A stretch of 64,000 nt of DNA, taken from assembly GCA_937924685.1 (NCBI GenBank), contig CALEVN010000027.1:60205-124204 (forward strand). Reading direction: 5' to 3'. A program made the translations under genes and the position numbers. A model generated the notes under the pieces. The model saw only the letters and a list, made by a program, of their open reading frames with translations, was not told where the DNA came from and did not search any database. The stretch's first letter is position 1. Each line of letters opens with the position of its first letter. Shown here piece by piece: positions 1 to 64,000 of the stretch. This DNA is from an uncultured Candidatus Altimarinota bacterium. Lineage in GTDB: Bacteria > Patescibacteriota > Gracilibacteria > BD1-5 > JAGOOR01.

Positions 1-721
1 TCCCCATCTCTGTTTTTGTGAGCCATGTTCGGAATTGTTTTTTTCGGGCTTCGATTTCTGTAGCTGATTTTCCTGCTCACTGTAATTTTTCTTCTATTCC
101 TTTCCAGCCAGATTGAAATTTTTCTTCTATATTTCTGAGACTTACTTCAGCATCTGGGTGAAGATTAGGTAATCGTCTTGATATGAAATTCTCAACCGGA
201 CTCTCTATATACTCTTGCATTATTTGAAGAGCTACGAGATAGGCGAGGGTCTTCTTTCCAGAGATTTCATGTATTACTCTTCCGATATCTTCTGTGGTTC
301 TTGCAAATTCCATGATACTTCCGATGAGACTTTCCCACTTGTCTTTATCTTTTTCTACATTTTTTATATCTCCATGCGCTCGTCATTTGAGGTGGAGATA
401 TTGGATTTTGAGATTTAAGAAGATTTTTTCTAGACTATCTATTTCTCATTCTGTTTTTTTCTTTGTCACGTCATCAAGATCGTCTGGAGAAATAGATCAG
501 AGCGCAGACCTCAATTCTTTTATATCCAGGGACATAAGGAGCTCAAAATGTCTCTGAAATTTTGAAATTTCATTCTCATCGCGTTCTTCACCTACTACTG
601 ATAATACCTCGCGAAAAACAATACGATTTTTTTCGTTTTTATTTTGTTCTATACTATCGTTTGGCTTTTCTTTTTCAGCCAATTCATTTATTCCTCATTT
701 TCATTTCTTTAGTTCAGCCAT
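1..721 (-). CDS. hypothetical protein, 5' portion (continues past the left edge); last visible gene of the ORFan cluster
   Basis: ATG at 721..719, 3 nt after the TAA of the upstream gene. Track fragments 497..682 and 77..313 share this frame. The only in-frame stops down to nt 2 are TGA (near 701, 695, 497, 446, 383, 77). Lys/Glu-rich; no motif recognised. Confidence 0.55.
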
Positions 722-724
722 AAA

Positions 725-2893
725 TTATTTTTTTCATTTCTTCTTTCTTTTTATGTCTACATCTGGTCGTATATGTTCATCGATATTCTCTCTTATTGAA
801 TGAAGATGCTCAATGATTAGATTCATATCACTTCTGGCGTCAAAACTGCTTCGCATTTCATCTAATCGAGCTCTTACTGGATCACTAGAGTTAATTCTCT
901 CACTTATTTGATCCATTTGTGACTGTATTCGTTCCACAGTTCTACTTATTTCTTCTGCTGTTTCTGGTTTTGATAATTGTTCAGTTGTCAAATCTCAGAC
1001 TTTTTTTTGGAGTCATCTTATTTCATCTTCTGTCTTGCCAATCCTCTCTGTCACATCTGATTTTTTTAGATATTGTAATTCTTTTTTTAACGCTTCGATT
1101 TCTTCCATTAAATCTTTGCTTTCTTCAGGCGTCCCCATTTTCTGCTTTAATTCTTCTATTCGCTGTTCTTGTTCTTCTATTTTTTTTGAGGCTTTTGATT
1201 GTATTCTTGAATTTAGCCAACCAGAACTACCAGGAATTACTATATTTAAAAATTTTAAGTATTTTCTATATTTTCCTGGTTCAAAATTTCTATTAATACT
1301 GGAATGTATTGAATACCCCTGAGTTAACATCTCTACTATTTTTACAAGAAGACCAACATACAATACCCATCTCCACTTACTTTCTAATAAAGTGTTTATT
1401 TTGGATTTTCATTTATCCCATAACTCACTCATCTCTTCGTAGGCAATAGCTGCACTTCTATCTGTTAAGCTAATTTCTTTTAAATTTGCGAGTATATTTC
1501 ATGTTTCTTCTATAGCTTTGTTTTCTATTTTTGCTTTTATTGTTCCAGAATCTGGTTCAAAATTGTGAGTTGCAAAAAATTGTTCAATGTATATCAATAG
1601 AGCAAATTCAGATATTTTAGTGTCCATTTTTTCATCTCATGCCTCATTCTGCATAACAGATTTAAGCTTTAATATATCTTCAGTAGTTGCATGAGATTTC
1701 CATATCTCTCAGAATTTTTTTTCTAAGGTTTCATCATTTAAAACAGCGTGTAAATTAACTCAAAAAATAACACCATTTTTCGTATCTATATTTTTTTGAT
1801 CTAGTATTGTTTCGATGAGTTTTTTTTCAGCTGGAGTTTCACCAGGAAGTATAGGTCTGACATCGTGGGCAGTCGATAACCAAGCATCATTAAGTAGGTA
1901 TTTTATAACCTTATCTGTATTGATTGTTTTTCTTTCTTCTTCACTTATTTTGAGAAAATCTAGAGTTGAGCTTATGAGATCTTTTGTTGTCCCAGTCATC
2001 ATTTCTTTCCCTTCGGCTCATAATTTTTCTATATCTTCTCACTCGGACTTATCTTTTTTTCATAGCCATCACATAAGTTTGTCTCACCATCATGAACTAT
2101 TTCAGGCGGATTTTGCAATTCTTTTTGCTATATCTCCAGATTTTTTCATTTTGGTTGTTATTAGTGTGCCCAATAGTTCTGAAAAGGGTAATTCCATGAA
2201 ATACCTATTTCTCTCTTCTGGAGACTTTCAAAGAGCATTTTCCATGAGTGGTAATAATGGATTCTCTGCTTCTTCTGAGAGTCGAACTATTTTTTCTAAA
2301 TCATTTCGAGCTATTCGTTCTTTTTGAGTTGTTAATATCATTATTAACATTACACATGCTGCTAAATTATATCTACTATTTTCGGAATCATTGCTTGTAT
2401 CTTGTCTCTCTGGCAGTATCAATTTTTGTAGTGCTTTTCATTTTTCTAAATCATTTCATCCAGATAATCCGTAAACTTGTCCTATATTATATTTTTGGAT
2501 ATTGAGTTGATTTATCAGCTTTGCGAAATGTGAATTGAGAGTTTTGAGTTGAATCTCATTTCATTCAAAAAATTCTTTATTCATCTGATTTTTCTCGAGA
2601 GCATGATACAGTAAAAGTGGCTTTACCTCAGATTCAAGAAGGGCAGTATTTTCTACATTGTCTGCCAAATCTTCTAATGCTTTTCTGATATCAATATTTT
2701 GAGTATTAATTTTTTCTTTATATTTTTGATAAATTCTAAAAAATCCCTCCCTGTCAGAGGCAGTCATTTTTGCTGTATTGATTTTCCCAATTAATATTGA
2801 TAAAAAATCTTTTTCTCTAGGATCAATTTCTTTTAGATTAATCAATTCTGTAGTTACACTTTTTACTGCATTACTTTCAGCATTTCTGGACAT
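725..2893 (-). CDS. hypothetical 722-aa Lys/Glu-rich, partly coiled-coil protein (ORFan cluster)
   Basis: Track fragments 2561..2893, 2228..2422, 1760..2002, 1013..1363 and 734..991 lie in one frame and each ends in TGA. Codon-by-codon translation of the gaps finds no TAA/TAG until TAA 725..727. One hydrophobic stretch (VLYVGLLVKIVEML). No family recognised. Confidence 0.65.
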
Positions 2894-2897
2894 AGAT

Positions 2898-4907
2898 TTA
2901 ATTAAAAGTTTTTGACCCCCACTCTATAAGAGGTATGATTTTGTTCATTTCTTCTTGATCTTCGAGAGTGATAGACCCTATTCTAATCTTATTCACATCT
3001 AAATTGAACTCGTTCCCATTAACAATTTGTTCTAATTCTTTCTTTGTGTCTATAAAGTCTTTTTCGCCCGCCTGAAGATTTTCAAGTATTTCTCGTGCCC
3101 ATTTGTAGGATCGAGATCTATTATTTTTATCTATAAATATATTATCTTGTTCATCTATTTTTGGATGAGTTGTATCTGCTGGTCTTCTCTCAGAATTCAG
3201 GAGAAGAGAAAGTTTCCTGATACATATCTCACCCAATGCTCTTGCGATAAGAGGTGATAATACTTCCTTGTGTTTCGTTTTGTCGAAACCATTTGATGTG
3301 ATAATTCTTTCTATCTCTCATTGAATAGCTCCAACTTGAATACCTTTTTTAATAAACTCTTTCATCTTTGTGTCGATGGGTAAAAGAGCGTCATAGAGGT
3401 TGTCTATCTTATCATTTGTGGCATCTAATTGTGTCGGCTTTCTGGCTGCTATACTTTTTTCTGTTACAAGCATTTTTTGCATTGTTTCTGATAACTCCGT
3501 GTATCATTTTACCTTATTTGGATCTGTGATATCTATAGGAGGTATATCTGTGAGTCTTTTTGTCTTTAATTTATCGAGACTTACGAGAGCGTCTTTTGGT
3601 CATTTTTTCTCTAAATCTCCTAGTATAGGATTAAATTGAGCATCAAGTGAAGATGGTATTTTTGCTCGGAGAGCTTGAACTTTATCATTTCTGTAAGACA
3701 AAACTTCTGGACTTACTGATGGACGGTTTGATGGATTATTTGGAGGTGTATTATTTGGAGCATGGGGTGCTTGTGGAGCTGTATTGTTCGATGGTTTCGG
3801 CATGAGAACGCCTATTATTCCACCTCGAATCATATCTTTGGCTTTGTTGCCTACTTTTAGTATATCTTCTCCCATAGCCTTTCCTGTCCTCTTCATATCA
3901 AAACCATTTTGTACATAACGAGTTCCTGCCCAGCCTATTCCAGCGAGAAGGCCTAATCCAACAAGCGCATCAGTGACGGCTCGGAATGCACGAGATGGTG
4001 CTGTTAGAGCATCAAAAAATCCGCCAATTATTCCCCGTTTTTTTTCTGGATTTGCATGAGTTTCTGGGTGTTCTGGGTGAGCTTCTGGATGAGCAGTGCC
4101 TCCTCCGGCTGGTGCCGGATGGGGATGTTTGTGCTCTTTGTGCTCTCCTTTAAAGAGTCCGAAGAGTGATTTTATACCAATGGCCAATGCTGCAACTCCA
4201 ACGACCGACTGAATAGGATGGTCGACGAGTTGATAGGTAATAGCATTGTATCCAAAGGTATCCTGAATAAAGTTTCCACTTGAAAGTCATGAATTGTTCT
4301 TACTTTGTGATGGTGTATTGACTTTGATTGAGAGGTCTCTGAGTCATTTCTGAGTTCTTGCTGAGAGGCTCTGAGGCGTATTTGCGAGCTGTTGTTGAGC
4401 TTGTTGGAGTTGATGTTCGACTCCATCGATGATCGGTTTCGCCTTTTCAGGAGTATCGAGGCCGAGATGCTTCAAGAACTTCTTTTCGTCTTGACCAGCA
4501 GGATATGTCCAGTTTGCAGGGGTGTCTTTGAGCACTACTACATCTTTGTTCCCCATTTTTTCTATCTTGAGGTGTATTCATTGGATTTTTAATACTTCGA
4601 GGATCACTACCCGAGCCTGATTCATGATGGCTTTCATGCCGAGAGCATCGAGCTGTAATTCTGGTGCTTTTTCTATTGTTTTTATTGCATCGAGAAACTC
4701 CGTACATGCAACAGGGCCTCTCTGTATATCATCCAAGAGGAAATCTGACATTTCTTTTGTGGCACTTTCCATCTTCAGACGCTCTTTCACTGTTTCAGGT
4801 TTATCAGCATTTGCTTCTTGTTTGAGAGCTTGTAAGTCCGCTTTTACATCACGTCATCCGGTGACTTTTTTTTCGAATATTTTTTCGTATTTTGGAGGTG
4901 TAGGCAT
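2898..4907 (-). CDS. hypothetical 669-aa membrane-associated protein with a His/Pro-rich loop (ORFan cluster)
   Basis: Fragments 4578..4790, 4344..4556, 3600..4187 and 2898..3236 share one frame and are joined only through TGA. ATG 4907, TAA 2898. Gly-rich hydrophobic segments (VVGVAALAIGIKSLFGLF and LVGLGLLAGIGWAG) bracket KGEHKEHKHPHPAPAGGGTAHPEAHPEHPETHANPEKK. A Pro/Asn-rich linker follows. Confidence 0.65.
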
Positions 4908-4916
4908 AAAAGAAAA

Positions 4917-7217
4917 TTAACGTGTGTAATAAGCTCCGTCCATTACCATCTCAGATGATTGGTATACGTTTGATGAGCCAACTTTTGAGAGAATACAGTA
5001 ACAAGCGTGTCACTCAGGAGGAGGATTTTTGGTATCGACTACTCTGATGAGGTATCGACCATTTTCTCTGATAAACTTATACTCTAAATCACCAGCACTG
5101 AGATCCCAAGAGGGGAGTATGATTTTTTCGTTCCATCCCGGAAGGGTATATTCAAAAGTATTTTTTCCTGATGTGTATGGAGGTATTCCTGTGAGCACGC
5201 TAAGGGACTTATTCTCAAAATCTTTCGGTATGTCTTCGACTTTTCTATCTTTATCAACGAATTTCATTTTCATTTCTTGGAGTTTTGGTCCAAATATATT
5301 AAACCTCTTTTCGTCTGGTATTTTATTGATATTTTTACCATAAAATTTTGCAAGATATGCCTGGAGAGTTTCGTGTGATCCTGGCTCAATCAATGCTTCT
5401 GGAAATACACTTTCTTTATTTGCTTGATTTGATTCGAGAGCACGAGCACGAGCGATATCTTTTCGTCGATAGTACACTTCTCGGTAGATAGCTTTATATG
5501 ATGCGAGTACTCCACCTGTGATTTTTTCATTATTTCCGATAGTGAGCGTACTGATGCTATCAATAGCATTTGGATGGTATTCAAAGTTTTGGAAAAAGTC
5601 TTTCGCATCCACTCTCTCTCAGAACGGTTTCTCATTGCTGTCTTTCTCTGGTTTGAGATGTGTCCAGAGTGAGAGATATGAAGGAAATACGTCTTTCTGG
5701 AAATCAGGAACGGTTTTTTCAAACCCTCTCCAGGCTCTATTTTTATCATTTTCTGATTGATTTGGGTCGACACGTTCGAGGACAGAATTTTCTATAGCAT
5801 TACCCATGACATTACTACCGATGCTCATAGCTGCGAGAGCACCTATGACACCGACAGTTCGCTTGAACCATCCGAGATGTACATCGTGATGTTCTCACTT
5901 TTTGTCATCACCGCCATGATCATGATCGCCGAGGATTTTTTCTGGTAGTTTCCATGCTAGATATCCGAGAGCAATGATGGCGAGTACAGCTCCAGCACCA
6001 CCAAACCTCTTACCGGCTTCTCCGATTGGATGTCGTACGAAATCTGCCCATTCTTTTGTAGAAGAGGGAAGTTTTCATTTTACTCTTTCTTTATCATATT
6101 TTGTGACTGAATTGATCGTGAGAGCGAGCGTATCTGCTATACCAGCTTGTGCGAATTGTTTTGCGTCGTCTTGTGCTTTTCAAATTGTGCCCACATCGAC
6201 TGGGTTTTGCTTTCCCTGTGCGAGGTATGAGAGTATGAGTGATTTATTTTGTGGAGCTATTCCTCGGTGAGAGAGGACATTTTGAGCATTGAATACTTTT
6301 TGGCCCGTCATATTGTCCGTTACTCCGGGCGTAAAGAGCGACTGAGCTATATCGATCTGGCTGGTTGGAGATTGGCTTACCGATGTATATGCCATAAATC
6401 CACGAAGTGTCTCACTTGAGATCATGTGATCAGCTCACGATGCATTGATTCCACCCCAGTTTTTCTTGAGATTTTCGCCGGCTGATGGCTCAAAGTCGAC
6501 TTTTACTTTTCCATTTGCATCGATATAGGGGATGACTCCGTGTCGTAGGAGTTCTCCGATGAGTATATAGTTCAACATGCGTTCGACGAAATCTGCCTCA
6601 GGCGCGACCTCCGGAGGAAGCAGGTTGAGGACTTCTTTGATTTCTTTGCGAGAAAGGGCGAAACTAGCAGGACTATCTATCATGCTCGATTTTTTTCTTT
6701 CCATATCTTCGATTTCTTCTATGACTTTTTTCTCTTTTTCGCCATCGACTATTTTTTCTGCGAGAAGTTTTTTGAGACCAGAGAGGTTTTGAGTTGTTTG
6801 TTCGACTACTTTTTCACCTGCTACTGCTTTTTTTGTTTCTTTGACAGCTTCTTTTTTCTTTTTTGTTTTTTCTGGATTTTGAGATTGTTCGATCATGTAG
6901 AATGCGACAGAACTATTTGTAACTCCATCATCGAGTTCATCATTTGATACCTTTAATAGTGTTGGATTATTCTTCTTGAGATATGTGTATACGTCTTCGT
7001 AGAATGGATGTCCAGTAGGGAAGCCTAGTCCTTCACCAAATGGTGTCTCACGATGGTTATCGAGAGGTGGTTGGAGTTTGTAGTTCTTCTTCATGAGCTT
7101 ATTGACAGCATCAACGAAGTTTTGCTTCAGTGTATCGTCGAGAATCGCAAAGTTATGGGCTGATTCTTGTCGATTGAACCCTTGGTTTTCTCATTCATTT
7201 GGGCGGCGAGGAGACAT
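4917..7217 (-). CDS. hypothetical ~766-aa membrane-associated protein with a His/Asp loop (ORFan cluster)
   Basis: Fragments 6435..7094, 6180..6425, 5619..5828 and 5010..5612 share one frame and all end in TGA. TAA at 4917. With UGA as sense the frame is open up to 7310, and the first ATG is 7217 (TATAAT 9 nt upstream). ATG 7094 is the alternative start. Helices GGAGAVLAIIALGYLAW and VGVIGALAAMSIGSNVMG flank DHDHGGDDKKGEHHDVH. Confidence 0.6.
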
Positions 7218-7340
7218 AGAGAGGATATTATACTTAGTAATTCTCTCATACTTTTTTATGAAAAGCAAAAAAACGTCCTGTATTTCTCGAATGAGTTCTA
7301 ATTTCCTACCCTAGACTTATCATTATTTATGTATTTATAT

Positions 7341-7372
7341 AAAAAACTCATCAGAAATTGATGAGTTTTTTG
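7341..7372 (-). terminator. rho-independent terminator (bidirectional hairpin) ending the upstream half of the ORFan cluster
   Basis: Perfect 8-bp stem actcatca / tgatgagt with a 5-nt loop, flanked by A6 on one side and T6 on the other. It sits about 16 nt downstream of the TAA at 7388. A 170-290 nt non-coding gap follows. Confidence 0.7.
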
Positions 7373-7387
7373 ATTTTTTAACGGTGA

Positions 7388-9340
7388 TTATGGGTGTGGA
7401 GTTCCGTGAGATCCAGTTCCATGTGGGGCTGGTGTTGCGTGGCCTGAAGGGGCAGGGATTGTGACAGGGGCAGGTGAAGTATCACCGAGCTTTCTCTTTA
7501 TAGTTGCGAGAGCTGTCAATGCATCTTGTACGAGATTGAGATGTTCTACATGAGCGAGTTCGTCCTGCATTTTTTTCAATTCTTTTTCTGCTTTTTTTGG
7601 ATCATCCATCATGGTTGCATTTGTAATTTTTGGGTCTATACCGTCTTTCAGATTCTTGATGAGATCATCGAGCCCGTGGACAAAATGCTCTAATTCGTGT
7701 CGTGCATCCTCAATTGTTCGAACAGAGGCTTGATAGTCCTGAATTTTTACTGATCATGCTCTCTTCGCGGCTGCGATTTGTGGTAATCTCGCACTGAGCG
7801 CTGCTATTTCTGCTGTTATTCCATCTATTTCTTGTTTGTTATGTTCTATTTCTACTTCTTTTGCCGCTTTTGCACTTACTGTTGGATTGCTTCAGCCCTG
7901 TTGAGCTTGCTCTATTTTTCGAGCATTAATTTTTACCTCTTTTTCTTTTGCAGCAATTTCTCCTGGTGTTCAAACTCTTCTTAAGAGCCATCATTTTCTT
8001 TGTTTGAGGTCTTCCAGCTCTTTTGCAAGACTTGCCTCTTCTGCTTCGAGAGTGAGGAGCTCGGTACTTTTTGTGGCTAATTCAGTAGTCGTTAGCGCAC
8101 CCAATTCACTAGTGAGTCTTATTTTTTCTGTTCTGAGGGTCGCTAACTCAGTTTTTTTAGCGGCTAATTCAGTAGTCACGTGACGCTCTTCTGAAACTGC
8201 ATAGTTATAGTCGTCATCGAGAGTTCAGAGGAGTCTATCCCTTTCTTCATCTATTTTTTTTATATCTACCAATATATGATCTGCTGCTTTTTTTATTGCT
8301 TCTACTGACTTTAATGTCTGTTCGAGTTTTGGTTTATTTTTTTTATTTTTGAGTTTTGTTGGGATCTTTTTTACATCTCATGCCCATCGTGTTCCTGGTG
8401 TTTGAAAAGCATTTAGAAGTGCAAAAATAAGGAGTATGCTGAGCATTTCCAATCATTTCTTTTCCAATCCCCATACAGTCCCATCCGTGTCATCCTGTGC
8501 CTCATCGAGTAATCTCGCTATGGTATGATAGAGATCTGCTTTGCTCTGGAAAGTCCCAAGTCATGGAGATGTCTGTGGAAATGGTTTGTTTGGATCAATG
8601 CCAAATGATTGTAGAAATCTCTGTTCGAGAATAGGATCACGCCCCATGTGCTTTATCACACTCGGGAGATCTTTGATGCTGGCTATTACCTTGTCAGCAT
8701 CTTCCGCAGCAAAATTTGTTTTAAACCGATCATTGATATTTTCGAGCCATCCTTCTGTGAGCCAGAGTTTTCGAATAAGAGTTGTAGGGGCATTGCCACG
8801 TTTTACACAGGCAGCAAAATTATCGACTGATTCTGTGAGTTCACGTTCGGCATCAGCGAAGGCACGAGCCTCGAGGTCGTATATGCTGGCTCTGACTTTC
8901 TTGAGTGCTTCATCTTGAGAAGTTGATCAATTATCTCCTCGTATATCAGCTCCGAGATTGCCTGAGAGGCTTTCGTGAAGTTCTTCGGCAGCCGTGATGT
9001 CGTCGCCAGCCACACTGATTCCTCCACCGATTCATCCGACTTGCCGAATGAGAGCGCCCAGCTCGCCTGGAGAATAGTCTTGTAATGCCTTCAAATCTGC
9101 TACGAGATTTGCTGTTGCTCTTCTAAATTCATTATTTTGTCAGTTTGTTGCCCAAGAATGAATCTTATGAACCAGTCCACTTCCTCCAAGTGTTGAAGCA
9201 AGCAGGATAATGGTGACTTTTTTATTGAATTTTTCTCGTAATTTCTGGAGCATGCTTTTGTGTTCATGATTTGATGCATCATGTGATTCTGATGGTGCAG
9301 CTGGATTTGCTGGATGTGGGTGGTGGTGTGAGTCAGACAT
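7388..9340 (-). CDS. hypothetical 650-aa His-rich coiled-coil membrane protein (ORFan cluster)
   Basis: Fragments 9140..9340, 7991..8179 and 7388..7612 share one frame. I translated 9142 down to 7612 codon by codon and found only TGA interruptions. TAA at 7388. The N-terminus is MSDSHHHPHPANPAAPSESHDASNHEHK. Hydrophobic segments are VTIILLASTLGG and MLSILLIFALLNAF. There is a long coiled coil with TTELA.K.TEL.TL repeats. The C-terminus is PAPSGHATPAPHGTGSHGTPHP. Confidence 0.7.
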
Positions 9341-9350
9341 AGCACAATAA

Positions 9351-10115
9351 TTAGAAAGTAGGCGATAGTGTCACGGTATTCTTCTCTAGTGTATGATACG
9401 TGTGCATCAATTGCATACCGAGGTTACCGATATGTATCGTCGAGAGGGCGAGTATATGAGAGTGTTCTTTGGCAAATGATGTCGCTATTCATCTCAGTCA
9501 TGTGATCGTATCAGGTGGTGTTGTTGGATTGAGAGTTGAAGTCAGTGTTTGGAGATATGACTCCTCTCTCTGTATTGTTGATGCGAGTGTGTGTATTTGT
9601 CTTTGTGTTACCTCTAGACCTGCGTGTTGCATTTCTAGTACATGAGCTTTCTGATTTTGGGCTGCGAGTGTTTTAGCGAGCGTCTCGTATGATTTTTTTA
9701 AAGAAGCTTTTTTTCCTGGAAAACTCCAAAACTTTTTGTGTGCTATTTCACCATGAAGTTTCTGCATATTTTCCTGTGTTGTGCTTCTCTCTCTTTCTAG
9801 AGCAATTTGTGCTGATTTTATCAGAAGAAGACGATCCTTTATAGTTTTTTCTATATATTCACGGACACTCTTTAGGTACTCGAGATGTGCTTTTGTTTCT
9901 TCTACCTTGTCGTTTGCACGTCAGATATTTTTGCGAGCATGTTCTTTGATGGCTTTGCTGAGTCTCACAAATGGGGAACTCAATTTTTGTCCTAAAATAT
10001 CAACTAATTGGCCAGCACGACGACGTAAATTTTGACCTATTTCTCCATAAGACTTAGAAGAATTATGTTCTTCTGGAAGACTATTTAAAGATGTGGGTAG
10101 AGCAGCAGTCGTCAT
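9351..10115 (-). CDS. hypothetical 254-aa coiled-coil protein (ORFan cluster)
   Basis: Fragments 9921..10115 and 9498..9767 are in frame and joined through TGA. Read-through of TGA 9498 continues to TAA 9351, leaving a 10-nt gap before the next ATG (9340). That gap matches the tight spacing elsewhere in the cluster. The last ~50 aa are less certain. Confidence 0.55.
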
Positions 10116-10127
10116 TGTTTTATAACA

Positions 10128-11618
10128 TTATGATATTTTTGAAAGGGGAGAAGTGTTTGAACTTGCGATTCATTTCCAATAATCGTCTGTTGTTCCATTG
10201 AGTTTTCCGAGTAGTTCTTCTTGTTTGAGAATATCAGAAACAACTTTTTCGTATCCATCTTTTGTCTTTGCTGTGAATATAGATGCGCCTGTTTTTCCTG
10301 GTTCTCGGAGATAGCCTATGAGGGATTCTTTGAGTAGTTTTTTTGCTTCCTCTGTAATATTTGTTTTACTATCGATCGCTTTTTCTACTCTTGCGTAGAC
10401 TTTATCAAAAGCGAGAGGGAAGTAGACCTTGAGTGTATCCTGGAGACCAACAAGAGTGTATTCATGTAATTTTGTAGGTTCGAAATCTGCTTTTTTGTCT
10501 TTCTCGTCTAATTTTGTTTCGCCTATCTTGGTAGTTATTGCTGTTATTGATTTTTCTGCGACTGTTTTGAGGATTTTTCCAGCTTCTTCTGGTTTCTTGT
10601 CCCCAGCTTTGTCATAATTGTCTTTTTGTGCTAGATATTCTGTTTTGAGCTTTTCTGCTACGCTAGATTCTTTTGTTCCAAGGACTGTTTCAGATGAAGA
10701 TTTGATGCTATTAAATGCGGTGATATCTTCTGGTTTTGCTTCGATTTTTTCAGTTTTACCTCCGTCGAGTGCTATCTCAATTGTATTATTGATTGTTGGA
10801 GCTTCTGGTGTTGTCGGAGTTTCTACGGGTGGAGTGACTACTGGCTTCTCTTCTACGCTAAAGTTAAAGATATCGGCAATATTTTTTGGATCAGAGAGTG
10901 TTGCATAGTGATCTCTGGCTGCATCAAATTTAGTCACGAGGTCTGCAGGGGGTGTCCGACGACTCATACCGCCCATATATTCGAGAAAATCAATTCATTT
11001 ATCTGCAGGTATTTTGAGCTTTGCGAGGTGTTCGACAGTATATTGGCCTATCTTATCACGTTGTTTTCCAGATTCTGGAACATCAACTCCGAGGGATTTG
11101 ACGACGTCTGCCATTTTTTTCCCATCGATATCTTCTCATTCAAATAGATCCTCTTCATTGAAACTGTATCCATCACGCCAGTATGATTCAATAATATCTT
11201 TTAAACTTGGGAAAATTGTTGCTAACATTTTTTGCATGTTCCATTTTTTTGATCATGTTTTTGCCATGTCATTTCCTTCTGTTCCTGTTGGTGTTGTTCA
11301 TCCATTTTCTCCTTCTGTTGGTGTTGGAGGCGTAGCTACAGGGGTTTTGCTTTTTTCAGCAGCACTTGTGACAGCCTCATCTACTTCGCTATCTTCGAGT
11401 TTTCCATCTTTTTTTTCACCATTTGTATTATCTTCAGCCTGAATTTTTAATTCTTCAAGGAGGTGTTTTTTGAAATCACCAATTCTCTCTTCCGTGTAAT
11501 CTGTTATAGCATCGCTTGTTTTTTGCTTCAGCGCTTCTTTTTGCGCAGGAGTCATCTGTACTTCTTTCTCAGCTTCCTTGACGATAGCATCGACATGTTC
11601 TGGGTTGGTGAGTGGCAT
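10128..11618 (-). CDS. hypothetical 496-aa acidic, Pro/Thr-linker protein (ORFan cluster)
   Basis: Fragments 11298..11618 and 10170..10976 are in frame. The gap 11297..10977 was hand-translated and contains only TGA interruptions. TAA at 10128. No motif recognised. Confidence 0.65.
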
Positions 11619-11638
11619 AAAAGAGTGGTTACTGTACT

Positions 11639-11667
11639 AGGATACCAGACTCTTTTTTATATTGCAA
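11639..11667 (-). promoter_or_regulatory. putative sigma70-type promoter for 10128..11618
   Basis: On the minus strand: TTGCAA (11667..11662), a 17-nt spacer, then TATCCT (11644..11639). It shares the extended motif AAATATTTGCA with the promoters at 14818 and 61965. Confidence 0.4.
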
Positions 11668-11735
11668 ATATTTAACTTATTATTTTTAGGTACTCAAAAA
11701 ATCTCCTTATCTACACTTTTTTCAATAGAAATACC

Positions 11736-13718
11736 CTATGTTGATGCAATGGATACTGTCTCTTTTTTGTCGACTATACTGACATTTCTGATACCATTAT
11801 TTTCAAAAAAAGTACTCAAAAAAGCGATAGATATATTATCCATTCTTATGCATCCAGCAGAGTCTTTCGTGCCGAGATTTTTCTCTTTATTTGTCCCGTG
11901 AAAATAGATGTTTTGATCCATGTTCATGGCTAATATTGCTGTCGTCATCTGCGCACTTCCATCCCAATCTATCATACCATCAGGGCTTTGTTTGTGATAT
12001 GCCTGTCCAAATTTTCTAAATGGTATAGTGCGAGGATCTTCTGATTTTGTTTGCAATTGAAATTCTCATGCAGGTGTTCTCGATCATTTGCCGCTCGATA
12101 TATCAAAAGCGATTTTTGGAACACCCGATGGATCAAGTAAGTATGCTTTCTGTCAGTCTTCATTGATATTTACGACTATTTGATAGTCCGCTTGAGATCT
12201 CTGAGCTCAGTATGTACTGTAAAATAATTGTGCTTCTTTGCTATCTACTACATGCATACGAGGTTTGCTTGCGAGGAGGAGTTCTTTTTCTTTTCCAGAA
12301 ACTTGTGAGAGTATATTTTGGAGTATCAGAGATGTTTCTTGTATTTTTGTATCATCACTTTTTTCTAGTTCTCAGAAAAATGTAGATAAATTTTCAGGAA
12401 TATTTTTGACTCAGGGGGTTACCTCGGCGCTCATCAATCATTTTTTTCTAAAACCATTTTTCTTTTGCAAATTTATGAGATCTCAAAAATTAATATTATT
12501 CTCTCGAATTCTATATGCTGGCACGTTATTTGGTACGTGCCTTGTTGTTTGTTCATTGTGGTTAAAACCTCTGTCTGATACATCTCCTATGATGGTGAAG
12601 TTTGCTTTTCCACTTTCTTTTGCGAGGATTTTTTTACCGAAAAACAGTATCATTCTCTGCTCTCTGAAATCTTCAGCCATTTTCTGAAGTGCTGGCTTTA
12701 CCTCATTCCAATCGCAGTATATGTCGATAGAATTACATGCTCTTATTATCATGATATCATCCTTTCAAGGGAGTTTTATTTCTTTTCCGAGAGCATCGCG
12801 GGCATTCTCGAGTTGTTTTCTGAGAGATTTTAGACCATCACCACGTACCACCTGTATATCATTTCTTCCGAGTAAATCTCCTCCGATTTTTTGGTCACTT
12901 TTTCTTGCTTTGAGTAGTTCATCTACTGACTCAGGAAGATCGAGCGCTATGGTATGATTTCTCTTCAAAGCTTTTGCCATTTCTACTGATGTGATCGCAG
13001 GGTAGTCTCTCCGGATGTGTTGTTCTTGGTCATGATAATCGCCTACACCAGGTCAGATGTCTATAAAATAAGAATCTATGTTTGATATACCGAGATCAGT
13101 GAGAAACTGTATATGGTCATTGAGCCGCCCGGGGAATGTGCGATTGAGGAGGTCCATATTCTGTTCATGTCTGCGAAGATCTCTCTTATATTCTCAGACA
13201 GATGTCTTTATTTCTTCTTCATCGGATGATGATAGAACCGGCTCATCTTTGATTTTTTCCACAAATGTTGGCGTTTTGTCGATCTGGTTTGCTAGCGCTG
13301 TAATTATAGCACGTACTTCTCAGAGATCATACATGGTATATTTTTTTGTTTCGTCAAAAATTCCCCTGAGTTCTTGTTTGATATCATTTTTTTCTTTTTC
13401 ATGAAATGATTTTCAATTTACGAGACGATCGAAGCGTCATTGACATGTACTGACTTTTCATAGAAGTTCCTCTTTTTTTCTTTTATTTTCTTCTGTATGG
13501 TTTTTGAGTTCTTTCCAAGTACTTATGATGTCTGCATACAGTTCTCCTGCATTATCTGGTGAGGATTTTTGTAATTCATTTTTGAGGTCGAGAAGTTCCT
13601 GCCTTGTCTTCTCTTTTTCTTCTTCTGATATACCGTCTTTCTTCCTCTCCTGTATGGTTTGTTTTATCGTGGTGAGTTTTTTTTGTCATTCGGTTATGTT
13701 TTCTGCAGGATTCGACAT
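11736..13718 (-). CDS. 660-aa protein: long coiled-coil N-terminal region fused to a C-terminal L,D-transpeptidase (YkuD) catalytic domain
   Basis: Fragments 12765..12980, 12483..12752 and 11736..12056 share one frame with ATG 13718. Gaps were hand-translated and contain only TGA interruptions. TAG at 11736. The C-terminus carries HGTNKEKNLGTKDSAGCIRMDN, the YkuD His...Gly-Cys-(I/V)-Arg active-site signature. Confidence 0.75.
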
Positions 13719-13728
13719 GAAAATAATT

Positions 13729-14763
13729 TTATTTTTTGAGTTCTTTATCTACATCATCTGCTGTTGCTTTTGGTTTTTCTCAGCCTGCCCCTGGCGGTAC
13801 TCTGAAGAGTTTGCCTGTGTATGGACATTTTACTTCCATACCAGCTGGCAAGCCTGTTACATCGACTAACTGATGTTTCGCAGCATAGGGGCTATTGACG
13901 AAACCAGGGCGTCCCGGAATAGGAACACCATAAGGTAATTCTTCAGGCTTCTTCTCACCTCCTTCAGGCTTCTTCTCACCTCCTTCAGGCTTCTTCTCAC
14001 CTCCTTCAGGCTTTTTCTCACCTCCTTCAGGCTTTTTCTCACCTCCTTCAGGCTTTTTCTCACCTATAAAATCATTCGGTAAAATAATTGGTTTGTTGGT
14101 ATAGGGGCAGATTATTTTATCTCCGGGTTTAAGACCACGAACATCGACCAACCTCGGTGGGTTGGTATGTGGACTTCTAATATATCATGGTAAACCCGCT
14201 ACAACTGTACCATAGAGTACAGATTCATCACCTTTTTCTCCTTTATCACCAGCATCACCTTTTTTGCTAGATGGGCGCATACCAGAATCATCTCTATTTT
14301 CTTTCTTTTTTGGTTTTCATTTCATTTCTTTTGGTTCTTTTGAAAATGATGCTGGATCTACTTCTACGAAGTCTTCTGCGACCCATCCTGTGCGACTTTC
14401 GTCGATTTTTCCACCCGCTTTATAGACCTGTACTTTGACGAAGTTTTTCTTTTCTGCTTGTCCTTCTACGGTAACTCCAGTTTTTCGGCCTATGATTCTG
14501 ACCTCTTCACCTTTATAGGCTGTACCTATACGGTTGCCATGATCATCACGAATTCGGAGTCCGTATCATTTATCAAAAGTTTTTATTTTTCCAATGATGG
14601 TTTGTTTCTCGTAGTTTCCATTGAGTTTTTTGTGCAAATCGCCTAAAGCGTCTTGGGTATTTTTTTTGAGATCAACACGTTCTTGAGTGCTGTCTGGAAG
14701 TTGATCTTTGTAATCTGTTTGTGGTTTGAATTTGCCACCAACAGGGAAATTTTCTCAAGGCAT
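13729..14763 (-). CDS. 344-aa protein with an SH3b-like domain, an EKKPEGG tandem repeat and a duplicated CPYT motif (first gene of the cluster)
   Basis: ATG 14763 is in frame with track ORF 13780..14151. TAA at 13729. The SH3b-like stretch is [27 protein letters not shown]...VKVQV...GWVAEDFV. The duplicated motif is SP(H/Y)..(4-5 aa)..LVDV.GL..G....CPYT.K....P. Translation of 14763..14521 was checked by hand. Confidence 0.7.
13941..14063 (-). repeat. 21-bp tandem repeat, about 6 copies, encoding (EKKPEGG)n
   Basis: The unit cttcaggcttcttctcacctc occurs 3 times, followed by 3 copies of the variant cttcaggctttttctcacctc (AAG vs AAA Lys codon). It is in frame inside CDS 13729..14763. Confidence 0.9.
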
Positions 14764-14794
14764 AAAAGTATATTAAAAATAATTATACCTTTTT

Positions 14795-14823
14795 AGTCTA
14801 CTTTACTTTTTTGTGCTTTGCAA
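14795..14823 (-). promoter_or_regulatory. putative promoter of the ORFan cluster
   Basis: On the minus strand: TTGCAA (14823..14818), a 17-nt spacer, then TAGACT (14800..14795). It is preceded by AAATATT. A TATAAT also lies at 14787..14782. It sits in the divergent region shared with rel. Confidence 0.4.
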
Positions 14824-14846
14824 ATATTTGAGCCATTTCCTCTCCA

Positions 14847-14874
14847 TTGAAAGTCGACTGTTTTCTCCTATACT
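14847..14874 (+). promoter_or_regulatory. putative rel promoter giving a leaderless or near-leaderless mRNA
   Basis: TTGAAA (14847..14852), a 16-nt spacer, TATACT (14869..14874), then 6 nt (cttttt) and ATG 14881. No Shine-Dalgarno-like sequence. Confidence 0.5.
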
Positions 14875-14880
14875 CTTTTT

Positions 14881-17016
14881 ATGCCACAGCGACTCGATAT
14901 AGATGCTTTAATAAAAGAAATAGAAGAATTGTATGGGAGATACGGTTCTGAGGATTTTTCGATAGCAAAAAAGGCCTATGAATATGCTAAAAATGCCCAC
15001 AAAAATCATAATAGAAAATCAGGAGAACCCTACATAGTTCATCCTATATCGGCTGCTCGAGAATTGATGACTATACAGCCTGATATGGTGACCCTTGTCT
15101 CTACGATTATCCATGATACAGTTTCTGATGGTACGGGCACATTTGATGAAATTGAAGAGCTATTTTGACTAGAAGTACGTCGTATCGTCGAAGCTCTTGA
15201 TAAGATCGGTTTCATAAAATACAGAGGTAATCAATCCACGATTGATCGACTCCAGAGGACACTCATTGCTATGGCCCAGGATGTGCGAAGTATATTTGTG
15301 AAATTTGCAGATAGGATCGATAATCTACGTACTCTTCAGTATCACAAAGACCCTGAAGTGGCCAAAAGAATTGCTGACGAATCTCTCTCTATTTATGCTC
15401 CTATTGCGGCACGTCTCGGTCTCTATGGTTTTAAGGAGATAATGGAAACCCTCTCGCTCCGAGAACTCGATCTCGATGGATATCTCCATGTCACAGGAGA
15501 GCTCGCTCATTATACACTTGAGCAAGATAAATTTCTCACACAATCTGTTCATAAGATACGTAATCTACTTCCAGAAAAATATAGAGATACTGTCACCTAT
15601 AGAGTCAAAAAACCATATTCGATTTATCGAAAACTCAAGCAAAGTGATGTCAAAAGCATTCGTGACATTTATGACGTGTTTGCTATTCGTATTATCGTCG
15701 ATGATGTGAGTGATTGTTATGCTGTTTTGGGCTTGATACATGGTCATTTTACCCCTATTTCCAAACGCTTCAAAGACTTCATAGCTGTCCCAAAATCTAA
15801 CTGATATCAGAGTCTTCATACGACAGTTCTCTGATTTGAGTGATACCAGCAGCCAGTCGAAATACAAATCAGGACTCGTGAAATGGATCAAGATGCCGAA
15901 GAGGGGACAGCGGCTCACATCCTCTACAAGATCCATGGTGATACTATGCAAAAAGAGCAAAAATATGAAGACTTACTTCAGATGACCATGGATACTCTTC
16001 TTGGACAAGAAGAGTCTGCCTTTGGGAAAAAAATAAAACTTCCTACTATTTTTGTTTTTTCTCCTCGTGGTGATGTGTTTGAGCTTCCACAAAAATCGAC
16101 TCCTATTGATTTTGCTTATGCAGTACACTCGGATGTTGGATATCATTCTGTGTGAGCCCGTATTAATGGCAAGATACGAACCCTCGATACTGTTCTGAAA
16201 GATGGAGATATCGTTGAAATAGTGACGAGCCCCCAAGCACATCCCGCTCAACAATGGCTGGATTTCGTTGTTTCTTCCAAGGCAAAATCTCAAATTGGTG
16301 TGGAAGTGAAGCGTCTCTCTGGTGATAGGGGGAAGATAGTAGAAAAAGGAAAAAAACTTCTCTTTGAGACATTTAAATGAGCAGGAATTATCCTCGATGA
16401 TCATCTCACAAATTTTTTGCAATATTATGGAAGTAGTTTGGATGCTAAAAAAATGGAAGAGTTATTTTACAGTATAGGTCAGGGCATTAGAAAACCGAGC
16501 AGTTTTCTCCCCAGAAAACAACCAACGAAAAAAAATGTAGCCAAATCTCACGCAGAGAGCCCTATTCGTATCATGATAGGGGGTGAACGACAAATACCTC
16601 ATCAGATTGCTCAATGCTGTTCGCCCCACTTTCCTGATGAGATAGTGGCTGTACTGAGGACTTGAGGTAAATGTATGATTCATGATGTTCACTGCCGTAG
16701 TCTTGAGCGTGTCAATAATCGCCGGCTTCTTTCGGCTTATTGGCAAACAAGTGAAAAAGGCAAAGTGGTTTCATTTACCCTCCTTTTTCATGATGTTCCA
16801 TGACTTCTCGCACGAGTGACGAAAGTATTCTATGAGATGGGAGTCAATATAGTTGATCTCGACCTCAAGGCTCAAGATGATGGAACTTGCCGCATACAGG
16901 CCTCAATTGAGATACACAATGACCCATCATTTCTTGATCGATTATTCGAGAGAATACGCCTCTATATACCAGAATTTCTCATGGCTGAGAATGATTTTTT
17001 TGACAAGAGAAAATAA
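14881..17016 (+). CDS. rel: bifunctional (p)ppGpp synthetase/hydrolase, RelA/SpoT homologue (HD, synthetase, TGS and ACT domains)
   Basis: Fragments 14881, 15271, 15883, 16417 and 16816 are all in frame 1. Conserved motifs present: SGEPYIVHP, IIHDTV, YRVKKPYSIYRK, PKSN-G-YQSLHTTV, VEIQIRTREM, TGS V-G-ARINGK, ACT DVP-G-LLARV. The hyphenated G residues are TGA codons. TAA at 17014. Confidence 0.93.
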
Positions 17017-17058
17017 TCTATACAATTCAGGTACTATTTAACAGTTATTCGGCTTTAT

Positions 17059-17262
17059 ATGGCTCGTTTTTACGCTACAAAGAAGGAAGGTGAATCAAGC
17101 GACAAGATGCTTGTAAGATTTAAGAAGCTCCTCTACGGATCACGTCTTATTACGAATCTTCGTGCTACACGTTATAATTTTAAGAATCCTACAAAAAGAA
17201 AGATTCGTGAGAAAGCTATCGTATGTTCAAAATATCGTGAGCTTTCAGATGAGCTTTCATAG
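17059..17262 (+). CDS. rpsU: 30S ribosomal protein S21
   Basis: 67 aa and basic. MLVRFKKLL....L...R..R.Y.KP..RK parallels E. coli S21 [33 protein letters not shown]. TAG stop. Confidence 0.7.
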   Translation: MARFYATKKEGESSDKMLVRFKKLLYGSRLITNLRATRYNFKNPTKRKIREKAIVCSKYRELSDELS

Positions 17263-17284
17263 TCACTGTTTCGAAAATTTATAA

Positions 17285-17312
17285 ATCCCAACTGTCTCAG
17301 TTGGGATTTTTC
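17285..17312 (+). terminator. rho-independent terminator after rpsU
   Basis: 9-bp stem atcccaact / agttgggat, 5-nt loop, then TTTT. Confidence 0.7.
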
Positions 17313-17359
17313 TTGTACCACTAGGAATAATGTCTATACTGGTCTTATAACTTTTTTCT

Positions 17360-17572
17360 ATGCTCTTTTTCTGAATCATTTGTGTCATTCTCTGAGTCGC
17401 TATCCTCTTTAATCCTGCACTCCTTGGTTTTCTCGTAGGGCTCGCTCTTTTTATACTCGGTTCATGGATTATTCTCGGATGGTACAAAGTAAATAAGGTA
17501 CTCGAAAAAAAATACTCGGTTTGAAAGTATCAGATTATTTTCCAGAAAAAATGAGACTCTCCTAAGGAATAG
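17360..17572 (+). CDS. small two-helix membrane protein (70 aa)
   Basis: ATG 17360, TAG 17570, four in-frame TGAs. Sequence MLFFGIICVILGVAILFNPALLGFLVGLALFILGSWIILGWYK looks like a genuine hydrophobic hairpin. It ends 5 nt before the next gene. Absent from the track because of the TGAs. Confidence 0.4.
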
Positions 17573-17577
17573 TTTTT

Positions 17578-18312
17578 ATGCAGATACTTGCGATTATTTT
17601 CTCTGTAGCATTTGGTTTTTTTCTCTGGATGTATCTCCTGACCTACTTTATGTACCGTGGAGCGAGTCGTGATTTTTTTCAGAAAGTTCGTATTGGTCTC
17701 ATACGGGGTATGCTTGTAGCAGGCGTTTTTATCCTCTTTGATAGCGTTGATAGTCTTCAGGGGTATATCCAGACTGATTGGGTTGTTTTTCCGCTTCTTT
17801 TCTTTGCACTTTCTCTACCATTTTCTTGGAGACGTATTGGGTTTTTTGCGACGTTTCCAGTGCTGCTCGGTCTATGTGTCCTTTCTCTTCATTACTTCAT
17901 GACACCATCATCGTTTCTCTGGTCTCCTTTTCACGAAGAAATAGGGAAATGGTATCAGAGTACAACAGCACTCTATCCTGCTCTCGTGAGCCCATTTGTG
18001 AGCCTCGGTTTTGCGCTTGTAGAAAATATTCGTTATTTTAGTGGAGATACACACGTTGCTGAGATATTGGGTCGCAGCCTGTTTTCTCTTCCGCTTCATC
18101 TCTTTGTTTCTCTCTTTGCTTTTTGGTGCTTCTTTTCTTTTCGTTCTCGAGTGCTCTGAGGTATCGTCGGTGTTATGTCAGCTATTCTCATCCATATGCT
18201 CTATAACTGGTCGCTCAGTACCTCACTCATTATCACCCTCATTATTATCATGATGGGCTACGCTTTCTATGGTTGGAGTGTAGAAAACGGTTGGTGGAAG
18301 AGGAAAATTTAA
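17578..18312 (+). CDS. polytopic membrane protein, possibly a PrsW-like intramembrane protease
   Basis: Track ORF 17578..18159 reads through TGA 18157 to TAA 18310. At least 6 hydrophobic helices. ALVENIRYF, PLHLFVSL and IHMLYNW resemble the E..K / H...(D/N) motifs of PrsW-type proteases. This is a weak, by-eye call. Confidence 0.45.
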
Positions 18313-19841
18313 TTCTTTTTGAGCTCGTCGAGTTGTGCCTGGATTTTATCTACCTGAGCGCTTGTTGTTTTGTCATCCTTGAGCCAACGATTGTAGAGGT
18401 CGATAGCAATTGCTTCACGAGTGGCGTCATTCATGACTCCAGCGCCAGCAGCAGTCACACTATCGATTACTTTGAGTTCGAGCTGATATTTTGCGAGAGC
18501 GGCTTTTGTGATAGGGCCAAATATCGCTGTATCTTTATTGCTCATGTACCCTACTTGCTTGAGGATTTTTTGTAATATACGGATACCAGCATTCACTTGA
18601 CCGAGTTTCACAGTTGGTACTTTTTTCAGAGAATCAGCATATTCTTGTTTTTTCTTATTGAGAGCTTCATCACGCTTTTGTTTTGCAGCATCGAGATCAC
18701 GTTCGAGAGCTACAATACTGTCGAGTTTTCCGAGGTATGTATTGTATGTCTCTGTGAGTGTTGTTTCTGTAACTGGACCATAGTAACCAGCACCTGGATC
18801 ATCTGCACCTGTGACTATCTTTTTCTCAAGTTGAAATGCATATATAGCATCGACGAGGCGTTTATTGAAAATCCCATCTATGTCATATTTGAAATAACCG
18901 AGATCTTTGAGTTTTTGTTGGAGCGCTCGAGTATCGTCACTATTGAGGTTACTGGTAGTCGCTGCAGCACTACTAGAAGATGAGCTCGTTGTGTCGGTTG
19001 CAGTAGAATTAACAATGTTCGTATTGTCTGTCTTGTTGAGTGTTCCCGACAGGAGTGCCTTGAGCATGGCACGTGTTTTTGGGCCATAAGTTCCTGCACC
19101 ATCATCCGTCTTTACTTGTACGATGCCGTTTGTTTTTTGGAATTGAAATATAGCCTCTACGAAATCCTCATCAAATATACCATCAATAGGGCCACTATAA
19201 GCATTGAGTCGAGTGAGGAGGTTTTGTACTATTTTTACGTCTGCCTGAGGGCTTACGGCATTTATAGGCATAGTAAATGGATCAAATACTCTCGTTGTTG
19301 ATCCAGAGGCAAGAGGTACTGTTTCATTGTGAGGATTTGTACAATCACTCGGAACATTATCAAAATTTGATGTATCGGGGATAGAAGTATCGTTATTGAA
19401 ATCTATGTAGACTGTCTGAACTCAGAAGTTAATAGCTCTACAGAGACCAGCCTGTCATTTCCCCATATAGATATCGAGACGAGGAAGCTTTGATCCGCTT
19501 GTGATAGCGCCTCCACGATCGAGAACAGTTCCGTGAAACTCAAAATTAATTGGAGTTCCCTTGATAGTGAGTGTTTGTTTTGTGTGAACCCGTGTATTAA
19601 ATGCTATATCACGTGGTGCTGCGACAACTCCAATACGGACTGGTTGTCCAGAGGCTGTATGTGTCCCTTCACCGTTCATTTTTATTTCATCAGCATAGGT
19701 ATCATGTAGATAGAAATCCTGTCATTCTACTGGTGAATAATACGCTGACACGAGATAAAAAGCTCCATCGGCATGTGTGGGAAGTGACCAGAGGGGAACT
19801 GTGAGACTCGCAAGAGTCAAGAGGCTAAAAATGCGACGCAT
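18309..19841 (-). CDS. secreted cell-wall protein: signal peptide, 3D (MltA-like) domain, then four PG_binding_1 repeats
   Basis: ATG 19841. Fragments 19455..19679 and 18309..19271 are in frame, and the gap was hand-translated. Signal peptide: MRRIFSLLTLASLTVPLWSLPTHA. 3D domain: SAYYSPVE-G-QD...GVVAAPRD...LDRGGAI...LDIYMG. Four repeats fit the pattern LQ..L..LGY....IDGIF....V.AI..FQ. TAA at 18309. Confidence 0.8.
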
Positions 19842-19940
19842 AAAAGAAAAAAATTATAACCATATTGTATTCTCTGAGGTTATATGGCAAACGAAAAGTT
19901 ATTGACATAGAAAAGCTTATCTATTAGAGGTTTCTGGCAC

Positions 19941-19968
19941 TTGCAAAGAGGTATTCTCTTCCTACACT
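19941..19968 (+). promoter_or_regulatory. putative promoter, near-leaderless, for the yraN-like gene
   Basis: TTGCAA (19941..46), 16-nt spacer, TACACT (19963..68), 6 nt, then ATG 19975. Confidence 0.5.
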
Positions 19969-19974
19969 ATTTTT

Positions 19975-20337
19975 ATGGTATGATTTAATTATCGTTCTCG
20001 GGGAGATGTCTGAGAAGACCTCGCTGTGTCATATTTAGAGACACATTGATATACCATTATTGAACGAAATGCTACCTTTCTCGGAGGAGAACTCGATATC
20101 ATATGTACTCGGGATGGATTTTGGAGATTTGTGGAAGTGAAATACCGTGAAAGCACTATTTTTGGTTATCCGGAAGATTCTATGACTTCTAAAAAAATCA
20201 AAACCCTCCTCCGTGCTATAGAGATGTATTGTCTCAAGAAAAATATAGATTATGCTCGGACAAGACTCGATTTTCTCTGAATTTTACGATTACCAGAAGA
20301 GAAATATGAGTACAGATTAATAGAGGATGTGAATTAA
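19975..20337 (+). CDS. yraN: YraN-family (UPF0102) predicted endonuclease
   Basis: 120 aa, missed entirely by the standard-code track because it has 4 TGAs. G-EDLAVSYLETH-G-YTIIERN....GELDIICT......FVEVKYR fits the UPF0102 pattern G..GE..A..YL...G..I..RN.....GE.D.I.......VEVK.R. TAA at 20335. Confidence 0.8.
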
Positions 20338-20400
20338 TTGAATTTTTCTTGCACAACTCTAAAATGCTCTAACATATTGTATACCTTTAATCGTTATCTT

Positions 20401-21045
20401 ATGAAACTCTTTCTCGACACTGCTGACCTCAGTCTCATCCGTCACTATGCTGCTCTCGGTATCGTTGATGGTGTCACGACGAATCCTTCTATTATTGCTA
20501 AAGAAGGTGCTGATCAGGAAACACGTATTCGTGAAATCGCTGAGCTTATCCCTGGGCCGGTGAGCTGTGAAGTGACAACACTCACTGCAGAAGAAATGAT
20601 TGAACAGGGGCGAAAGTTTGCTTCTTGGGGTGAAAATATTTATGTTAAACTTCCGATAGTTCCAGAAGGTTTAAAGGCTCTTCAGGTGCTTGCTTCAGAA
20701 GGAATCCCAACAAATATGACACTGTGTTTCTCTGTGACTCAAGCATGGGCAGTAGCAAAACTTGGAGCGACGCTTGTGAGTCCATTTATTGGCCGACTCG
20801 ATGATATAGGACAGGATGGTATCAAATTGATCGAAGACATCGTCAACCTCTATCGTCTTCAGGGATATGAGACAGCTGTACTCGCTGCGAGTATTCGTTC
20901 TGTTGACCATATCAATCGTTCAGCTCTTGCTGGCGCTGATATAGTGACTCTTCCGCCAAAATTAATCGATGAGATGCTTCATCATGATCTCACTGACAAA
21001 TGACTCGCAAAATTTATGGAGGATTTCAAAAATAGCCAAAAATAG
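20401..21045 (+). CDS. tal: transaldolase, type 3B (fructose-6-phosphate aldolase family)
   Basis: MKLFLDTADL....GVTTNPS...YVKLP....G......GI.TN.TL.FS..QA..AA.AGA..VSPF.GR.DD. The C-terminal HHDLTDK-G-LAKFMEDF reads through TGA 21001. TAG at 21043. The start is taken at ATG 20401, not the TTG at 20338 used by the track. Confidence 0.9.
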
Positions 21046-21046
21046 T

Positions 21047-21883
21047 ATGACAACTTTTTCTCTCACTACCGATAAAACTGAGCTCGAAAAGATAGCTCAC
21101 CAGCTTCGTCTCGATGTTCTCGAGATGCTCCGACTTGCTGGCTCTGGCCATATAGGATGACCATTCGGTATGGCGGATATTTTTGCGGCATTGTATTTCT
21201 CATTTCTAAATACAACTCCAGGAAATCCATCTGACGAAAATCGTGATTATTGTCTCCTCTCTAATGGGCATATCTGTCCTATTTATTATGCAGCTTTGGC
21301 TCGTCGTGGATTTTTCCCCATCGAAGAAATGCAAAAACTTCGAAAGATTGATTCACTCCTTCAAGGGCATCCGAAGCTCTCTATTCCTGGTGTAGAAAAT
21401 TCTTCAGGCCCTCTCGGTCATGGTCTTTCTCAGGCAGTGGGTATCGCTCTCGCACTCAGAATGGATAAGAAAAATAATCGTGTCGTGTGTTGCATGTCTG
21501 ATGGTGAACATCAAGAAGGGCAGACATGGGAAGCAGTGATGTCGGCACATAAATGGAACCTCAGTAATCTCATCGCTATCATGGACTGTAATCATCTCCA
21601 GATAGAGGGGACGACAGATGAGATCATGCCTATGGGAAGTCTCGCTGATAAATATCGTGATTTTGGTTGGGAAGTTCGTGAGATAGATGGACATAACATG
21701 GTACAAATCTTGGAGACCCTTGCCTGGGCGGATAAGAATGATAAACCAACCATGATTGTGGCGCACACCACGCTCGGTAAATGAGTATCATTTATGGAAA
21801 ATAATTGGGCTTATCATGACTGGGCAGGGAAGCCAGGTGATGCTGAAAAAGCACTCACAGAGCTCACTACAGCGACGATATAG
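21047..21883 (+). CDS. tkt: transketolase, N-terminal (TPP-binding) subunit of a split enzyme
   Basis: ATG 21047. AGSGHIG-G-PFGMADIF (TGA 21158), LSNGH, GHP, GPLGHGLS, SDGEHQEGQTWEA, HTTLGK-G-VSFME (TGA 21782). TAG at 21881. Confidence 0.9.
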
Positions 21884-21885
21884 AT

Positions 21886-22842
21886 ATGATGAAAAAATTT
21901 TTCATTCTTTTTTTTCTCTCGGTTTCTTTCCCGATTTTTGCTTATTCTCCATCTGCCTCTGTTTTGGAGAAAACCAAGAATCTTTCTGTAAAAATCAATT
22001 CGTATATCAGTTCACAGCAATCAGAACAGAAAACTTCTTTGCTCAAACTCCTCTCTGATACATTACCCATACTACAAGCACGACTCTTCATGACGCACGA
22101 TATAGAGCGTATGTATCTCTTTGAGTACATACGTCGCCATCTGCCTGCTTCGGAAATGATAGATACTTCTGACCTCATCGATGATGATAATCTCTGAGTG
22201 ACTTGGACTCATGCGCCTCGGAATTTCGATATTCTCTATTCACCCTACTCAACACCGACTTTTTCTTCCCTTGATGGAGAGAAAAATTTTTCTACGCTCA
22301 TCAATGGTTCTTATTTTGCACGGACTGAATGATGAAATTATCATGCCGGTCTCCTCTGGCTCGATGGGCAAAGGCAGACTCCTTTTGTTGCAGATGATCC
22401 ACAGCTGACACATATTATCTGTCTCTCTTCGTGAAAAATATCTCTCTGGGAAAATAGTGCCTACATCTCTGAAGATGTCGTCAAGCCATGCACCATAGCA
22501 CTTCAGGCTGGCCCTCTCATATATGATTCTCATAATGGAGATATCCGAGAAAATCTCGAACCAAAAACCTATATTGGTGCTGCTCATGTCCGTACCGTGA
22601 TGACACTCTTTACTCGACCAGATGGTTCCCAAGATCTCTGGTTCCTGACATTTTATAAAAAGATGACACTTGCTCAGGTACGTGATGTCGTGCTTTCGGA
22701 GACTCGTTTTTATGGGAATTACCGAGATGTACAAATCCTCAATCTCGATGGATGAAGCTCTGTGGCATACTTATCCCGCAAATATCCTGAGCTCAATTTT
22801 GGTACCAGTAAAAGATTGCCCGTCGTATTTGGTATAAAATAA
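21886..22842 (+). CDS. secreted phosphodiester glycosidase-like protein (DUF2233/NAGPA family), lying between the two transketolase halves
   Basis: Signal-like N-terminus MMKKFFILFFLSVSFPIFA. Track ORF 21886..22197 was extended through 5 TGAs (hand-translated 22195..22842). INGSYF, ALQAGPLI and LNLD-G-SSVAY fit the NG.FF / QaGP.L / NLDGGGS pattern. TAA at 22840. Confidence 0.65.
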
Positions 22843-22979
22843 TTATAAATTTTACTCGATATGAGACAGAAAAAAGTGCTCTATGAAGGAGTGCTTATAA
22901 AGATTGTATGTTCTAGCGGTATTGCATTTATTTTTCCGTGAAGATAATACAATACATACATTTCACTAACTGAATATTT

Positions 22980-23939
22980 ATGGTACTTCTTCCAAATTGG
23001 TCAGATGAATCCGCTCTCACAAAAAAGGCTATCCGTGCGGGATGGGGAGAGGGGATAGTGCGATTAGCCCGTGAGAACAAAAATGTCGTTGTCCTCAATG
23101 CTGATCTCCCAGGTTCGCTTAAACTCGAAGGATTTATTCATGAGTTTCCTGAGAGATATTTTCAAGTAGGTGTAGCTGAACAAAATATGGCGGGTATAGC
23201 GACTGGTATGGCTCATGCTGGCAAGATTCCTTTTATCACGAGTTTTGCGGCGTTTAATCCTGGGCTCAATTATTCTCAGATCCGTCTCGCTGCGATGTCT
23301 CATCTTCCTCTCAAGGTCGTCGGGAGTCACTACGGGCTCAATGTCGGTCCTGATGGTGCGAGTGCACAGATGGCAGAAGATATCGCGATGATGCGTGCTG
23401 TTCCTGGTATGCGAGTATTGTGTCCTGCTGACTATGGTCAGGCTATACAGATGGTCGCCGCGATGGCTGATCCGACGACGACGGACTACATCCGTGTCAC
23501 TCGTTCAGACTTTCCAGTATTCCTCGATGATACGCCAATAGAGATAGGCAAGGCACAGAAGCTCATGGATGGTCAACATATCACATTTGTAGCGACAGGG
23601 TCTATGGTCTACGAAGCGCTCAAGGTCGCAGAGATGATCATCGCAACAGGGAAGAGTGTTGATTTTATGAATATTCACACGATTAAACCACTTGATACTG
23701 AGAGTATTTGCGCTTCTGCCGAGAAGACAAGACAGGTTGTCGTCTTCGAAGAGCACAGTATCCACGGATGACTCGGTGATGCAGTCGCTTCTGCTCTCTC
23801 AGAGAATTGTCCAACGAGACTTCTCAAAATCGGTATTGATGATGTATTTGCTGAGTCTGGTACCCACAGAGAGCTCTGGAAAAAGTATGGTCTCGATCGT
23901 ACAGTAATACTTCCAAAAATAGAACACTGGATGCGCTAG
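22980..23939 (+). CDS. tkt: transketolase, C-terminal (pyrimidine-binding plus C-terminal domain) subunit
   Basis: GVAEQNM..IA.G.A..G..PF..SFA.F, then MAEDIAMMRAVPGM and EEHSIH-G-LGDAVA (TGA 23769). TAG at 23937. TTGCAT (22922), 17-nt spacer, TAATAC lies upstream. Confidence 0.9.
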
Positions 23940-23993
23940 AGGGCGAGTTTGCAATCGGATTTTATTTTCGTATTATCACTCTGTCCTCATTTT

Positions 23994-24494
23994 ATGCTTC
24001 GAACTGTTGCCTATATTATTTTCCTCTGTACGGGTATTTTTGCTTTTACCTTGATAGTACTCTTTTTCCGTTCTCAGACGGGTGTTGTCTCAAAGTGAAT
24101 CATGACTCGTAGCGATGCGCCGATCGTGAGTGAAGTTGTGACACAGAAAGTGCTTGAAAAAGTGAATAAGGCATATAAATTTCGCCCTTCTCAACAGAAC
24201 GATGTTTTTGGTGCTTTTGTTTTTAATTTTCCTTTTGAGAGTCGAGTGGCTGAGCGTGTTCGTATGTATACATTTGAAAATGACTATTCTCTTATTCGTC
24301 GTAACCTCATGCTCCTCGGTGCTATGTATAATTTTCAGGATACCAATGATTTTTATGGCAAGACTATGTTTCTCAATGATAAGACTGGAGACGGGAATCT
24401 CGTCCGTTTTATCACTGAGGTTGATGGCCACGCTGTAGGCTTTGAAGTCCTCCGAGATGAATACGAACACCTAAAGAGTTTGATTTTGCAATAA
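23994..24494 (+). CDS. hypothetical N-terminally membrane-anchored protein (166 aa)
   Basis: ATG 23994 is in frame with track ORF 24102..24494 through TGA 24096. N-terminus is MLRTVAYIIFLCTGIFAFTLIVLFF. TTGCAA (23949), 16-nt spacer, TATTAT lies upstream. Confidence 0.5.
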
Positions 24495-24532
24495 TTTTTT
24501 TATACTTCCTCTATATTTCCAACCCAAACACT

Positions 24533-25015
24533 ATGGCAAAGAAGCATCAGCTCACCCCCGAAGGTCTCGAAAAACTCCATGTCGAATTGGATGACCTTCG
24601 TAACGTCAAACGTCTCGAAATCGCTGATAAACTCAAGATAGCGATAGCCTACGGAGACCTCTCAGAAAACTCTGAATATCAGTCAGCTCGTGATGAACAG
24701 GCTGCAGTCGAGCTTCGTATCTCTGAAATAGAAGAAATCCTCGAAAACTACGAAATTCTCGATTCTGACAAGAAAGCAAAAAAGAACCATGTCATTACTA
24801 TCGGAAGTAAATTCACACTCAAAATGGGTGATGAAAAGAGCTCGCCAGTAGTCGAATACACTCTTGTGGGTAGTACAGAAGCTGATATTCTCGAAAATCG
24901 CATCTCAAATGAATCACCTCTTGGACAAGCTGTCATGGGTAAGTCAGAAGGGGATGTAGCAGAAGGTGTCGCTCGTGCTGGAAAATTCTCTTATAAGATT
25001 CTTGAAATCGCATAA
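24533..25015 (+). CDS. greA: transcription elongation factor GreA
   Basis: 160 aa with no TGA. LT.EG...L..EL..L......I...I..A...GDLSENSEY..A..EQ......I..IE is the canonical GreA N-terminal coiled coil. The C-terminal domain follows. Confidence 0.93.
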   Translation: MAKKHQLTPEGLEKLHVELDDLRNVKRLEIADKLKIAIAYGDLSENSEYQSARDEQAAVELRISEIEEILENYEILDSDKKAKKNHVITIGSKFTLKMGDEKSSPVVEYTLVGSTEADILENRISNESPLGQAVMGKSEGDVAEGVARAGKFSYKILEIA

Positions 25016-25017
25016 AT

Positions 25018-25428
25018 ATGAATTATTTTTTTGCTAATCATATCCTCTTTATTCCTCTTGCAGCGTATATTGTTGCAACGGGCTTAAAGGGTTTATTTTT
25101 ATCGAAAAAATGAGTATTTAATATGCAGAGCATGCTCTCAACTGGAGGCATGCCAAGTGGTCATTCAGCTCTCGTCTCAAGTCTTGCAACTTCTATTGGC
25201 ATCAAATATGGTCCATTTCACGATCTTTTTGTTCTCTCACTTGTCTTCGCCGCGATCGTTATCTATGATGCCATGAATATCAGATATCAGTCAGGACTTC
25301 ATGCTCACGCTCTCAATACGATAAAAGGAGAAAAGCGTCTCAATGAATCTCTCGGACATCTCCCTTCAGAAACTCTCGTTGGAAGCATGGTTGGTGTCCT
25401 TATCGCTGCTATTTTGATGCAGATTTAA
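25018..25428 (+). CDS. divergent PAP2 / acid-phosphatase-related membrane protein (DUF212 family)
   Basis: ATG 25018 is in frame with track ORF 25123..25428 through TGA 25111. GGMPSGHSALVSSLATSIG......FA.IVIYDA.NIR matches the GGMPSSHSA...V.YDA.GVR family signature. Confidence 0.7.
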
Positions 25429-25433
25429 AAAAT

Positions 25434-26255
25434 ATGATAGATAAGGAGTTATTCCTTGAAAAATATCCTTTTTTCTTAGAAGATAAAGATGGGCTTGTTA
25501 GGTTAATTAATTTAGAGTGATGAAAATTTGTTCATCTATGATATTTAATAGATGATTATTTTGTTCGTTTTTCACCACTTTTTTCTTACTATTGAATTTC
25601 TTGTGAACTTACACAGAGCACTAATTATGTTTTAACTGGTTCTTTAACGTGGTTATTTGAAAGATTTCCAACTTTAGATTGCAGAATCAGATTTGACCTT
25701 AATAATATCTCGCCAACCTCATTATATAGAGATGGTGAATTATGATGATGAGGTGAATGACTCCCTAAGTTTGATTTAGAAAAACTATTATCCAAAATAG
25801 GTTCTTTGGTTTCGAAAAAGAATAGGAGAAATACGAAGTTTAATGAACTCATGTGAAACATTATTCATAGTACTGAGTTTTGGTATCAATCTGTTGATAA
25901 ATCTCTTCAAATCGAAGAGCTAACAGAGAATATATTTGATAATTTTTATGTTAATCGTTATCTGCATACAGAATTCAATGAGGTAGACAAAACTATCAAA
26001 CATACTGATTGATCTTTCTTATTTTATGACTCATGTGAGAGGGAAAATAGAAGTCGTGTTAGATTAGATTCTCGACTAAAAAATGCTAATAAAGATATTA
26101 AGCTTTTTAGAATAGATTGAAAAATACCTCTAGATGAATGGCTATCTATTCTTTATTCTTGGTTTGAATATAATGAATTAGTCCTAGAGTGGTTCGCTCC
26201 TAATGAATATAATATTAAGTATTCAGATATTTTAGATCCACTAATTGATTGATAA
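25434..26255 (+). CDS. hypothetical 273-aa protein in a markedly AT-rich segment
   Basis: ATG 25434. I translated all 273 codons. There is no TAA/TAG in a stretch that looks only about 30% GC by eye, which is unlikely by chance. There are 13 TGAs, including three consecutive ones at 25743..25751. TAA at 26253. It overlaps the adk 3' end by 15 nt (convergent). Invisible in the standard-code track. Confidence 0.5.
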
Positions 26256-26879
26256 TATCTTTTCAATCTCGCTCCATACTTCCTCACGAGATTGCTCACC
26301 ATTGATAGTATAGTATTCGACTCCATCAGCTTTCCAGCTGTCGAGGAGGGGAACTATATCGGTGCGGTACCAAGCAAAACGCTTGTGAATTTTTTCTACA
26401 TCTTGGTCATCGACACGAATAATGAGAGCATTACCTGTTTCTGGATTTATATCACCCTCAAAGTCACTGCCAAATATTTCTTTTGTTACTGGATCCATCT
26501 TGCGTCCTTGGAGGCGTCGGAGTGCTTCTTCTTCTGTGAGTGTTATATGGATAACGACATAATCAGTCGTGATAGCATCGAAAAACTTTCTCTGAGCGAT
26601 ATTTCGTACGGCGCCATCGATGAGGATATGGTTATCAGGATGATTCTCTATAAATTCCTTTATAAGGTCAAATATGACACTATCTGGAGTCATTTTTCCA
26701 TGAGGAACTGTTTCAGAGACTTCTTTATAGTGCTTGTGTGATGGATTTTCGAGGACAGAACGCAGTATAGCGCCTGTTTCGAGGCTGATATAGCCATAAT
26801 TTTTGTTGATGAGAGCGGCTTGTGTGCCTTTCCCAGAGCCCTGGATACCCATGAGCATGATATGTTTTTTCTTGGTCAT
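26241..26879 (-). CDS. adk: adenylate kinase
   Basis: 212 aa. MGIQGSGKGTQA P-loop, LIDGAVRN (DG.PR-type). The lid lacks a Cys4 zinc motif. TAG stop. Confidence 0.92.
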   Translation of the reverse strand: MTKKKHIMLMGIQGSGKGTQAALINKNYGYISLETGAILRSVLENPSHKHYKEVSETVPHGKMTPDSVIFDLIKEFIENHPDNHILIDGAVRNIAQRKFFDAITTDYVVIHITLTEEEALRRLQGRKMDPVTKEIFGSDFEGDINPETGNALIIRVDDQDVEKIHKRFAWYRTDIVPLLDSWKADGVEYYTINGEQSREEVWSEIEKILSIN

Positions 26880-27034
26880 AGTGTGAAAACAAAGGGGAGT
26901 ATATTGAAAAATGAAAAATTAAAAATGAAAAATTAATAAAAACCTTATCAGAATCGACTTTTCTAGACTCCGAGAGTATAAAAACTTGCTAGATTTAAAA
27001 AATATATACAATACAGCCATCTTAATCCAAAATT

Positions 27035-27343
27035 ATGATTGCAGTTATCGAAACAGGCGGAAAACAGTACATCGTCAAACAAGGTGATATCATCACTGTA
27101 GATCGACTCGATGAAACAGTTGATAAGCACACTTTTACTCCTCTTCTCATCGCAGATGATAAGGGTGGCACAAAAATTGGTGCTCCTCTTCTCGATGGCG
27201 CAAAAGTAGAATGCAAGGTGACAGAACACACACGAGGCGACAAAGTCCGTGTCTTCAAAATGAAATCAAAAAAACACTACCACAGAACTACAGGTTTCCG
27301 TGCTGCACAGACTAAACTCGAGGTCACATCGATCAGCGCGTAG
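27035..27343 (+). CDS. rplU: 50S ribosomal protein L21
   Basis: MIAVIETGGKQYIVKQGDII.V is the canonical L21 N-terminus. 102 aa, TAG stop. Confidence 0.92.
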   Translation: MIAVIETGGKQYIVKQGDIITVDRLDETVDKHTFTPLLIADDKGGTKIGAPLLDGAKVECKVTEHTRGDKVRVFKMKSKKHYHRTTGFRAAQTKLEVTSISA

Positions 27344-27363
27344 TTTGTCCTTAATCTTTTTGC

Positions 27364-28350
27364 TTGTTTCCAAAAATTCTCTCACAGTATCTTCGCGAAC
27401 GTCGTGCTCTTCGTCGAGCTCGAATGAAGAGGCTTAGGCTCTCTAATTCTCTTTTTTTGATAGCACTCGTCGCTTTTTTGCCCATTTATCCTGTATTTGG
27501 GTCTTTTCTCTATGATGGATCGAGGAGAGATGCTCTCCGTACAGACATAGATACCTCTACTATTCTTGATACGGTTGATAGCTATGATGAAGAAGAGACT
27601 GCTATATCTCCAGATTCTTCTGCTGAGCCACAGCATGACTGGACGGGGAGGACAACCATCGAGACGTACACGGTTCAGCCAGGTGACACAATCGCTCAAT
27701 TAGCCCTCGATTTTCACCTGACTCATAACACTATTCGCTGGTCAAATGATCTTCCTACTACTTTCTTGAAGGCTGGACAAAAACTCCTCATACCTCCCGC
27801 CGACGGTATCGTCTATACGACAAAAACAGGGGATACCCTTGACGCTATTTCTAAAAAATACAAAGTTCCTGTTCAAAAAATCCAAACAACGAATAATCTC
27901 TGATCTACCCTCGGCGTCGATCAGATGCTCTTCCTTCCGGGTGCACAACAGCCTGTCATAGTTCCGCCAGAATCTCAGGTTCTTGTACGTGGGAAGTTTG
28001 AGCTCAAAGTCATCAATCCTACTGGCGCTGGTTTTGTCCCAGGACAATGTACGTATTTTGTTGCGAAACACTGGCCAGTAAAATGGCGTGGAAATGCTCG
28101 TGCATGGTTTAAAAATGCAAAAGCAGCAGGGTTTAAGACAGGACAAACTGCAAAACCAGGCTCTATTGTCGTCTGGTATGGTCCAGGATACAATCTCACG
28201 TACGGACACGTCGCTATCGTCATGAGTGTCGATGCGAGAGAGGGTACTATGATTGTAAAAGATATGAACTATACTGGCCCATGGAAAATCACGACCCGAG
28301 AAGAAAAAATAAAAAATAAATATATAATCTGATTTATCTACCACCCATAA
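27364..28350 (+). CDS. secreted peptidoglycan hydrolase: Arg-rich N-terminal anchor, 2 LysM domains, C-terminal CHAP amidase/peptidase
   Basis: Fragments 27364..27903 and 27925..28332 are in frame. LysM: YTVQPGDTIAQLA and YTTKTGDTLDAISKKY. CHAP: GQCTYFVAKHW...GNARAW......YGHVAIV. TAA at 28348. TTG 27364 is preferred over ATG 27424 because the Arg-rich N-terminus is mirrored in the paralogue. Confidence 0.8.
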
Positions 28351-28353
28351 ATC

Positions 28354-29535
28354 ATGTCTCGCCTTCAGTTTTCTACTCGTCTGCGTCGTCGTAAACAATT
28401 TCGTCAGAAAACTCTGAACAATATAGTTCTTTTTGTAGTTGCTCTCATACCTATATATCCTGCTTTTGGTTCTTATATGCAGGATTATACAGGTGCTATT
28501 GTGCGAGGTCAGTATGACAAAAACACCATCCTTGATTCTTATGATGATACGACAGGTCAGAGTACGTATGATATACTCAATGTCGTTGATAACTCTTCGC
28601 CCGCTGATACAGGCACTTCTGCTACTTCAATTCCAGTTGCTACTGTACCAACGACACCTTCGGTACCAGAAAAAATCGTGGAAATAGAAAAAGAAGAGAA
28701 GCCTCTCCCTATACCTGTCGACAAGAAGCGTTCTCTCTATATGACACATCTGGTTCAGAAAGGCGATACGCTCAGCACTATTGCTCAAAAATACAACCTC
28801 TCTATCGAAACACTACGTTCCATGAATAACATATCTGGAACACATCTTTCTGTCGGTAAAAAACTTTTAATACCTCGGATTAGCGGCGTGGACTATGTGG
28901 TTCAAAAATGAGATACGCTCAGTACTATCGCTCAAAAATACTGAATTAGTGACTCACAAAATATCCTCATAGCGAACGATATGAGCTCTGGAAAAGTCTT
29001 GAGTGTTGGTCGAAAACTTCTCCTCCCAAATCCAACCAAAGATCCAAACAAAAAAGTAGTCGTAGCTCCTCCTGTGCAGCCTGTTGTGAAGACTAATCCT
29101 GTCTCAAATAAGACAGCACCAGAACAGCGAACGGTAGTCAAAAAAAATGCTCCTAATACACAAAAAACCATATCTTATGGCGGATATTCTCTTGATCTCA
29201 AAGTACCAAATGGTTGCCGTGGATTTGTGTGGGGTAACTGTACTTGTTTTGTCGCGAAATATAAAAATGTAACCTGGCATGGTAATGCGAAAGACTGGCT
29301 CAAAAATGCGAAAAAGCAAGGTGTACCAACCGGTGATTCTCCAAGGCCAGGCGCTATTGTTGTCTATTATGGTCCTGGTTTTCCGCCTGCATATGGCCAC
29401 GTCGGTATTGTCATGGAAGTAGGAGAAGACGATATGGTTATCAAGGATATGAACTATCGAGCACTCAATGAAGTAACAACAAGAAGAGAAAGTTTTGATA
29501 ATCCAGCCATCATAGGATATATTTACGTAGATTAA
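28354..29535 (+). CDS. secreted peptidoglycan hydrolase paralogue: 2 LysM domains plus CHAP
   Basis: Fragments 28354..28911 and 28981..29535 are in frame, with two TGAs in the gap (VVQK-G-DTLSTIAQKY-G-I). CHAP: GNCTCFVAKYK...GNAKDW......YGHVGIV. It shares the N-terminal pattern R-rich...ALIPIYPAFGS with 27364..28350. Confidence 0.8.
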
Positions 29536-29612
29536 GACTTTTTTGCAAGTCATTCGTCTCGATATTTCTTTTATTTATCAATCGAATTGCATAGAATAGT
29601 TTGTGACTATTT

Positions 29613-32600
29613 TTGCTTTTCGTGTTTTCTTTTTTTCAAAAAATAATTGCATGGTTTTTGATAGGGCTTCTCTTCTTTGAGGCTACTTTTCGAGTTCCAT
29701 TTTTACTCCAGGAAGCACAAGCTCTCGAAGCGCATAATCATGAGGATATTGTTTCACTTTTGGTGGAAGAAGATCTCATGAAAAAGATGTCACCTGATAT
29801 TGATACGTATGCGAGACGTATACAATCACAGCTTCCAAATACACGAACTGTCATTCTCACTTATCCAAAAAATGCGCATCCATTTCTGATAGCTTCAGCA
29901 AATGAGAGGCTCTACTTTTCTGGTATTCCAAATCATGGTTCAAAAACTCAGAAACTTGTCGGTACTATATTGATAGGTCATGTTCCTCTCCCCGTTGTTC
30001 ATAAGGATGGTCGTGATTTTCTCTCGATGTATCCTTACACTGATTTTTCTGATCCTCATTTTTTCTGGAATTGGGAAACGAGTCGATATGAATACATAGG
30101 TACAAAACCAGATAAGCCAGAACCAGACATATGGCATTCTGTAATAGACCCAAACTCAGGCGATATCGATCAAGATGTCCAAAAAATACGCGACTTCTTT
30201 GCCCGTGTTTATGAATATGATGCAAAAAAAGGTCGTTATGCTGATGTAGGAAAAAATCCACAAGTGCTCTATATGGATTCTGTACAAGAATCACGAGCTA
30301 TCAGCAAGTGACTTCTCGGGGTCTATGAAAAACTTCGTGTTCCACAACAAGAGCACCTCCTCTATCATCGCTTTACACGTGAATTTGCCCAATACTTCTA
30401 TGAAACTTATTTATCGCTCATGAAGTCAGAGGGTAGTTCTGATGTTGTCCCATTTTCTCAATGGAAAAAACCGACAACTTCTTCTGCTAGTTTTCTCGAC
30501 GATGCTTCGGATATTACGACCAAAGTTTTTGCAGATGAACTTATCATACCGTTTCTAAAAACTATCAATGAGAAATATCTCGGAGATGTAGAGCGATGGA
30601 TACATAATGCAGGCCGGTACTACAATTGATACTCTGATGTCCGTATGGATACTATACCAGAGGTACTTTCTCAAAAAGATGCACTTTCTGGACAGATTCT
30701 CAAAGAGCTCAACGACACTCTCGAAAAAATGGTCGACTCATATGTCGATGCAAATATGGCTATGGATATACCAGTTCTCCTCTATCGTCCTGGCCAGAAG
30801 ACTATTATAGAAAAACAAAATTATGTAAGTGGAGGTAAGACACTGACCCGATCAGTCAGTCGTTCATTTGCATTTACGTATGATAATTATTTTTATGGGA
30901 AAAAAGCGACCGAAATAACAGATGCAAGTGAATGTAGCCTTATTGCTGGTTCAACTTTCTGAGGGTATAATACAAAGACAGAAATCAATCATGGCTATGC
31001 CATGACAAGTGCTACCAAAGATTCAGAGCTTCTCAACGCAGATACTTCTGCAGGGATTGTCTGTAAAAAACCTACTCAATCATACTGGGGATGAAATAGT
31101 CCTATCAATACAAAATATGTCGATGGAGAAATAAAAATAGGAGAACATAGGTATGATGATTTTTCTCTTCCTATACGTGATCTCTCTGCTGCAAAAAAAA
31201 GCACTACACTTCTCGGTAGTCCTCTCGACTGCCTCAGACGGGATCTCATCTTAAAGCCCTATAAGCATACAGGTATCGATGGTACTACTGTGTATCCATG
31301 GCCTGTTGAAACAGGGGGTGCTAAATATTCTTGTGCGACTGACTTTGCATCGACAACACCATATCCTATTTTCCTCGAACCATCCCCAGAGGGGTCTGAA
31401 AATATTTTGACGAATCTCGTGTCATGTCCGCCTGCACCAAATAGTACGACAAATATTTCTCTCCTTTCTCGTACTGGTGGTGCTCTAGCTACGTGTCAAA
31501 CAAACGGTCTCACGGGTACGTATAAGCTCATATCTTCTCTTATCAAACACAGCGATCCATCATCAAAAATATACGGAGCGCAACTCAAGGGTATATCTTC
31601 TCCAAATATTCCTGTTGATGAAGAGCGATATCTCTCATACCTCGACAGAAGTGCCCATGAAGCGCGAGTAAACTATCCGAATCTTTTTGACATATCAGTA
31701 ACGCCGAATGATAGCGACGATGTGATTCTTCAAAAAATAACTACATTTGTTGACAATGCCACATCAAATCTCAAGCCTGGTATAGATTTTCCAGTGTCTC
31801 ATCCGTGGAAAAAACTTATCAAATTTACCGATGTGGCACCAAAATTTTCTGAAGTTCTTCTTGCTAATCAAGATGTGAGAGCCGGGCTTATCGATGCTCT
31901 ACGATGGAAAAGTCTCGATACAGAAGCAAAATATGCACGAGCATTTGATCTCGCTCTCAGCAAGGTAAATACTAATGCTAAACTTATCGTTCCTGATAAA
32001 AAAGATATATATGAGATTTCATATATGGGTGGTACTGGTGATGCTCGTGATTTTGCATTTGGTTTTTCCCCAGAAGATAAAACAGAATTACCAGATTGGT
32101 TTCAAAGTATTCAAAAAAATCAAGAAAATGTCTCAAATCAAAATAGTGGGAATGATTCTGATACAACATCTGAGTTTTCTCTCTCTAATTCGGAAATTGC
32201 TTCTCTTCTTTGAGAGACTTCTTCAGATGGGCAATCAAGTGAAGATGGTTCGACGAATGGAAGTACCGATACTGATTCTGGTAAATCAACATTTGAATGT
32301 GGAGATCCAAATGGTGTCGTAATTTGGGAATGGTTGAGCGCTATTCAGTGCTGGCTCGATAGTCTCCTAAAGACTACCTGGACTACACCAAAAATAGATG
32401 ATATTGGATTTCCTGAACTCCCATCTCTAACGGTGAAATTTGGTGGCGATATTATCTGGACAACGAAGGAAGTACAGGATGTAGACACGACTGATAGTAA
32501 CAAAAATAATGTTATTGATTATGTTGAAAAAAATACAAGTTCTCTCTCCCTGAACAATACAATTTCTGATACGGTTATTGATACGAACCAAACTATTCGT

Positions 32601-35600
32601 GTCGATGCGGCACTCGAATCATCAACAAAAATTATTAACGATGACGCGTCTCAAGTGCAGTTGGTTGTCACAGAATTAGATGATCTCGATACAAAAAAAT
32701 CATATTTTCCAACTGATACAAACTGGGATACAATTCTCGATCAATATATACATATCAGTGGTTCATCCACACTGAAAGATGGGCATGCCATATGGATTCT
32801 TGAAGCGAAAAATAATCACCGATCACGAGTGTATATCGAATCACGTATTTATTCGAGTAAAAATATATACCTTCGTTCTGAGAAGAGTATTATCCTTGTA
32901 GGTCCAGATGTTATACCAGCAACGGTTGTCAGCTCATCTAATGTAACTTCTTCACAGACAATAGAAGCGGGCGATAAAAATGGGCTTAATCTCATACTCT
33001 GAGAAACGAATACTTCTTTTAATAAGGTTGACATAGAAATACGAGATTACATCACTGGTAAAATGTATGTTTCTCTCAAAAATATTCCTGTCACGCAAAA
33101 TAGAGTTCAAATCCTCAGCTCATCTCTTGATGCCATTATTAAACGAGCATGAAAATATACACTTTCACTTCAGTCTGGTGAGTTAGCAGGTGAGACAAAT
33201 TTTACTATTCTTCCAGCAGCTGCAGATCATATTGTAACAGAATGGCAAAGTATTTTACTGAAAGATAAAGCACAGCTATTCACAATAAAGGCGGTTGATA
33301 TATATAACAATAATATTGATATTACTAACTGGGACATGAAGATGACATCATCTCTCGCCCTGAATGTGAGCGGTTTTTCATCTTCATCTTCTCGTGAATT
33401 TCAAGGAAAAATCACTTCTGAAACGCTCAACGTGACACCTACAGAAAGCGGTAATGTGACACTCGATATCACACTTTCTTCTGGTTCTACTACGCTCAAA
33501 ACTTCTCTTTCTCGTCCTGTTCTTTCGGAGGTGAAAATTGTAGCAGATATACAGAATCGTAATTCTATTCAGGTCTGACAGGACATAGTGGTCAATCTTT
33601 CTGTACAACGTGGGGATGGTTCTATTGTGGATACTTGGGATATGCCACTCACATTTGGTATACGAGGTGGCAACGCAAAACTCACACAGACAAAAATAGT
33701 TTTTGATAAATGACGTGCCACGACTCATATCAATACTGGTACAAAATCCGCAACAGCTGAGCTCTATATACAGGATACAAGCTTTGGGGCACTCCTTGGA
33801 AATGCTTTTAGCATACTTCCTGGCGATCCTACCCAACTCTCTCTTGATGGTCCGAGTGTACTCTATGCACGAGAGAATGCTCATGATACTTTGACGCTTC
33901 AGTTGCGTGATAAATATGGTAATTTTACTGATTTGAGATCATATGCCTGGCATATAGAGACTGACCGTACAGGTATTCTCGCTCCTATACAATATCCTAC
34001 CCAAAAAACACTTTGAACTTCTGAAACGCAGTTAACGAGCCTTGGTGTACCAGGAAGGATTTTGTTTCACGTATGGCTCACAAAAGGTGGCCAAAAGACG
34101 ACCATTAATACACTCGAAAATGTTTTTCAATTGAGCGTTCTTCCAGTTATTACAAGTGATGATGCGAGTCATAATACATGGCAGACAGTAACACAGATTC
34201 TGTTGGGTGGTATATTTGGGCAAACCCCTGTTCAATGATATTTTGCATGATCTGCGCTTTTTGCCCCAGAGACAAAAATGCTCACAGTATCAACACTTAT
34301 CGATAATCCAAAAACACCAATCATCACCTTGAACCCATCAGGAAATATTGTGACAGGATCTATCAAATATGGTACTGGCATGGGAGTTAGAATTGAAAGC
34401 TTTCTTGATAATAAGCTTTCATTGGTGGTCTACGATAATCGTCTGGGCGATCTCGTACATATTACTTATCCACAGATACGTTCTGACATTTCGACTACAT
34501 TATGCTCGAAACCTGAAACTGATATCTCCTGTGATCATGACACTCTCGCATTTCTCCCAATAGCTCAGAATACAACTGTAAAAGACGGTGTTGTGTATCA
34601 GAATAATCAATCGCTTTTCGCAGTCCGTGACATATTCAACCTTCCTAACCTTCGATTTACTTTTGTTGAACAAACAGGTTCTTCTCTACAATTTTCTGTT
34701 ACCAAAGATTCCACAACTCTCGGAATTCTCGCACTTCGATGGAAATCCAGAACGCCTTCTGATTCTTCTGACGCAAATACATACAGCCTCTCTATGATGA
34801 CCTCTGGTCTTGAGGCGAAGATGAATTGGAATCAGACAAGCTCGTATGATACCCCCGGTATGGTTGTCTATAATAGAGATGAATCAACTTCATATGTATG
34901 AGGAGCTAATGAAGAATGATTCTCTGCTTATCCTAATAAAGAATGACTGGGTTGGACTGGTGAAAATACCTCACTCCTTCAATTTGCGTCTGGCCAAGAA
35001 TGGTCATCTGCAATGAAGGATACAGCTGATTATCTGACGATCAATCTCGGTGATCCTGTTATAAAGCTCCCTGCTTATAACGTGAATTCGGTTACTGGTT
35101 TTGATCAAACAATAGGTGAGCCTGTCTATATGGGCACTACACCTATTTCTGACATGACATTCCGTGATATAAATAGTGATGGAGCAAAAGACTTGATAGC
35201 TTTTCATGATGATGGTACAGTTGGTACTCGTTTGGAGAGGGGAGATGGTACCTCTATTGATGTTGGTGATTTGTTATCTGTTTCAAATGCTAAAGAGGGG
35301 ATGATTCGTTCATGAGACTTTGTTGGCGACGGGTATTCTGATATTGTTTATGTTGATAATGATGGCGTCTTGAGACTTGTTGTACATACCCAAGATGGCC
35401 CAACTGAGCAGACTATCAAGTATGATACAAATCCTGTTTTGTGATCTATAGAAGAATTAGAAGTCTTTGATATGGATCATGATGGTATCGATGATATCAT
35501 TGTTATGGATAGTCTCGGTTCTCTCTATATATTTTATGGAAAACAGACTGGTGTATTCACACTTCAGTTTATAGAAAATGTGTATGATTTTGTACTTGGA

Positions 35601-38600
35601 TCTAATCCTAAAACTTCTTACTTTACTGGTGCCGTACGCTACGATGGTCCATGATACAAGGATCCTCAAAATATCTCAAAGAGCCAAGACCTCCAGACGC
35701 TCTCTAAGCAGGCTATCATCGAACAGACCCTATTCACTGATATAAGACTTCCAAAAACCACAACAACTGTAACTCCAACTGTCTCCGCAGGAACCAATGT
35801 TTATAATACGCTTAATAATGATGCAAATTGATTTTTGCGTATGTATGATGGTGATGCTACTGCGTTGTGAAATAGTCTTAAAAATGGTTTTGATCAGCTC
35901 CAAAATAATAGTAATGGTTCTCTCAATATCGTTGGCGCAAGTGATAATTATGATACTTTTGCTTTACTTCGAGCACCTTTTATCAATCCAAAAAACTTAC
36001 TTGTTACGAAAAAATATACTTCTCTAGAATCGGGAGATAAGCTTATTTCTGGATCTCCAATAGAGATTACTCTTGAGCTCAAAAATACTTCATCAACTTC
36101 TCTCTCAAATCTGATCGTTCAGGAAAAGATCCCTTCTTTTCTAGAAGTGTCAGATATGAAGTATGATATTTTTCAAGGTACTGTGCAGAATGTCGGTACA
36201 TTTATAGATGGAGGGGATTCACTTATCGCTGACTTAAGGGGTAAAGCTCTCGCACCATGACAGTCTTTTAGAATTGTATACAGAAGTACACTTCGATCGT
36301 TTTCATTTGGTAAGTTTGATGTGGGCTATCTCGAAGATAAAAATGATCCAAATAATAATACCAGTATTCAAAAAGATGCTATCAAAACTATTGATCCAAC
36401 AGCTTCTCGTCTTTCATCTATTCCAGAAAAAGATTTTTACGGACACGATGTTTATGGCGATATACGATTTAATCCAAATGAAACATGTGGAGGGCCGCTG
36501 CTTCTCTGGCGATCGCACAATACATATAGTCGTACGTATCATAAGACGCTTATAGTTCGTGATCTCAAAGATCCCGATAAAGCTGCACTGGCTGCTAATA
36601 AAAATTCTGTTAATGCTCTTAACGCAAAGAGTACATGATCGACATCTACAGGTACTGCATGATCTACTACTCCGAGCACTTCCGATCTGGCTGCAAATGC
36701 TAGTTCTGATCTGGCAACTTGGCAGGCCGACGGAGATAAAGATGGTATACCAGATAGGGGCGATGATGATAGCGGTGATGTATTTGAAGTAAATACTTCT
36801 GGTAATCGTACACAGATAAGTGTAAGTCTAGGTAAGATTGATGATGTTCTTGATCAGATTATCGATGGGGTAAAAGAATTCTTATCATGATTGAGTTGTG
36901 GTTTTGGTGATGCGGGCTGTATATCTATGCCTATTAACTGGGCTGCTAATATTCCAGGAAACACCATTACAGCACTTGGCTTTGCTCTTCCTTGAGCGAA
37001 TCAACCTCCAATTGCTTGTTATGATGATGTTCGTTGTTGATATCCTATTTTCTCAACGCCTACTATATCATGTGCTGCGTGTGAATATGAATGTGCAGAA
37101 TGGCCTCCATGTTCGGAAGGAGCAGGTGGATGATTCGATTACTATGGTGGAAGTGTTGGTACCAATTACGCTCCCCCTGGTTACTATATGCCGGGAGAAG
37201 GTATAAGCACATTCCGCATATTTATTTGAGCAACACTTACTGGTGCCTTGGCTGAGGTGATGTGTTTTGGCGAGAATAATGCTATATGAAATCTTCCAGG
37301 AATGTTCCCAATTAATTTTGATGGAAATTGTATTTTTGCCACTCAGCCCCTGACTCAATGTAGTGATGATGGATCGAGTGATGATCCTCTGGTGACAGAG
37401 TCTGATATTTCTTCTGAGATCAATGATGACAATAGCGGTGATGATGGCAGTGGGGATGGTAGTAATGCTAGTTTCACAAATGCGGATAGCTGTGGTTTTT
37501 ATGATCCTATCAATAGTTATCCACTTGACCTCTCTGCTTCTGCGAGTCAGTATCTCTCTCAGTCCAATGATACTAATGCAAGCAATCTTGAAGCCGCTAT
37601 CTCTAACTATAGTGATATTATTGCCAATCCAGAAGCTTCTACAGATAGCGGACTCTACTTCTCTACATCATCACCTGATACGAGCTATTCTCGTCTCAAT
37701 GGTATACGAGGACTTTCTTTTAATAGTACTGGTTCTGGTACAGGCATGATTCAGTTGTCTCTCAGTGCGACGGATTTAAATCTCCGTAACTTCGGTAAAG
37801 TACTTGATATCAACCTCCGAAGTATTAAAGCTTTCCCAAACTTTATCATGGATTGGTATCACCGTCAGATGGATGAAATTATGGCTAGTATCGGGCATCT
37901 ACCAGATATCAAAATATTCCTTCCAGATCTTTCTTCTCTTGCCGATTCAGGGTGGATGTGATCTTTCGGTTCTGATTTAAAGAATGCAGCTACTAATGGT
38001 TCTTCTCGAGCAACGGCTACTACCTCAGGAACTACTACCTCAGGAACTACTACCTCAGGAACTACTACCTCTAATCAAAGCACGTTAAAAACTGCGAGCA
38101 ATACTATTCGAAATGGATGGAATAGTACATTCTGATTTATCAGCAGTGGCTTTAGTACTGTCGGTAATACTGTAACGAAGGGGCTTGGTTATGTCGACAA
38201 TGCTAAAAATCAGGCGACATCTTTTGTAAAAGAAAAAACTACGGGTATCCAAAATGCATTTGAGTACATCGGCACTCTTCCAATTATTGATGTACATCCA
38301 CAGACTATTAACTTTGAGATTCCATGGGTTGGCAAACAAGAAGCTCAAGCATGGCTTGTCCGAAATCAAGCCGTGCTCGATGCGTGGAAAAATCTCCCTA
38401 AAAATGCTGTTAATAGTGTCAATACAGGGCCTCTGATTAGTAGTATTCAGACAAATATAGAGATCGTCAGGAGTTACATGGATCTTCCAGAAAAACTTCA
38501 AAATCTCTTCTACATAAAAGAGAAAATTCTCTATGGTGTCATACAAAATATTCAAGCAGTTCAGAATCTCATGGGTTGATGGCTCTACAATAATGGGCTT

Positions 38601-41600
38601 CGATTCAAGGCATGGGTCGAGGTATACATTCTTGTGACAAAACTCTGGGATTTGTGGCAGGTATTGGTCGATGTTTTCAATGATTACGAAGCAGAGTGCG
38701 GAGTATGTCGTAACGAACGATGGAATCTCCAGCACTGGTTATGGATAATTATCTCGATGATTATTCCGCCAATTCCAGTTATTCAAATGCCTCGATGGCC
38801 TGATATAGAACTCGATTTTTCTGATATAGATCTCTCGCTCGATATCGCTTATCCGGTCTTTAATTTGTCATTCTATCCAATTAGTCTTCCAGATGCACCA
38901 GTACCAACCATCAGCTGATTCAATGTAAGCCCAATGCCACTCTTGCCACGCCTTCCAGACCTCAATATCGACATAACTATACCAGTGATACAGCTTCCAA
39001 AGCTTCCTGATCTCCCACCTCCACCAAAGATTCCTGAGCTCTCCCAGGTTATTACTATTGTGCTAAAAATCTTTAAGCTCATTGTGCTTATCATGTGTCT
39101 GTATAGAAAAATTCCTCTTTCTCCAGAGTGGTTTGTCGGAACAAAAGTTGCTCATAAGACAGAGCGACAAGGATATCTGCCTTTTGATTTTCTTGATTAT
39201 GGACTACCAACTGTATCTATGGAATGGATAGATGCTATACGTGTCTCTACACATGTGAAACTCAAATACAATATTGACTACATAACTGATGCTATCAAGT
39301 CTGTTCTTGAACCATTTAATAATTTCCCACGAAATCTCTATCGATCTTCTAGTTCTAATTCTTCGAGCGTTAATATCGATATAAAACCAGATACGGGTGT
39401 TCAAGTGAAGAGCACTGCGGATATTTCTGAGCTACCAGACCTCATAGCGTCATTATATAATCCAGATATTGCGCCTTCTGTATCGATTGATATCGCTTCA
39501 GAAAAACTCGGAAATATGGTTTCATCTATGGATATTTCACCAGCAAGAAAGAATCAATTCTTAGCTCTTCTCAAAAATGATAGAGTAGATATGCCAAATA
39601 ATGATGTACAGCAAAAATTCGAAAATCGATTTAATACTATTCATGGCGCTCTCGCAAAAGATATCGAAGAAAATCACGCTATTATAAAGGATATAGCTCT
39701 CTGGAAAGAGGGTGAAAAGAGGCCTGAAGATATAGCATTCATCAAGCAATGATTGCCAAATGTTGCTCATTTAACTGAAGCTAGTTCATCTCCATGATCA
39801 CACTTCCTCTCACTTCGGGCTGATGTGCTTAATCCTCTTGCAAATGTAGTTCAGGATGTTGTTCATCCTATTATCCCTGCTGTTGCAGTGTCTCCTACGC
39901 CAGATATTGTTCCTACTCCAGGCACTGGAAATACTTTTTCAGATAAGGCACCAGATGTATCTGCGACGACCCGCACAAGATGACTCTATGTCACTCAGGG
40001 TACTACGACACAGAGACTCATAGACTACACTGAGGCTCTCGATGGTAAAACAAAAATATACGCAATAGACGATGACAGGGATGGAGACCAGGATGTCTAC
40101 TACTCACTCGGAGATAAGATATATAGAAAAGAAAATCATCTCAAATCACCATCAAAATACTATATTTCTGATGCTCCAAAAATATACAATGTAGCTGATA
40201 TATATAGTGACTTTTTCTGAACAAAAACACAAAGTATAGAACAGATTCCGTATGATGGACAAGTCCATATATCGCAAGGTAATTCGTATGGACGTATAGA
40301 CCTCCGTTTTCTCACAAGATGAGATACGAATCATCTCAGGCTTTTCTTATTTAATTCTCTCCTAAAAAGAAATAAGACAGATGCGCAATCTGTGTTCGAT
40401 ATTTTCCCAAAGAGTACCACGGACAGCAGTAAAAACTCTATACAAACGGTTCCTCATATTATCAGTACTGAATGAAAAACTACTCTTAAAAATAATTCAC
40501 TGTATCGTACTCTTCTTCCGGGTAAAAAATATATAGATGCAGATGGAAAAATACTAAATCTGTCTGATGATTTTGTCATACGAAGTGCACAATCATGATA
40601 TACAAAAGAGACTTCTACAATCCGTGTATCCAAAAATGGTATATCAAAAAACTATGTTCTCCAGGCTGGTCAGCGTATTATTTTTGCTGAAGATAGTAAT
40701 GTGACCGTGATTCGATGATCTCTCTTGCTGTTTGGTTCAAGTACTCATACTCAGTCAATTGATGTCAGTGATCGAGGCATGCCTCTCTTGCCGGGCGATG
40801 AGATAGAAACAGGTGATAATGGTCAGGTGACCTTATGATTCCCAGATGGCACGCAAACTGTTTTGACTCAGCATCAACACTGGTCATCAAGTGAGTATAC
40901 ACCGTGAGTCTGAATCCAAAATATATCTCTCTGAGTTGATCCTCATTGGTATTATGCTTCTCTCGAAGATGCTCGTAGTGGAGAGGATATACGTATGCCA
41001 CAACATACTATCTTTGATGCCTATACCAGACTATCTGACGGTGCTATTGTTGCTCAAATTCCGAGAGAGATATCTCTCGATATAGATAGACCAACTGAGG
41101 TTGATTTTCAACAATATTTCCCGACTGATACTATTTCACAGGTGGAGATTTTTAGACTTCCAAGTTCTGAGTGGAGAAGGGTAGATAATACCAAAATTAC
41201 TTTTGAAATGCAAAAGCAGAAAACCGATATATTAGTCCGTGTCACCAGCAATGGATTTGTTCGTGATTATACAACGAGTCTTGTTGCAAAAATTCCAAAA
41301 CTTGCTATCGATAGCATCGATATAAACAATACTGTTCAGGGTACTCTCTCTGATGCGATCACTTCTCCAATCGGTATACAATCGTTCATTTGAGATAGAA
41401 GTTGGACGCTGAATTCGTGAGCATCAGTAAAAAATACTTCTTTCTCTGCGTCTTTTGGTAATGTACTCCCATCTTTTGATATATCGAATGGCACAACAAA
41501 TCTGGTAAATATAAACCGTTCTACAGGTGGTCTTACCTTGAATCCTGGTGTGAGTATTGTTCCTAATATTATACTTGGTAAGAATATGGGAATTATCCTG

Positions 41601-41957
41601 TCTGATTCACAAAAACAACGCTTACAAATGAGCTATGCCTTTAATAAAGTGAATTACTCTCAGGTTTCGTGAGTGACTGATATCGTGAGTCCATGAATAT
41701 ATATTGTTGGCTCTAATATGCACATGGAACCATCAGCTCTTCTCGATAAAAATCTGGTAGGAGGTGTGTATATAGTAGACACATCATATCGACCACTTCT
41801 TGCTCTCGACGCGAACTGAGTTGTCAGGTATCTCGATACAAATATTCGATGGTCTGCTGTTTCAGACTCTAATAATATCATATTCACACTCAAAACGATC
41901 AATAATAGTGAACTTGGTAAAATCATTCTTCGAGGAGATATGATTACTACCTGGTAG
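29613..41957 (+). CDS. giant (4,114 codon) surface protein: N-terminal signal/anchor, FG-GAP/VCBS-like repeats, DUF11-like domain, TSP3-like Ca-binding motif, Cys-rich module, internal hydrophobic pair
   Basis: Fifteen track ORFs from 29613 to 40995 are all in frame 0 and each ends in TGA. I hand-translated every gap larger than 20 nt (30309-30420, 30960-31290, 32211-32334, 33000-33336, 33576-34278, 34899-35013, 35313-35472, 35652-36321, 36636-37302, 37959-38373, 39750-40995, 41391-41957). There is no TAA/TAG until TAG 41955. The start is TTG 29613 or GTG 29622. Confidence 0.8.
38019..38072 (+). repeat. 15-bp tandem repeat, about 3.5 copies, encoding (TTSGT)n inside the giant ORF
   Basis: actacctcaggaact repeated; translates as ATTSGTTTSGTTTSGTTTS. 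Confidence 0.85.
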
Positions 41958-41969
41958 TTAAAAGAGGTA

Positions 41970-44900
41970 TTATACGTTGGCCGCGATTTTCCTTTTTGTA
42001 TCTATCCTCTGGTCTCAGATATCAAGCCAAACATGGTATTCTCCTGGTGTGCATTTTTCGAGAATATTTTTGATATCCATGAGAACTTCTTTTGCAGTTC
42101 CGAGTGATAGTTTTAGAGTTATATTTTTTTCTTCTATTATGCAGTTATATTTGTTTTGGAGGGAAGGGAAGAGTTGTACGCTATTTTCTTCATCACCAAA
42201 TATGCCTTCGTTTTGCGCAGCTGTTCTGAGATCTGATATCGTCGACCTCTTTACCTGGTCTGCTTCGATAGATATTTCCTTCATTTCTACTTTACAGTTG
42301 AGCCGCCCTTTTACCAGGACTATTTCTCATTCCTTGAAGAGATGTGCGACTTGATTGTATGTTTTTGGAAATACGATAGCGGTGAATTTCCAACCTGTAC
42401 TCGAACACATAACAATGAGCATATTTTCACCTTTTTTTGTTTGAATTTTTCTTATGCTATCAACATAGCCTATGACTTGTACTATGGGCTTTTCTTGCTT
42501 TTCTTTTTTCACCTCTTCTTCGATTGGTGGAGTATCAGAAGTGTCTTTTTCCTCTGCTGAGTTTACCTCGCCATTATCATTCACTTCTGCATCGAGCATT
42601 GGTTCTTCTGTGATTGTTTCTTCCAGTGTTTTTAGGAATTCTTGTACCTTTGCGAGGCCGAGAGATTTTCTCTCTATATAACGCTTGAGTCCATCGAGGG
42701 GGTCACCAGAGATGCTCATACCGATAGCATTTCTCTCTTCTCGGATTTTCTCTTCAAATGTTAAGGGTTGTCCATCTTGGAGTATGAGTCATCCACCATT
42801 ATTTCATGATCCGCCGAGATCAAACATGTCCATCTGTTTTGTACTTGTTTTATGTTCTACTTCACGAAGATATCATGCCATTCGCTCCATATTAGCAAGC
42901 ATGTGGCCACGTTCTCCGAGTGTATCCATCGCTCCACTTTTTATGAGTGCATCGAGCGTTTTTTTATTGATGACGTCAGATCAAGTTCTTTGTACGAAGT
43001 CTTCGAGAGATGTATAGGGTTTCTCTTCACGCCCTGCTAATATTGTTCCGATGGGCCCATCACCAACTCATTTAATTGCTTTGAGTCCGAAACGAATTTT
43101 ACCATTATCAATATAGGTAAAATGTCTGCGAGATTCATTCACATCAGGGACGAGTACTTGGATATTTTTTGCTTTTGCTTCATTAATTTCGAGGACTATA
43201 CGATCTGTATCATCTTCGTCTGATACCATGAGAGCAGTGAGAAATTCGGTAGGGTAGTAGGCCTTGAGGTAGGCAGTTTGATACGCAATCATCGAATAAC
43301 ATGCGGCGTGTGATTTATTGAAACCATAACCTGCAAATGGTTCGATAATATCTGTAAAGATATATGTCGCGAGCTTTTCACTATGTCCCAGTTTTGTCGC
43401 TGCTTCGATAAATTTTCCTTTTTGTTCGTCCATCAGTTCCTTGATTTTTTTACCCATAGCACGGCGGAGAATATCAGCTTCACCAAGAGAAAATCCTGCG
43501 AAGGCTTGGACGATCTGCATGATCTGCTCTTGATAGACAGCGATACCTTGCGTGAGCTGGAGAATTTGCGCGAGAGATTCGTGTGGATATTTTACTTTTT
43601 CTCGACCGTGTTTTCGTTTGATATATGTCGGGATGTAGAGCATCGGTCCTGGTCGGTACAGTGATACCATAACGATGATATCTTCAAAGTTATTTGGTAC
43701 GAGCTCCTGGAGGTAGCGGCGCATACCAGCGGATTCAAATTGAAAAATACCAGTCGTATCACCCTTGGCAAAGACATCAAAGACCTTTTGATCGTCCATC
43801 GGGAGTTTATTGATGTCGATTTTTATACCATGATTATTCTCGATAATTCGGAGTGCTCGGTCGATGATGGTGAGATTTCGGAGACCCAAGAAGTCCATTT
43901 TCAAAAGTCCTAATCCATCGAGAGGGTAGGCAGAGAATTGTGTCACGATGGCAGTATCATCTTTTGGCGGATGCTGAAGTGGACAAAAGTCTGTCATCGG
44001 ACTCGGCGCGATGATAACAGCACAGGCATGGACACCGAGTTGTCGTACAGTTCCTTCGAGTTTCTGAGCATTCGTGATGAGCTTATTATGAAGAGGATTA
44101 TTCTCGATGGTTCTTTTCAGGTCTGGATTTTCTTTGATAGCATCTTCGATAGTGATACCTGGTCGTGCAGGGATAAGCTTCGCAAATTGATTCATCTCTG
44201 CAAAAGGAATACCGAGGGCACGTCCGACATCCTTCACCGCAGCACGAGCGGCGAGTGTACCGAATGTACAAATCTGTCCGACCTGATCATGTCCGTATTT
44301 TTCACGGACGTATTCGATGACACGTCCTCGTCCTTCATCAGAGAAATCGATATCGATATCAGGCATGGAGACACGAGCAGGATTTAAGAATCGTTCAAAG
44401 AGGAGCTGATAGCGGAGAGGATCGATATTGGTGATACCAGAGAGATAGGCGATGATAGCTCCAGCAGCTGATCAGCGTCCAGGTCCAACAGGGATATCGT
44501 GCTCACGTGCCCATCGAATAAAGTCTGCGACGATGACGAAATATCCATCGAATCCCATGAGGTGGACGACAGCCAACTCGTATTCGAGACGATCAAATAT
44601 AGCTCTTTGTTCTTCTCAAAAATTATTATATATATTGTCTTTTTTTGCATTTCTCCATGTTTTTGGAAGTTCGATGAGATCTGCGGGGGAGAGTTCTTTG
44701 AGAGTCGGTATATCTGCTTTTATTTCTTTATGGACGCATTCGATGATTTCTTCATTGGACAGAGTGAAACCATATCTTGCATTGAGTCCTTCGAAACAAG
44801 TCCATCGCAGGAGCCATTCTTGGTCTGTGAGTGTCTCAAAATCTCATGGATATGACTGTTTATACGTTTCTTTTCTGATTTTTTCCTTTTCATTCAGAGC

Positions 44901-45758
44901 ATAGGTTGGTAAGAGAGGTTTCCCGTGAGGAATTTCTATATCTATCATGTCTGCTATTTTCAGTGTGTTTTCACATGCTTCTGGTGCATAAGCAAAGAGT
45001 TCACGCATTTCTTCTGCGGGTCTCAGGGCATAGTTTCCATCAATGAGTGTTTTTCTGTCGGGGTCATCGAGTCTTCGACCGCTTCCTATACACGAGAGAA
45101 AATCTTGTGCTTCCGCATCTTCGATACGTGCATAGTGTACATCATTTGTTCCTACGAGTGGTACACCAGAGAGCTTGCTGAGTTCGACGAGTTTTTGATT
45201 ATAAGCGCCCTGGGATCATCTGTCTGGGTGTTCTCCGATTTCGAGATAGTAATTATCTTTTCCAAAGACTGATTCATAATATCTGATACGTTCAAGGAGA
45301 AAGGCATTGTCTTTCCCAGAAACGACATTTTGAGCAAGTTCACTCGTGAGGTCACCGGAGAGTGCGATAATATCAGATGAGAACTTTTCTAGCGTAGGGA
45401 AGTCGAGTTGAGGTTTACTTCCGACGTTGCCATCGAGATATGCTCGTGTAGTGAGTTGTATGAGATTTTTGTAACCGTTGAAGTTTTTTGCAAGCAATAT
45501 GAGGCTGTACACTTTTGCGTCACGTGAATCGTATTTTTGCCCTTGTTCACAGATAAAAACTTCTACACCGATAATGGGTTTAATTCACTTTTTCTTACAC
45601 AGAAGATAAAATTCAAAAGCTCCATGAAGATTATCTGTATCAGTAATAGCAAGCGCCGGCATACCAAGTTCTTTTGCTCGTACGACAAACGCCTCAGGAT
45701 CGCCGAGACCCTGAAGAAATGAGTAGTGTGTATGGAGATGGAGATGGACAAAAGACAC
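41970..45758 (-). CDS. dnaE: DNA polymerase III alpha subunit
   Basis: GTG 45758. PHP domain: [15 protein letters not shown]...[17 protein letters not shown]...K-G-IKPIIG. GP-G-R-G-SAAG region, [50 protein letters not shown]. Fragments 45216..45512, 43068..44366, 42327..42719 and 42015..42284 share one frame. 12 TGAs in 1,262 codons. TAA at 41970. Confidence 0.93.
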
Positions 45759-45764
45759 CCACAG

Positions 45765-45792
45765 ACTCTATAAAAAAACCCATGAATTGCAA
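45765..45792 (-). promoter_or_regulatory. putative dnaE promoter, near-leaderless
   Basis: On the minus strand: TTGCAA (45792..87), 16-nt spacer, TAGAGT (45770..65), 6 nt, then GTG 45758. Confidence 0.45.
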
Positions 45793-45815
45793 CTCTTCGT
45801 CGCTTTTTATATGGA

Positions 45816-45844
45816 GATTGTACAAACCAAAAATCTCCTATAAT
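45816..45844 (+). promoter_or_regulatory. putative rpe promoter, near-leaderless
   Basis: TATAAT (45839..44) lies 7 nt before ATG 45852. The -35 is weak: TTGTAC at 45818 gives only a 15-nt spacer, and GATTGT at 45816 gives 17. Confidence 0.45.
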
Positions 45845-45851
45845 TCTTGGT

Positions 45852-46484
45852 ATGATACACACCGCTATTTATCCCTCTCTTTTAGCACTCGCTGAGAGAA
45901 AACAAGACTGGAACTCTGAAATCAAGCGAGTTGCGCCTATTGCCTCAGGTATTCACTATGATATAGGTGATTGAGAGCTTGTGCCTTCTTACATGCTTGA
46001 TCCGAGCGATATTGGCCTTATTGATTCAGTTCTTCCTGTTGATGTCCATATTATGGTGATGAAACCATCTGAATATATACCAAAACTCCTGACATTCTCA
46101 TCGGTATCGGCTATCGCCTTCCATGTTGAGTGTAGTGAGGACATCCATGAGACAATTCAATGACTCAAAAATGCTGGGAAAAAAGTCTGACTTGCCATAC
46201 TTGATACGACTCCTGCTGACCATCTCGATCCCTATATCCTTGAAATCGATTATGTTATTGTTATGACTGTGAAGGCTGGCTACTCAGGTAATCCATTTAT
46301 ACCAGAAATGCTCTTAAAAATAGAACAAATTCATCACAAAAGACCAGAATTATCTATCATTGTTGATGGGGGAATAGGGGAAAGTACTCTTCCCCTCTGT
46401 ACTCATGCTGGTGCTGTTGGTGCAGTCATGGGGTCTGCTATATTTTCATGAAAAAATATAGATTGGCTTCCTAAAAAATCCTAA
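45852..46484 (+). CDS. rpe: ribulose-phosphate 3-epimerase
   Basis: IYPSLLA......HYDIGD-G-ELVP (DVMDG.FVP pattern), PVDVHIMV, AFHVE, K-G-LAI, VMTVKAGYSG, IIVDGGI. Fragments 45981 and 46263 are in frame with ATG 45852. TAA at 46482. Confidence 0.9.
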
Positions 46485-46554
46485 GATTTGAAGGGCTTGA
46501 CAAATAGATTTTCGCAATAACCTTTGCGCGAATTTATTTTTTAAGCTAATTTTT

Positions 46555-47550
46555 ATGCGTCACTCTCAATTATTAGGCCGTGCTTCAGCCATAGATGAGT
46601 CCTCCCAATATAACAGTATATCTTCTGTTCTGCAGCGATGTAGGAATTTTGTTTGAGCTTTATTGCTATCAGCAGCTTCTCTTTCCTTTGCTCAAGAAAA
46701 GCCACATACGCTTGCTGAAGATATAAATTTTTCTAATACTTCAGGTGAACATAGTGTTTTACCTTCTGAACCAAGTCCAAATACGGTTTGGCATAAATCC
46801 CTCGATGCAGATATTTCATTGCGCCATGTGGGTACTCGTTGAGAGGTGGATGAGGGGCTCTACGGCTCTGTTGGCGCTCACTGGTGAGCAAATAATTATT
46901 CTCTCGCTGCGCACTATGTCAGTAATTTATCTCGGAATACACCTTTTGAGTGACACGCTATAAAAAATGAAATGGAATTTAGGTGACTTTTCTTGCACCA
47001 GCTCAATCCCAAGACTCAATTACAATGGTGAGTTTGGGCTTTCACAGAACAACCCCTGAAAAATACTCACGAAGCATCTGCTCATACCACAAATACACAT
47101 GATGAAGCGCATGATTCTCACGGTTCTCATGTCTCAGATAAAACAAAGAAAGAAGAAAATAATACTCATGATGCAGATAATCATAAAAGACTTACTATTA
47201 TCGCTCCGACCATTGGATTACAGCATGTTTTTTCTGATAAGCTACGGTTACTGCTCACCAGTTCTGCTGGTCTTGATATGACATGATGATTTCATTCATT
47301 TTCTAGTGCGGAAATCCTCGGAAACCTCCTCCGAACGGAGAGATTTAGTCTCATTTATAATGTTGGAGTTAATCATGCGGCAAAAATTGGTACTTCCTTT
47401 GAATGAAGTACGGGTGTTGTCTTTACTAATGAGGAAAATACCTGAAGATTTTTCTTTGTTGGTGATATAAATCATAATTTAGGGACTGATAAAACAGTAT
47501 TTTGATTGCGCACAGGTTTCAGCTTCAATTTAGGAGGTAAACATCATTAA
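46555..47550 (+). CDS. hypothetical secreted 331-aa protein, beta-strand-like alternating pattern, with a His-rich insertion
   Basis: ATG 46555 to TAA 47548. All 332 codons were checked: 11 TGAs, no TAA/TAG. Signal-like ALLLSAASLSFAQE. His-rich insertion HEASAHTTNTHDEAHDSHGSHV...NNTHDADNH. The C-terminus RFFFVGDINHNLGTDKTVF-G-LRTGFSFNLGGKHH has an alternating hydrophobic pattern. Invisible in the track. Confidence 0.55.
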
Positions 47551-47573
47551 TAATTTATTTTTAACTTTTTTAT

Positions 47574-47852
47574 ATGTGAATTAAACATTATCAATCTCAA
47601 ACTGGAGACACTTGACGAGACATTCTTGCGGCGGTTGTATTTTTATGAGACCTTATATGAGTTCGAAGGGCAACAATTCTTGCTCTTCTCGCAGGTGGTC
47701 TTGTAATGGGTGAAGTGACAGGAGTGAGTAATACGATTCGTCAACAGACATCGAATTTGCTTATGACTCCTCCAGATCAAGGAGGAGCTCTTCAGTCTTT
47801 TCATTATCATCTCAGAACGGTTTGCCATCCAGATGGAGAAAACATGCAATAG
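47574..47852 (+). CDS. possible small (92 aa) protein with a hydrophobic RR-containing segment
   Basis: ATG 47574 to TAG 47850 with 4 TGAs. Contains VRRATILALLAGGLVMG. Short, and convergent with polA. Weak evidence. Confidence 0.25.
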
Positions 47853-47855
47853 TTT

Positions 47856-49235
47856 TTATTTTTTTGCCTCGAGCCAGTTTTTTCCGACACCTACTTCGAT
47901 AGCCATTGGTATATCCCAGTTTACTATATGCTCCATAACATCATGAAGTATTTTTTTAATTGTGCCTGTCTCATTATCAGGGCATTCGATGACAAGTTCA
48001 TCATGGACTTGCATGAGGAGCTGTGCTTCTAGATTTTTTGTTTTGAGCTCTTCTGATATTTTCACCATTGCATGCTTGAGGATATCTGCACAGGTTCACT
48101 GAATTGGCATGTTCATTGCTTCACGTTTTGCTTGCTCTCGAACAATAGAATTTTTATCAGAGAGCCCTTTAATGGTTCTTCTTCGACCAAAAAATGTCTC
48201 TGCATAGCCTACTTTTTGTGTTTCACTGACAATATGGTCAAAATATTCTCTCGTCGCAGGGTAGAGTCCAAAAAATCTATCGATATAGACAGCACACTCT
48301 GCTGGAGCTTTGCTGAGCATCTTTGAGAGTCCAAATGGTGTTATGCCGTACATGACACCAAAATTCACGGTCTTTGCCATGCTTCGTTCGGCTTTTGAGA
48401 TGTCATCTTTACCAAAGAGAACCTTAGCTGTCTCCATGTGGAGATCTTTATTTTCTTTCAGTGTTGAGAGCATTTTTTCATCTCCAGAGAGACAGGCGAG
48501 AATCCTAATCTCAATCTGTGAATAATCTGCTACAACATATGACCAATCTGATCGCTCGGGACGAAATGCTTTTTTTATTTCATCACTCCAAGGATCGCCT
48601 GCAGGGATATTTTGGAGATTTGGATCATTGGAACTCATTCGTCCAGTACTTGCGCCGAGTGTATCATAACTACTATGGATGCGGCCAGTAGAAGGATTTA
48701 TATATTTTAGGAGACCTCGAACATACGTTCCGAGGAGTTTACTGGCATGTCTGTGAGTGAGGATATCACGACATATTTCATGTTCTTCTGCGAGTGCACT
48801 GAGAGTTTCTTCATCGACGCTCCACCCTGTTTTTGTCTTCTTCAGTGGTTTGATTTTCATTGTTTCAAAGAGGAGTTTCTGGAGCTGAAGAGGAGAGGCG
48901 AGATTGACCGAAGCATCTCCGGTCTCTTTGGCCACCTTTGATTCGATGTTTTGAATGCTTTTTATGAGCTCTTGTTCTAGATCTCCAAGAATAGATTTTT
49001 CCACATAAACACCGTAGACTTCCATCTGTGCTAAAATCTGAGATACACGCGATTCTAATTCAAGTATAGGGTGTTTAATCTGTTGATTTTCGATAGACCA
49101 CATAGATGCTGCCATCGTTGCGGTACTTGTTGTATCTATGGTATATTCTGTTGCTTGTTCAAAAAAATTTCCGTACGATCCATTGCGCAGATGAGGCTGA
49201 AAAAGATGGTTTTCTATACGAAAATCGCGAATCAT
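47856..49235 (-). CDS. polA: DNA polymerase I, polymerase domain only (459 aa; no 5'-nuclease or 3'-5' exonuclease domain)
   Basis: Fragments 48096..49235 and 47856..48068 are joined at MPIQ-G-TCADILK (PIQGTAADI motif; TGA 48096). Also DYSQIEIRILA, RSMAKTVNFGVMYG and QVHDELV. An in-frame TAG at 49257..59 prevents any N-terminal extension. Confidence 0.88.
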
Positions 49236-49242
49236 AGGAGTA

Positions 49243-49473
49243 TTATTTACTTCCTGCTATTTCCTCAAACATAGCATCGAGTTCTTTTGTTGTCTCTTTT
49301 GTTTCTACTGTTGCTGTTGATCTTTGTGCTTTGTGTGCTGGTTTAGTTGGAATGTTTTTATCAGATGTTTTTGTCTCACTACTTACCACTGCTGGTAAGT
49401 CTTTTGTTTCTGTAACTTTTGTGCCACAAGAGATGAGTAAGAGTGGTAACAGGAGTAGGATAATTTTGTTCAT
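49243..49473 (-). CDS. small lipoprotein
   Basis: MNKIILLLLPLLLISCGTK is a signal peptide with an L-I-S-C lipobox. The alternative GTG start at 49509 would add 12 aa. TAA at 49243, 7 nt before the polA ATG. Confidence 0.55.
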   Translation of the reverse strand: MNKIILLLLPLLLISCGTKVTETKDLPAVVSSETKTSDKNIPTKPAHKAQRSTATVETKETTKELDAMFEEIAGSK

Positions 49474-49524
49474 AAGCAAAAGGCTGCTTTTGAGTATACT
49501 TTTTTTCACAAAAATTCAAAAAAT

Positions 49525-49552
49525 TTTGCACAATTCTCCTTTTCCCTATAAT
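49525..49552 (+). promoter_or_regulatory. putative tRNA promoter
   Basis: TTTGCA/TTGCAC (49525..31), 15-16 nt spacer, TATAAT (49547..52). It lies about 25 nt upstream of the tRNA 5' end. Confidence 0.5.
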
Positions 49553-49576
49553 CACGCCTAGCTGTACGAAAAATAT

Positions 49577-49652
49577 GCACTCGTAGCTCAGCTGGAAGAG
49601 TACCGGTCTTCGAAACCGAGGGTCGCAGGTTCGAGCCCTGCCGAGTGCACCA
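49577..49652 (+). tRNA. tRNA-Arg, anticodon UCG, with encoded CCA
   Basis: Hand-folded. Acceptor GCACTCG/CGAGTGC (7 bp). D arm GCTC-AGCTGGAA-GAGT. Anticodon arm CCGGT-CTTCGAA-ACCGA with TCG at positions 34-36. 5-nt variable loop. T arm GCAGG-TTCGAGC-CCTGC. Discriminator A, then CCA. 76 nt. Confidence 0.9.
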
Positions 49653-49658
49653 TATAAA
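49636..49658 (+). repeat. copy 1 of a 23-bp perfect direct repeat (tRNA 3' end plus 6 nt)
   Basis: ccctgccgagtgcaccatataaa. Covers the T-stem 3' strand, the acceptor 3' strand, ACCA and tataaa. Confidence 0.9.
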
Positions 49659-49721
49659 ACTTAAAATGTCAGTGTTCGAACCCTAAAGGGTTGACTCACT
49701 TTGCCATTCAAGGCAAAGTTC

Positions 49722-49744
49722 CCCTGCCGAGTGCACCATATAAA
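49722..49744 (+). repeat. copy 2 of the 23-bp direct repeat, 86 bp downstream of copy 1
   Basis: Identical ccctgccgagtgcaccatataaa. The spacer also holds a degenerate T-loop copy (gtgttcgaaccct vs ggttcgagccct) and a 7-bp hairpin ctttgcc-attcaa-ggcaaag. Confidence 0.9.
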
Positions 49745-49759
49745 CATACTCGTTTTGAA

Positions 49760-49785
49760 ACAACCCCGGAGGGTTGTTTTATTTT
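49760..49785 (+). terminator. rho-independent terminator downstream of the tRNA and repeat
   Basis: Stem acaaccc / gggttgt, loop cgga, followed by tttattttattt. Confidence 0.65.
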
Positions 49786-50155
49786 ATTTAAAAGGATCGT
49801 AAGGTATATTCGTCGGAGTAGTCGTATGTGGTATGTCTCCTATATTCAATGTTTGAACTGAAGGCGTCGATATACCTACTGCATCAGAAATGAGCTCTCC
49901 CGCAGTTCCTTGCGGACCGCTGTTTGCACCGGTTACATCTGGACGTTCACCGACATTTTCGCCTGGTTTTGATGAGACATCTGGTTGTTTTATAGTTTTT
50001 AGTTCTCATTTAAGAACTGCTAACTGATCGCGCACACCTTGTAAGAGTTTTTCTATATAATTTTTCCCCGTCTCTGTAGGAGTTGTTTCATCTGGTCGCT
50101 TAATTGTGTCAGGAATTTTTGTATCAACTGAGCCATTGGGTCATTCAGTATACAT
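49784..50155 (-). CDS. hypothetical 123-aa Pro/Thr-rich protein carrying a conserved C-terminal tail module
   Basis: ATG 50155 to TAA 49784, with 2 TGAs. The last ~60 aa (KPGENVGERPDVTGANSGPQGTAGEL...IPHTTTPTNIPYDPFK) are paralogous to the C-terminus of the 951-aa protein at 55233..58088. TTGCAA (50204..199), 17-nt spacer, TAAACT lies upstream. Confidence 0.55.
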
Positions 50156-50247
50156 AAATATGAGATTACATATACAGTTTATCATACTATTCTTTTCGTT
50201 GCAATACTTTAGTTATTATCTCCATTTCTCAGTATTTTGGCCCTAAT

Positions 50248-51714
50248 TTATTTATTTACAGACTTGATTCATCTTCCTCTCGGCTTTTCTCCAGTGTGAA
50301 GCACTGCTTCAGAATGGAGTAATCGTCCAGCTTCTCGTGAGTCTCGAACTTTTGGAGCACTTTGTTCGATCATTTCAGACTCAAATTTTTCGAGTACAGT
50401 TTTTCTGAGTCACTTCTTTTGCCACTCGGATCCAGGTTTGCACTCGGAGTAAATTATGCGAGATAACGCTAGGGCATCTAGGAGTGCTCGATTTGCACCT
50501 TGTCACTTAAATGGACTCATAGGGTGAGCTGCATCACCTATGAGTGTCGCATTGCCTGCGTGCCGGAAGTGTTCTGTTGTCATTATTTCTCTATCGTAGA
50601 CTGGATATCATGTTATTTTTGAAGAAGGGGTATGAGCTAAAATTTGTGGAATTGGATCGTGCCATGGGGCTCGATGAATTGCCTCTTCTCTGAGCGCATC
50701 TGATCATTTTGTGCTGAGCGAACGTGCTTCATCTTCTGTCATTGCGAAGCTCATCTGCCACATAATAGCATCGTGCGAATACGGCATGATATATATTCGT
50801 TCGTGACCGTTTACTGTCTGAAATATAGTTTTTCCGTCTAATAAATCACTTTTGGTATCGATAAGATCGTTTAAAGCACAGATTCCTAAAATCACAATAA
50901 AACCAGTGTATTGGAGCGGAATATTGTCTTCTTTTATGATGTGTTTTCGTACGATACTCCGAATACCGTCAGCTCCTACCACGAGATCGGTTTGAGCTTT
51001 TTCTTTTTTTTCGCCTACTTGGAAAATGAGATTTATGCGCCCATTATTATCCTCTGAAAGATCTATCAATTGATGTCACCACTGTATTCCATTATGTATG
51101 CCCGGCTCTTCTAATAATTGCATTCTGAGAGATTGGCGAGAGATGTGTATATTTTTCTGTTTTAGACTTTCATCGTTACTTGTTTCTTTTTTCTTTCACC
51201 ATTCACCAATGAGCTTTCCATCTGTTGTATAAACAAGATGCCTCGTTGTTCGCACTTCATCTCTGAGTCAAAAAATACCGAAGCTCTCCATTGCCTTACC
51301 TGCTTGCTGAAGAGTTAATCCATATCACTGAGATCGAGCGTCAAAACTCTTATCTCTTTCGTACAAAGTAAATGGTATCCCTCGATGACAACAAGCAACC
51401 GCGAGAGCTACTCCACCTATTCCGCCACCAATAATAGCTACATGAGGATAGTTGGTGTTGATTGATGGAGGATTTTCAGAATGTATGAGTCCAGACCCTC
51501 AGCAATAATCGCATGTATTGATATGTCCTTGTGGTTGAATTGGCAGCGGTCATATATTTCATGATTTTTCATAGATCATTAATGCTTTTTTGTACCATTG
51601 TTGTGCTTTTCTCCCGGGCTTCTGTCTTTTTCTACCAACTCCATCACACTTCGGACAGATTTTCCAGTTGTGAGATCGGGCAGTATCTATATTTCATATT
51701 TCTGTTGGAGACAT
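50248..51714 (-). CDS. FAD-dependent monooxygenase (UbiH/salicylate-hydroxylase class) with an N-terminal pair of DnaJ-type CxxCxGxG zinc-finger motifs
   Basis: VAIIGGGIGGVALA Rossmann motif, VGADGIRSIVR, GDAAHPMSPFK-G-QGANRALLDA (TGA 50503). Track ORF 50704..51069 was extended both ways, and 51714..50248 was hand-translated. The N-terminus has CPKCDGVG (51657..51634) and CDYC-G-GSG (51513..51490). TAA at 50248. Confidence 0.85.
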
Positions 51715-51812
51715 AATATCGGTGTAAGGTGGAGAGCTATTTTTATTGTAGGTAAAAATTATGAAATCAAATATTCTATTTCTATCGTCCTGCTTCTGAT
51801 TAGAATATAACC

Positions 51813-52382
51813 ATGGGATATATTCAACTTCGAAACTACGCAGAATGGTATTATACCAAGTATTTTCCTTCCAGAAAAATGCTTTATGAGAAACTTCTTT
51901 TTCATTCTGAAGAAGAGGATCTGGTTGAGAGAGTGATGGCCGATTTATCGAGCCTTATCGTCGAAGATAAAGTTATAGAAAGTCGCATTCATACGTATTT
52001 ATCTCTCGGGAAAACTGCTCGATATATTCGTACGAAACTTGCACAGAAAAAATTTGATATGGCTCTTGTTGATCAATTTTTATCTGAGAAAAATGATATC
52101 ATAAAAAACCCAGAGACTTACCGTCCCATTATGGAACGACATGTGCAAAAATGAGCTACAAAATGACTCTCAAAAAAAGCACTTTCTTATGAACTTTCCA
52201 TGATATATCCAGATGCTCGTGATATCATAGGGGAACTCCTCTCTGAGTATGATGATCGCGAGTTACTGCAAAAAAAAGCTCCTGAGTTACTCAAAAAGTA
52301 TTCTCAGGAGCAAGTTGTCTGAAAGCTTTTGAAGAAAGGCTTTCATGTTGGTGATATTTATACTGTTTTACGACGTCGGTAG
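51813..52382 (+). CDS. recX: RecX-family regulatory protein
   Basis: 189 aa, all-helical repeat pattern. The ending ...KLLKKGFHVGDIYTVLRR resembles the RecX L..KGF....I C-terminus. Track ORF 51813..52154 was extended through 3 TGAs to TAG 52380. TAGAAT lies 6 nt before the ATG. Confidence 0.7.
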
Positions 52383-55222
52383 GTAATATAAGCACCCATA
52401 CCAATAGCTGCGAAGATAAGGATAGGTAAGAATGGTCCTGTTCTAATTTCTGTCATAACATCGACCTGTATGGTTGTATTACAACCATTTTCTCCTCCGT
52501 CACCAAGGTAACATGTAGCATCATATACGCCTCGCTCAGGGAGTGTCATGGCTGAATCACAGTCATAGACTGTTTTCCAGAGCTGACCATCTTTATTGAT
52601 CTTTATCATACACTGTTGTGAGCCAGTCGATGATCGACAAGAGAGATTTGTGTAGAGGGGTGCTCCACCATATTGTGCACTACTCTGGAGCGTACAGACA
52701 CCTTCTGGTCTATTTTCTCGTATAGTGATATTTCTCTGACAATTTGGCTGTACTGTTCTGTCACCATCTCTGAGACAAACAACGGTGTAGGTTCCAGGAT
52801 TCGCACTAAAAGTGAATTGCCCATTTGGATTTTGAAGAGTATTCATAACCTGCCCATTTTGCATGAGGAACATGCGATAACCGCCATATGGAGAACAGGT
52901 AACATTTGTTTGATTCCCGTTTTGTGCTATCTGTATGTTGTCACATGTCGCTGATGGAGGATTATTTCCGAAGTAAATACGTGTGGTATCACAGGCATTG
53001 ACGGTATTACCAGAAGTTGTTCCTCGTCCACTCGTACAAACGCGATTTTCATTATTTGGGAAAGTGTTTTGATCAGCCCCTGGTCTATTACATACGTAAC
53101 TAAAACTCTCTCCTGGATCGAGACGTCCATCATGATTTCCAGCCGAAAATATCATATTAACTGTCTCACTCGCATTTCTATTACATTCTGGAGCAAATTG
53201 ATCACTGAGAGTGATGTTATCAAGTGGCTCCGGTCCTGGGTTTCGTACGAGCACGCTGAATTGTGCTAGTCAGCCCATCTGGATTTGCTGTTGATCGTCA
53301 TGATTATCATTATCATCTTTCACCACTTCGATACGTGGATAAGTAACTTCTGGAGTAATTGTGACACTTTTCTGACAGCTCTGAGATGTGATATTATTAT
53401 TTACATAACAGACAAATGTATGTGTACCATTTCCTACTGTGACAGATCCAGTGGCGCTTGTATTTATCTGTGCTCCGTTGAGATTGATAGTGTAATTTGT
53501 GACATTACCACTTCCTGAACAAGCGTAATATACGGTATTCCCAGACTGTGTCAGTGTGAGATTATTACACGTTGTATTCGTGATATTTTGTATGAGCACT
53601 GGTGTAGGGTCGCTACTGTTTACTGGTGTATTTGATATATTACCTTGTGCATCTACTCGTGCTGTATTGGTATAGTTTGCCGTAGTATTACTCTTGTCAC
53701 ATGTATACTCGAAATACTCATTTGGTTGGAGCAGTGTATCATTGTGATTTCCTGATCCACCTAGGGTGAATCCGCTCCATGTGCTCGGTATAGAAGAGGG
53801 AAGAGTGACACTTCCTCCACAGTTTGGAGCGACACTATCGGTGAGTACGAGATTCTTTAAATCCTCTGTACCTGTATTTGTGACACGTATTTTAAATATT
53901 GCTGCATTTCCGCTTGCGACTGTCTGACTATCATTTCCACCTATGATACCATCGAGATCACTCGGATTTGCATCTCGTTTGTCTATGAGTATTTGTGGTG
54001 TCACGGTTGTACCACTATTGGTGATGTTTTTCGTACATTCTGAAAGCGCATATCATTGACCGTTGACGTAACAACGTGCTGTATATGTTCCTGTTGGGGT
54101 CGCCGGAATAGTGACAGATCCTGTCGCTGTAGAAAATGTCTGTAGCGCTGATCCATCAGGTTTTGTGAATGCGACACTGTAGCTCGTTACGTTATTTCCT
54201 GTACAACTATAGGTGACTGGTCCACCATCTGTTAACGAAAGAGGCGACACAGTAAGTCCAGTACAGACTGGTTCTGCTACGGTTGTGTTATTGACTGTTT
54301 TTTTACAAATATCTGGGGTTGATACTTGATTATTTACGTAACACTCAACATTGTATGTTCCTGTTGGGGCAGCTGGAAGCGTGAGAGAGCCGACTGCACT
54401 TGTCGCAGAAGCGATGATTGTACCACTTGGGTTTTTTGCGATGATTGAGTAATTTGTGACATTTGTACCAGTACAAGTATAGGTAATCATGCCTCCGTTG
54501 GTGAGCGTCGTAGGAGAGACTGTGAGGCCTGTACAGACTGGATTTACTGTTTCTGTTTGACATATATTGCTACATCCATCGCCAGAATTCATATTTCCAT
54601 CGTCACATTGCTCACCACGATCTGAATCGACTACTCCATCTCCACAGAATCTTACGTAATAAAAAACGCACTGTTTATGATCGAGGTAGCTTGTAGCTGA
54701 ATAATACAGTCTAGGAATATATTCTATTCTCATGGCTGGAGAATTACGAGTTGCTCCTGAAGTGACTCCTTGAGGTGAGAGCCAAGCACTTGGTTTGAAT
54801 TCTATCCAACGTACGGTAGCGCCAGGAACGAGTTTGTATCCTGAGCCAGAAGGTCATACACTAAAGTTTTCTCTTCCGTTTTCATAGGCAGAGGGAAATT
54901 GAAACATGCTTGATATGGCACCAGATTGAGACCACGAAACATTGCTCGTTTGCATTGTATAGAAATTAATCGAGCCTTCATGTCCATCATACATGACGAG
55001 ATTCGTATTGCCTGTATTTGTGACTGTATCGTATGCTCCAAGTATTGCTTGTTTTTGACATGTAGGGTTGTTGGGGTTACAAGTATAGAGGGCGCTTGTT
55101 TCCTTGAAACATTCATTACAAGAAGCCCCCATGCTACTACACGAAACGCTTTGAATCGCTCCAAAAGCAACACTTGTACCAAGTGATAAAGTAATCCAGA
55201 GAGGTAAGAAATATTTTTTCAT
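52358..55222 (-). CDS. 954-aa cell-surface adhesin-like protein: signal peptide, Cys-rich repeat, tandem Ig-like and DUF11-like domains, C-terminal sorting-signal-like anchor
   Basis: Fragments 54854..55249, 54053..54733, 53270..54004 and 52358..53254 share one frame and are joined through TGA (gaps translated). Signal MKKYFLPLWITLSLGTSVAFGA. CGDGVVDSDRGEQCDDGNMNSGDGCSNIC. Two ~85-aa repeats begin PVCTGLTVSP. C-terminus EIRTGPFLPILIFAAIGMGAYITYRRRKTV. TAA at 52358. Confidence 0.75.
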
Positions 55223-55232
55223 AAAAGAGATA

Positions 55233-58088
55233 TTATTTAAATGGATCATATGGTGTATTTGTTGGAGTGACCGTATGAGGTATTGTTGTGCCTACATCTA
55301 GATGTTGAACTGGTTGAGTTGGTATTTGAGGAGTATTAGGGGGAAGTTCTCACACAGTTCACTGAGGTCCACTTGTAGTACCTGGTGTAACTGGTCTTTC
55401 TCCGACATTTCCTCCCGGTTTTGATCAAACACTTGGGCGTTTTGGTTCTGGTTCTGTCGTTTTTTGTGGTTTTGGCTCTGGCTTTAAGAACTGTGCTGAT
55501 GCACCTATAACAAATTCTCGCTCAACTGGATCGCTGATGTTTGGAGTTGTACGTGTAGAGAAATAATGTATCCCATTCACTGTTTTGATTGACTGATATT
55601 CTTGAGGTAGATCTTGTGATGCTTTTGATATTCGTACGGATTGGTCTATTCTTGTACCTCCGACGATTATGTAGCGATATGTCTCTTGTCATACTACCTC
55701 ATTACGAGTTGTGATAGAGGGGAGTGTTTTTCCACTTCCGATGATATCGATCGTTCCATCTCTGTATATTCTTACATTATTTTCATATCCTGAAGCTGCA
55801 AATACATTCAAAGGGTTTTTGCTCAGGGTAGAGCGGATACGGAGTATGTGGTTTCCTGAATTATTTATCAATGTGTCTGCATTGTATGCGACACCACCGA
55901 TACGGAGTGATCGTTCATTGATAGATGAGGCGAGGCCTTTTGACTTGAGGTTATCTGCCTGATTGAGTCCACGTCCCTCTAGGAGATCTATAACGTGTTT
56001 TTTGAGTATTTTTGCATCAGGTATTTTTTTGTTTTTGAGATATGCAAATCGTATACCAGCTATCACCATAGGGAGACCTCCTAATATACCTCCTCAGACA
56101 CTGATACCTTTGAGATAGAGTCCTTTATTTGCTTCTACGAGAGCGTCTCGGTATGATTCTACGACTGCATGGACTGCTTGTGAATATTTTTCTGGATTAT
56201 TACCGAGAGTATCATAGAGTAATTTTAATTCATTGGCAACTTGTGGCGGTAAATCCTTCCCTGTATACATATCTCCGAGTATTTTTTCGAGAGATTGTGT
56301 TTTTGTTTCTATTGCTTTTACTTTATCACGATTCCATCCTGCTTCGACGACAACACCGGCTGGCGTTACTGTGATGGAGCCACGAAGAACCTGCACTGAT
56401 TGTGTATAGTCCTGGAGATTTCTTCGTACGCTATCCATATTGAGGTATTTTTCACCAGAGAGATTGGCCATGGGAAGTATATTCCAAGCTCCTACTGACC
56501 CCGTTAGAGACCCCGTGTCACCCTCAAAGAGTTTTCCTGTGAATACAACTCCGACGCCTGGTTGACCATTTGCCATACCAGCGACTACCTTGATATGTTT
56601 TGTGATATCAATGGTTGTCATTGCTGATGCGCTGAGACTGCTTCACTTTATGTTGATAAATGCTGCCACCTGTTTTGCAAGTCGGTCTGCGAGACCAGAA
56701 TCCCTTTTTACTATATCGTAGAGTGGATCACCTTTCTTGATAGCTCCTCCATCAAAAGCATTATCTTTCAATAGTTGATCCTGGATGACTCGTACGAGTT
56801 TTTCGTGAGAATTTTTAAATTCTACAGACTTCATTTCTCGTTTTTGAGCTTCTGAAAAAGGAGTGATTGCATCATTTGATTTTATTTCATCGATGTGACC
56901 CGCTCGATTGAGCATATCGAATCATTTCAAAAACTGTTGGTGGAGAGATTTATTATAATTTCCATCTGGGAAAAAGAGACGGATGAGCTCTTGTCTACTG
57001 TCTATGCTATGTTTTCCACCACCACCTACCTCTATACATTGAGCGATGAATTTATTTACATTTGTTTTTGGGAGGCTAGCAATCTCTGAGAGTTCAGTCG
57101 TGATATGATATTCATCAGAGATGTTTGTGGATTCTTTCTTACCATAAGGGATAATCCAGAGAAGCCTCTTTCTTCGACCATCGTCACCCATGGTACCAGA
57201 GAAATCTCTGTCTCCGAGGGCGTAGAAAATATTATCACTATTTATACTCTTACCATAATTCACTGACGGATTTTCTGTTGCTCTCTCGTTACCCGAGAGG
57301 AGACCTTGCTTATACTCACGAACCTTCATGCTTCCAGCAGATCGTCCTGTAGTGAGGTTATCTGTGACGCCTTGTAATTCATAAGCGACTATATTACGTC
57401 GAGCAGGATAGTTCGAGAGAGGCATCCAAGCATTTCCACCCTTGTATGGGTCGAGCACGAACCATTCCTTGCCACCAAATGGTTTTGTTGCGAGAGCGAC
57501 GTGTGAAATAGGTTTGCCATTCGCATCGACGACATCGATTTTTATATAGGCTACTTGTGCTTTCCCAGTTTCATTTCGACTATTATCGAGAGTAATTTGT
57601 GGGTATTTTTTTGCGATTTCACGTGCCTGAGGTCCAGCATCACCACGTGGAACATCAATTCCGAAGAGTGTTTTTGCATTTTCTCGTGTTGTTTTTGCAC
57701 ACAATGTCGTGTATTGACCATACTCTGCTTCTTGTCATTTTCCGAGCGGTACAACCTCATCTCGTGTTTCTGATGAGTCACCTCCACCGAAGAGTCTTCG
57801 GAAAAATCCTGCCTTCCGAGCAGGAGGATTCCTATCAGAATCTTCTCTGAGTTGTGTAGTTTCTCGTTGCGTTCCTAATCGTATTTGAGCTTTTTTTTCG
57901 AAGTACTCACGAAGTCTTGGATTATCTCGTAGAAGATTTATGAGGCGATTATTTTCTTCTGTAGTGCCTGTATAGTTACTCATGTGGAAATCTCTATTGG
58001 CTCGAATGATTTGTTCTCGAGTGCTGTAGGTGACCGCCTGCTTCAGAGAATCCTCATTTTTGAGATATTGCGGAATTTGTTCTGACAT
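55233..58088 (-). CDS. hypothetical 951-aa protein ending in the conserved PYDPFK tail module
   Basis: Fragments 57735..58088, 56922..57704, 56643..56915, 56094..56621 and 55689..56069 are all in one frame and all end in TGA. The frame continues to TAA 55233. One Gly-rich hydrophobic segment (GGGILGGLPMVIAGIRFAYL). The C-terminal tail is paralogous to 49784..50155. Confidence 0.65.
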
Positions 58089-58127
58089 AAAAAGAAAGGT
58101 TAATTCCTCTTTATTTTCCCATACTTT

Positions 58128-59282
58128 TTATGCCGTTGCAAAAGGCTTATATCTTGACAGACGCATAATTTCTCCTACGAGATAAAAGCTTCCATAAACG
58201 AGGAGAAGGGAATTTTCTTCTTTTTGAGCATTTTTAAGCCATTTTTCATTTATATCTGAAAAGTGAATTACTGTTTCATTTTTATTGTTTTTACCATATT
58301 GATCAGAGGGGAGCGATCGATCACAAAAATTATCAACCACGTATCTATGTTCTGCTGGTATAAAATCAGCAAGTATTCGAGCATATTTTTTATCCACCTG
58401 AGTTGTTCCAAACAGGGATATGATATCCTTGTTTCATAGTTTCTGTATCATGCGAGAAAGCAATCGTATGTTTTCTTCGTTATTCGCTGTGTCCACCAGT
58501 ATATTTTTGGATAACCATTGAAAACGACCGGGGTTATATATGTTCTTCAGGCCTTCTCTTATCTTCTGAGCCTCGAATCATTCATCCTGCAGAGCATGGA
58601 ATACAAGAGAGGCATTTTTTTGCTGATGTTTTCCGGGAAGATTTGTGGGCATTTTCTCTTTTTGCGAATAAGGGGAGAGAGTGGCGTTATTTTTCCTGCA
58701 ATGTTCTCTTATTTGTTTATTTTGAAGAGGTGTGTAGAGACGAGCTCATTCTTTGACAATACCGAGTTTGTTTTTGAGAACACTCCTTTTTGTTTTTCAG
58801 AGAACATGTGTGTGTTCGAGTGTTATCGAAGTTATAAAACAGGCGAGAGGATGGTGAAAAATATTTGTCCCATCATAGGTTCATCAGAGACCTACTTCTA
58901 CAATAGCGTAATCGACTTTTTCATCTGAGAAATAGAGTATCATAACCACGACCTGTATTTCAAAAAAAGAGAGGGCTATATCGTGAGTTTTCCCGAGCTC
59001 TACAGCTTTTTCATAATATGCATTGAGTTTTTCATTGGGTATTTGCTTTCCATTAATCTGAAAACGTTCATTTATATCTATAAAGTGTGGGGACGTAAAA
59101 AGTCCTACTTTTTTTCAGAGATTTTTCCAGAGAATTTGTGATAGCATTTGGCAGACACTTCCTTTTCCATTACTTCCTGTCACATGAAATACACGAAGTG
59201 TATCTTGAGGATTTCAGAGGATTTTCATTAATTTCAGCACATTATCTCTCCCTTCTTTCATTCCGCCTGGAGTGAGGGACAT
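58128..59282 (-). CDS. folC: folylpolyglutamate synthase / dihydrofolate synthase (Mur-ligase family)
   Basis: ATG 59282. L-G-NPQDTLRVFHVTGSNGKGS P-loop, TSPHF, EVGL-GG-TYDGTN (both G are TGA), GSFYLVGE C-terminus (track ORF 58128..58397). TAA at 58128. Confidence 0.85.
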
Positions 59283-59304
59283 AACATAATCAATGGATGG
59301 GAAT

Positions 59305-59844
59305 TTATGCATTATTTTTTTGAGTACCATCACCGACGATTACTTTTGCATGTCGGAGAGCCTTTCCCGAGCGGATATATCATTTTTCCACTTCTGCTTG
59401 AATGGTTGTATTTTCATGTGGTATCTGACTGATAACATCGTGAAGATCTGGATTTACTTCAGCATCTATGCAATCCATGCGAGAAATGCCAAAATCATTG
59501 ATAACTTTTTGCATGGATTTCACAATGGAGCGAATGCCCTCTATCCATGTATGTGTCATAAGTTCCGCAGGTATATGCTCTAGCGAACGTTCTAGATTGT
59601 CCAGAATAGGGAGGAATTTGAGAATAGTTTTGTTTTCTGTCCATTCTCCTATCTGTATTGACTCTTCACGAGTGCGACGTACGAGGTTTGCATAATCAGC
59701 TTGGAGACGCATGATTTGCTCTCTGAGTTGTAGGAGTTCATCATTTCATGATTGGTTTCATGTGCCTTCTTGTGTGCTTGAATTTTGAATTTCACTTTCG
59801 GCTTGCTGATTATTGGTAGAGGTATCTGAAGAATCCTGTGTCAT
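59305..59844 (-). CDS. grpE: nucleotide exchange factor GrpE
   Basis: ATG 59844. LRLQADYANLVRRTREE, LPILDNLERSL, FDP-type EVNPDLHDV, EK-G-YIRSGKALRHAKVIV (TGA 59380). TAA at 59305. Confidence 0.88.
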
Positions 59845-59877
59845 ACAAAGGTGTAAGTTAAAAAGTGATGAATAGAT

Positions 59878-60321
59878 TTATATGCTTTTCTTGATTTTTC
59901 TGACTATTTCTGAGAGTTTTTTCTTGGCTGATTTTGCTGCTGGAGAAGAGCCGAGCTGTTCTATGAGTGACTTTTTTTCTTCGTAGATTGATTCGATATG
60001 TCCTCCGATTGTTTCTGTATCTAATCAGTGTTTTTTGAGCACTTTTTGAGCTTCTGCGAGCTCTTCTTTTGCAAGTTTAAAAAACTTTTCCAAGTCTTTT
60101 TTCTTTGAGAGAACGAGTTTTTTGTTTTCTTCTGTCCAGTATTCTTTTTTGAGATCAGCAAATGCATGCTTATGACTCTCTATGAAGTTTTTTCCAACAT
60201 CAAGTGCTTGCTCTTTTGGCCCCTTTTTTCATTTTCAGACATTTTTTGCTCATGTTTTTGCATATTTTGCTCAAACAACAAAACCAGCGAGGTATCCCAT
60301 AAGTACAAAGAACTTTTTCAT
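59878..60321 (-). CDS. small membrane-anchored helical protein, YtxH-like
   Basis: ATG 60321 to TAA 59878, with 5 TGAs. MKKFFVLMGYLAGFVV-G-AKYAKT-G-AKN, followed by Lys/Glu-rich helices. TTGCAA (60377..72), 16-nt spacer, TAATAT lies upstream. Not in the track. Confidence 0.5.
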
Positions 60322-60384
60322 AGAAAGATAAGAAAAAAATAACGTAAGTATATTAGTCCAAGTCTCTTCTATTGCAAGTTTCTT

Positions 60385-61935
60385 TTAGAGTCTGTTTTTG
60401 AGTGAGAGATATCGATACAGTGCTTGTGCGAGTTCGCCACGAGTGATAGATTGATTTGGTCTAAATGTATCACCAGATATATTGTCGATGAGAGCATTTT
60501 TTAGTGCAAACTCAGCATATTTATGTGACCAATGTGTCCAGCTGATATCTTTCCATGATTTTGTGACTTGATCTGATATTTGTTCGCCTGATGCTAGCCC
60601 TAAAATAGCGAGAAACTCGACACGAGTTACTGGTCTGTCTGGAGAAAAAGTACTCTTATCGGCAGAGATGATTTTTCGCTTGAGGGCTTCAGAGATAATT
60701 GGTGTGAGCCAGCTTTCTTTTGATATGTCTCGAAATGTTCCAGAGATGATTTCGCCATGATTCTCTATTCCAAGAGCCTTAAATGTGATCGCTAAAAGCT
60801 CACCACGTGTGACATTTTTTTCAGGTTTAAATGTTCCGTCTGGATAGCCACTAATGATACCTCTTTTTGCAAAATATGTGACTCATGTGTAATAACTCGC
60901 AGAACTATTTACATCGCTAAAGACGCCTGAAATTGGTTTCGGTGTGGTTTTTGTTGTGTTAGTGGATGTACTTGTTTTTGAGGGCGTATTTGTCACTTGT
61001 TTTGTTACTGTTTTTGGTGTTTCTTGTTTTTTTACTACTGGTATTGTGGTGGTTGTTTGCGTAACTGTTGTATCTTTTGTAACAGGTGTTTCTATTCTGT
61101 TTGCGGCAACTGATGGTCCATCAATGGTAGTTGCTTTTTTTATAAAATCGAGTGGGTCTACACTATATTTCAGAATCAAATCCTGATTGAGGCCAGCATC
61201 TACAGCACTGTACATATTGAGACCCGCTTCAGATGCTTCTGGTCCGGTAAAAGGCCAATAAGGATAGAATGGAGACTCTTCATTGTCTACTTGAATATGG
61301 AGATGTGGTGTAGTCGTCATTCCGGTCATACCTACTCGTCCTATAAGGGTGCCTTTATCAATAATATCACCTGGCTGTACGAGCACTGCAGAAAGATGGA
61401 GATAGCTCGAATAATATTTCCCTACCTGTCCTGCATATTTTACGTCGCGATGTTCGACTGTTATGTACTTGTTATCAGGATCGTCTTTCACTTTTACTAC
61501 TTTACCATTTGCTATATTAAAGACAGGAGTACCTATTGGAGCTCTAATATCTACGCCATCATGGGAACCAGCTCATACGAGTCTTTCCTCATCCATATAC
61601 TTCCCTCGAAACATCGTAAGGTAGGTAAAATTACTATTGAAGTCATTCTTTATGTCTTCGATACGGGGGAGAGGTATGAGATCGTTCTGATTGACTGCAG
61701 CATAATCGAGGACGCCTCTACGGTCTATGTAATCACTTTTTCTCCAATCTGGCACAAAAGCCATGGGCATCATCGCTCCATTAAATGGTTTTGCCTGAGC
61801 TCCTTGGGATATAGACATGAGCCACAGATGCCCAGGAGTTTGCATGAGTATATATGTAGCGATGAGAAGTATATTCGCTATCCATATTTTTTTATTGTAT
61901 TTTCTGAGAGAGAAGAGGCGTTTTTTGGGCTTCAT
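60385..61935 (-). CDS. M23-family metallopeptidase fused to three S-layer-homology (SLH) domains
   Basis: Fragments 61573..61935 and 60883..61491 are in frame, and the frame continues past TGA 60883 to TAA 60385. M23 motifs: V-G-AGSHDGVDIRAPIGTPV, GRVGMTGMTTTPHLHIQV. After a Thr-rich linker come three repeats of F.D.......W.......A.....I.G....TF.P....TR.E.A. Confidence 0.85.
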
Positions 61936-61941
61936 GTCACC

Positions 61942-61970
61942 AGAATACCATACTTTTTTTTCGTGTGCAA
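61942..61970 (-). promoter_or_regulatory. putative promoter of the M23-SLH gene, near-leaderless
   Basis: On the minus strand: AAATATTTGCAC (-35 at 61970..65), 17-nt spacer, TATTCT (61947..42), 6 nt, then ATG 61935. Confidence 0.5.
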
Positions 61971-61974
61971 ATAT

Positions 61975-62002
61975 TTGACAGGATATTTTTCCTCTATACC
62001 AT
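61975..62002 (+). promoter_or_regulatory. putative divergent promoter for 62009, near-leaderless
   Basis: TTGACA (61975..80), 16-nt spacer, TACCAT (61997..62002), 6 nt, then ATG 62009. Confidence 0.45.
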
Positions 62003-62008
62003 CAGTGC

Positions 62009-62209
62009 ATGAAATGGATATTTTTTCTCTTTGTTATTGGTATTTTTCTCTATGCGGTTTTTTCACCGAATAGTCCCCTTTATTCTCGACTTCACCCAGT
62101 TCACTCTGATGATCAGAATGAGGTAAATGTGCAGAATAATGATTCAGATTCTTCGCAAACATCTCTCGAATCAAACATTCTCAACACTCTTGATCATATA
62201 AAAAACTAA
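62009..62209 (+). CDS. small membrane-anchored protein (66 aa)
   Basis: MKWIFFLFVIGIFLYAVF N-terminal helix followed by a polar tail. TAA stop, no TGA. Sits immediately behind a plausible promoter. Confidence 0.35.
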   Translation: MKWIFFLFVIGIFLYAVFSPNSPLYSRLHPVHSDDQNEVNVQNNDSDSSQTSLESNILNTLDHIKN

Positions 62210-62215
62210 TTTTTT

Positions 62216-62617
62216 ATGACTGATATGCATCACATAAAAACCTACCTTGTATTCTTTTTTGTGAGTTGTCTTTTGGTGGGCGTCCTCGCATATCTCTATA
62301 TGCCTGGTTCTTTTTTTGGTGTACGGTCTGATGTTTTGTCAGTTGATTCTGGAGAAGTGAGCGGTGAGGTGGTTATGAGTAGTGAAAGTACCGTAAGTAC
62401 CAGTAGCGAGGTGAGTATAGATACCGACCAATCTTCTGATAATAATTCGCAGAAGCGACTACGTCTCACCAATCTCCTCCTCCACTATCAGTCAGAACTG
62501 ACAACGCTTGAATCAAAAAAAGATAACCTCTCTGATATCGAGCGACAGCAAAAAATATTCGAACTACGATTAAAAATCGATAATCTCCAGACAAAAATCA
62601 CCGACTTGTCCCATTAA
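62216..62617 (+). CDS. membrane-anchored coiled-coil protein (133 aa)
   Basis: N-terminal helix YLVFFFVSCLLVGVLAYLY, a Ser-rich linker, and a C-terminal heptad-like region. TAA stop. Confidence 0.45.
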   Translation: MTDMHHIKTYLVFFFVSCLLVGVLAYLYMPGSFFGVRSDVLSVDSGEVSGEVVMSSESTVSTSSEVSIDTDQSSDNNSQKRLRLTNLLLHYQSELTTLESKKDNLSDIERQQKIFELRLKIDNLQTKITDLSH

Positions 62618-62619
62618 TT

Positions 62620-64000
62620 CTAGACCTTTGAAAGAGGTGCTATTCTTATATTGAGGCTTTTTATACCGCTTCAAAATGCTATTTGTGCTACATCTCCGAC
62701 GAGAGACACGATAGTGCCAATGCCAAATTTTTTATGTTCTACGCGATCTCCAAGAGAAAAATCTTCTGTTCGATTCTGTCGTACTTGTGCACCGAGGCCG
62801 AGTTTTTTCTCAAGTGAAGATGCTTGAGACCAGTCACCTTGTAAATCTGATTCACCAGATGTTCCAAGAAAATCTGTCATAAAAAGTTTCTTTGGGGTGT
62901 GTAATTGTGTATATTCTTTTGGTATTTCTCCGATAAATCGACTTTCTATATTGCTCGAATAGGTGCCGAAACTATAACGTTCGTTTGCTTTTGTTATGAC
63001 GAGTCGCTTTTTTGCACGAGTCATGGCAACATACCAAAGTCTACGTTCTTCCTCGAGCTCGTCTGGTTCAAAAAGTGTCCGAGAGTGGGGAAATATTCCT
63101 TCTTCTGCGCCTGCTATGATGACGTGTTCGAATTCGAGTCATTTTGCACTATGTATAGTCATGAGTACAACCTTCTGAGACTCATTATCACTTTCCTGTT
63201 CTGCTGTTATCAGAGCTATATCTTCGAGAAAATGCATGAGAGATTCTTCTGGCGGTAGATCATCATATCTGGATGCGAGATTTTTGAGCTCATTTACTGT
63301 ATCTGTCTTAGCGGCGACTTCTTCTGGTGAAAAATTATCTTCGAGAAATTCTTGGTACTTTATGAGCTGAAAAATCTGTTCTATAAGAAGCCTTGCAGGG
63401 AGTTCATGCGATAGTCTCTGTATTGTCTTCATGAGTTCTATAAAACCTATGAGAGCGGTTTTCGCTGCAGGTTTTATATCGGGTATTTGATCTATATGTG
63501 TTGTATTTGAGAGTCCTTGTATGGTTGACTGATTTCCATGTGAGAGAGGGGATCAGAGCTCCATATAATCAATACCTGTTTTTTCTACGTATGCCATGAC
63601 TCTTTCAACGGTTGTTGGTCCTATTTTTCGTGCAGGAGTATTGACTATTCTCTTCCATGCGAGGCTGTCGGTGGGCGTCATGATAACTCGTAAGTAGGCT
63701 ATGATATCTTTTATCTCTTTTCGGTCGTAGAATTTGAGTCCTCCAATAATCTCGTACGGAATCCCCCGACGTATGAGTGCTTCTTCTATGACGCGTGATT
63801 GTCCATTTGTACGATACAGTACAGCCCATGAGAGAGGGTTTTTCTCGACAAAACTGGCTATTTTTTCTGCCTCCTCCCGTTCACTACTGCACTCATGTAT
63901 TTCGATTTTATCGCCTTCTTCTGCTTCTGTCCACATCCTTTTGTCGAGGGCTGAGCGATTATTTTTTATGACGACATTTGCCGCATTAATGATATTGCTC
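62620..64000 (-). CDS. pcrA: ATP-dependent DNA helicase PcrA/UvrD, C-terminal ~460 codons (5' end lies beyond the right edge)
   Basis: Fragments 63553..63936, 63139..63432 and 62671..63024 share one frame. YRTNGQSR, GIPY.IIGG.KFY.R.EIKD, VNTPARKIG, LMTIHSAK-G-LEFEHV (TGA 63139), EERRLWYVAMTRAKKRL. Read-through of TGA 62671 reaches TAG 62620. Confidence 0.9.

Follow-up and report, generated by a model that had tools for sequence, protein, structure and literature searches.

In-frame UGA is read as glycine in a 64-kb chromosomal window from a Gracilibacteria-lineage bacterium

The 64,000 nucleotides analyzed here, referred to as the window, are with a probability of about 97% chromosomal DNA of a CPR bacterium of the Gracilibacteria lineage that uses translation table 25, in which UGA specifies glycine and translation stops only at UAA and UAG. 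UGA is a sense codon in this DNA, and its meaning is glycine, not tryptophan. A genetic code with UGA as glycine has been known since 2013. Its use in Gracilibacteria is already known as well; the finding, though correct, is unremarkable, and its value is practical, not conceptual, in that genes on such contigs have to be called with table 25 while no new biological question is opened.

ORFs were delimited by TAA and TAG, and six-frame translations with TGA written as X were used to place the motifs quoted in the first-pass annotation. The longest ORF of the window grew from 467 aa with table 11 to 4120 aa once TGA was treated as sense, while it stayed at 467 aa when TAA or TAG was read through instead. 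With greedy selection of nonoverlapping ORFs, table 11 gave 126 ORFs with a mean of 142 aa and 84% coverage, TGA as sense gave 45 ORFs with a mean of 465 aa and 98% coverage, and treating TAA or TAG as sense gave 121 ORFs (mean 160 aa) and 127 ORFs (mean 149 aa), respectively. A re-call of the genes with a comparison of length and HMM coverage had been proposed in the first-pass annotation, and its outcome agrees with the two claims made there: the standard-code ORF track is an artifact, and the interruptions of genes are only TGA, never TAA or TAG, as only read-through of TGA restores long genes. Pfam matches run across the TGAs (DNA_pol_A 3-381/381, Ribul_P_3_epim 2-198/198, GrpE 7-164/165, UvrD_C 11-349/350), alignments to PDB homologues are continuous across them from end to end, and no recognizable gene in the window has to be restored by a frameshift or by reading TAA or TAG as sense. 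In the well-supported genes, there are 237 in-frame TGAs per 19,906 codons (11.9/1000), and all 36 of the 36 scored genes terminate with TAA (27) or TAG (9). Four choices of the greedy procedure proved by codon-usage scoring to be spurious antisense ORFs and were replaced (21206-22291 on the minus strand, 17038-17814, 23973-24470, and 26963-27433). The features on which the argument draws are the following.

14797..17016, plus strand: Rel/SpoT (p)ppGpp synthetase-hydrolase; 9 in-frame TGAs, including 15802-15804 and 16153-16155
20338..21045, plus strand: transaldolase; TGA at 21001-21003; Pfam TAL_FSA match
20966..21883, plus strand: N-terminal half of a split-chain transketolase; TGAs at 21158-21160 and 21782-21784; Pfam match
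25434..26255, plus strand: orphan gene of 273 aa; TGA is 12 of its 17 glycine codons, three of them consecutive; GC 28.5%
28351..29535, plus strand: LysM-CHAP peptidoglycan hydrolase; TGA at 28909-28911 in the LysM K-X-DTL motif
29595..41957, plus strand: ORF of about 4120 aa; 51 in-frame TGAs; more than 50 pieces under table 11
41970..45767, minus strand: DnaE (DNA polymerase III alpha); 12 in-frame TGAs, including 45585-45587 (K-X-IKPIIG) and 44472-44474 (GPGR-X-SAAG)
45774..46484, plus strand: ribulose-phosphate 3-epimerase (RPE); 5 TGAs; Pfam match 2-198/198
47856..49256, minus strand: family A DNA polymerase (PolA), polymerase domain only; TGA at 48096-48098 in PIQ-X-T; Pfam match
49577..49652, plus strand: tRNA-Arg(UCG); A20 and A73 give it arginine identity, and it is not the UGA decoder
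50248..51954, minus strand: FAD-dependent monooxygenase with a Cys-rich N-terminal region; 13 TGAs, including 50503-50505 and 51499-51501
58128..59339, minus strand: FolC-type Mur ligase; 8 TGAs, including the adjacent pair 58881-58886 (EVGL-XX)
62620..63999, minus strand: C-terminal part of a PcrA/UvrD helicase whose ORF leaves the window; TGA at 63139-63141 in SAK-X-LEF; Pfam match

The TGA coordinates quoted at the outset (15802, 16153, 21001, 21158, 21782, 45585, 44472, 48096, 50503, 51499, 58881-58886, 63139, and 28909) are all real. The consequences of the wrong table differ in kind, and the expectation that calls made with table 11 and table 4 would both be wrong was right for the former and half right for the latter. 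Annotation with table 11 shatters the 45 genes into about 126 fragments, and the 4120-aa protein is lost along with DnaE, Rel, and FolC. With table 4 the boundaries are placed correctly and the only error is W in place of G; about 1.2% of residues, in many cases catalytic glycines, are then written as Trp.

The amino acid was assigned from comparisons with proteins of the standard code and with recoded relatives. When 39 TGA sites were compared with the best solved-structure homologue of each protein, Gly was found at 21/39 and Trp at 0/39, with Gly at 5/8 sites in Rel, 2/6 in DnaE, 2/4 in RPE, 6/8 in FolC, 2/2 in the transketolase half, 1/7 in the FAD enzyme, 1/2 in PcrA, 1/1 in PolA, and 1/1 in transaldolase. 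The Rel alignment to 8fr8 covers query residues 21 to 693 and gives G, V, G, G, G, R, G, and R at the TGA sites, and the eight sites of FolC are G, G, G, G, G, R, G, and F in 1o5z. The transaldolase TGA lies opposite Gly in 1vpx, 3r8r, and 3s0c, the PolA site opposite Gly in 2xy6 and 6dsu, the SAK-X-LEF site of PcrA opposite Gly in 1pjr, and two conserved sites of RPE opposite Gly in 3/3 PDB homologues. About half of the TGA sites are opposite non-Gly residues in distant homologues, and the initial statement that the TGAs sit on invariant glycines therefore holds for about half of them only, the remainder falling in variable loops. Three of the examples given for it are not invariant: the TGA in the PKSN-X-YQ motif of Rel has M or V opposite it in the two PDB Rel/RelA chains, that of PFK-X-QGAN in the FAD enzyme is Ala in 3c96, and the GHIG-X site of the transketolase is Gly in 6yak, itself a split transketolase, but Ser in 3ooy (the second transketolase site is Gly in both). 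The DnaE motif written as GP-G-R-G-SAAG does have a TGA before SAAG, but only that one, as the first Gly (GP-G-R) is an ordinary GGN codon.

For DnaE, a panel of 78 standard-code genes was drawn from GTDB genomes by a single scan of contigs, whose matches were mostly standard-code bacteria and included no close relatives. Gly was the commonest residue in the TGA columns of this panel (193/745), Cys occurred once (1/745), and Trp never (0/745); at the two conserved TGA columns, Gly was present in 69/78 (88%) and 76/78 (97%) of the sequences. A tblastn search of the panel flanks with the other genes of the window added a handful of homologues, all consistent with Gly. A Codetta-style product likelihood, computed for DnaE alone against the standard-code homologues, gave Asn 1.2, Gly 0.0, and Asp -0.4, values that do not distinguish the three residues, 8 of the 10 usable columns being variable loops; the same calculation recovered the controls (GGN as Gly, CGA as Arg, TGT as Cys, and others).

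The comparison with recoded relatives was made codon by codon over eight syntenic loci and is free of any annotator's choice of code. Opposite the TGAs of the window (n = 351, 239+112), the relatives have GGN at 147 sites (99+48), TGA at 100 (51+49), and TGG at 1 (1+0). In the reverse direction, TGAs of the relatives lie opposite GGN in the window at 275/523 sites (178+97) and opposite TGG at 0. TGA thus interchanges freely with GGN among the relatives. A substitution-profile likelihood against them gave Gly -384, Asn -565, and Trp -938, which puts Gly ahead by 181 log units, and Gly was also the best assignment in each relative alone and reciprocally. The claim that UGA is a glycine sense codon is accordingly upheld both by the structures (Gly 21/39, Trp 0/39) and by the codon pairs (147 TGA:GGN vs 1 with TGG). 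Within the window, paralogues from two pairs (the two LysM-CHAP genes and two genes with a common C-terminal module) have GGA or GGG opposite TGA at 4/7 aligned sites. Counting TGA raises the glycine content from 6.0% to 7.2%, TGA making up about 17% of all glycine codons in the window, while Trp content would double to 2.2% were TGA tryptophan. Beside dnaE, the ORF of about 4120 aa is present in the relatives as well, at 4104-4311 aa.

Several insect endosymbionts are among the users of table 4, in which UGA is tryptophan, and the code is found in Mycoplasmatales, Entomoplasmatales, Hodgkinia, Zinderia, Nasuia, and Stammera. Table 4 removes the same codon from the stop set as table 25, so the two give identical ORF boundaries and lengths, and ORF length is unable to tell them apart. 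Public translations of the relatives also often carry W: 51 of the best 120 DnaE homologues have it at GPGR-X-SAAG, some of them labeled 'gcode 4'. These W residues are, however, the outcome of the annotators' choice of code, and the best 120 DnaE matches, all from the same recoded clade, were rejected as evidence on the amino acid and kept for taxonomy only. The difference between the tables lies in the amino acid, and there Trp is never found at residue positions aligned to a TGA of the window. Its absence from 39 structure sites and 745 DnaE residues contradicts the outcome named beforehand as refuting glycine, namely TGA columns that align mostly to Trp. TGA pairs with TGG at 1/351 codons, whereas the TGGs of the window pair with TGG at 180/217 and with TGA never, and the log-likelihood of Trp is 554 units below that of Gly. 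A tryptophan meaning is refuted by these tests, and we consider it very improbable. As a side observation, the public protein collection mixes W and G translations for this clade.

That the window follows the standard code, its in-frame TGAs being pseudogene lesions or errors of sequencing or assembly, would account only for the fact that the genes contain in-frame stops when read with table 11. The interruptions are TGA only, never TAA or TAG, and come without frameshifts; the 237 TGAs are distributed over virtually every gene, dnaE, rel, and polA among them; and independent assemblies of relatives have TGA at the same sites (the 100 TGA-TGA pairs) or GGN instead. Codon specificity and conservation across genomes already refute this explanation, which has a vanishingly small probability. 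Selenocysteine, for which UGA is the codon in many bacteria, or inefficient read-through of a stop codon is if anything less probable still: a frequency of 11.9 TGAs per 1000 codons in nearly every gene is incompatible with either, as are consecutive TGAs, a pair at 58881-58886 and three in succession within 25434-26255, and the TGA columns align to Gly, with Cys at 1/745. A dual meaning, in which UGA is mostly glycine but terminates translation in some contexts of this lineage, has more in its favor and is nevertheless improbable. The ORFs were defined by TAA and TAG, so occasional termination at UGA would be compatible with the sequence; the gene at 25434..26255 ends in TGA-TAA (26250-26255); and some genomes labeled Gracilibacteria keep RF2 and the UGA stop (PMC8629427). 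Nevertheless, TGAs near the C terminus align as sense, with homologues that extend beyond them: the tudor domain of PcrA is aligned up to its last residue, the CHAP paralogues read IIXFIYHP opposite IIGYIYVD, and RPE likewise has a sense TGA near its C terminus. In addition, TAA or TAG terminates every scored gene, and PMC6851277 reports prfB to be absent from BD1-5 genomes. We would likewise give little weight to the proposition that the lineage either uses UGA as a context-dependent glycine/stop codon or is at an intermediate stage of CGG reassignment.

Among the best 120 listed, the closest DnaE proteins are 84-88% identical and come from recoded genomes, the named matches being labeled 'Candidatus Gracilibacteria bacterium', 'Candidatus Altimarinota bacterium', or 'uncultured bacterium (gcode 4)', and synteny is shared with the contigs of recoded relatives. 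DnaE similarity and these labels support assigning the contig to Gracilibacteria, in line with the CPR clade proposed in the first-pass annotation. Compared with NCBI table 25 (Candidate Division SR1 / Gracilibacteria), the window is alike in having in-frame UGA in nearly all genes, UGA opposite Gly, exchange of UGA with GGN, only UAA and UAG as stops, nearest homologues labeled Candidatus Gracilibacteria, and a GC content of 39.6% that falls inside the reported 0.21-0.53 (PMC8629427); there is no difference in kind, and the window contains neither a tRNA-Gly(UCA) locus nor a prfB locus.

Gracilibacteria and Absconditabacteria cannot be told apart by the UGA code by itself; labels of the homologues, together with the retention of CGA as arginine, point to the former. 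CPR bacteria depend on a tRNA with anticodon UCG for CGA and CGG, and the Codetta screen assigned to Absconditabacteria (SR1) an extended code, with UGA as Gly and CGA/CGG as Trp, and reported a further reassignment of CGG in some Gracilibacteria (PMC8629427). The window has in common with the extended code UGA as Gly and a tRNA with anticodon UCG. That code, however, expects rare CGA and CGG opposite Trp and a tRNA(UCG) that lacks A20 and has G73, while in the window CGA is common (101 per 10,000 codons), it is opposite Arg codons in relatives at 155/250 sites and, in DnaE, falls on four invariant columns that are Arg in 74/78 sequences, and the tRNA, which is conserved in the relatives, has A20 and A73. 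A change of CGA to Trp is ruled out by the Arg alignments and the arginine identity of this tRNA, and the lineage of the window is without this additional step of Absconditabacteria. CGG occurs at 14 per 10,000 (28 codons), and its few sites, 14 aligned pairs in relatives and one DnaE column, are Arg or Lys, with Trp at 0, a sample too small to decide its meaning.

In published work on the clade, UGA=Gly extends over Gracilibacteria and Absconditabacteria with identity rules for tRNA(UCA)-Gly, the glycine identity elements being G1:C72, C2:G71, G3:C70, and U73 (PMC8629427). PMC6851277, citing Hanke et al. (PMC4032931), reports proteomic validation of UGA as Gly in one BD1-5 bacterium and prfB in no BD1-5 genome. 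By extension from this work, a dedicated tRNA-Gly with anticodon UCA would read UGA in the organism of the window, and loss of release factor 2 (prfB) would leave it without a competitor. The machinery is taken from the clade since the window itself holds neither gene: the sole tRNA in the 64 kb is the Arg(UCG) one, with no tRNA(UCA), and Pfam finds no release-factor domain among the window proteins, 64 kb being silent on the rest of the genome. A tRNA scan of the loci of five relatives likewise returned tRNA-Arg(UCG) only and no tRNA(UCA), and exact matching of ribosomal protein L21, aimed at sequence beyond the window, yielded a 792-bp contig only.

The orphan gene at 25434..26255, with its unusual share of TGA, was considered as a defense or mobile gene and rejected as such, as it has no Pfam match and its PADLOC hit to BrxA is subthreshold (E = 0.008). 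Its TGAs correspond in the relatives to TGA (27) or to GGT/GGA (6), and the synteny conserved there argues against recent mobility.

The window (39.6% GC over 64,000 bases) was translated in six frames with TGA written as X, and the translations were searched for the motifs quoted in the first-pass annotation, which had claimed that UGA is a glycine sense codon (table 25) lying on invariant glycines. All of the motifs were recovered, with TGA at the following coordinates:

Rel: 15802, 16153
Transaldolase: 21001
Transketolase: 21158, 21782
LysM protein: 28909
DnaE: 45585, 44472
PolA: 48096
FAD enzyme: 50503, 51499
FolC: 58881-58886 (adjacent TGA pair)
PcrA: 63139

In DnaE the TGA was present but the count was not as claimed, GPGR-X-SAAG holding one TGA rather than two, and the placement on conserved glycines held for about half of the TGAs only, having been overstated for the rest. 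Reading through TGA extended the longest ORF from 467 aa (table 11, the standard bacterial code) to 4120 aa, while it remained 467 aa when TAA or TAG was read through instead. Greedy non-overlapping ORF sets were compared between the codes.

ORF sets under each reading of the stop codons
Table 11: 126 ORFs, mean 142 aa, 84% of the window
TGA as sense: 45 ORFs, mean 465 aa, 98% of the window
TAA as sense: 121 ORFs, mean 160 aa
TAG as sense: 127 ORFs, mean 149 aa

The mean of 465 aa against 142 aa agrees with the earlier expectation that table 11 gene calls would be wrong here. Because the greedy set held some spurious antisense ORFs, candidates were re-scored by codon usage, giving 36 genes that stop at TAA (27) or TAG (9); across their 19,906 codons, TGA occurs in frame 237 times. 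Several Pfam models were matched by window proteins over their full length across TGAs:

DNA_pol_A: 3-381 of 381
Ribul_P_3_epim: 2-198 of 198
GrpE: 7-164 of 165
UvrD_C: 11-349 of 350

Matches spanning TGAs also included TAL_FSA, Transketolase_N, FAD_binding_3 and Mur_ligase_M. DnaE aligned with the solved structure 2hpi over residues 2-1045 in a single frame, and Rel with 8fr8 over residues 21-693. As had been proposed, TGA alone interrupts the genes: in none of the recognisable ones did a TAA, a TAG or a frameshift have to be bridged.

For nine proteins, the residues at TGA sites were read off the best solved-structure homologue.

Residues of solved structures at window TGA sites
Rel (8fr8): G, V, G, G, G, R, G, R
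DnaE (2hpi): G, P, L, R, G, N
Ribulose-phosphate 3-epimerase (1h1y): G, S, G, A
FolC (1o5z): G, G, G, G, G, R, G, F
Transketolase N half (6yak): G, G
FAD monooxygenase (3c96): G, P, S, V, L, Q, A
PcrA (1pjr): G, P
PolA (2xy6): G
Transaldolase (1vpx): G

Glycine occupied 21 of the 39 sites and tryptophan none. One GTDB genome scan yielded 78 standard-code and 2 recoded DnaE genes; in the standard-code genes, two conserved TGA columns held Gly in 69/78 and 76/78, and over all TGA columns summed Gly was the commonest residue (193/745), with Cys once. A Codetta-like product likelihood confined to the ten usable DnaE columns left Asn, Gly and Asp unseparated, a weakness of this single test; the majority of TGAs in DnaE fall in variable loops.

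Among public DnaE homologues (P0001-P0120), the invariant glycine of GPGR-X-SAAG was G in 69 and W in 51, and the X site of KAIK-X-VGDG was G in 54 and W in 66; the public collection is thus a mixture of table 25 and table 4 (UGA as Trp) translations for this clade. Since the calling code sets G or W in these proteins, they are not independent, and we compared the DNA of syntenic loci instead: three from the dnaE region (L081-L083; DnaE identity 88, 85 and 76%), three from the transketolase-to-LysM region (L085-L087, of which L086 and L087 are nearly identical) and two recoded genomes that the GTDB scan had turned up, both distant (L001, L002). After translation of all ORFs with X for TGA, the proteins were aligned and each position was traced back to its codon. 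Window TGA stood opposite GGN in 99+48, TGA in 51+49 and TGG in 1+0 of 239+112 pairs; the relatives' TGA stood opposite window GGN in 178+97 pairs and never opposite TGG, and window TGG faced TGG in 180/217 and TGA in none. When the residues opposite window TGA in these alignments were scored against each amino acid's empirical substitution profile, the natural-log likelihoods were -384 for Gly, -565 for Asn, -578 for Ser and -938 for Trp. This pooled margin overstates independence because each relative adds a further count for one and the same window site, and the single-relative margins for Gly, at least 46 log units in close relatives, are safer. Gly was best for each single relative and in the reciprocal direction. 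Between paralogues within the window, TGA likewise faced GGA or GGG in 4/7 cases; in one example, ...IIXFIYHP lines up with ...IIGYIYVD at the ends of the two LysM-CHAP proteins. With TGA read as Gly, 16.6% of glycine codons are TGA and Gly content is 7.2% instead of 6.0%; read as Trp, it would double Trp content to 2.2%.

A table 4 reading, which predicts predominant Trp in UGA columns, is refuted by the absence of Trp from all 745 DnaE residues as from the structures, and by the single TGG among the codon pairs. Pseudogenes or sequencing errors are likewise refuted as the source of in-frame TGAs, given that TGA is affected exclusively, without frameshifts, and that TGA sites are conserved between independent assemblies. 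At 12 TGAs per 1000 codons, some of them two or three in a row, and with Gly instead of Cys aligned to them, neither selenocysteine nor leaky read-through can account for the TGAs. A dual role of UGA as glycine and stop is only a residual reading, against which TGAs close to C-termini still align as sense. ORFs, structural homologues and the relatives' codons together bear out that UGA is translated, as glycine, across the whole window. Such a code is established as table 25 for Gracilibacteria and Absconditabacteria and was known before, and close relatives of the organism are already public. In practice, annotation of the contig requires table 25, and mistranslations made with table 4 are present for this clade in public databases.

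By analogy with the clade, UGA would be read by a tRNA-Gly(UCA) and release factor 2 would have been lost; neither gene lies within the 64-kb window, and the loci of five relatives hold tRNA-Arg(UCG) alone and no tRNA(UCA). Identity rules for tRNA-Gly(UCA) are given in PMC8629427, where 'Gracilibacteria' genomes without this tRNA retain RF2 and use UGA as stop. No prfB was detected in BD1-5 genomes (PMC6851277), and proteomic validation of UGA as Gly is credited to Hanke et al. (PMC4032931, as cited in PMC6851277).

The best DnaE matches in a 5.8-billion-protein collection have 84-88% identity, the named ones being 'Candidatus Gracilibacteria bacterium'; farther matches include 'Candidatus Altimarinota bacterium' and 'uncultured bacterium (gcode 4)'. 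Gene order is kept with recoded contigs around dnaE and in the transketolase-Adk-L21-LysM block. In Absconditabacteria, CGA and CGG are additionally reassigned to Trp (Codetta paper, PMC8629427). One tRNA is relevant here:

49577-49652 (+): tRNA(UCG), the sole tRNA in the window, with A20 and A73 (arginine identity)

CGA is Arg in the window, since it is common (101 per 10,000 codons), falls on invariant Arg in four DnaE columns (74/78 Arg), faces Arg codons in relatives in 155/250 cases and is matched by the A20/A73 of this tRNA, whose position is conserved in three relatives. An Absconditabacteria-type change of CGA to Trp is therefore ruled out; CGG is too rare (28 codons) to be decisive, its few aligned sites being Arg or Lys and never Trp. 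The CGA/CGG pattern fits Gracilibacteria over Absconditabacteria, and the labels of the DnaE matches together with CGA as Arg point, within the clade first proposed, to Gracilibacteria.

L002 (CAZSQW010000010.1; GC 22%), a GTDB representative named 'uncultured Candidatus Peribacteria bacterium', also needs TGA read-through (longest ORF 1142 aa, against 198 aa under table 11). Its dnaE (8775-12200) has 52 in-frame TGAs, 33 facing window Gly. Either the taxonomic label of L002 or the code expected for it seems mistaken.

Further genes of the window were as follows:

25434-26255 (+): orphan gene, 273 aa, GC 28.5% (window 39.6%)
29595-41957 (+): giant ORF, ~4120 aa, 51 TGAs
49784-50212 (-): 142-aa protein
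55233-58127 (-): 964-aa protein
1-14772 (-): nine genes in a row, 240-800-aa proteins
47856-49256 (-): family A DNA polymerase, 466 aa
20966-23939 (+): split-chain transketolase (N half 20966-21883, C half 22917-23939)
21805-22842: unrelated 345-aa gene between the halves, start signal-peptide-like

In the orphan gene, TGA provides 12/17 glycine codons, three of them consecutive, and the gene ends TGA-TAA. It matched no Pfam model and, in PADLOC, only BrxA below threshold; among 5.8 billion proteins it has just two homologues, 88% and 70% identical, both syntenic in relatives (DUF212, orphan, Adk). The giant ORF combines FG-GAP/VCBS-like repeats (e.g. DINSDGAKDL, GDFVGDGYSDIVYVDNDG) with a hydrophobic C-terminal region and adjoins dnaE in every relative examined (4104-4311 aa, 45-54% identity); its product probably acts at the surface or in host interaction. 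The 142- and 964-aa proteins, otherwise unrelated, have in common a C-terminal module of ~68 aa (59% identity) ending TPTN[IT]PYDPFK, a possible signal for sorting or anchoring. The nine-gene row has nearly no Pfam matches, the sole ones being a YkuD L,D-transpeptidase domain at the C-terminus of the protein from 11736-13748 and, in that from 13729-14772, a weak SH3 domain; this second protein also has five tandem EKKPEGG repeats. The family A polymerase consists of the polymerase domain alone, with neither a 5'-3' nor a 3'-5' exonuclease domain; those of relatives are equally short (457-459 aa) and preceded by a separate ORF of ~100 aa. The transketolase halves of relatives are likewise separated by inserted genes.

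Follow-up and report, generated by a model that had tools for sequence, protein, structure and literature searches.

A conserved nine-gene block with a variable YkuD-type protein as a candidate envelope module of TGA-recoded, CPR-type bacteria

Bifunctional wall hydrolases of the CwlT and PrgK type belong to Gram-positive conjugation and type IV secretion systems (T4SS), and in cyanobacteria the nanopores of septal junctions are drilled with AmiC and the SH3-domain protein SjcF1, together with SepJ and FraCD. The folds of several wall enzymes (YkuD, Amidase_2 and NlpC/P60) also occur in cytoplasmic muropeptide recycling, for example in AmpD and YkfC. A YkuD-fold peptidoglycan enzyme is delivered as an effector in the case of Tlde1 of the Salmonella T6SS (PMC9638812). 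For the means by which episymbionts and predators of the Gracilibacteria and Absconditabacteria type fasten themselves to other cells and get through their walls, the literature names only type IV pili, generic hydrolases and giant surface proteins (PMC8080830, PMC11452946). Here we describe a previously undescribed block of nine genes, g1 to g9, the function of which is predicted from sequence, and compare it with these systems.

The block lies on the minus strand, to which all coordinates within it refer, at one end of the window (the whole 64-kb stretch of DNA that was analysed). When TGA was read through, nine ORFs tiled 2..14772, with the genes occupying 2..14763; with table 11 the same region fragments into short ORFs. 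TGA encodes glycine (table 25) in the source bacterium, since the TGA codons of the adjacent relA/spoT gene (14881..17016, plus strand; match to 6yxa, E 1.6e-105) sit in Gly columns and in no Trp column, and since, of the 43 substituted positions opposite a TGA in six window–L001 ortholog pairs, 21 held a Gly codon and none a Trp codon. Translation with table 25 bore out the nine minus-strand genes of the original prediction with their coordinates and gaps. These are genuine genes, more than chance ORFs, because synonymous codon differences exceeded non-synonymous ones in four of the six ortholog pairs with L001 and all block members are under purifying selection (dN/dS 0.12–0.42 against L002).

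From g1 to g9, the intergenic gaps measure 3, 4, 9, 170, 10, 12, 117 and 10 nt. The longest of these, between g5 and g4 (170 nt, 7218..7387), contains an intrinsic terminator hairpin, AAAAAACTCATCA-ATTTC-TGATGAGTTTTTT with a T-run (7341..7372), followed by a conserved leader that includes TATAAT and lies immediately before the g4 ATG. In L001/L002 and L006, too, g5 is followed by a hairpin whose position is kept and whose stem differs in sequence; this backs the two or three transcription units originally proposed and supports a split of the block by a putative terminator into a g9–g5 and a g4–g1 unit. The gaps of 3–12 nt and the positionally conserved terminator indicate co-transcription. Perhaps the AT-rich 117-nt gap between g8 and g7 (11619..11735) holds an internal promoter, where a promoter-like motif had formerly been placed; no consensus match was found in this gap on the coding (minus) strand. 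On the other side of g9, a divergent intergenic region, also of 117 nt (14764..14880), separates it from relA/spoT with the same arrangement and spacing in L002.

The full order g9-g8-g7-g6-g5-g4-g3-g2-g1 beside RelA was found in L002, and partial orders in L001, L003, L004, L005 and L006-8, so the order is common to about six TGA-recoded lineages, down to 30–40% identity. It persists at distances at which dS is saturated and g4 identity falls to 30–42%. The flanks are housekeeping genes, and the block sits at the same chromosomal position beside relA in a relative with 87% amino acid identity in RelA. The distal g1 and g2 evolve fast (30–39% identity versus 87% for RelA), and g3 and g4 are the most conserved members, with the lowest dN/dS (0.12–0.14). 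As the families of the block are mutually unrelated, it is not a paralog array. Together, order and selection support its reading as a coherent conserved unit, as far as comparative data indicate. On all three points where the original prediction could have failed it held up: synteny is present in related genomes (about six TGA-recoded lineages), the ORFs are under purifying selection, and remote homology to known families was not found.

Seven of the nine products (g1–g7) matched no family in Pfam, NCBIfam, PHROGs, PADLOC, PDB sequence and profile searches or Foldseek, as had been anticipated for most of the block. Likewise, the statement that there is no ATPase, secretin, integrase, terminase or capsid signature proved right for the nine proteins (Pfam, NCBIfam, PHROGs, PADLOC). 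Secretion ATPases and core parts (GspE/PilB, VirB4/VirD4, EssC, TssH, etc.) were found neither in the nine proteins nor in their L002, L005 and L006 orthologs, and no secretion ATPase or known translocase was detected in the scanned window ORFs, which comprised all but about a dozen smaller ORFs and one of 4118 aa. PHROGs and PADLOC gave only low-scoring coiled-coil matches, scans of IMG/VR and phage tblastn gave none, and BFVD yielded no fold match.

Of the two proteins encoded at the head of the block, g8 (11736..13718, 660 aa) carries a YkuD L,D-transpeptidase-fold domain at residues 512–628 (nt 11835..12185; Pfam PF03734, 47.2 bits with the cut-off at 23.4, E 4.6e-12) with an intact catalytic motif, His607 lying in FHGT (606–609) and Cys623 in SAGCIRM (620–626). 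This C-terminal domain had been correctly foreseen; on the other hand, the roughly 500 aa of coiled coil to which it was said to be fused shrank to 9% by a heptad heuristic, and what precedes the domain is a conserved N-terminal module and then a stretch of about 280 aa (~190–470) which carries a FIDIGPGVG motif and matches no family. By comparison of orthologs, the module is helical and constant, spans about residues 1–80 (nt 13479..13718) and lies in a 150-residue region alignable across g8 orthologs. Residues 1–150 had no match in Pfam or NCBIfam and zero homologs in a word-index search, and none of the trafficking families (LXG, PAAR, MIX, etc.) matched the N-terminal domain. No signal peptide, lipobox or TM anchor was seen, the N-terminus being helical, charged and free of hydrophobic segments; the absent Sec signal or anchor excludes g8 as a classical periplasmic Ldt, its membership of the fold family being unaffected. 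NCBIfam ElsL (NF040925) matched the catalytic motif only, with 20.2 bits against a cut-off of 270, by which g8 failed as an equivalog-level muropeptide-recycling enzyme (ElsL, AmpD, YkfC).

The remainder of g8 is variable. Between L001 and L002, DNA identity is 95.2% across g7 to g3 and 97.5% over the g8 N-terminal module, and the rest of g8 (~2 kb, ~600 residues) has no nucleotide similarity; L001 has an additional tandem gene with a g8-type module. The g8 slot encodes Amidase_2 plus YkuD in L002 and YkuD plus NlpC/P60 in L006, both above the YkuD cut-off. In all loci g7 comes directly downstream of g8 and is 95% conserved between the strains with swapped cargo, and no immunity-like gene was found next to the variable cargo. 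From these alignments, g8 is a constant module of about 80 residues joined to a swappable cargo with predicted peptidoglycan-cleaving activity. Like Tlde1, it combines a YkuD domain bearing a His...Cys motif with the lack of a Sec signal and a place within a multi-gene cluster of membrane proteins; unlike Tlde1, its locus has no T6SS or known secretion genes and no adjacent immunity gene, and the protein is multi-domain, YkuD having Amidase_2 or NlpC/P60 as its partner in other lineages. The near-identical module before a replaced C-terminus, and the extra tandem gene with the same module in one strain, recall polymorphic toxins (LXG/T7SSb, Rhs, CDI), from which the locus differs in having no known trafficking domain, EssC/FtsK-type ATPase, WXG100 partner or immunity gene.

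The second head-of-block protein, g9 (13729..14763, 344 aa), has an SH3b-like domain at residues 76–134 (nt 14362..14538), scoring 23.3 bits for SH3_3 (PF08239; cut-off 27, E 7.3e-5). Thus, of the only two products thought to carry nameable motifs, g8 keeps its YkuD assignment and g9 its SH3b label only below the Pfam cut-off. Two modules of about 42 aa follow, A (residues 192–233, nt 14065..14190) and B (residues 284–325, nt 13789..13914), along with a 21-nt tandem repeat in six copies encoding GEKKPEG (13941..14065). Both modules recur, in the same order, in Verrucomicrobiales proteins bearing lipoprotein signals, which implies an extracytoplasmic role. Module B is ~95% identical between CPR bacteria and Verrucomicrobia with synonymous sites saturated, which points to a putative ligand interaction under very strong constraint. 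No N-terminal signal peptide or anchor was seen in g9; four other wall enzymes in the window (a PG_binding protein, two LysM-CHAP proteins and an M23-SLH protein) have Sec signals or anchors.

The remaining members are membrane-anchored (g1–g5) or soluble (g6, g7). Only the N-terminal 240 aa of g1 (2..721) are in the window, its C-terminus lying beyond the left edge; full-length orthologs have 1106 aa in L002 (30% amino acid identity, dN/dS 0.29) and 1078 aa in L005, with hydrophobic segments around residues 260–365. In g2 (725..2893, 722 aa), with orthologs in L002 (37–39% identity) and L005 (E 2e-99), a single hydrophobic segment (507–527, nt 1313..1375) precedes a C-terminal coiled coil (~560–710). 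Large hydrophilic N- and C-terminal domains make up most of g3 (2898..4907, 669 aa), between which two TM helices (227–252 and 307–328) bracket a His-rich low-complexity loop (253–306; nt 3924..4229 for the whole hairpin). Its orthologs were detected in L001, L002, L003, L004, L005 and L006, with the loop His-rich or Gly-rich by lineage, and a g3 paralog precedes g4 in L005 and L006. The most conserved member, g4 (4917..7217, 766 aa; dN/dS 0.12 against L002), belongs to a family with 11 matches among 1.84 billion representative proteins. Its Gly/Ala-rich hydrophobic hairpin (406–475, nt 5793..6002) is kept in every lineage, and the His-rich loop is a sublineage-specific insertion in it rather than a trait of the whole family; the short loop is Lys-rich in most lineages, which would make the loop cytoplasmic and leave the large domains on the outer side, hard to square with the absent signal peptides. 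The AF2 model of g4, of moderate confidence (pLDDT 61), has short helices, helical N-terminal domains and a beta-rich C-terminal domain, and Foldseek found no fold match for it, a weak negative at this pLDDT.

In g5 (7388..9340, 650 aa), a His-rich N-terminus (1–28) is followed by TM1 (42–60), a 235-aa inter-TM domain (61–295), TM2 (296–317), a Lys-rich stretch, a long coiled coil (~330–600) and a Pro/His-rich tail. Its L006 ortholog was matched at E 1.7e-8 by g5 alone; the 7e-155 obtained with the family HMM follows by construction, the HMM having been built with that protein. The soluble, coiled-coil-rich g6 (9351..10115, 254 aa) turned up in the close relatives L001 and L002 alone, and the soluble g7 (10128..11618, 496 aa; L006 ortholog at E 1e-65) has acidic Pro/Thr-rich linkers. 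By the heptad heuristic only g5 (29%), g6 (35%) and g2 (14%) are rich in coiled coil, with g1, g3, g4 and g7 at or below 7%, so the picture of seven Lys/Glu-rich coiled-coil proteins was overstated and fits g5, g6 and part of g2. Gly-rich hydrophobic helices next to His-rich segments were confirmed as two helices bracketing a His-rich loop in g3 and g4; in g5, the third protein assigned to this theme, the His-rich parts are terminal and the two TMs separated. The proteins g1–g5 are mostly hydrophilic, with large hydrophilic domains and one or two hydrophobic helices each.

The paired Gly/Ala-rich helices of g3 and g4 contain small-xxx-small motifs, are joined by a loop that is short or of low complexity, and lie between large soluble parts of proteins that lack a signal peptide; they resemble the hairpins of chlamydial Inc proteins, T3SS translocators, colicin-type pore formers and class II holins. 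However, no homology connects them, there is no T3SS, g3 and g4 are far larger than holins, and their strong purifying selection suggests resident machinery. In concept, the block would share with the CwlT/PrgK and SjcF1/AmiC systems multi-domain peptidoglycan-cleaving enzymes beside an SH3-type binder, coiled-coil membrane proteins with few TMs, and an opening of the wall for a cell–cell conduit; it differs in having no detected sequence or fold relationship to them, no VirB4/VirD4 ATPase and no TM anchor on g8. With the Mycoplasma terminal organelle (HMW1/2/3, P65) it has in common an operon for coiled-coil proteins and for acidic, Pro-rich ones, in a bacterium that has a recoded genome and is poor in wall or attached to a host. 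Unlike Mycoplasma, the source organism has peptidoglycan and S-layer (SLH) genes, and the sole sequence signal, from NCBIfam TIGR04523 (Mycoplasma helix-rich proteins), scores 19.7 bits where the cut-off is 270 and is noise.

Our preferred reading, to which we give a probability of about 40%, is a lineage-restricted, two-operon envelope module of code 25, CPR-type bacteria, in which a membrane scaffold would position or export Sec-independent wall enzymes. The membrane-anchored g1–g5 and the soluble g6 and g7 would form a membrane-associated scaffold that docks the two wall-acting proteins g8 and g9, whose export would probably be Sec-independent. In such a module, g8 would attach through its constant helical module and bring an exchangeable, peptidoglycan-cleaving cargo (YkuD with the middle domain, Amidase_2 or NlpC/P60), and g9 would add binding modules (the SH3b-like domain, A and B). 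Their job may be local opening or remodelling of peptidoglycan, in the own or the partner cell wall, at a contact site. Assembly into one complex, departure of g8 and g9 from the cytoplasm and a host or prey wall as target are what we infer. For the envelope-spanning or host-contact apparatus first proposed, the backing is indirect: the missing Sec signals of g8 and g9 beside four wall enzymes that have them, the exchange of the g8 cargo between near-identical strains, and the presence of the g9 modules in Verrucomicrobial proteins with lipoprotein signals. As neither the block nor the scanned window ORFs encode an ATPase or translocase, the export would proceed with no visible energy source. 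A bolder version, in which the block is a Sec-independent wall-breaching or contact machine of UGA-recoded CPR bacteria and a new effector-delivery class, with g1–g5 resident, the module of g8 as adaptor and interchangeable effectors against host or prey, seems unlikely to us.

About equally unlikely is that g1–g7 form an internal cytoskeletal or attachment-site scaffold, with a role like that of the Mycoplasma terminal organelle, and that g8 and g9 process muropeptides in the cytoplasm, trimming imported or recycled fragments in the manner of AmpD, ElsL and YkfC in an organism unable to make its own peptidoglycan building blocks. This would fit the signal-less g8 and g9, the hydrophilic and probably cytoplasmic mass of g1–g5, the weak ElsL match on the YkuD catalytic motif, the three cargo folds with cytoplasmic recycling members, the acidic Pro-rich linkers of g7 and the coiled coils of g5 and g6. 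But a recycling enzyme is, as a rule, a stable housekeeping protein, small and of a single domain, and here the cargo is swapped between strains 95% identical, with the block's maximum dN/dS of 0.42; moreover, modules A and B of g9 occur elsewhere in signal-bearing lipoproteins, and the Mycoplasma helix-rich match is noise. Somewhat less probable still is a polymorphic effector or translocator locus, with g8 as an anti-host or anti-competitor wall toxin trafficked by its N-terminal module, g3 and g4 delivered and inserted into the target membrane, and the secretion machine encoded elsewhere. Keeping the N-terminus while the C-terminus is exchanged is the hallmark of polymorphic toxin loci, Tlde1 is a precedent for a YkuD-fold T6SS toxin (PMC9638812), and the small-xxx-small hairpins between large soluble domains and the fast evolution of g1 and g2 relative to RelA would agree with delivery. 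Yet no immunity gene adjoins g8, its module matched no known trafficking domain (Pfam; zero database matches), no secretion ATPase is nearby (block and scanned window ORFs), and the low dN/dS of g3 and g4 fits machinery better than effectors.

A doubtful reading, at much the same level as the effector locus, is that there is no functional unit, only unrelated fast-evolving hypothetical genes whose order was inherited in small, little-rearranged genomes. In CPR genomes, hypothetical genes often occur in clusters (cf. PMC10849945), g6 is undetectable beyond the closest relatives, and interactions between members are putative; nevertheless, the order is kept at 30–42% identity with dS saturated, the short gaps and conserved terminator speak for co-transcription, and membrane and wall themes run across the whole block. 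A remnant of a prophage, an ICE or a defence island is very improbable. Large ORFans, signal-less endolysin-like domains (Amidase_2, SH3b, NlpC/P60) and the slightly lower GC toward the g1–g2 end (0.33–0.34) would suit it, but there is no integrase, PHROGs and PADLOC returned coiled-coil noise with no match in IMG/VR, phage tblastn or viral folds, and the block keeps its site beside relA, between housekeeping flanks, in the relative with 87% identical RelA.

For the biology of these bacteria, the block provides a concrete, bounded candidate for wall breach or attachment: a syntenic set of about ten genes restricted to recoded lineages, with a constant putative adaptor module, a swappable cargo predicted to cleave the wall, and conserved hairpin membrane proteins. 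Even as an internal scaffold that works alongside recycling enzymes, it would define seven new protein families.

When the region was read with the standard bacterial code (table 11), it was split into ORFs of 80–270 aa. With TGA taken as sense, the summed long-ORF length in the window rose from 32 kb to 120 kb, and nine minus-strand ORFs, here referred to as g1 (2..721, left edge) to g9 (13729..14763, head of the block), tile 2..14772. TGA stands for Gly, not Trp, in the window. In the RelA/SpoT gene (relA, 14881..17016, plus strand), which is divergent from g9 and matches PDB 6yxa with an E of 1.6e-105, TGA falls at Gly columns (e.g. ...GAKVNG), and of the 43 substituted positions in six pairs of orthologs from the window and one relative, the codon facing TGA encoded Gly at 21 and Trp at none. 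TGA makes up 73 of the 321 Gly codons in the block, and in-frame TGA is present in every locus compared. The coordinates and sizes of the nine genes in the original prediction agreed exactly with our table 25 (TGA as Gly) models after trimming to the first ATG, with intergenic gaps of 3, 4, 9, 170, 10, 12, 117 and 10 nt along the block. Since g1 is truncated at the window edge and its orthologs have 1106 and 1078 aa, the block reaches ~2.6 kb past position 1.

No recognisable Shine-Dalgarno motif was found in the 25 nt before any of the 9 block starts (window 721..14790), and the leaders are AT-rich (...ttt ATG). The sole tRNA in the 64 kb is tRNA-Arg(TCG) (49577..49652), and a suppressor-type tRNA-Gly(UCA) gene is absent from the 64-kb window. 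The reference MAG locus, L002 (CAYVZT010000001.1), comes from a GTDB representative genome carrying the block and titled in NCBI 'uncultured Candidatus Peribacteria bacterium'; its genes, relA included, have 3–16 in-frame TGA codons apiece. Either the NCBI title is taxonomically imprecise or recoding of the code-25 type reaches that lineage.

We are nearly certain that these genes form a real, conserved gene system that has not been described before. In L002, relA is followed by divergent g9-g8-g7-g6-g5-g4-g3-g2-g1, the spacer between relA and g9 being 117 nt, as in the window, and a second relative's locus, L001, has g9-(extra gene)-g8-g7-g6-g5-g4-g3. Synteny across relatives, on which the predicted system depended, was thus maintained, and sub-orders persist even where g4 identity is merely 30–42%: g5-g4-g3 in L003, g4-g3 in L004, g4-g3-g2-g1 in L005, and YkuD protein-g7-g5-(g3 paralog)-g4-g3 in L006-8. 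All block members are under purifying selection; against L002 they showed 30–79% identity and dN/dS of 0.12–0.42, with constraint strongest in g4, g3 and g5 and weakest in g1, g2 and g8, while RelA is 87% identical to its L002 counterpart with a dN/dS of 0.05. Paralogy among the block members was ruled out, as the families are mutually unrelated with the sole exception of g3 and the ORF before g4 (L005, L006), and the block is therefore not a duplicated array. In L005, the g4 ortholog (4413..6845) is broken up into three ORFs of 223, 472 and 150 aa that overlap one another, which could reflect frameshift pseudogenisation or an assembly error.

A hairpin with a T-run lies 3′ of g5 (7341..7372) and recurs in position, with other stem sequences, in L001/L002 and L006, and a TATAAT-containing leader sits upstream of g4. 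Together they support two of the separate transcription units that had been proposed, g9-g5 and g4-g1. As promoter and terminator consensus counts over the block showed no excess above shuffled controls, credit was restricted to the conserved hairpin.

The Pfam matches in the block were YkuD in g8 and, under the threshold, SH3_3 in g9, so that of the two motifs originally named the YkuD was recovered and the SH3b was seen below threshold. NCBIfam, PHROGs and PADLOC returned low-scoring coiled-coil matches and nothing else, and the divergent orthologs (L002, L005, L006) had no family either, apart from the g8 slot. Alignment searches and structure models used proxy sequences (P0001 and database fragments) with W at TGA sites. 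For g4, a word-index search of 5.8 billion proteins gave one homolog, and exhaustive phmmer against 1.84 billion representatives gave 11 matches, nearly all of them fragments from a few contigs of the compared loci. Back-translated g4 patterns, which were over-specific, had no match in the JGI metagenomes, which do include the relatives L006-8, and an exact look-up of one table-11 protein fragment returned no record. In PDB, no real match emerged from sequence searches with g9, full-length g1, g2/g3/g5N/g7 or the middle domain of g8, or from the g4 profile. For the g4 family, the AF2 model had a pLDDT of 61, with 80–90 at residues ~130–340, and Foldseek gave no significant match to it in PDB (best E 0.36) or in BFVD (best match at E 0.019 with a probability of 0.13). 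The description of the genes as mostly without recognisable families held, and literature searches with motif strings gave nothing useful. The sole known-family assignment that stands is the fold family of the g8 C-terminus.

Adjacent pairs of Gly/Ala-rich hydrophobic helices were located in g3 (residues 227–252 and 307–328) and g4 (residues 406–429 and 454–475), the latter kept in all lineages compared. These had been predicted together with His-rich segments; the helices were confirmed in g3/g4, while His-richness proved lineage-dependent rather than a family-wide trait. The His-rich loop of g4 is an insertion confined to the window/L001/L002 sublineage, other lineages having a short, Lys-rich loop, and the g3 loop is low-complexity throughout, His-rich or Gly/Ser-rich by lineage. 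In g5, two separated TM segments flank a 235-aa domain, and a Lys-rich stretch after TM2 is followed by ~270 coiled-coil residues. A single weak hydrophobic segment was seen in g2, and full-length g1 (L002, L005) has hydrophobic segments near residues 260–365. The count of seven coiled-coil proteins was overstated, as the heptad heuristic supports g5 (29%), g6 (35%) and g2 (14%) and no other member.

The YkuD catalytic motif of g8 is intact (FHGT...SAGCIRM). The first ~80 residues of g8 form a strongly conserved helical module common to all g8 orthologs (...DDAGEIYADIIETWKELK...) and also borne by the extra 297-aa gene of L001; this N-module had zero matches in the word-index search, the JGI metagenomes and IMG/VR. 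L001 and L002 DNA is 95.2% identical from g7 to g3 and 97.5% over the N-module, beyond which ~2 kb of g8 is without nucleotide similarity. The cargo differs between lineages. The window and L001 pair a ~280-aa domain without family with YkuD, L002 has Amidase_2 together with YkuD, and L006, in which the contig ends before the N-terminus, combines YkuD and NlpC/P60. The middle domain (12309..13151, residues ~190–470) has the sequence pattern FIDIGPGVG...SVEMA...VVRGDG...IMIIRACNSI, which recalls the motifs of class I SAM-methyltransferases. A methyltransferase reading is a tentative lead from the visual resemblance of FIDIGPGVG to motif I; the domain had no Pfam match even at E 10 and none by PDB phmmer.

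At the head of the block, g9 consists of an SH3b-like domain, a tandem repeat, and two modules of ~42 aa each, A (14065..14190) and B (13789..13914). The linker repeat (13941..14065) is a near-perfect 21-nt x 6 array (99% matches) coding for GEKKPEG; L002 has EKPGKD-type repeats instead, interrupted where a run of N marks a gap in the assembly, so the linker is a length-variable repeat. The A-then-B order also occurs in hundreds of Verrucomicrobiales proteins of 160–330 aa with lipoprotein signal peptides (e.g. L009 154..1086), in one of which 40/42 residues of module B are identical. Third-codon positions match in 15/42 and GC is 0.51 vs 0.68; recent horizontal transfer from Verrucomicrobia was ruled out by these randomised third positions, which point to extreme purifying selection. 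Module B is an unusually constrained small domain. AF2 predicted both modules confidently (pLDDT 87–95) as small four-stranded units, which had no PDB fold match, no Pfam family and no match in the literature.

Outside the block lie ordinary chromosomal genes (relA, PrsW, transaldolase, transketolase, DnaE, PolA, UvrD, FolC-like ligase), and the region is rich in wall-remodelling genes. No signal peptide was detected in any of the nine block proteins; several other wall enzymes in the window bear signal peptides or anchors, among them two LysM-LysM-CHAP paralogs in tandem, each TM-anchored at its N-terminus (27364..29535, plus strand), and a protein that has a signal peptide and three PG_binding_1 domains (18309..19841, minus strand). 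An ORF of 4118 aa (29601..41957, plus strand) has a hydrophobic segment at its N-terminus, 51 TGA codons in frame, and a size comparable to that of the giant surface proteins that Vampirococcus is reported to have. In L002, the ORF directly downstream of the g1 ortholog (19948..20715, part N-masked) has HGHHDA-type His-rich tandem repeats and is followed by a TM-anchored TPR protein; a His-rich theme may extend further than the block itself, off the window's left edge.

The best-supported reading, to which we give a probability of about 0.4, is a lineage-specific envelope module. Here g1-g5, plus g6 and g7, would make up a membrane scaffold, and the two wall-acting proteins, g8 and g9, would get to their substrate without Sec, with the constant N-module attaching g8 and exchangeable peptidoglycan-cleaving domains carried behind it. 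The steps from co-encoded genes to one complex, to export and to action on a partner cell are ones that we infer. A scaffold inside the cell, with muropeptides processed in the cytoplasm, seems unlikely. Somewhat more doubtful is an effector/translocator locus with its machine encoded elsewhere: as in polymorphic effector loci, g8 joins an unchanging N-module to wall-cleaving cargo that is displaced, but the block differs from them in being without a known trafficking domain, immunity gene or secretion ATPase. Inherited synteny alone, with no functional coupling, is about as improbable as the latter, and a mobile-element remnant is very improbable, as no phage or viral signal was found for the block.

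Functional analogies may be drawn between g8 and delivered YkuD-fold effectors (Tlde1; PMC9638812), and between the block and polymorphic toxins with N-terminal trafficking domains, wall-drilling enzymes of conjugation systems and cyanobacterial septal junctions, or hairpin hydrophobic-domain proteins (Inc, T3SS translocators, holins). Papers on Gracilibacteria/Absconditabacteria describe pili, generic hydrolases and giant proteins, and nothing resembling the block (PMC11452946, PMC8080830). For each of the closest analogues, at least one defining feature was looked for in the block and not found. We regard the block as new as a system, with the caveats that its function is a proposed one and that clusters of hypothetical genes are commonplace in CPR genomes.

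Follow-up and report, generated by a model that had tools for sequence, protein, structure and literature searches.

Positions 29622-41957 of the window, the 64,000-nucleotide stretch of DNA that we analysed, constitute one genuine, contiguous and intact gene in which UGA is read as glycine. Its predicted product is a member of a large family of giant proteins that is conserved in Gracilibacteria/Peregrinibacteria-type ultra-small bacteria and has so far not been characterised. We consider it probable that the protein is exported and forms a Ca-binding fibre on the cell surface that serves contact with a host or another cell, with variable distal parts serving recognition and conserved domains serving anchoring or assembly.

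A single gene in which UGA encodes glycine

The giant frame is open from 29595 (after a TAG at 29592) to the TAG at 41955-41957. It contains no in-frame TAA or TAG, as a preliminary description of this DNA had claimed, and 51 in-frame TGAs, of which that description's "roughly 60" was an overestimate. A stretch of 4,120 codons free of TAA and TAG has a chance probability of about 1e-76, and the runner-up within the window reaches 1,265 codons. Read with code 11, it breaks up into 52 pieces, of which 22 have at least 60 aa and 16 at least 100 aa, in agreement with the more than 15 fragments described earlier for the standard-code track. Across the window, code 11 gives 47 ORFs of at least 150 aa, 10.7 kaa in total, whereas long ORFs tile the window under a UGA-sense code. 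Counted from TTG 29613, downstream of which 50 of the 51 TGAs lie, the product has 4,114 aa. Homolog N-termini read MFSFQKIIAW..., and we therefore prefer GTG 29622, three codons further on, which this comparison suggests is the true start.

The meaning of UGA can be read from alignments. In DnaE, the TGA in GPGRxSAAG aligns with the invariant GPGRGSAAG (PDB 2hpi, E 1e-233), and two more sites also match Gly. At 50 TGA sites of the giant gene, homologs carry G in 36% and W in 11% of cases, the same profile as at sites encoded by GGN glycine codons (37% and 9%) and unlike that at Trp sites, where W accounts for 48%. Standard-code homologs give 82 G and no W at the TGA sites. Together, these comparisons show that UGA stands for Gly (genetic code 25) in the giant gene and in the window. 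TGA makes up 17% of the Gly codons of the giant gene, with neighbouring genes spanning 3-36%; tRNA-Arg(TCG) is the only tRNA that the window encodes. The best explanation for the source of the DNA is a UGA=Gly CPR bacterium of the Gracilibacteria/Peregrinibacteria group.

Could the region be something other than one gene, namely an assembly chimera or pseudogene, a string of short standard-code genes, or a gene with UGA as Trp (code 4)? Standard-code gene callers do place many short ORFs here, many database homologs carry Trp at UGA, and the frame is broken in the two closest genomes, L008 and L009. However, this break is a 100-N gap located exactly at the (TTSGT)n repeat linker, the sole assembly-fragile spot of the giant gene, and the frame resumes after it. 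Moreover, uninterrupted standard-code ORFs occur among the full-length collinear homologs, seven independent assemblies contain intact copies, Gly rather than Trp aligns at UGA, and a frame of this length is not expected by chance. We regard these readings as extremely improbable and, as far as in silico analysis goes, already refuted; the single ORF of about 12.3 kb proposed initially stands, with a contiguous frame and with collinear full-length homologs behind it.

Domain architecture of the giant protein

Table 1. Features of the giant gene and its surroundings (window coordinates; KD, as given for hydrophobic segments).
Feature	Position	Strand	Remarks
LysM x2 + CHAP peptidoglycan hydrolase gene 1	27424..28350	+	Pfam LysM 69 bits, CHAP 59 bits; N-terminal TM/signal
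LysM x2 + CHAP peptidoglycan hydrolase gene 2	28354..29535	+	Pfam LysM 95 bits, CHAP 57 bits
Sigma-70-like promoter match TTGATA-17-TATATT, 10/12	29495..29523	+	consensus match only
Alternative giant-ORF starts	TTG 29613, TTG 29601	+	TTG 29613: 4,114 aa
Giant ORF, code 25	29622..41957	+	GTG 29622: 4,111 aa, 452 kDa, pI 4.9
N-terminal export signal (predicted)	29622..29723	+	hydrophobic core aa 11-22 (KD 2.06), TFRVPF, AQA/LE at aa 35-37
Family-specific N-domain, aa ~30-480	29700..31052	+	alpha/beta sandwich + helical subdomain; invariant PYTDF, WH, GR
Conserved Cys-containing region, aa 480-930	31050..32402	+	Cys at 484-628 and 896/913
Ig-like stalk (Big_1/invasin-D3-type), aa ~1190-1520	33180..34172	+	variable
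FG-GAP/VCBS region with DxDxDG Ca-binding loops, aa ~1775-2010	34935..35642	+	conserved family-wide
DUF11/TIGR01451-like beta-sandwich candidate, aa ~2145-2212	36045..36248	+	sub-threshold
Thrombospondin-type-3-like Ca-binding Asp motif WQADGDKDGIPDRGDDDSGD	36720..36779	+	sequence
Cys-rich module, 11 Cys, aa 2429-2583	36888..37370	+	conserved, 56-59% identity
Tandem repeat, perfect, 15 nt x 3.7, (TTSGT)n linker	38017..38071	+	TRF score 110
Family hallmark module, aa ~2860-3240	38190..39332	+	63-69% identity in close homologs
Hydrophobic segment 1, aa 3039-3060	38727..38792	+	KD 1.64 here
Hydrophobic segment 2, aa 3146-3164	39048..39104	+	KD 2.51 here
C-terminal ~865 aa, beta-rich, fast-evolving	39360..41954	+	27-47% identity in close homologs
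FG-GAP-like Ca motif AIDDDRDGDQD, aa 3486	40068-40094	+	conserved; surrounding block aa 3456-3530 also kept
dnaE (Pol III alpha), convergent	41970..45767	-	stop codons 12 nt apart; PDB 2hpi E 1e-233

The hydrophobic N-terminus described earlier is present and conserved, the segment being hydrophobic in 29 of 46 homologs. TFRVPF and the small-x-small stretch that follows it (AQA/LE) are both conserved, and the latter is a candidate signal-peptidase site predicted from the sequence motif. The N-domain comes next; its motifs read PYTDF, IWHSVI and HNAGRY in the window copy when aligned with homologs, and its identity in close homologs is 60-67%. An AF2 model of the closest homolog, P0001, reaches a pLDDT of 85-94 over the first ~200 aa; P0001, an entry wrongly translated with Trp at UGA, rather than the window protein was the basis of all structure models. 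For the N-domain, a PDB sequence search and a Pfam search gave no match, and a fold search gave nothing significant. A gingipain/C25-like (clan CD) assignment was considered and rejected: the best Foldseek match in PDB (E 0.12) was generic Rossmann-like, and C25 was absent from the top 50.

Further along the chain, the Cys-containing region includes BLAST blocks (aa 640-920) that are kept even in distant homologs. The Ig-like stalk, at 28-37% identity, gives a sub-threshold match to Invasin_D3 (E 2.6e-5; 25 bits, cutoff 33), and homologs match Big_1/Invasin_D3/GH2_C5 at the equivalent site. The FG-GAP/VCBS-like repeats seen by eye in the preliminary description were recovered by profile search, as FG-GAP_3 (PF13517) scores 29.0 bits at aa 1902-1964, above the cutoff of 26.9, in two stretches; DxDxDG motifs lie at aa 1852, 1953, 2373 and 3486. 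The DUF11-like fold fared less well: a match to PF01345 is found at the proposed place, but its 13.5 bits (E 0.094) do not reach the gathering threshold of 24.6, and support for this reading comes solely from the NCBI and JGI labels on homologs ("DUF11 domain-containing", "TIGR01451 family"). The motif WQADGDKDGIPD was located where it had been placed, and TSP3_bac (PF18884) is recorded in homologs. The Cys-rich module that follows, also recognised earlier, has no match in Pfam and holds 11 of the 26 Cys of the protein, which are clustered in modules.

The order of elements in the hallmark module is a long helical bundle, CxxC (aa 3029/3032), a hydrophobic/Pro segment, a beta-hairpin, (LPxLP)n...LPPPPK, a helix and PEW...TER. 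The Pro-rich stretch covers about 80 aa, an amphipathic hydrophobic helix carries the invariant Cys 3162, and the features that are invariant in the alignments are C, P(K/R)WPD, LPxLPPPPK, C, PEW and TER. The P0001-based AF2 model of the module is of moderate confidence (pLDDT 71.8), and searches of the module against PDB, Pfam and folds gave no match. The two most conserved domains of the protein, the N-domain and the hallmark module, have no counterpart in Pfam, NCBIfam or PDB, by sequence or by fold, in line with the earlier remark that most of the sequence matches nothing that can be named.

The internal hydrophobic pair noted earlier is indeed there in the window protein, but across the family the two segments are not kept as TM helices. 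For segment 1 the median KD in homologs is 1.26, with 8 of 45 at 1.6 or above and conserved Pro/Lys/Asp; for segment 2, which is borderline and amphipathic with a conserved internal Lys and the invariant Cys, it is 1.60, with 21 of 44 at 1.6 or above. A TM hairpin conserved across the family was not found, the pair being TM-grade only in the clade of the window itself, and more evidence would be needed before it could be read as a membrane hairpin. Beyond the pair, the approximately 950 residues announced earlier are present (950). Self-BLAST of the giant protein gave no internal repeats, and TRF only the linker repeat. A motif scan found LPXTG, lipobox, RTX (GGxGxD) and prepilin motifs all absent from the protein, whose C-terminus reads ...ILRGDMITTW.

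An unnamed family and its uneven evolution

We found 46 homologs, seven of them full-length and collinear with 39-50% identity and coverage of up to 100%; P0002, P0005, P0006 and P0007 each align as one HSP over 99-100% of the query (39-44% identity). An exhaustive profile search extended this to 611 cluster representatives. Every full-length one is giant (3.6-6.1 kaa), with the hallmark module placed at 60-75% of the length. In a GTDB scan, the seven assemblies with intact ORFs (4,020-4,281 aa) had one locus per genome. Close relatives share 44% mean identity with 5% gaps over 4,100 aa, and the nearest genomes in public databases share about 78% nucleotide identity with the window. Standard-code members are single uninterrupted ORFs of 5.0-6.1 kaa with SLH domains and TSP3 repeats. 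The window protein shares with this unnamed Gracilibacteria/Peregrinibacteria family the N-domain, the FG-GAP block, the Cys-rich and helical/Pro-rich modules and the size class. Going by these alignments, we regard it as a new ortholog with no essential difference.

Public annotation names family members "hypothetical protein", "VCBS repeat-containing protein", "DUF11 domain-containing protein" or "TIGR01451 family" (examples are MCD5380636.1, MDD2487531.1 and CSB08_00530). Since many public copies either break into fragments when the standard code is applied or carry a wrong Trp at UGA, present-day annotation largely hides the family. Ortholog fragments also sit in public databases, for example as a 202-aa "protein" on a 949-kb contig. 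To our knowledge, none of the giant proteins of Gracilibacteria, Absconditabacteria and Peregrinibacteria has been characterised so far. What was an anonymous giant ORF is now a defined target, with about 600 clusters, a domain map, two domains of unknown fold and a partnership with LysM-CHAP hydrolases.

The protein does not evolve evenly. The N-domain and the helical/Pro-rich module are slow-evolving, and the Ig stalk, the linkers and the C-terminal ~800 aa are fast. Compared with L008, the C-terminal region is 69% identical, against 91% for the N-domain and 90% for DnaE; in more distant genomes the fast-evolving parts fall to 39-45%, against 83-88% for housekeeping genes. The fast-evolving C-terminal end is a candidate recognition surface.

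Several known systems invite comparison. The predatory relative Vampirococcus is reported to feature giant membrane or surface proteins, the largest being a 4,163-aa hypothetical protein, and integrin/DUF11-type domains are reported among the giant proteins of V. lugosii, which are treated collectively, with no family definition or domain map (PMC8080830). Compared by description only, V. lugosii VAMP_16_20 (4,163 aa) resembles the window protein in size class, related alternative-code lineage and predicted envelope localisation. Classical giant adhesins (SiiE, LapA and MpIBP; Ebh; a 7,651-aa Mobiluncus protein) are exported proteins that extend outwards from the envelope and establish contact (PMC6272769, PMC5550230, PMC10619420). 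Like these RTX/Bap-type and Ebh/Mobiluncus adhesins, the window protein is very large and acidic, with Ca-binding motifs and Ig-like domains. Unlike them, it has no tandem domain arrays, RTX/T1SS signal, LPXTG or YSIRK motifs, and where they vary in copy number it is orthologous and collinear over a deep clade, with two domains lacking a recognised fold. We infer that it is most likely a non-repetitive variant of the giant-adhesin theme. With integrin-alpha-type FG-GAP/VCBS proteins (PF13517) it shares the above-threshold FG-GAP_3 and canonical DxDxDG Ca loops, in a block of about 6% of its length. Omnitrophota, ultra-small and possibly predatory bacteria, encode giants of 10-85 kaa, most of which are extracellular and have a link to the degradation of cell walls; they contain SecA-like domains and numerous TM regions (bioRxiv 10.1101/2023.11.21.568195). 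Giant genes in ultra-small bacteria are common to both, but the size, TM and SecA-like traits are absent here, and no homology of the window protein to the Omnitrophota giants was detected.

Gene neighbourhood and candidate roles

Two LysM-CHAP genes precede the giant gene, and 60-85 nt separate the end of the second from the start of the giant ORF. No plus-strand terminator was found in this interval, and promoter-like sites were no more numerous than in shuffles. In all 10 clade loci with a visible upstream region, the giant gene is immediately preceded by an ortholog of the second hydrolase (48-86% aa), and an ortholog of the first is also found upstream in related loci. The linkage to both is kept in 10 of 10 clade loci, even where the downstream neighbour differs; outside the window's clade, CHAP synteny was not found in relatives' loci. 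On the other side, dnaE is syntenic in 12 related loci. PBP1, LCP (LytR-Cps2A-Psr) and SecDF lie near the giant gene in the L001 locus, and GroES/EL are also among the neighbours.

As we picture it, the giant protein would be a Sec substrate that stays attached to the envelope. An uncleaved N-terminal anchor might retain it, or the hydrophobic helices of the conserved module might do so, although these are TM-grade in this clade alone; in standard-code relatives, SLH domains could take this part. The chain would stand out from the cell as a non-repetitive fibre stabilised by Ca2+ and disulfides, with variable distal parts that recognise a host or partner cell at its surface and conserved domains that supply anchoring or assembly functions. 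The LysM-CHAP hydrolases may open peptidoglycan locally, either in the cell's own wall for passage of the 452-kDa protein or in the host wall at the contact site. The predicted surface character is supported by FG-GAP, Invasin_D3/Big_1 and SLH (both in homologs), DxDxDG motifs, clustered Cys and the N-terminal hydrophobic segment. The "adhesin-like" label given earlier is thus upheld as far as a giant exported surface protein of a UGA-sense CPR bacterium is concerned, on the strength of UGA=Gly, the homologs and the extracellular-type domains. Its adhesion part is inference only, for a protein that is non-repetitive, conserved and apparently single-copy. If it does belong to a host-contact or feeding organelle, antibodies, cryo-ET labelling and the prediction of host range in these uncultured bacteria would find in it a natural target.

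Strong conservation over the full length, the lack of repeats and one-per-genome orthology are atypical of host-specific adhesins and fit a structural role equally well. The protein might instead be a housekeeping envelope scaffold, a wall-spanning or S-layer-associated strut with a role like that of staphylococcal Ebh in integrity, shape or division rather than host recognition. The collinear one-locus orthologs over a class-level clade (44% mean identity, 5% gaps), the absence of internal repeats and an N-domain as conserved as DnaE (91% and 90%) would suit such a strut, as would the cell-wall housekeeping neighbours (LysM-CHAP, PBP1, LytR-Cps2A-Psr, SecDF, GroES/EL) and the SLH domains of standard-code members. 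However, the C-terminal ~800 aa and the Ig stalk outpace housekeeping genes (69% against 90%; 39-45% against 83-88%), as is typical of exposed, interaction-driven surfaces, and ligand binding is a typical function of FG-GAP, Ig and TSP3-type modules. We therefore consider a purely structural role possible but rather unlikely; it is not mutually exclusive with host contact, and the two can coexist.

A bolder alternative is a membrane-breaching or feeding device, in which the hallmark module would be a latent, toxin-translocation-like membrane-insertion element that enters the host envelope and helps to form the conduit for cytoplasm extraction, and CHAP would clear the host wall. Here the region that the family conserves best (63-69%; 611 representatives), which is without a known fold, joins a very long helix, CxxC, two semi-hydrophobic segments too polar in most members for constitutive TM helices, and a Pro-rich stretch; PG hydrolases adjoin the gene, and relatives in culture feed on host cytoplasm, which they suck out (PMC8080830). 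The idea is nevertheless a pure architectural analogy with toxin biology. We saw no sequence or structure similarity to translocation, pore-forming or fusion domains, the module sits 60-75% along the chain and not at a free end, and the invariant Cys and CxxC suit a disulfide-stapled, folded ectodomain equally. We consider such a device improbable. We give similarly little credence to a wider reading in which the module inserts into membranes conditionally and the giant protein and the LysM-CHAP hydrolases form the core apparatus for host-envelope breach and the feeding junction of Gracilibacteria/Absconditabacteria-type epibionts; if true, this would be a new class of cell-to-cell penetration machinery.

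Lastly, a PilY1/PilC-type type IV pilus adhesin was considered and set aside: the protein has no Pfam match to it and the window contains no pilus genes. Linkage to pili is confined to the standard-code relatives L003 and L006, where type IV pilus genes flank the giant gene.

A single gene read with code 25

The window carries a single code-25 gene for a 452-kDa, non-repetitive protein of a conserved family, which is predicted to be exported, Ca-binding and Cys-stabilised. The frame on the forward strand is open from after TAG 29592 to TAG 41955-41957, with 51 TGA, no TAA and no TAG codons. With the base composition of the window, a TAA/TAG-free run of 4,120 codons has a probability of ~1e-76, and the second-longest such run in any frame of the window is 1,265 codons. 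The preliminary description had the extent of this frame right but overestimated its in-frame TGA codons (roughly 60), while its 4,114-aa product was reproduced by translation from TTG 29613. Judged by alignment to the N-termini of homologs (MFSFQKIIAW..., MIPFQKIIAW...), the best start is GTG 29622, which gives a protein of 4,111 aa, 452 kDa and pI 4.9. Read with the standard code, the frame yields 52 pieces, of which 22 reach at least 60 aa, in agreement with the more than 15 fragments noted before.

Only with TGA as a sense codon do long ORFs tile the window. Alignment of the neighbouring dnaE (41970-45767, reverse strand) with Thermus Pol III alpha puts TGA at three Gly positions, one of them the universally conserved Gly of GPGRGSAAG. 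At the 50 TGA sites of the giant gene, homologs have Gly in 36% and Trp in 11% (37% and 9% at Gly sites encoded by GGN), unlike true Trp sites, where homologs have Trp in 48%. Standard-code homologs show Gly opposite the TGA sites in 82 cases and Trp in none; the residual Trp arises because some database homologs were translated with code 4. The tiling, the Gly alignment in DnaE and the profile at TGA sites therefore identify the code as 25 (UGA = Gly), and code 4 (UGA = Trp) was rejected since TGA aligns with Gly both in DnaE and in homologs of the giant gene. The share of TGA among Gly codons is 17% in the giant gene, inside the span of 3-36% seen in the neighbouring genes. A tRNA-Gly(UCA), a defining feature of code 25, is absent from the 64-kb window, where the sole tRNA is tRNA-Arg(TCG) (49577-49652, forward strand). 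Translation with code 4 is common among public copies of the family (P0001-P0007, P0011-P0024, P0044-P0046); in P0021-P0024 and P0044-P0046, Trp reaches 5.6-6.9% and Gly drops to 0.9-1.3%, indicating that UGA far outweighs the other Gly codons in some lineages.

Could the long frame be a read-through fusion of separate genes? The standard-code family members P0008, P0030 and P0033, translated from their own contigs, have uninterrupted ORFs of 13.8-16.3 kb, and such a fusion is therefore ruled out. A scan of GTDB species genomes gave 19 loci with the giant gene, one per genome; in seven of them the ORF is intact, measuring 4,020-4,281 aa and including 39-78 in-frame TGA codons. In the two closest genomes, L008 (CAYVZT010000001.1) and L009 (OZ246415.1, a complete chromosome of 1,050,320 bp), which have ~78% nucleotide identity to the window, the ORF seems broken, as if the gene were split. 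The split was rejected because the break (~9360-9460 in L008, ~9306-9406 in L009) is a 100-N gap within a (GTGTTTS)n / (SGTGTT)n linker, after which the frame resumes. A perfect 15-nt x 3.7 tandem repeat lies at the same place in the window (38017-38071), its unit being a multiple of three. This linker repeat is likely a copy-number-variable, assembly-fragile site, and it is the sole spot where an error in the window assembly is plausible. Both closest genomes bear the label 'uncultured Candidatus Peribacteria bacterium'. Since the longest open segment of their giant genes already has 32-37 in-frame TGA codons, they must use code 25, and either the taxonomic label or the code assumed for it looks inconsistent.

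Family and domain architecture

A search of 5.8 billion proteins recovered 46 relatives of 3.7-5.4 kaa, seven of which align collinearly in a single alignment at 39-50% identity, with query coverage up to 100%. An exhaustive search of 1.84 billion cluster representatives with an HMM of the hallmark module, a family-specific segment, matched 611 proteins (361 at E <= 1e-30). All full-length matches are proteins of 3.6-6.1 kaa with the module at 60-75% of their length, and the short matches are fragments. The source organisms are Candidatus Gracilibacteria and Peregrinibacteria, and the only labels are 'hypothetical protein', 'VCBS repeat-containing protein', 'DUF11 domain-containing protein' and 'TIGR01451 family'. 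A second large-database search, with a profile of the family-specific N-domain, returned only 200-880-aa fragments of the giant gene, ended at the first UGA, some of them on contigs of up to 949 kb. These truncated products show directly that standard-code annotation conceals the family, and the search, which yielded no new architectures, also confines the N-domain to the giant-protein family.

Giant surface proteins have been noted in Vampirococcus (the largest, of 4,163 aa, being 'hypothetical'; PMC8080830), in Gracilibacteria (PMC6851277) and in Peribacteria (PMC4736985). We found no description of the present family in the literature within reach of our search, and in our assessment the window gene adds a new ortholog to an existing, uncharacterised family.

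Features of the giant protein, in aa numbered from 29613
Feature	Position (aa)	Basis
Hydrophobic export signal, conserved TFRVPF and conserved small-x-small (AQA↓LE) candidate cleavage site	1-37	
N-domain, family-specific alpha/beta + helical, with invariant PYTDF, WH and GR	~30-480	family alignment
Conserved region with Cys	480-930	
Ig-like stalk	~1190-1520	Invasin_D3 25 bits, below cutoff
FG-GAP repeats with DxDxDG loops	~1775-2010	29.0 bits (cutoff 26.9)
DUF11-like segment	~2145-2212	13.5 bits (cutoff 24.6), sub-threshold
TSP3-like Asp motif	2370-2389	
Cys-rich module, 11 Cys	2426-2586	
Linkers rich in Ser/Thr/Gly/Asp	2600-2850	
Hallmark module	~2860-3240	
C-terminal region, beta-rich, with conserved AIDDDRDGDQD at aa 3486	3250-4114	

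The FG-GAP/VCBS-like repeats and the Cys-rich module proposed by eye are both borne out by score or residue count, whereas the proposed DUF11-like fold has a match in the right region that stays below the cutoff. At the place equivalent to the stalk, homologs match Big_1, Invasin_D3 and GH2_C5. Classical giant adhesins have tandem arrays, but we detected no internal repeats in the window protein. Known secretion and anchoring signals are missing from it as well (no LPXTG, RTX, lipobox or prepilin motif was found), and, unlike them, it has two domains of unknown fold.

For these two domains, AF2 models were both built on P0001, the closest homolog, which carries some Trp-for-Gly mistranslations; pLDDT was 85-94 for the first 200 residues of the N-domain and 71.8 for the hallmark module. 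Profiles of the two had no match in PDB, Pfam or NCBIfam. The N-domain pattern ILIGHVPLP...PYTDF...IWHSVI had suggested a gingipain/C25-like domain, an assignment that we rejected, as there was no Pfam or PDB sequence match and the Foldseek hits were all generic Rossmann-like folds at E >= 0.12. The hallmark module (no PDB match by sequence or Pfam match; best fold E 3.8) is modelled as a helical bundle including a ~70-residue helix, followed by a CxxC and a short hydrophobic helix rich in Pro; after a beta-hairpin come an extended (LPxLP)n...LPPPPK stretch and a 23-residue hydrophobic helix with an invariant Cys. In the window protein, the Cys of the CxxC are Cys3029/3032 and the invariant one is Cys3162.

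The internal hydrophobic pair of the preliminary description is present in the window protein, with hydrophobicity (KD) scores of 1.64 for segment 1 and 2.51 for segment 2, but it is not conserved as a transmembrane pair across the family. In homologs, segment 1 has a median KD of 1.26 (>= 1.6 in 8/45) and conserved Pro, Lys and Asp; segment 2 has a median of 1.60 (>= 1.6 in 21/44) and a conserved internal Lys. The low family-wide scores and the conserved polar and Pro residues therefore led us to reject a conserved transmembrane hairpin at the family level. In a standard-code member the module is followed C-terminally by an SLH domain, which places both module flanks outside the cell. The hydrophobic helices may be buried, anchor the protein in the clade of the window or insert conditionally; that the module breaches a membrane, a reading based on its architecture, is improbable.

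Rates of evolution and a possible surface fibre

The seven close homologs are most similar to the window protein in the N-domain (60-67% identity), the FG-GAP repeats (57%), the Cys-rich module (56-59%) and the hallmark module (63-69%), and vary in the stalk (28-37%), the linkers (23-44%) and the C-terminal region (27-47%). Relative to the closest genome, identity is 91% for the N-domain, 90% for DnaE and 69% for the C-terminal 800 aa; relative to more distant genomes it is ~65%, ~88% and ~44%, respectively.

The giant protein is probably exported and held at the envelope as a surface fibre. Its stalk and C-terminal region, both variable, would touch a host or partner cell, while the conserved domains may serve in anchoring or assembly and the adjacent CHAP hydrolases might open peptidoglycan locally. 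A purely structural role in the envelope, which would suit an orthologous, collinear and non-repetitive protein, is a serious rival, although we consider it rather unlikely. As to the hydrolases of the proposed fibre system, two LysM x2-CHAP genes lie directly upstream of the giant gene on the same strand, with no terminator detected in between and a promoter-like match (29495-29523) just upstream of the giant ORF. The adjacency recurs in all ten clade loci with a visible upstream region, including two without a dnaE neighbour, and was not found in the more distant Gracilibacteria loci examined. Downstream, the giant gene and dnaE are convergent with 12 nt between their stop codons (41955-41972) and no detectable intrinsic terminator, a layout kept in 12 related loci.

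Neighbouring envelope genes

Two standard-code relatives, L006 and L003, share a conserved cluster in which PilN/O-like genes, PilB, PilC and a prepilin lie upstream of the giant gene and four consecutive secreted proteins come after it. The prepilin is a true one (AFTLIELLIV). No gene of the L006 pilus cluster has a homolog in the window or in the code-25 loci, and a giant modular type IV pilin or PilY1-like tip adhesin was rejected, the protein having no prepilin motif and the window no pilus genes. The four secreted proteins (~192, 214, 620 and 345 aa; 23687-27793 in L006, 26311-30435 in L003) all have, in L006, a Cys 2-4 residues from the C-terminus (CTSK, ECK, YCE, CQ), and could be disulfide-linked partners.

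The window is rich in wall enzymes. An M23 peptidase is fused to three SLH domains (60385-62049, reverse strand), and SLH-type wall anchoring is evidently in use by the source organism. A protein with three PG_binding_1 domains is encoded at 18309-19853 (reverse strand), and a weak NAGPA-like protein at 21805-22842 (forward strand). Eight successive ORFs of 260-800 aa fill 725-14772 (reverse strand), mostly without a Pfam match and several coiled-coil or His/Pro-rich; among them, 11736-13748 carries a C-terminal YkuD L,D-transpeptidase domain and 13729-14772 combines an SH3_3 domain with six tandem EKKPEGG repeats. Further candidate surface proteins are a 977-aa Cys-rich repeat protein (52358-55291, reverse strand) with DUF4215, 'CTG.. 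V.. Y.C.G' units and a C-terminal TM anchor, and a 964-aa protein without detectable domains (55233-58127, reverse strand).
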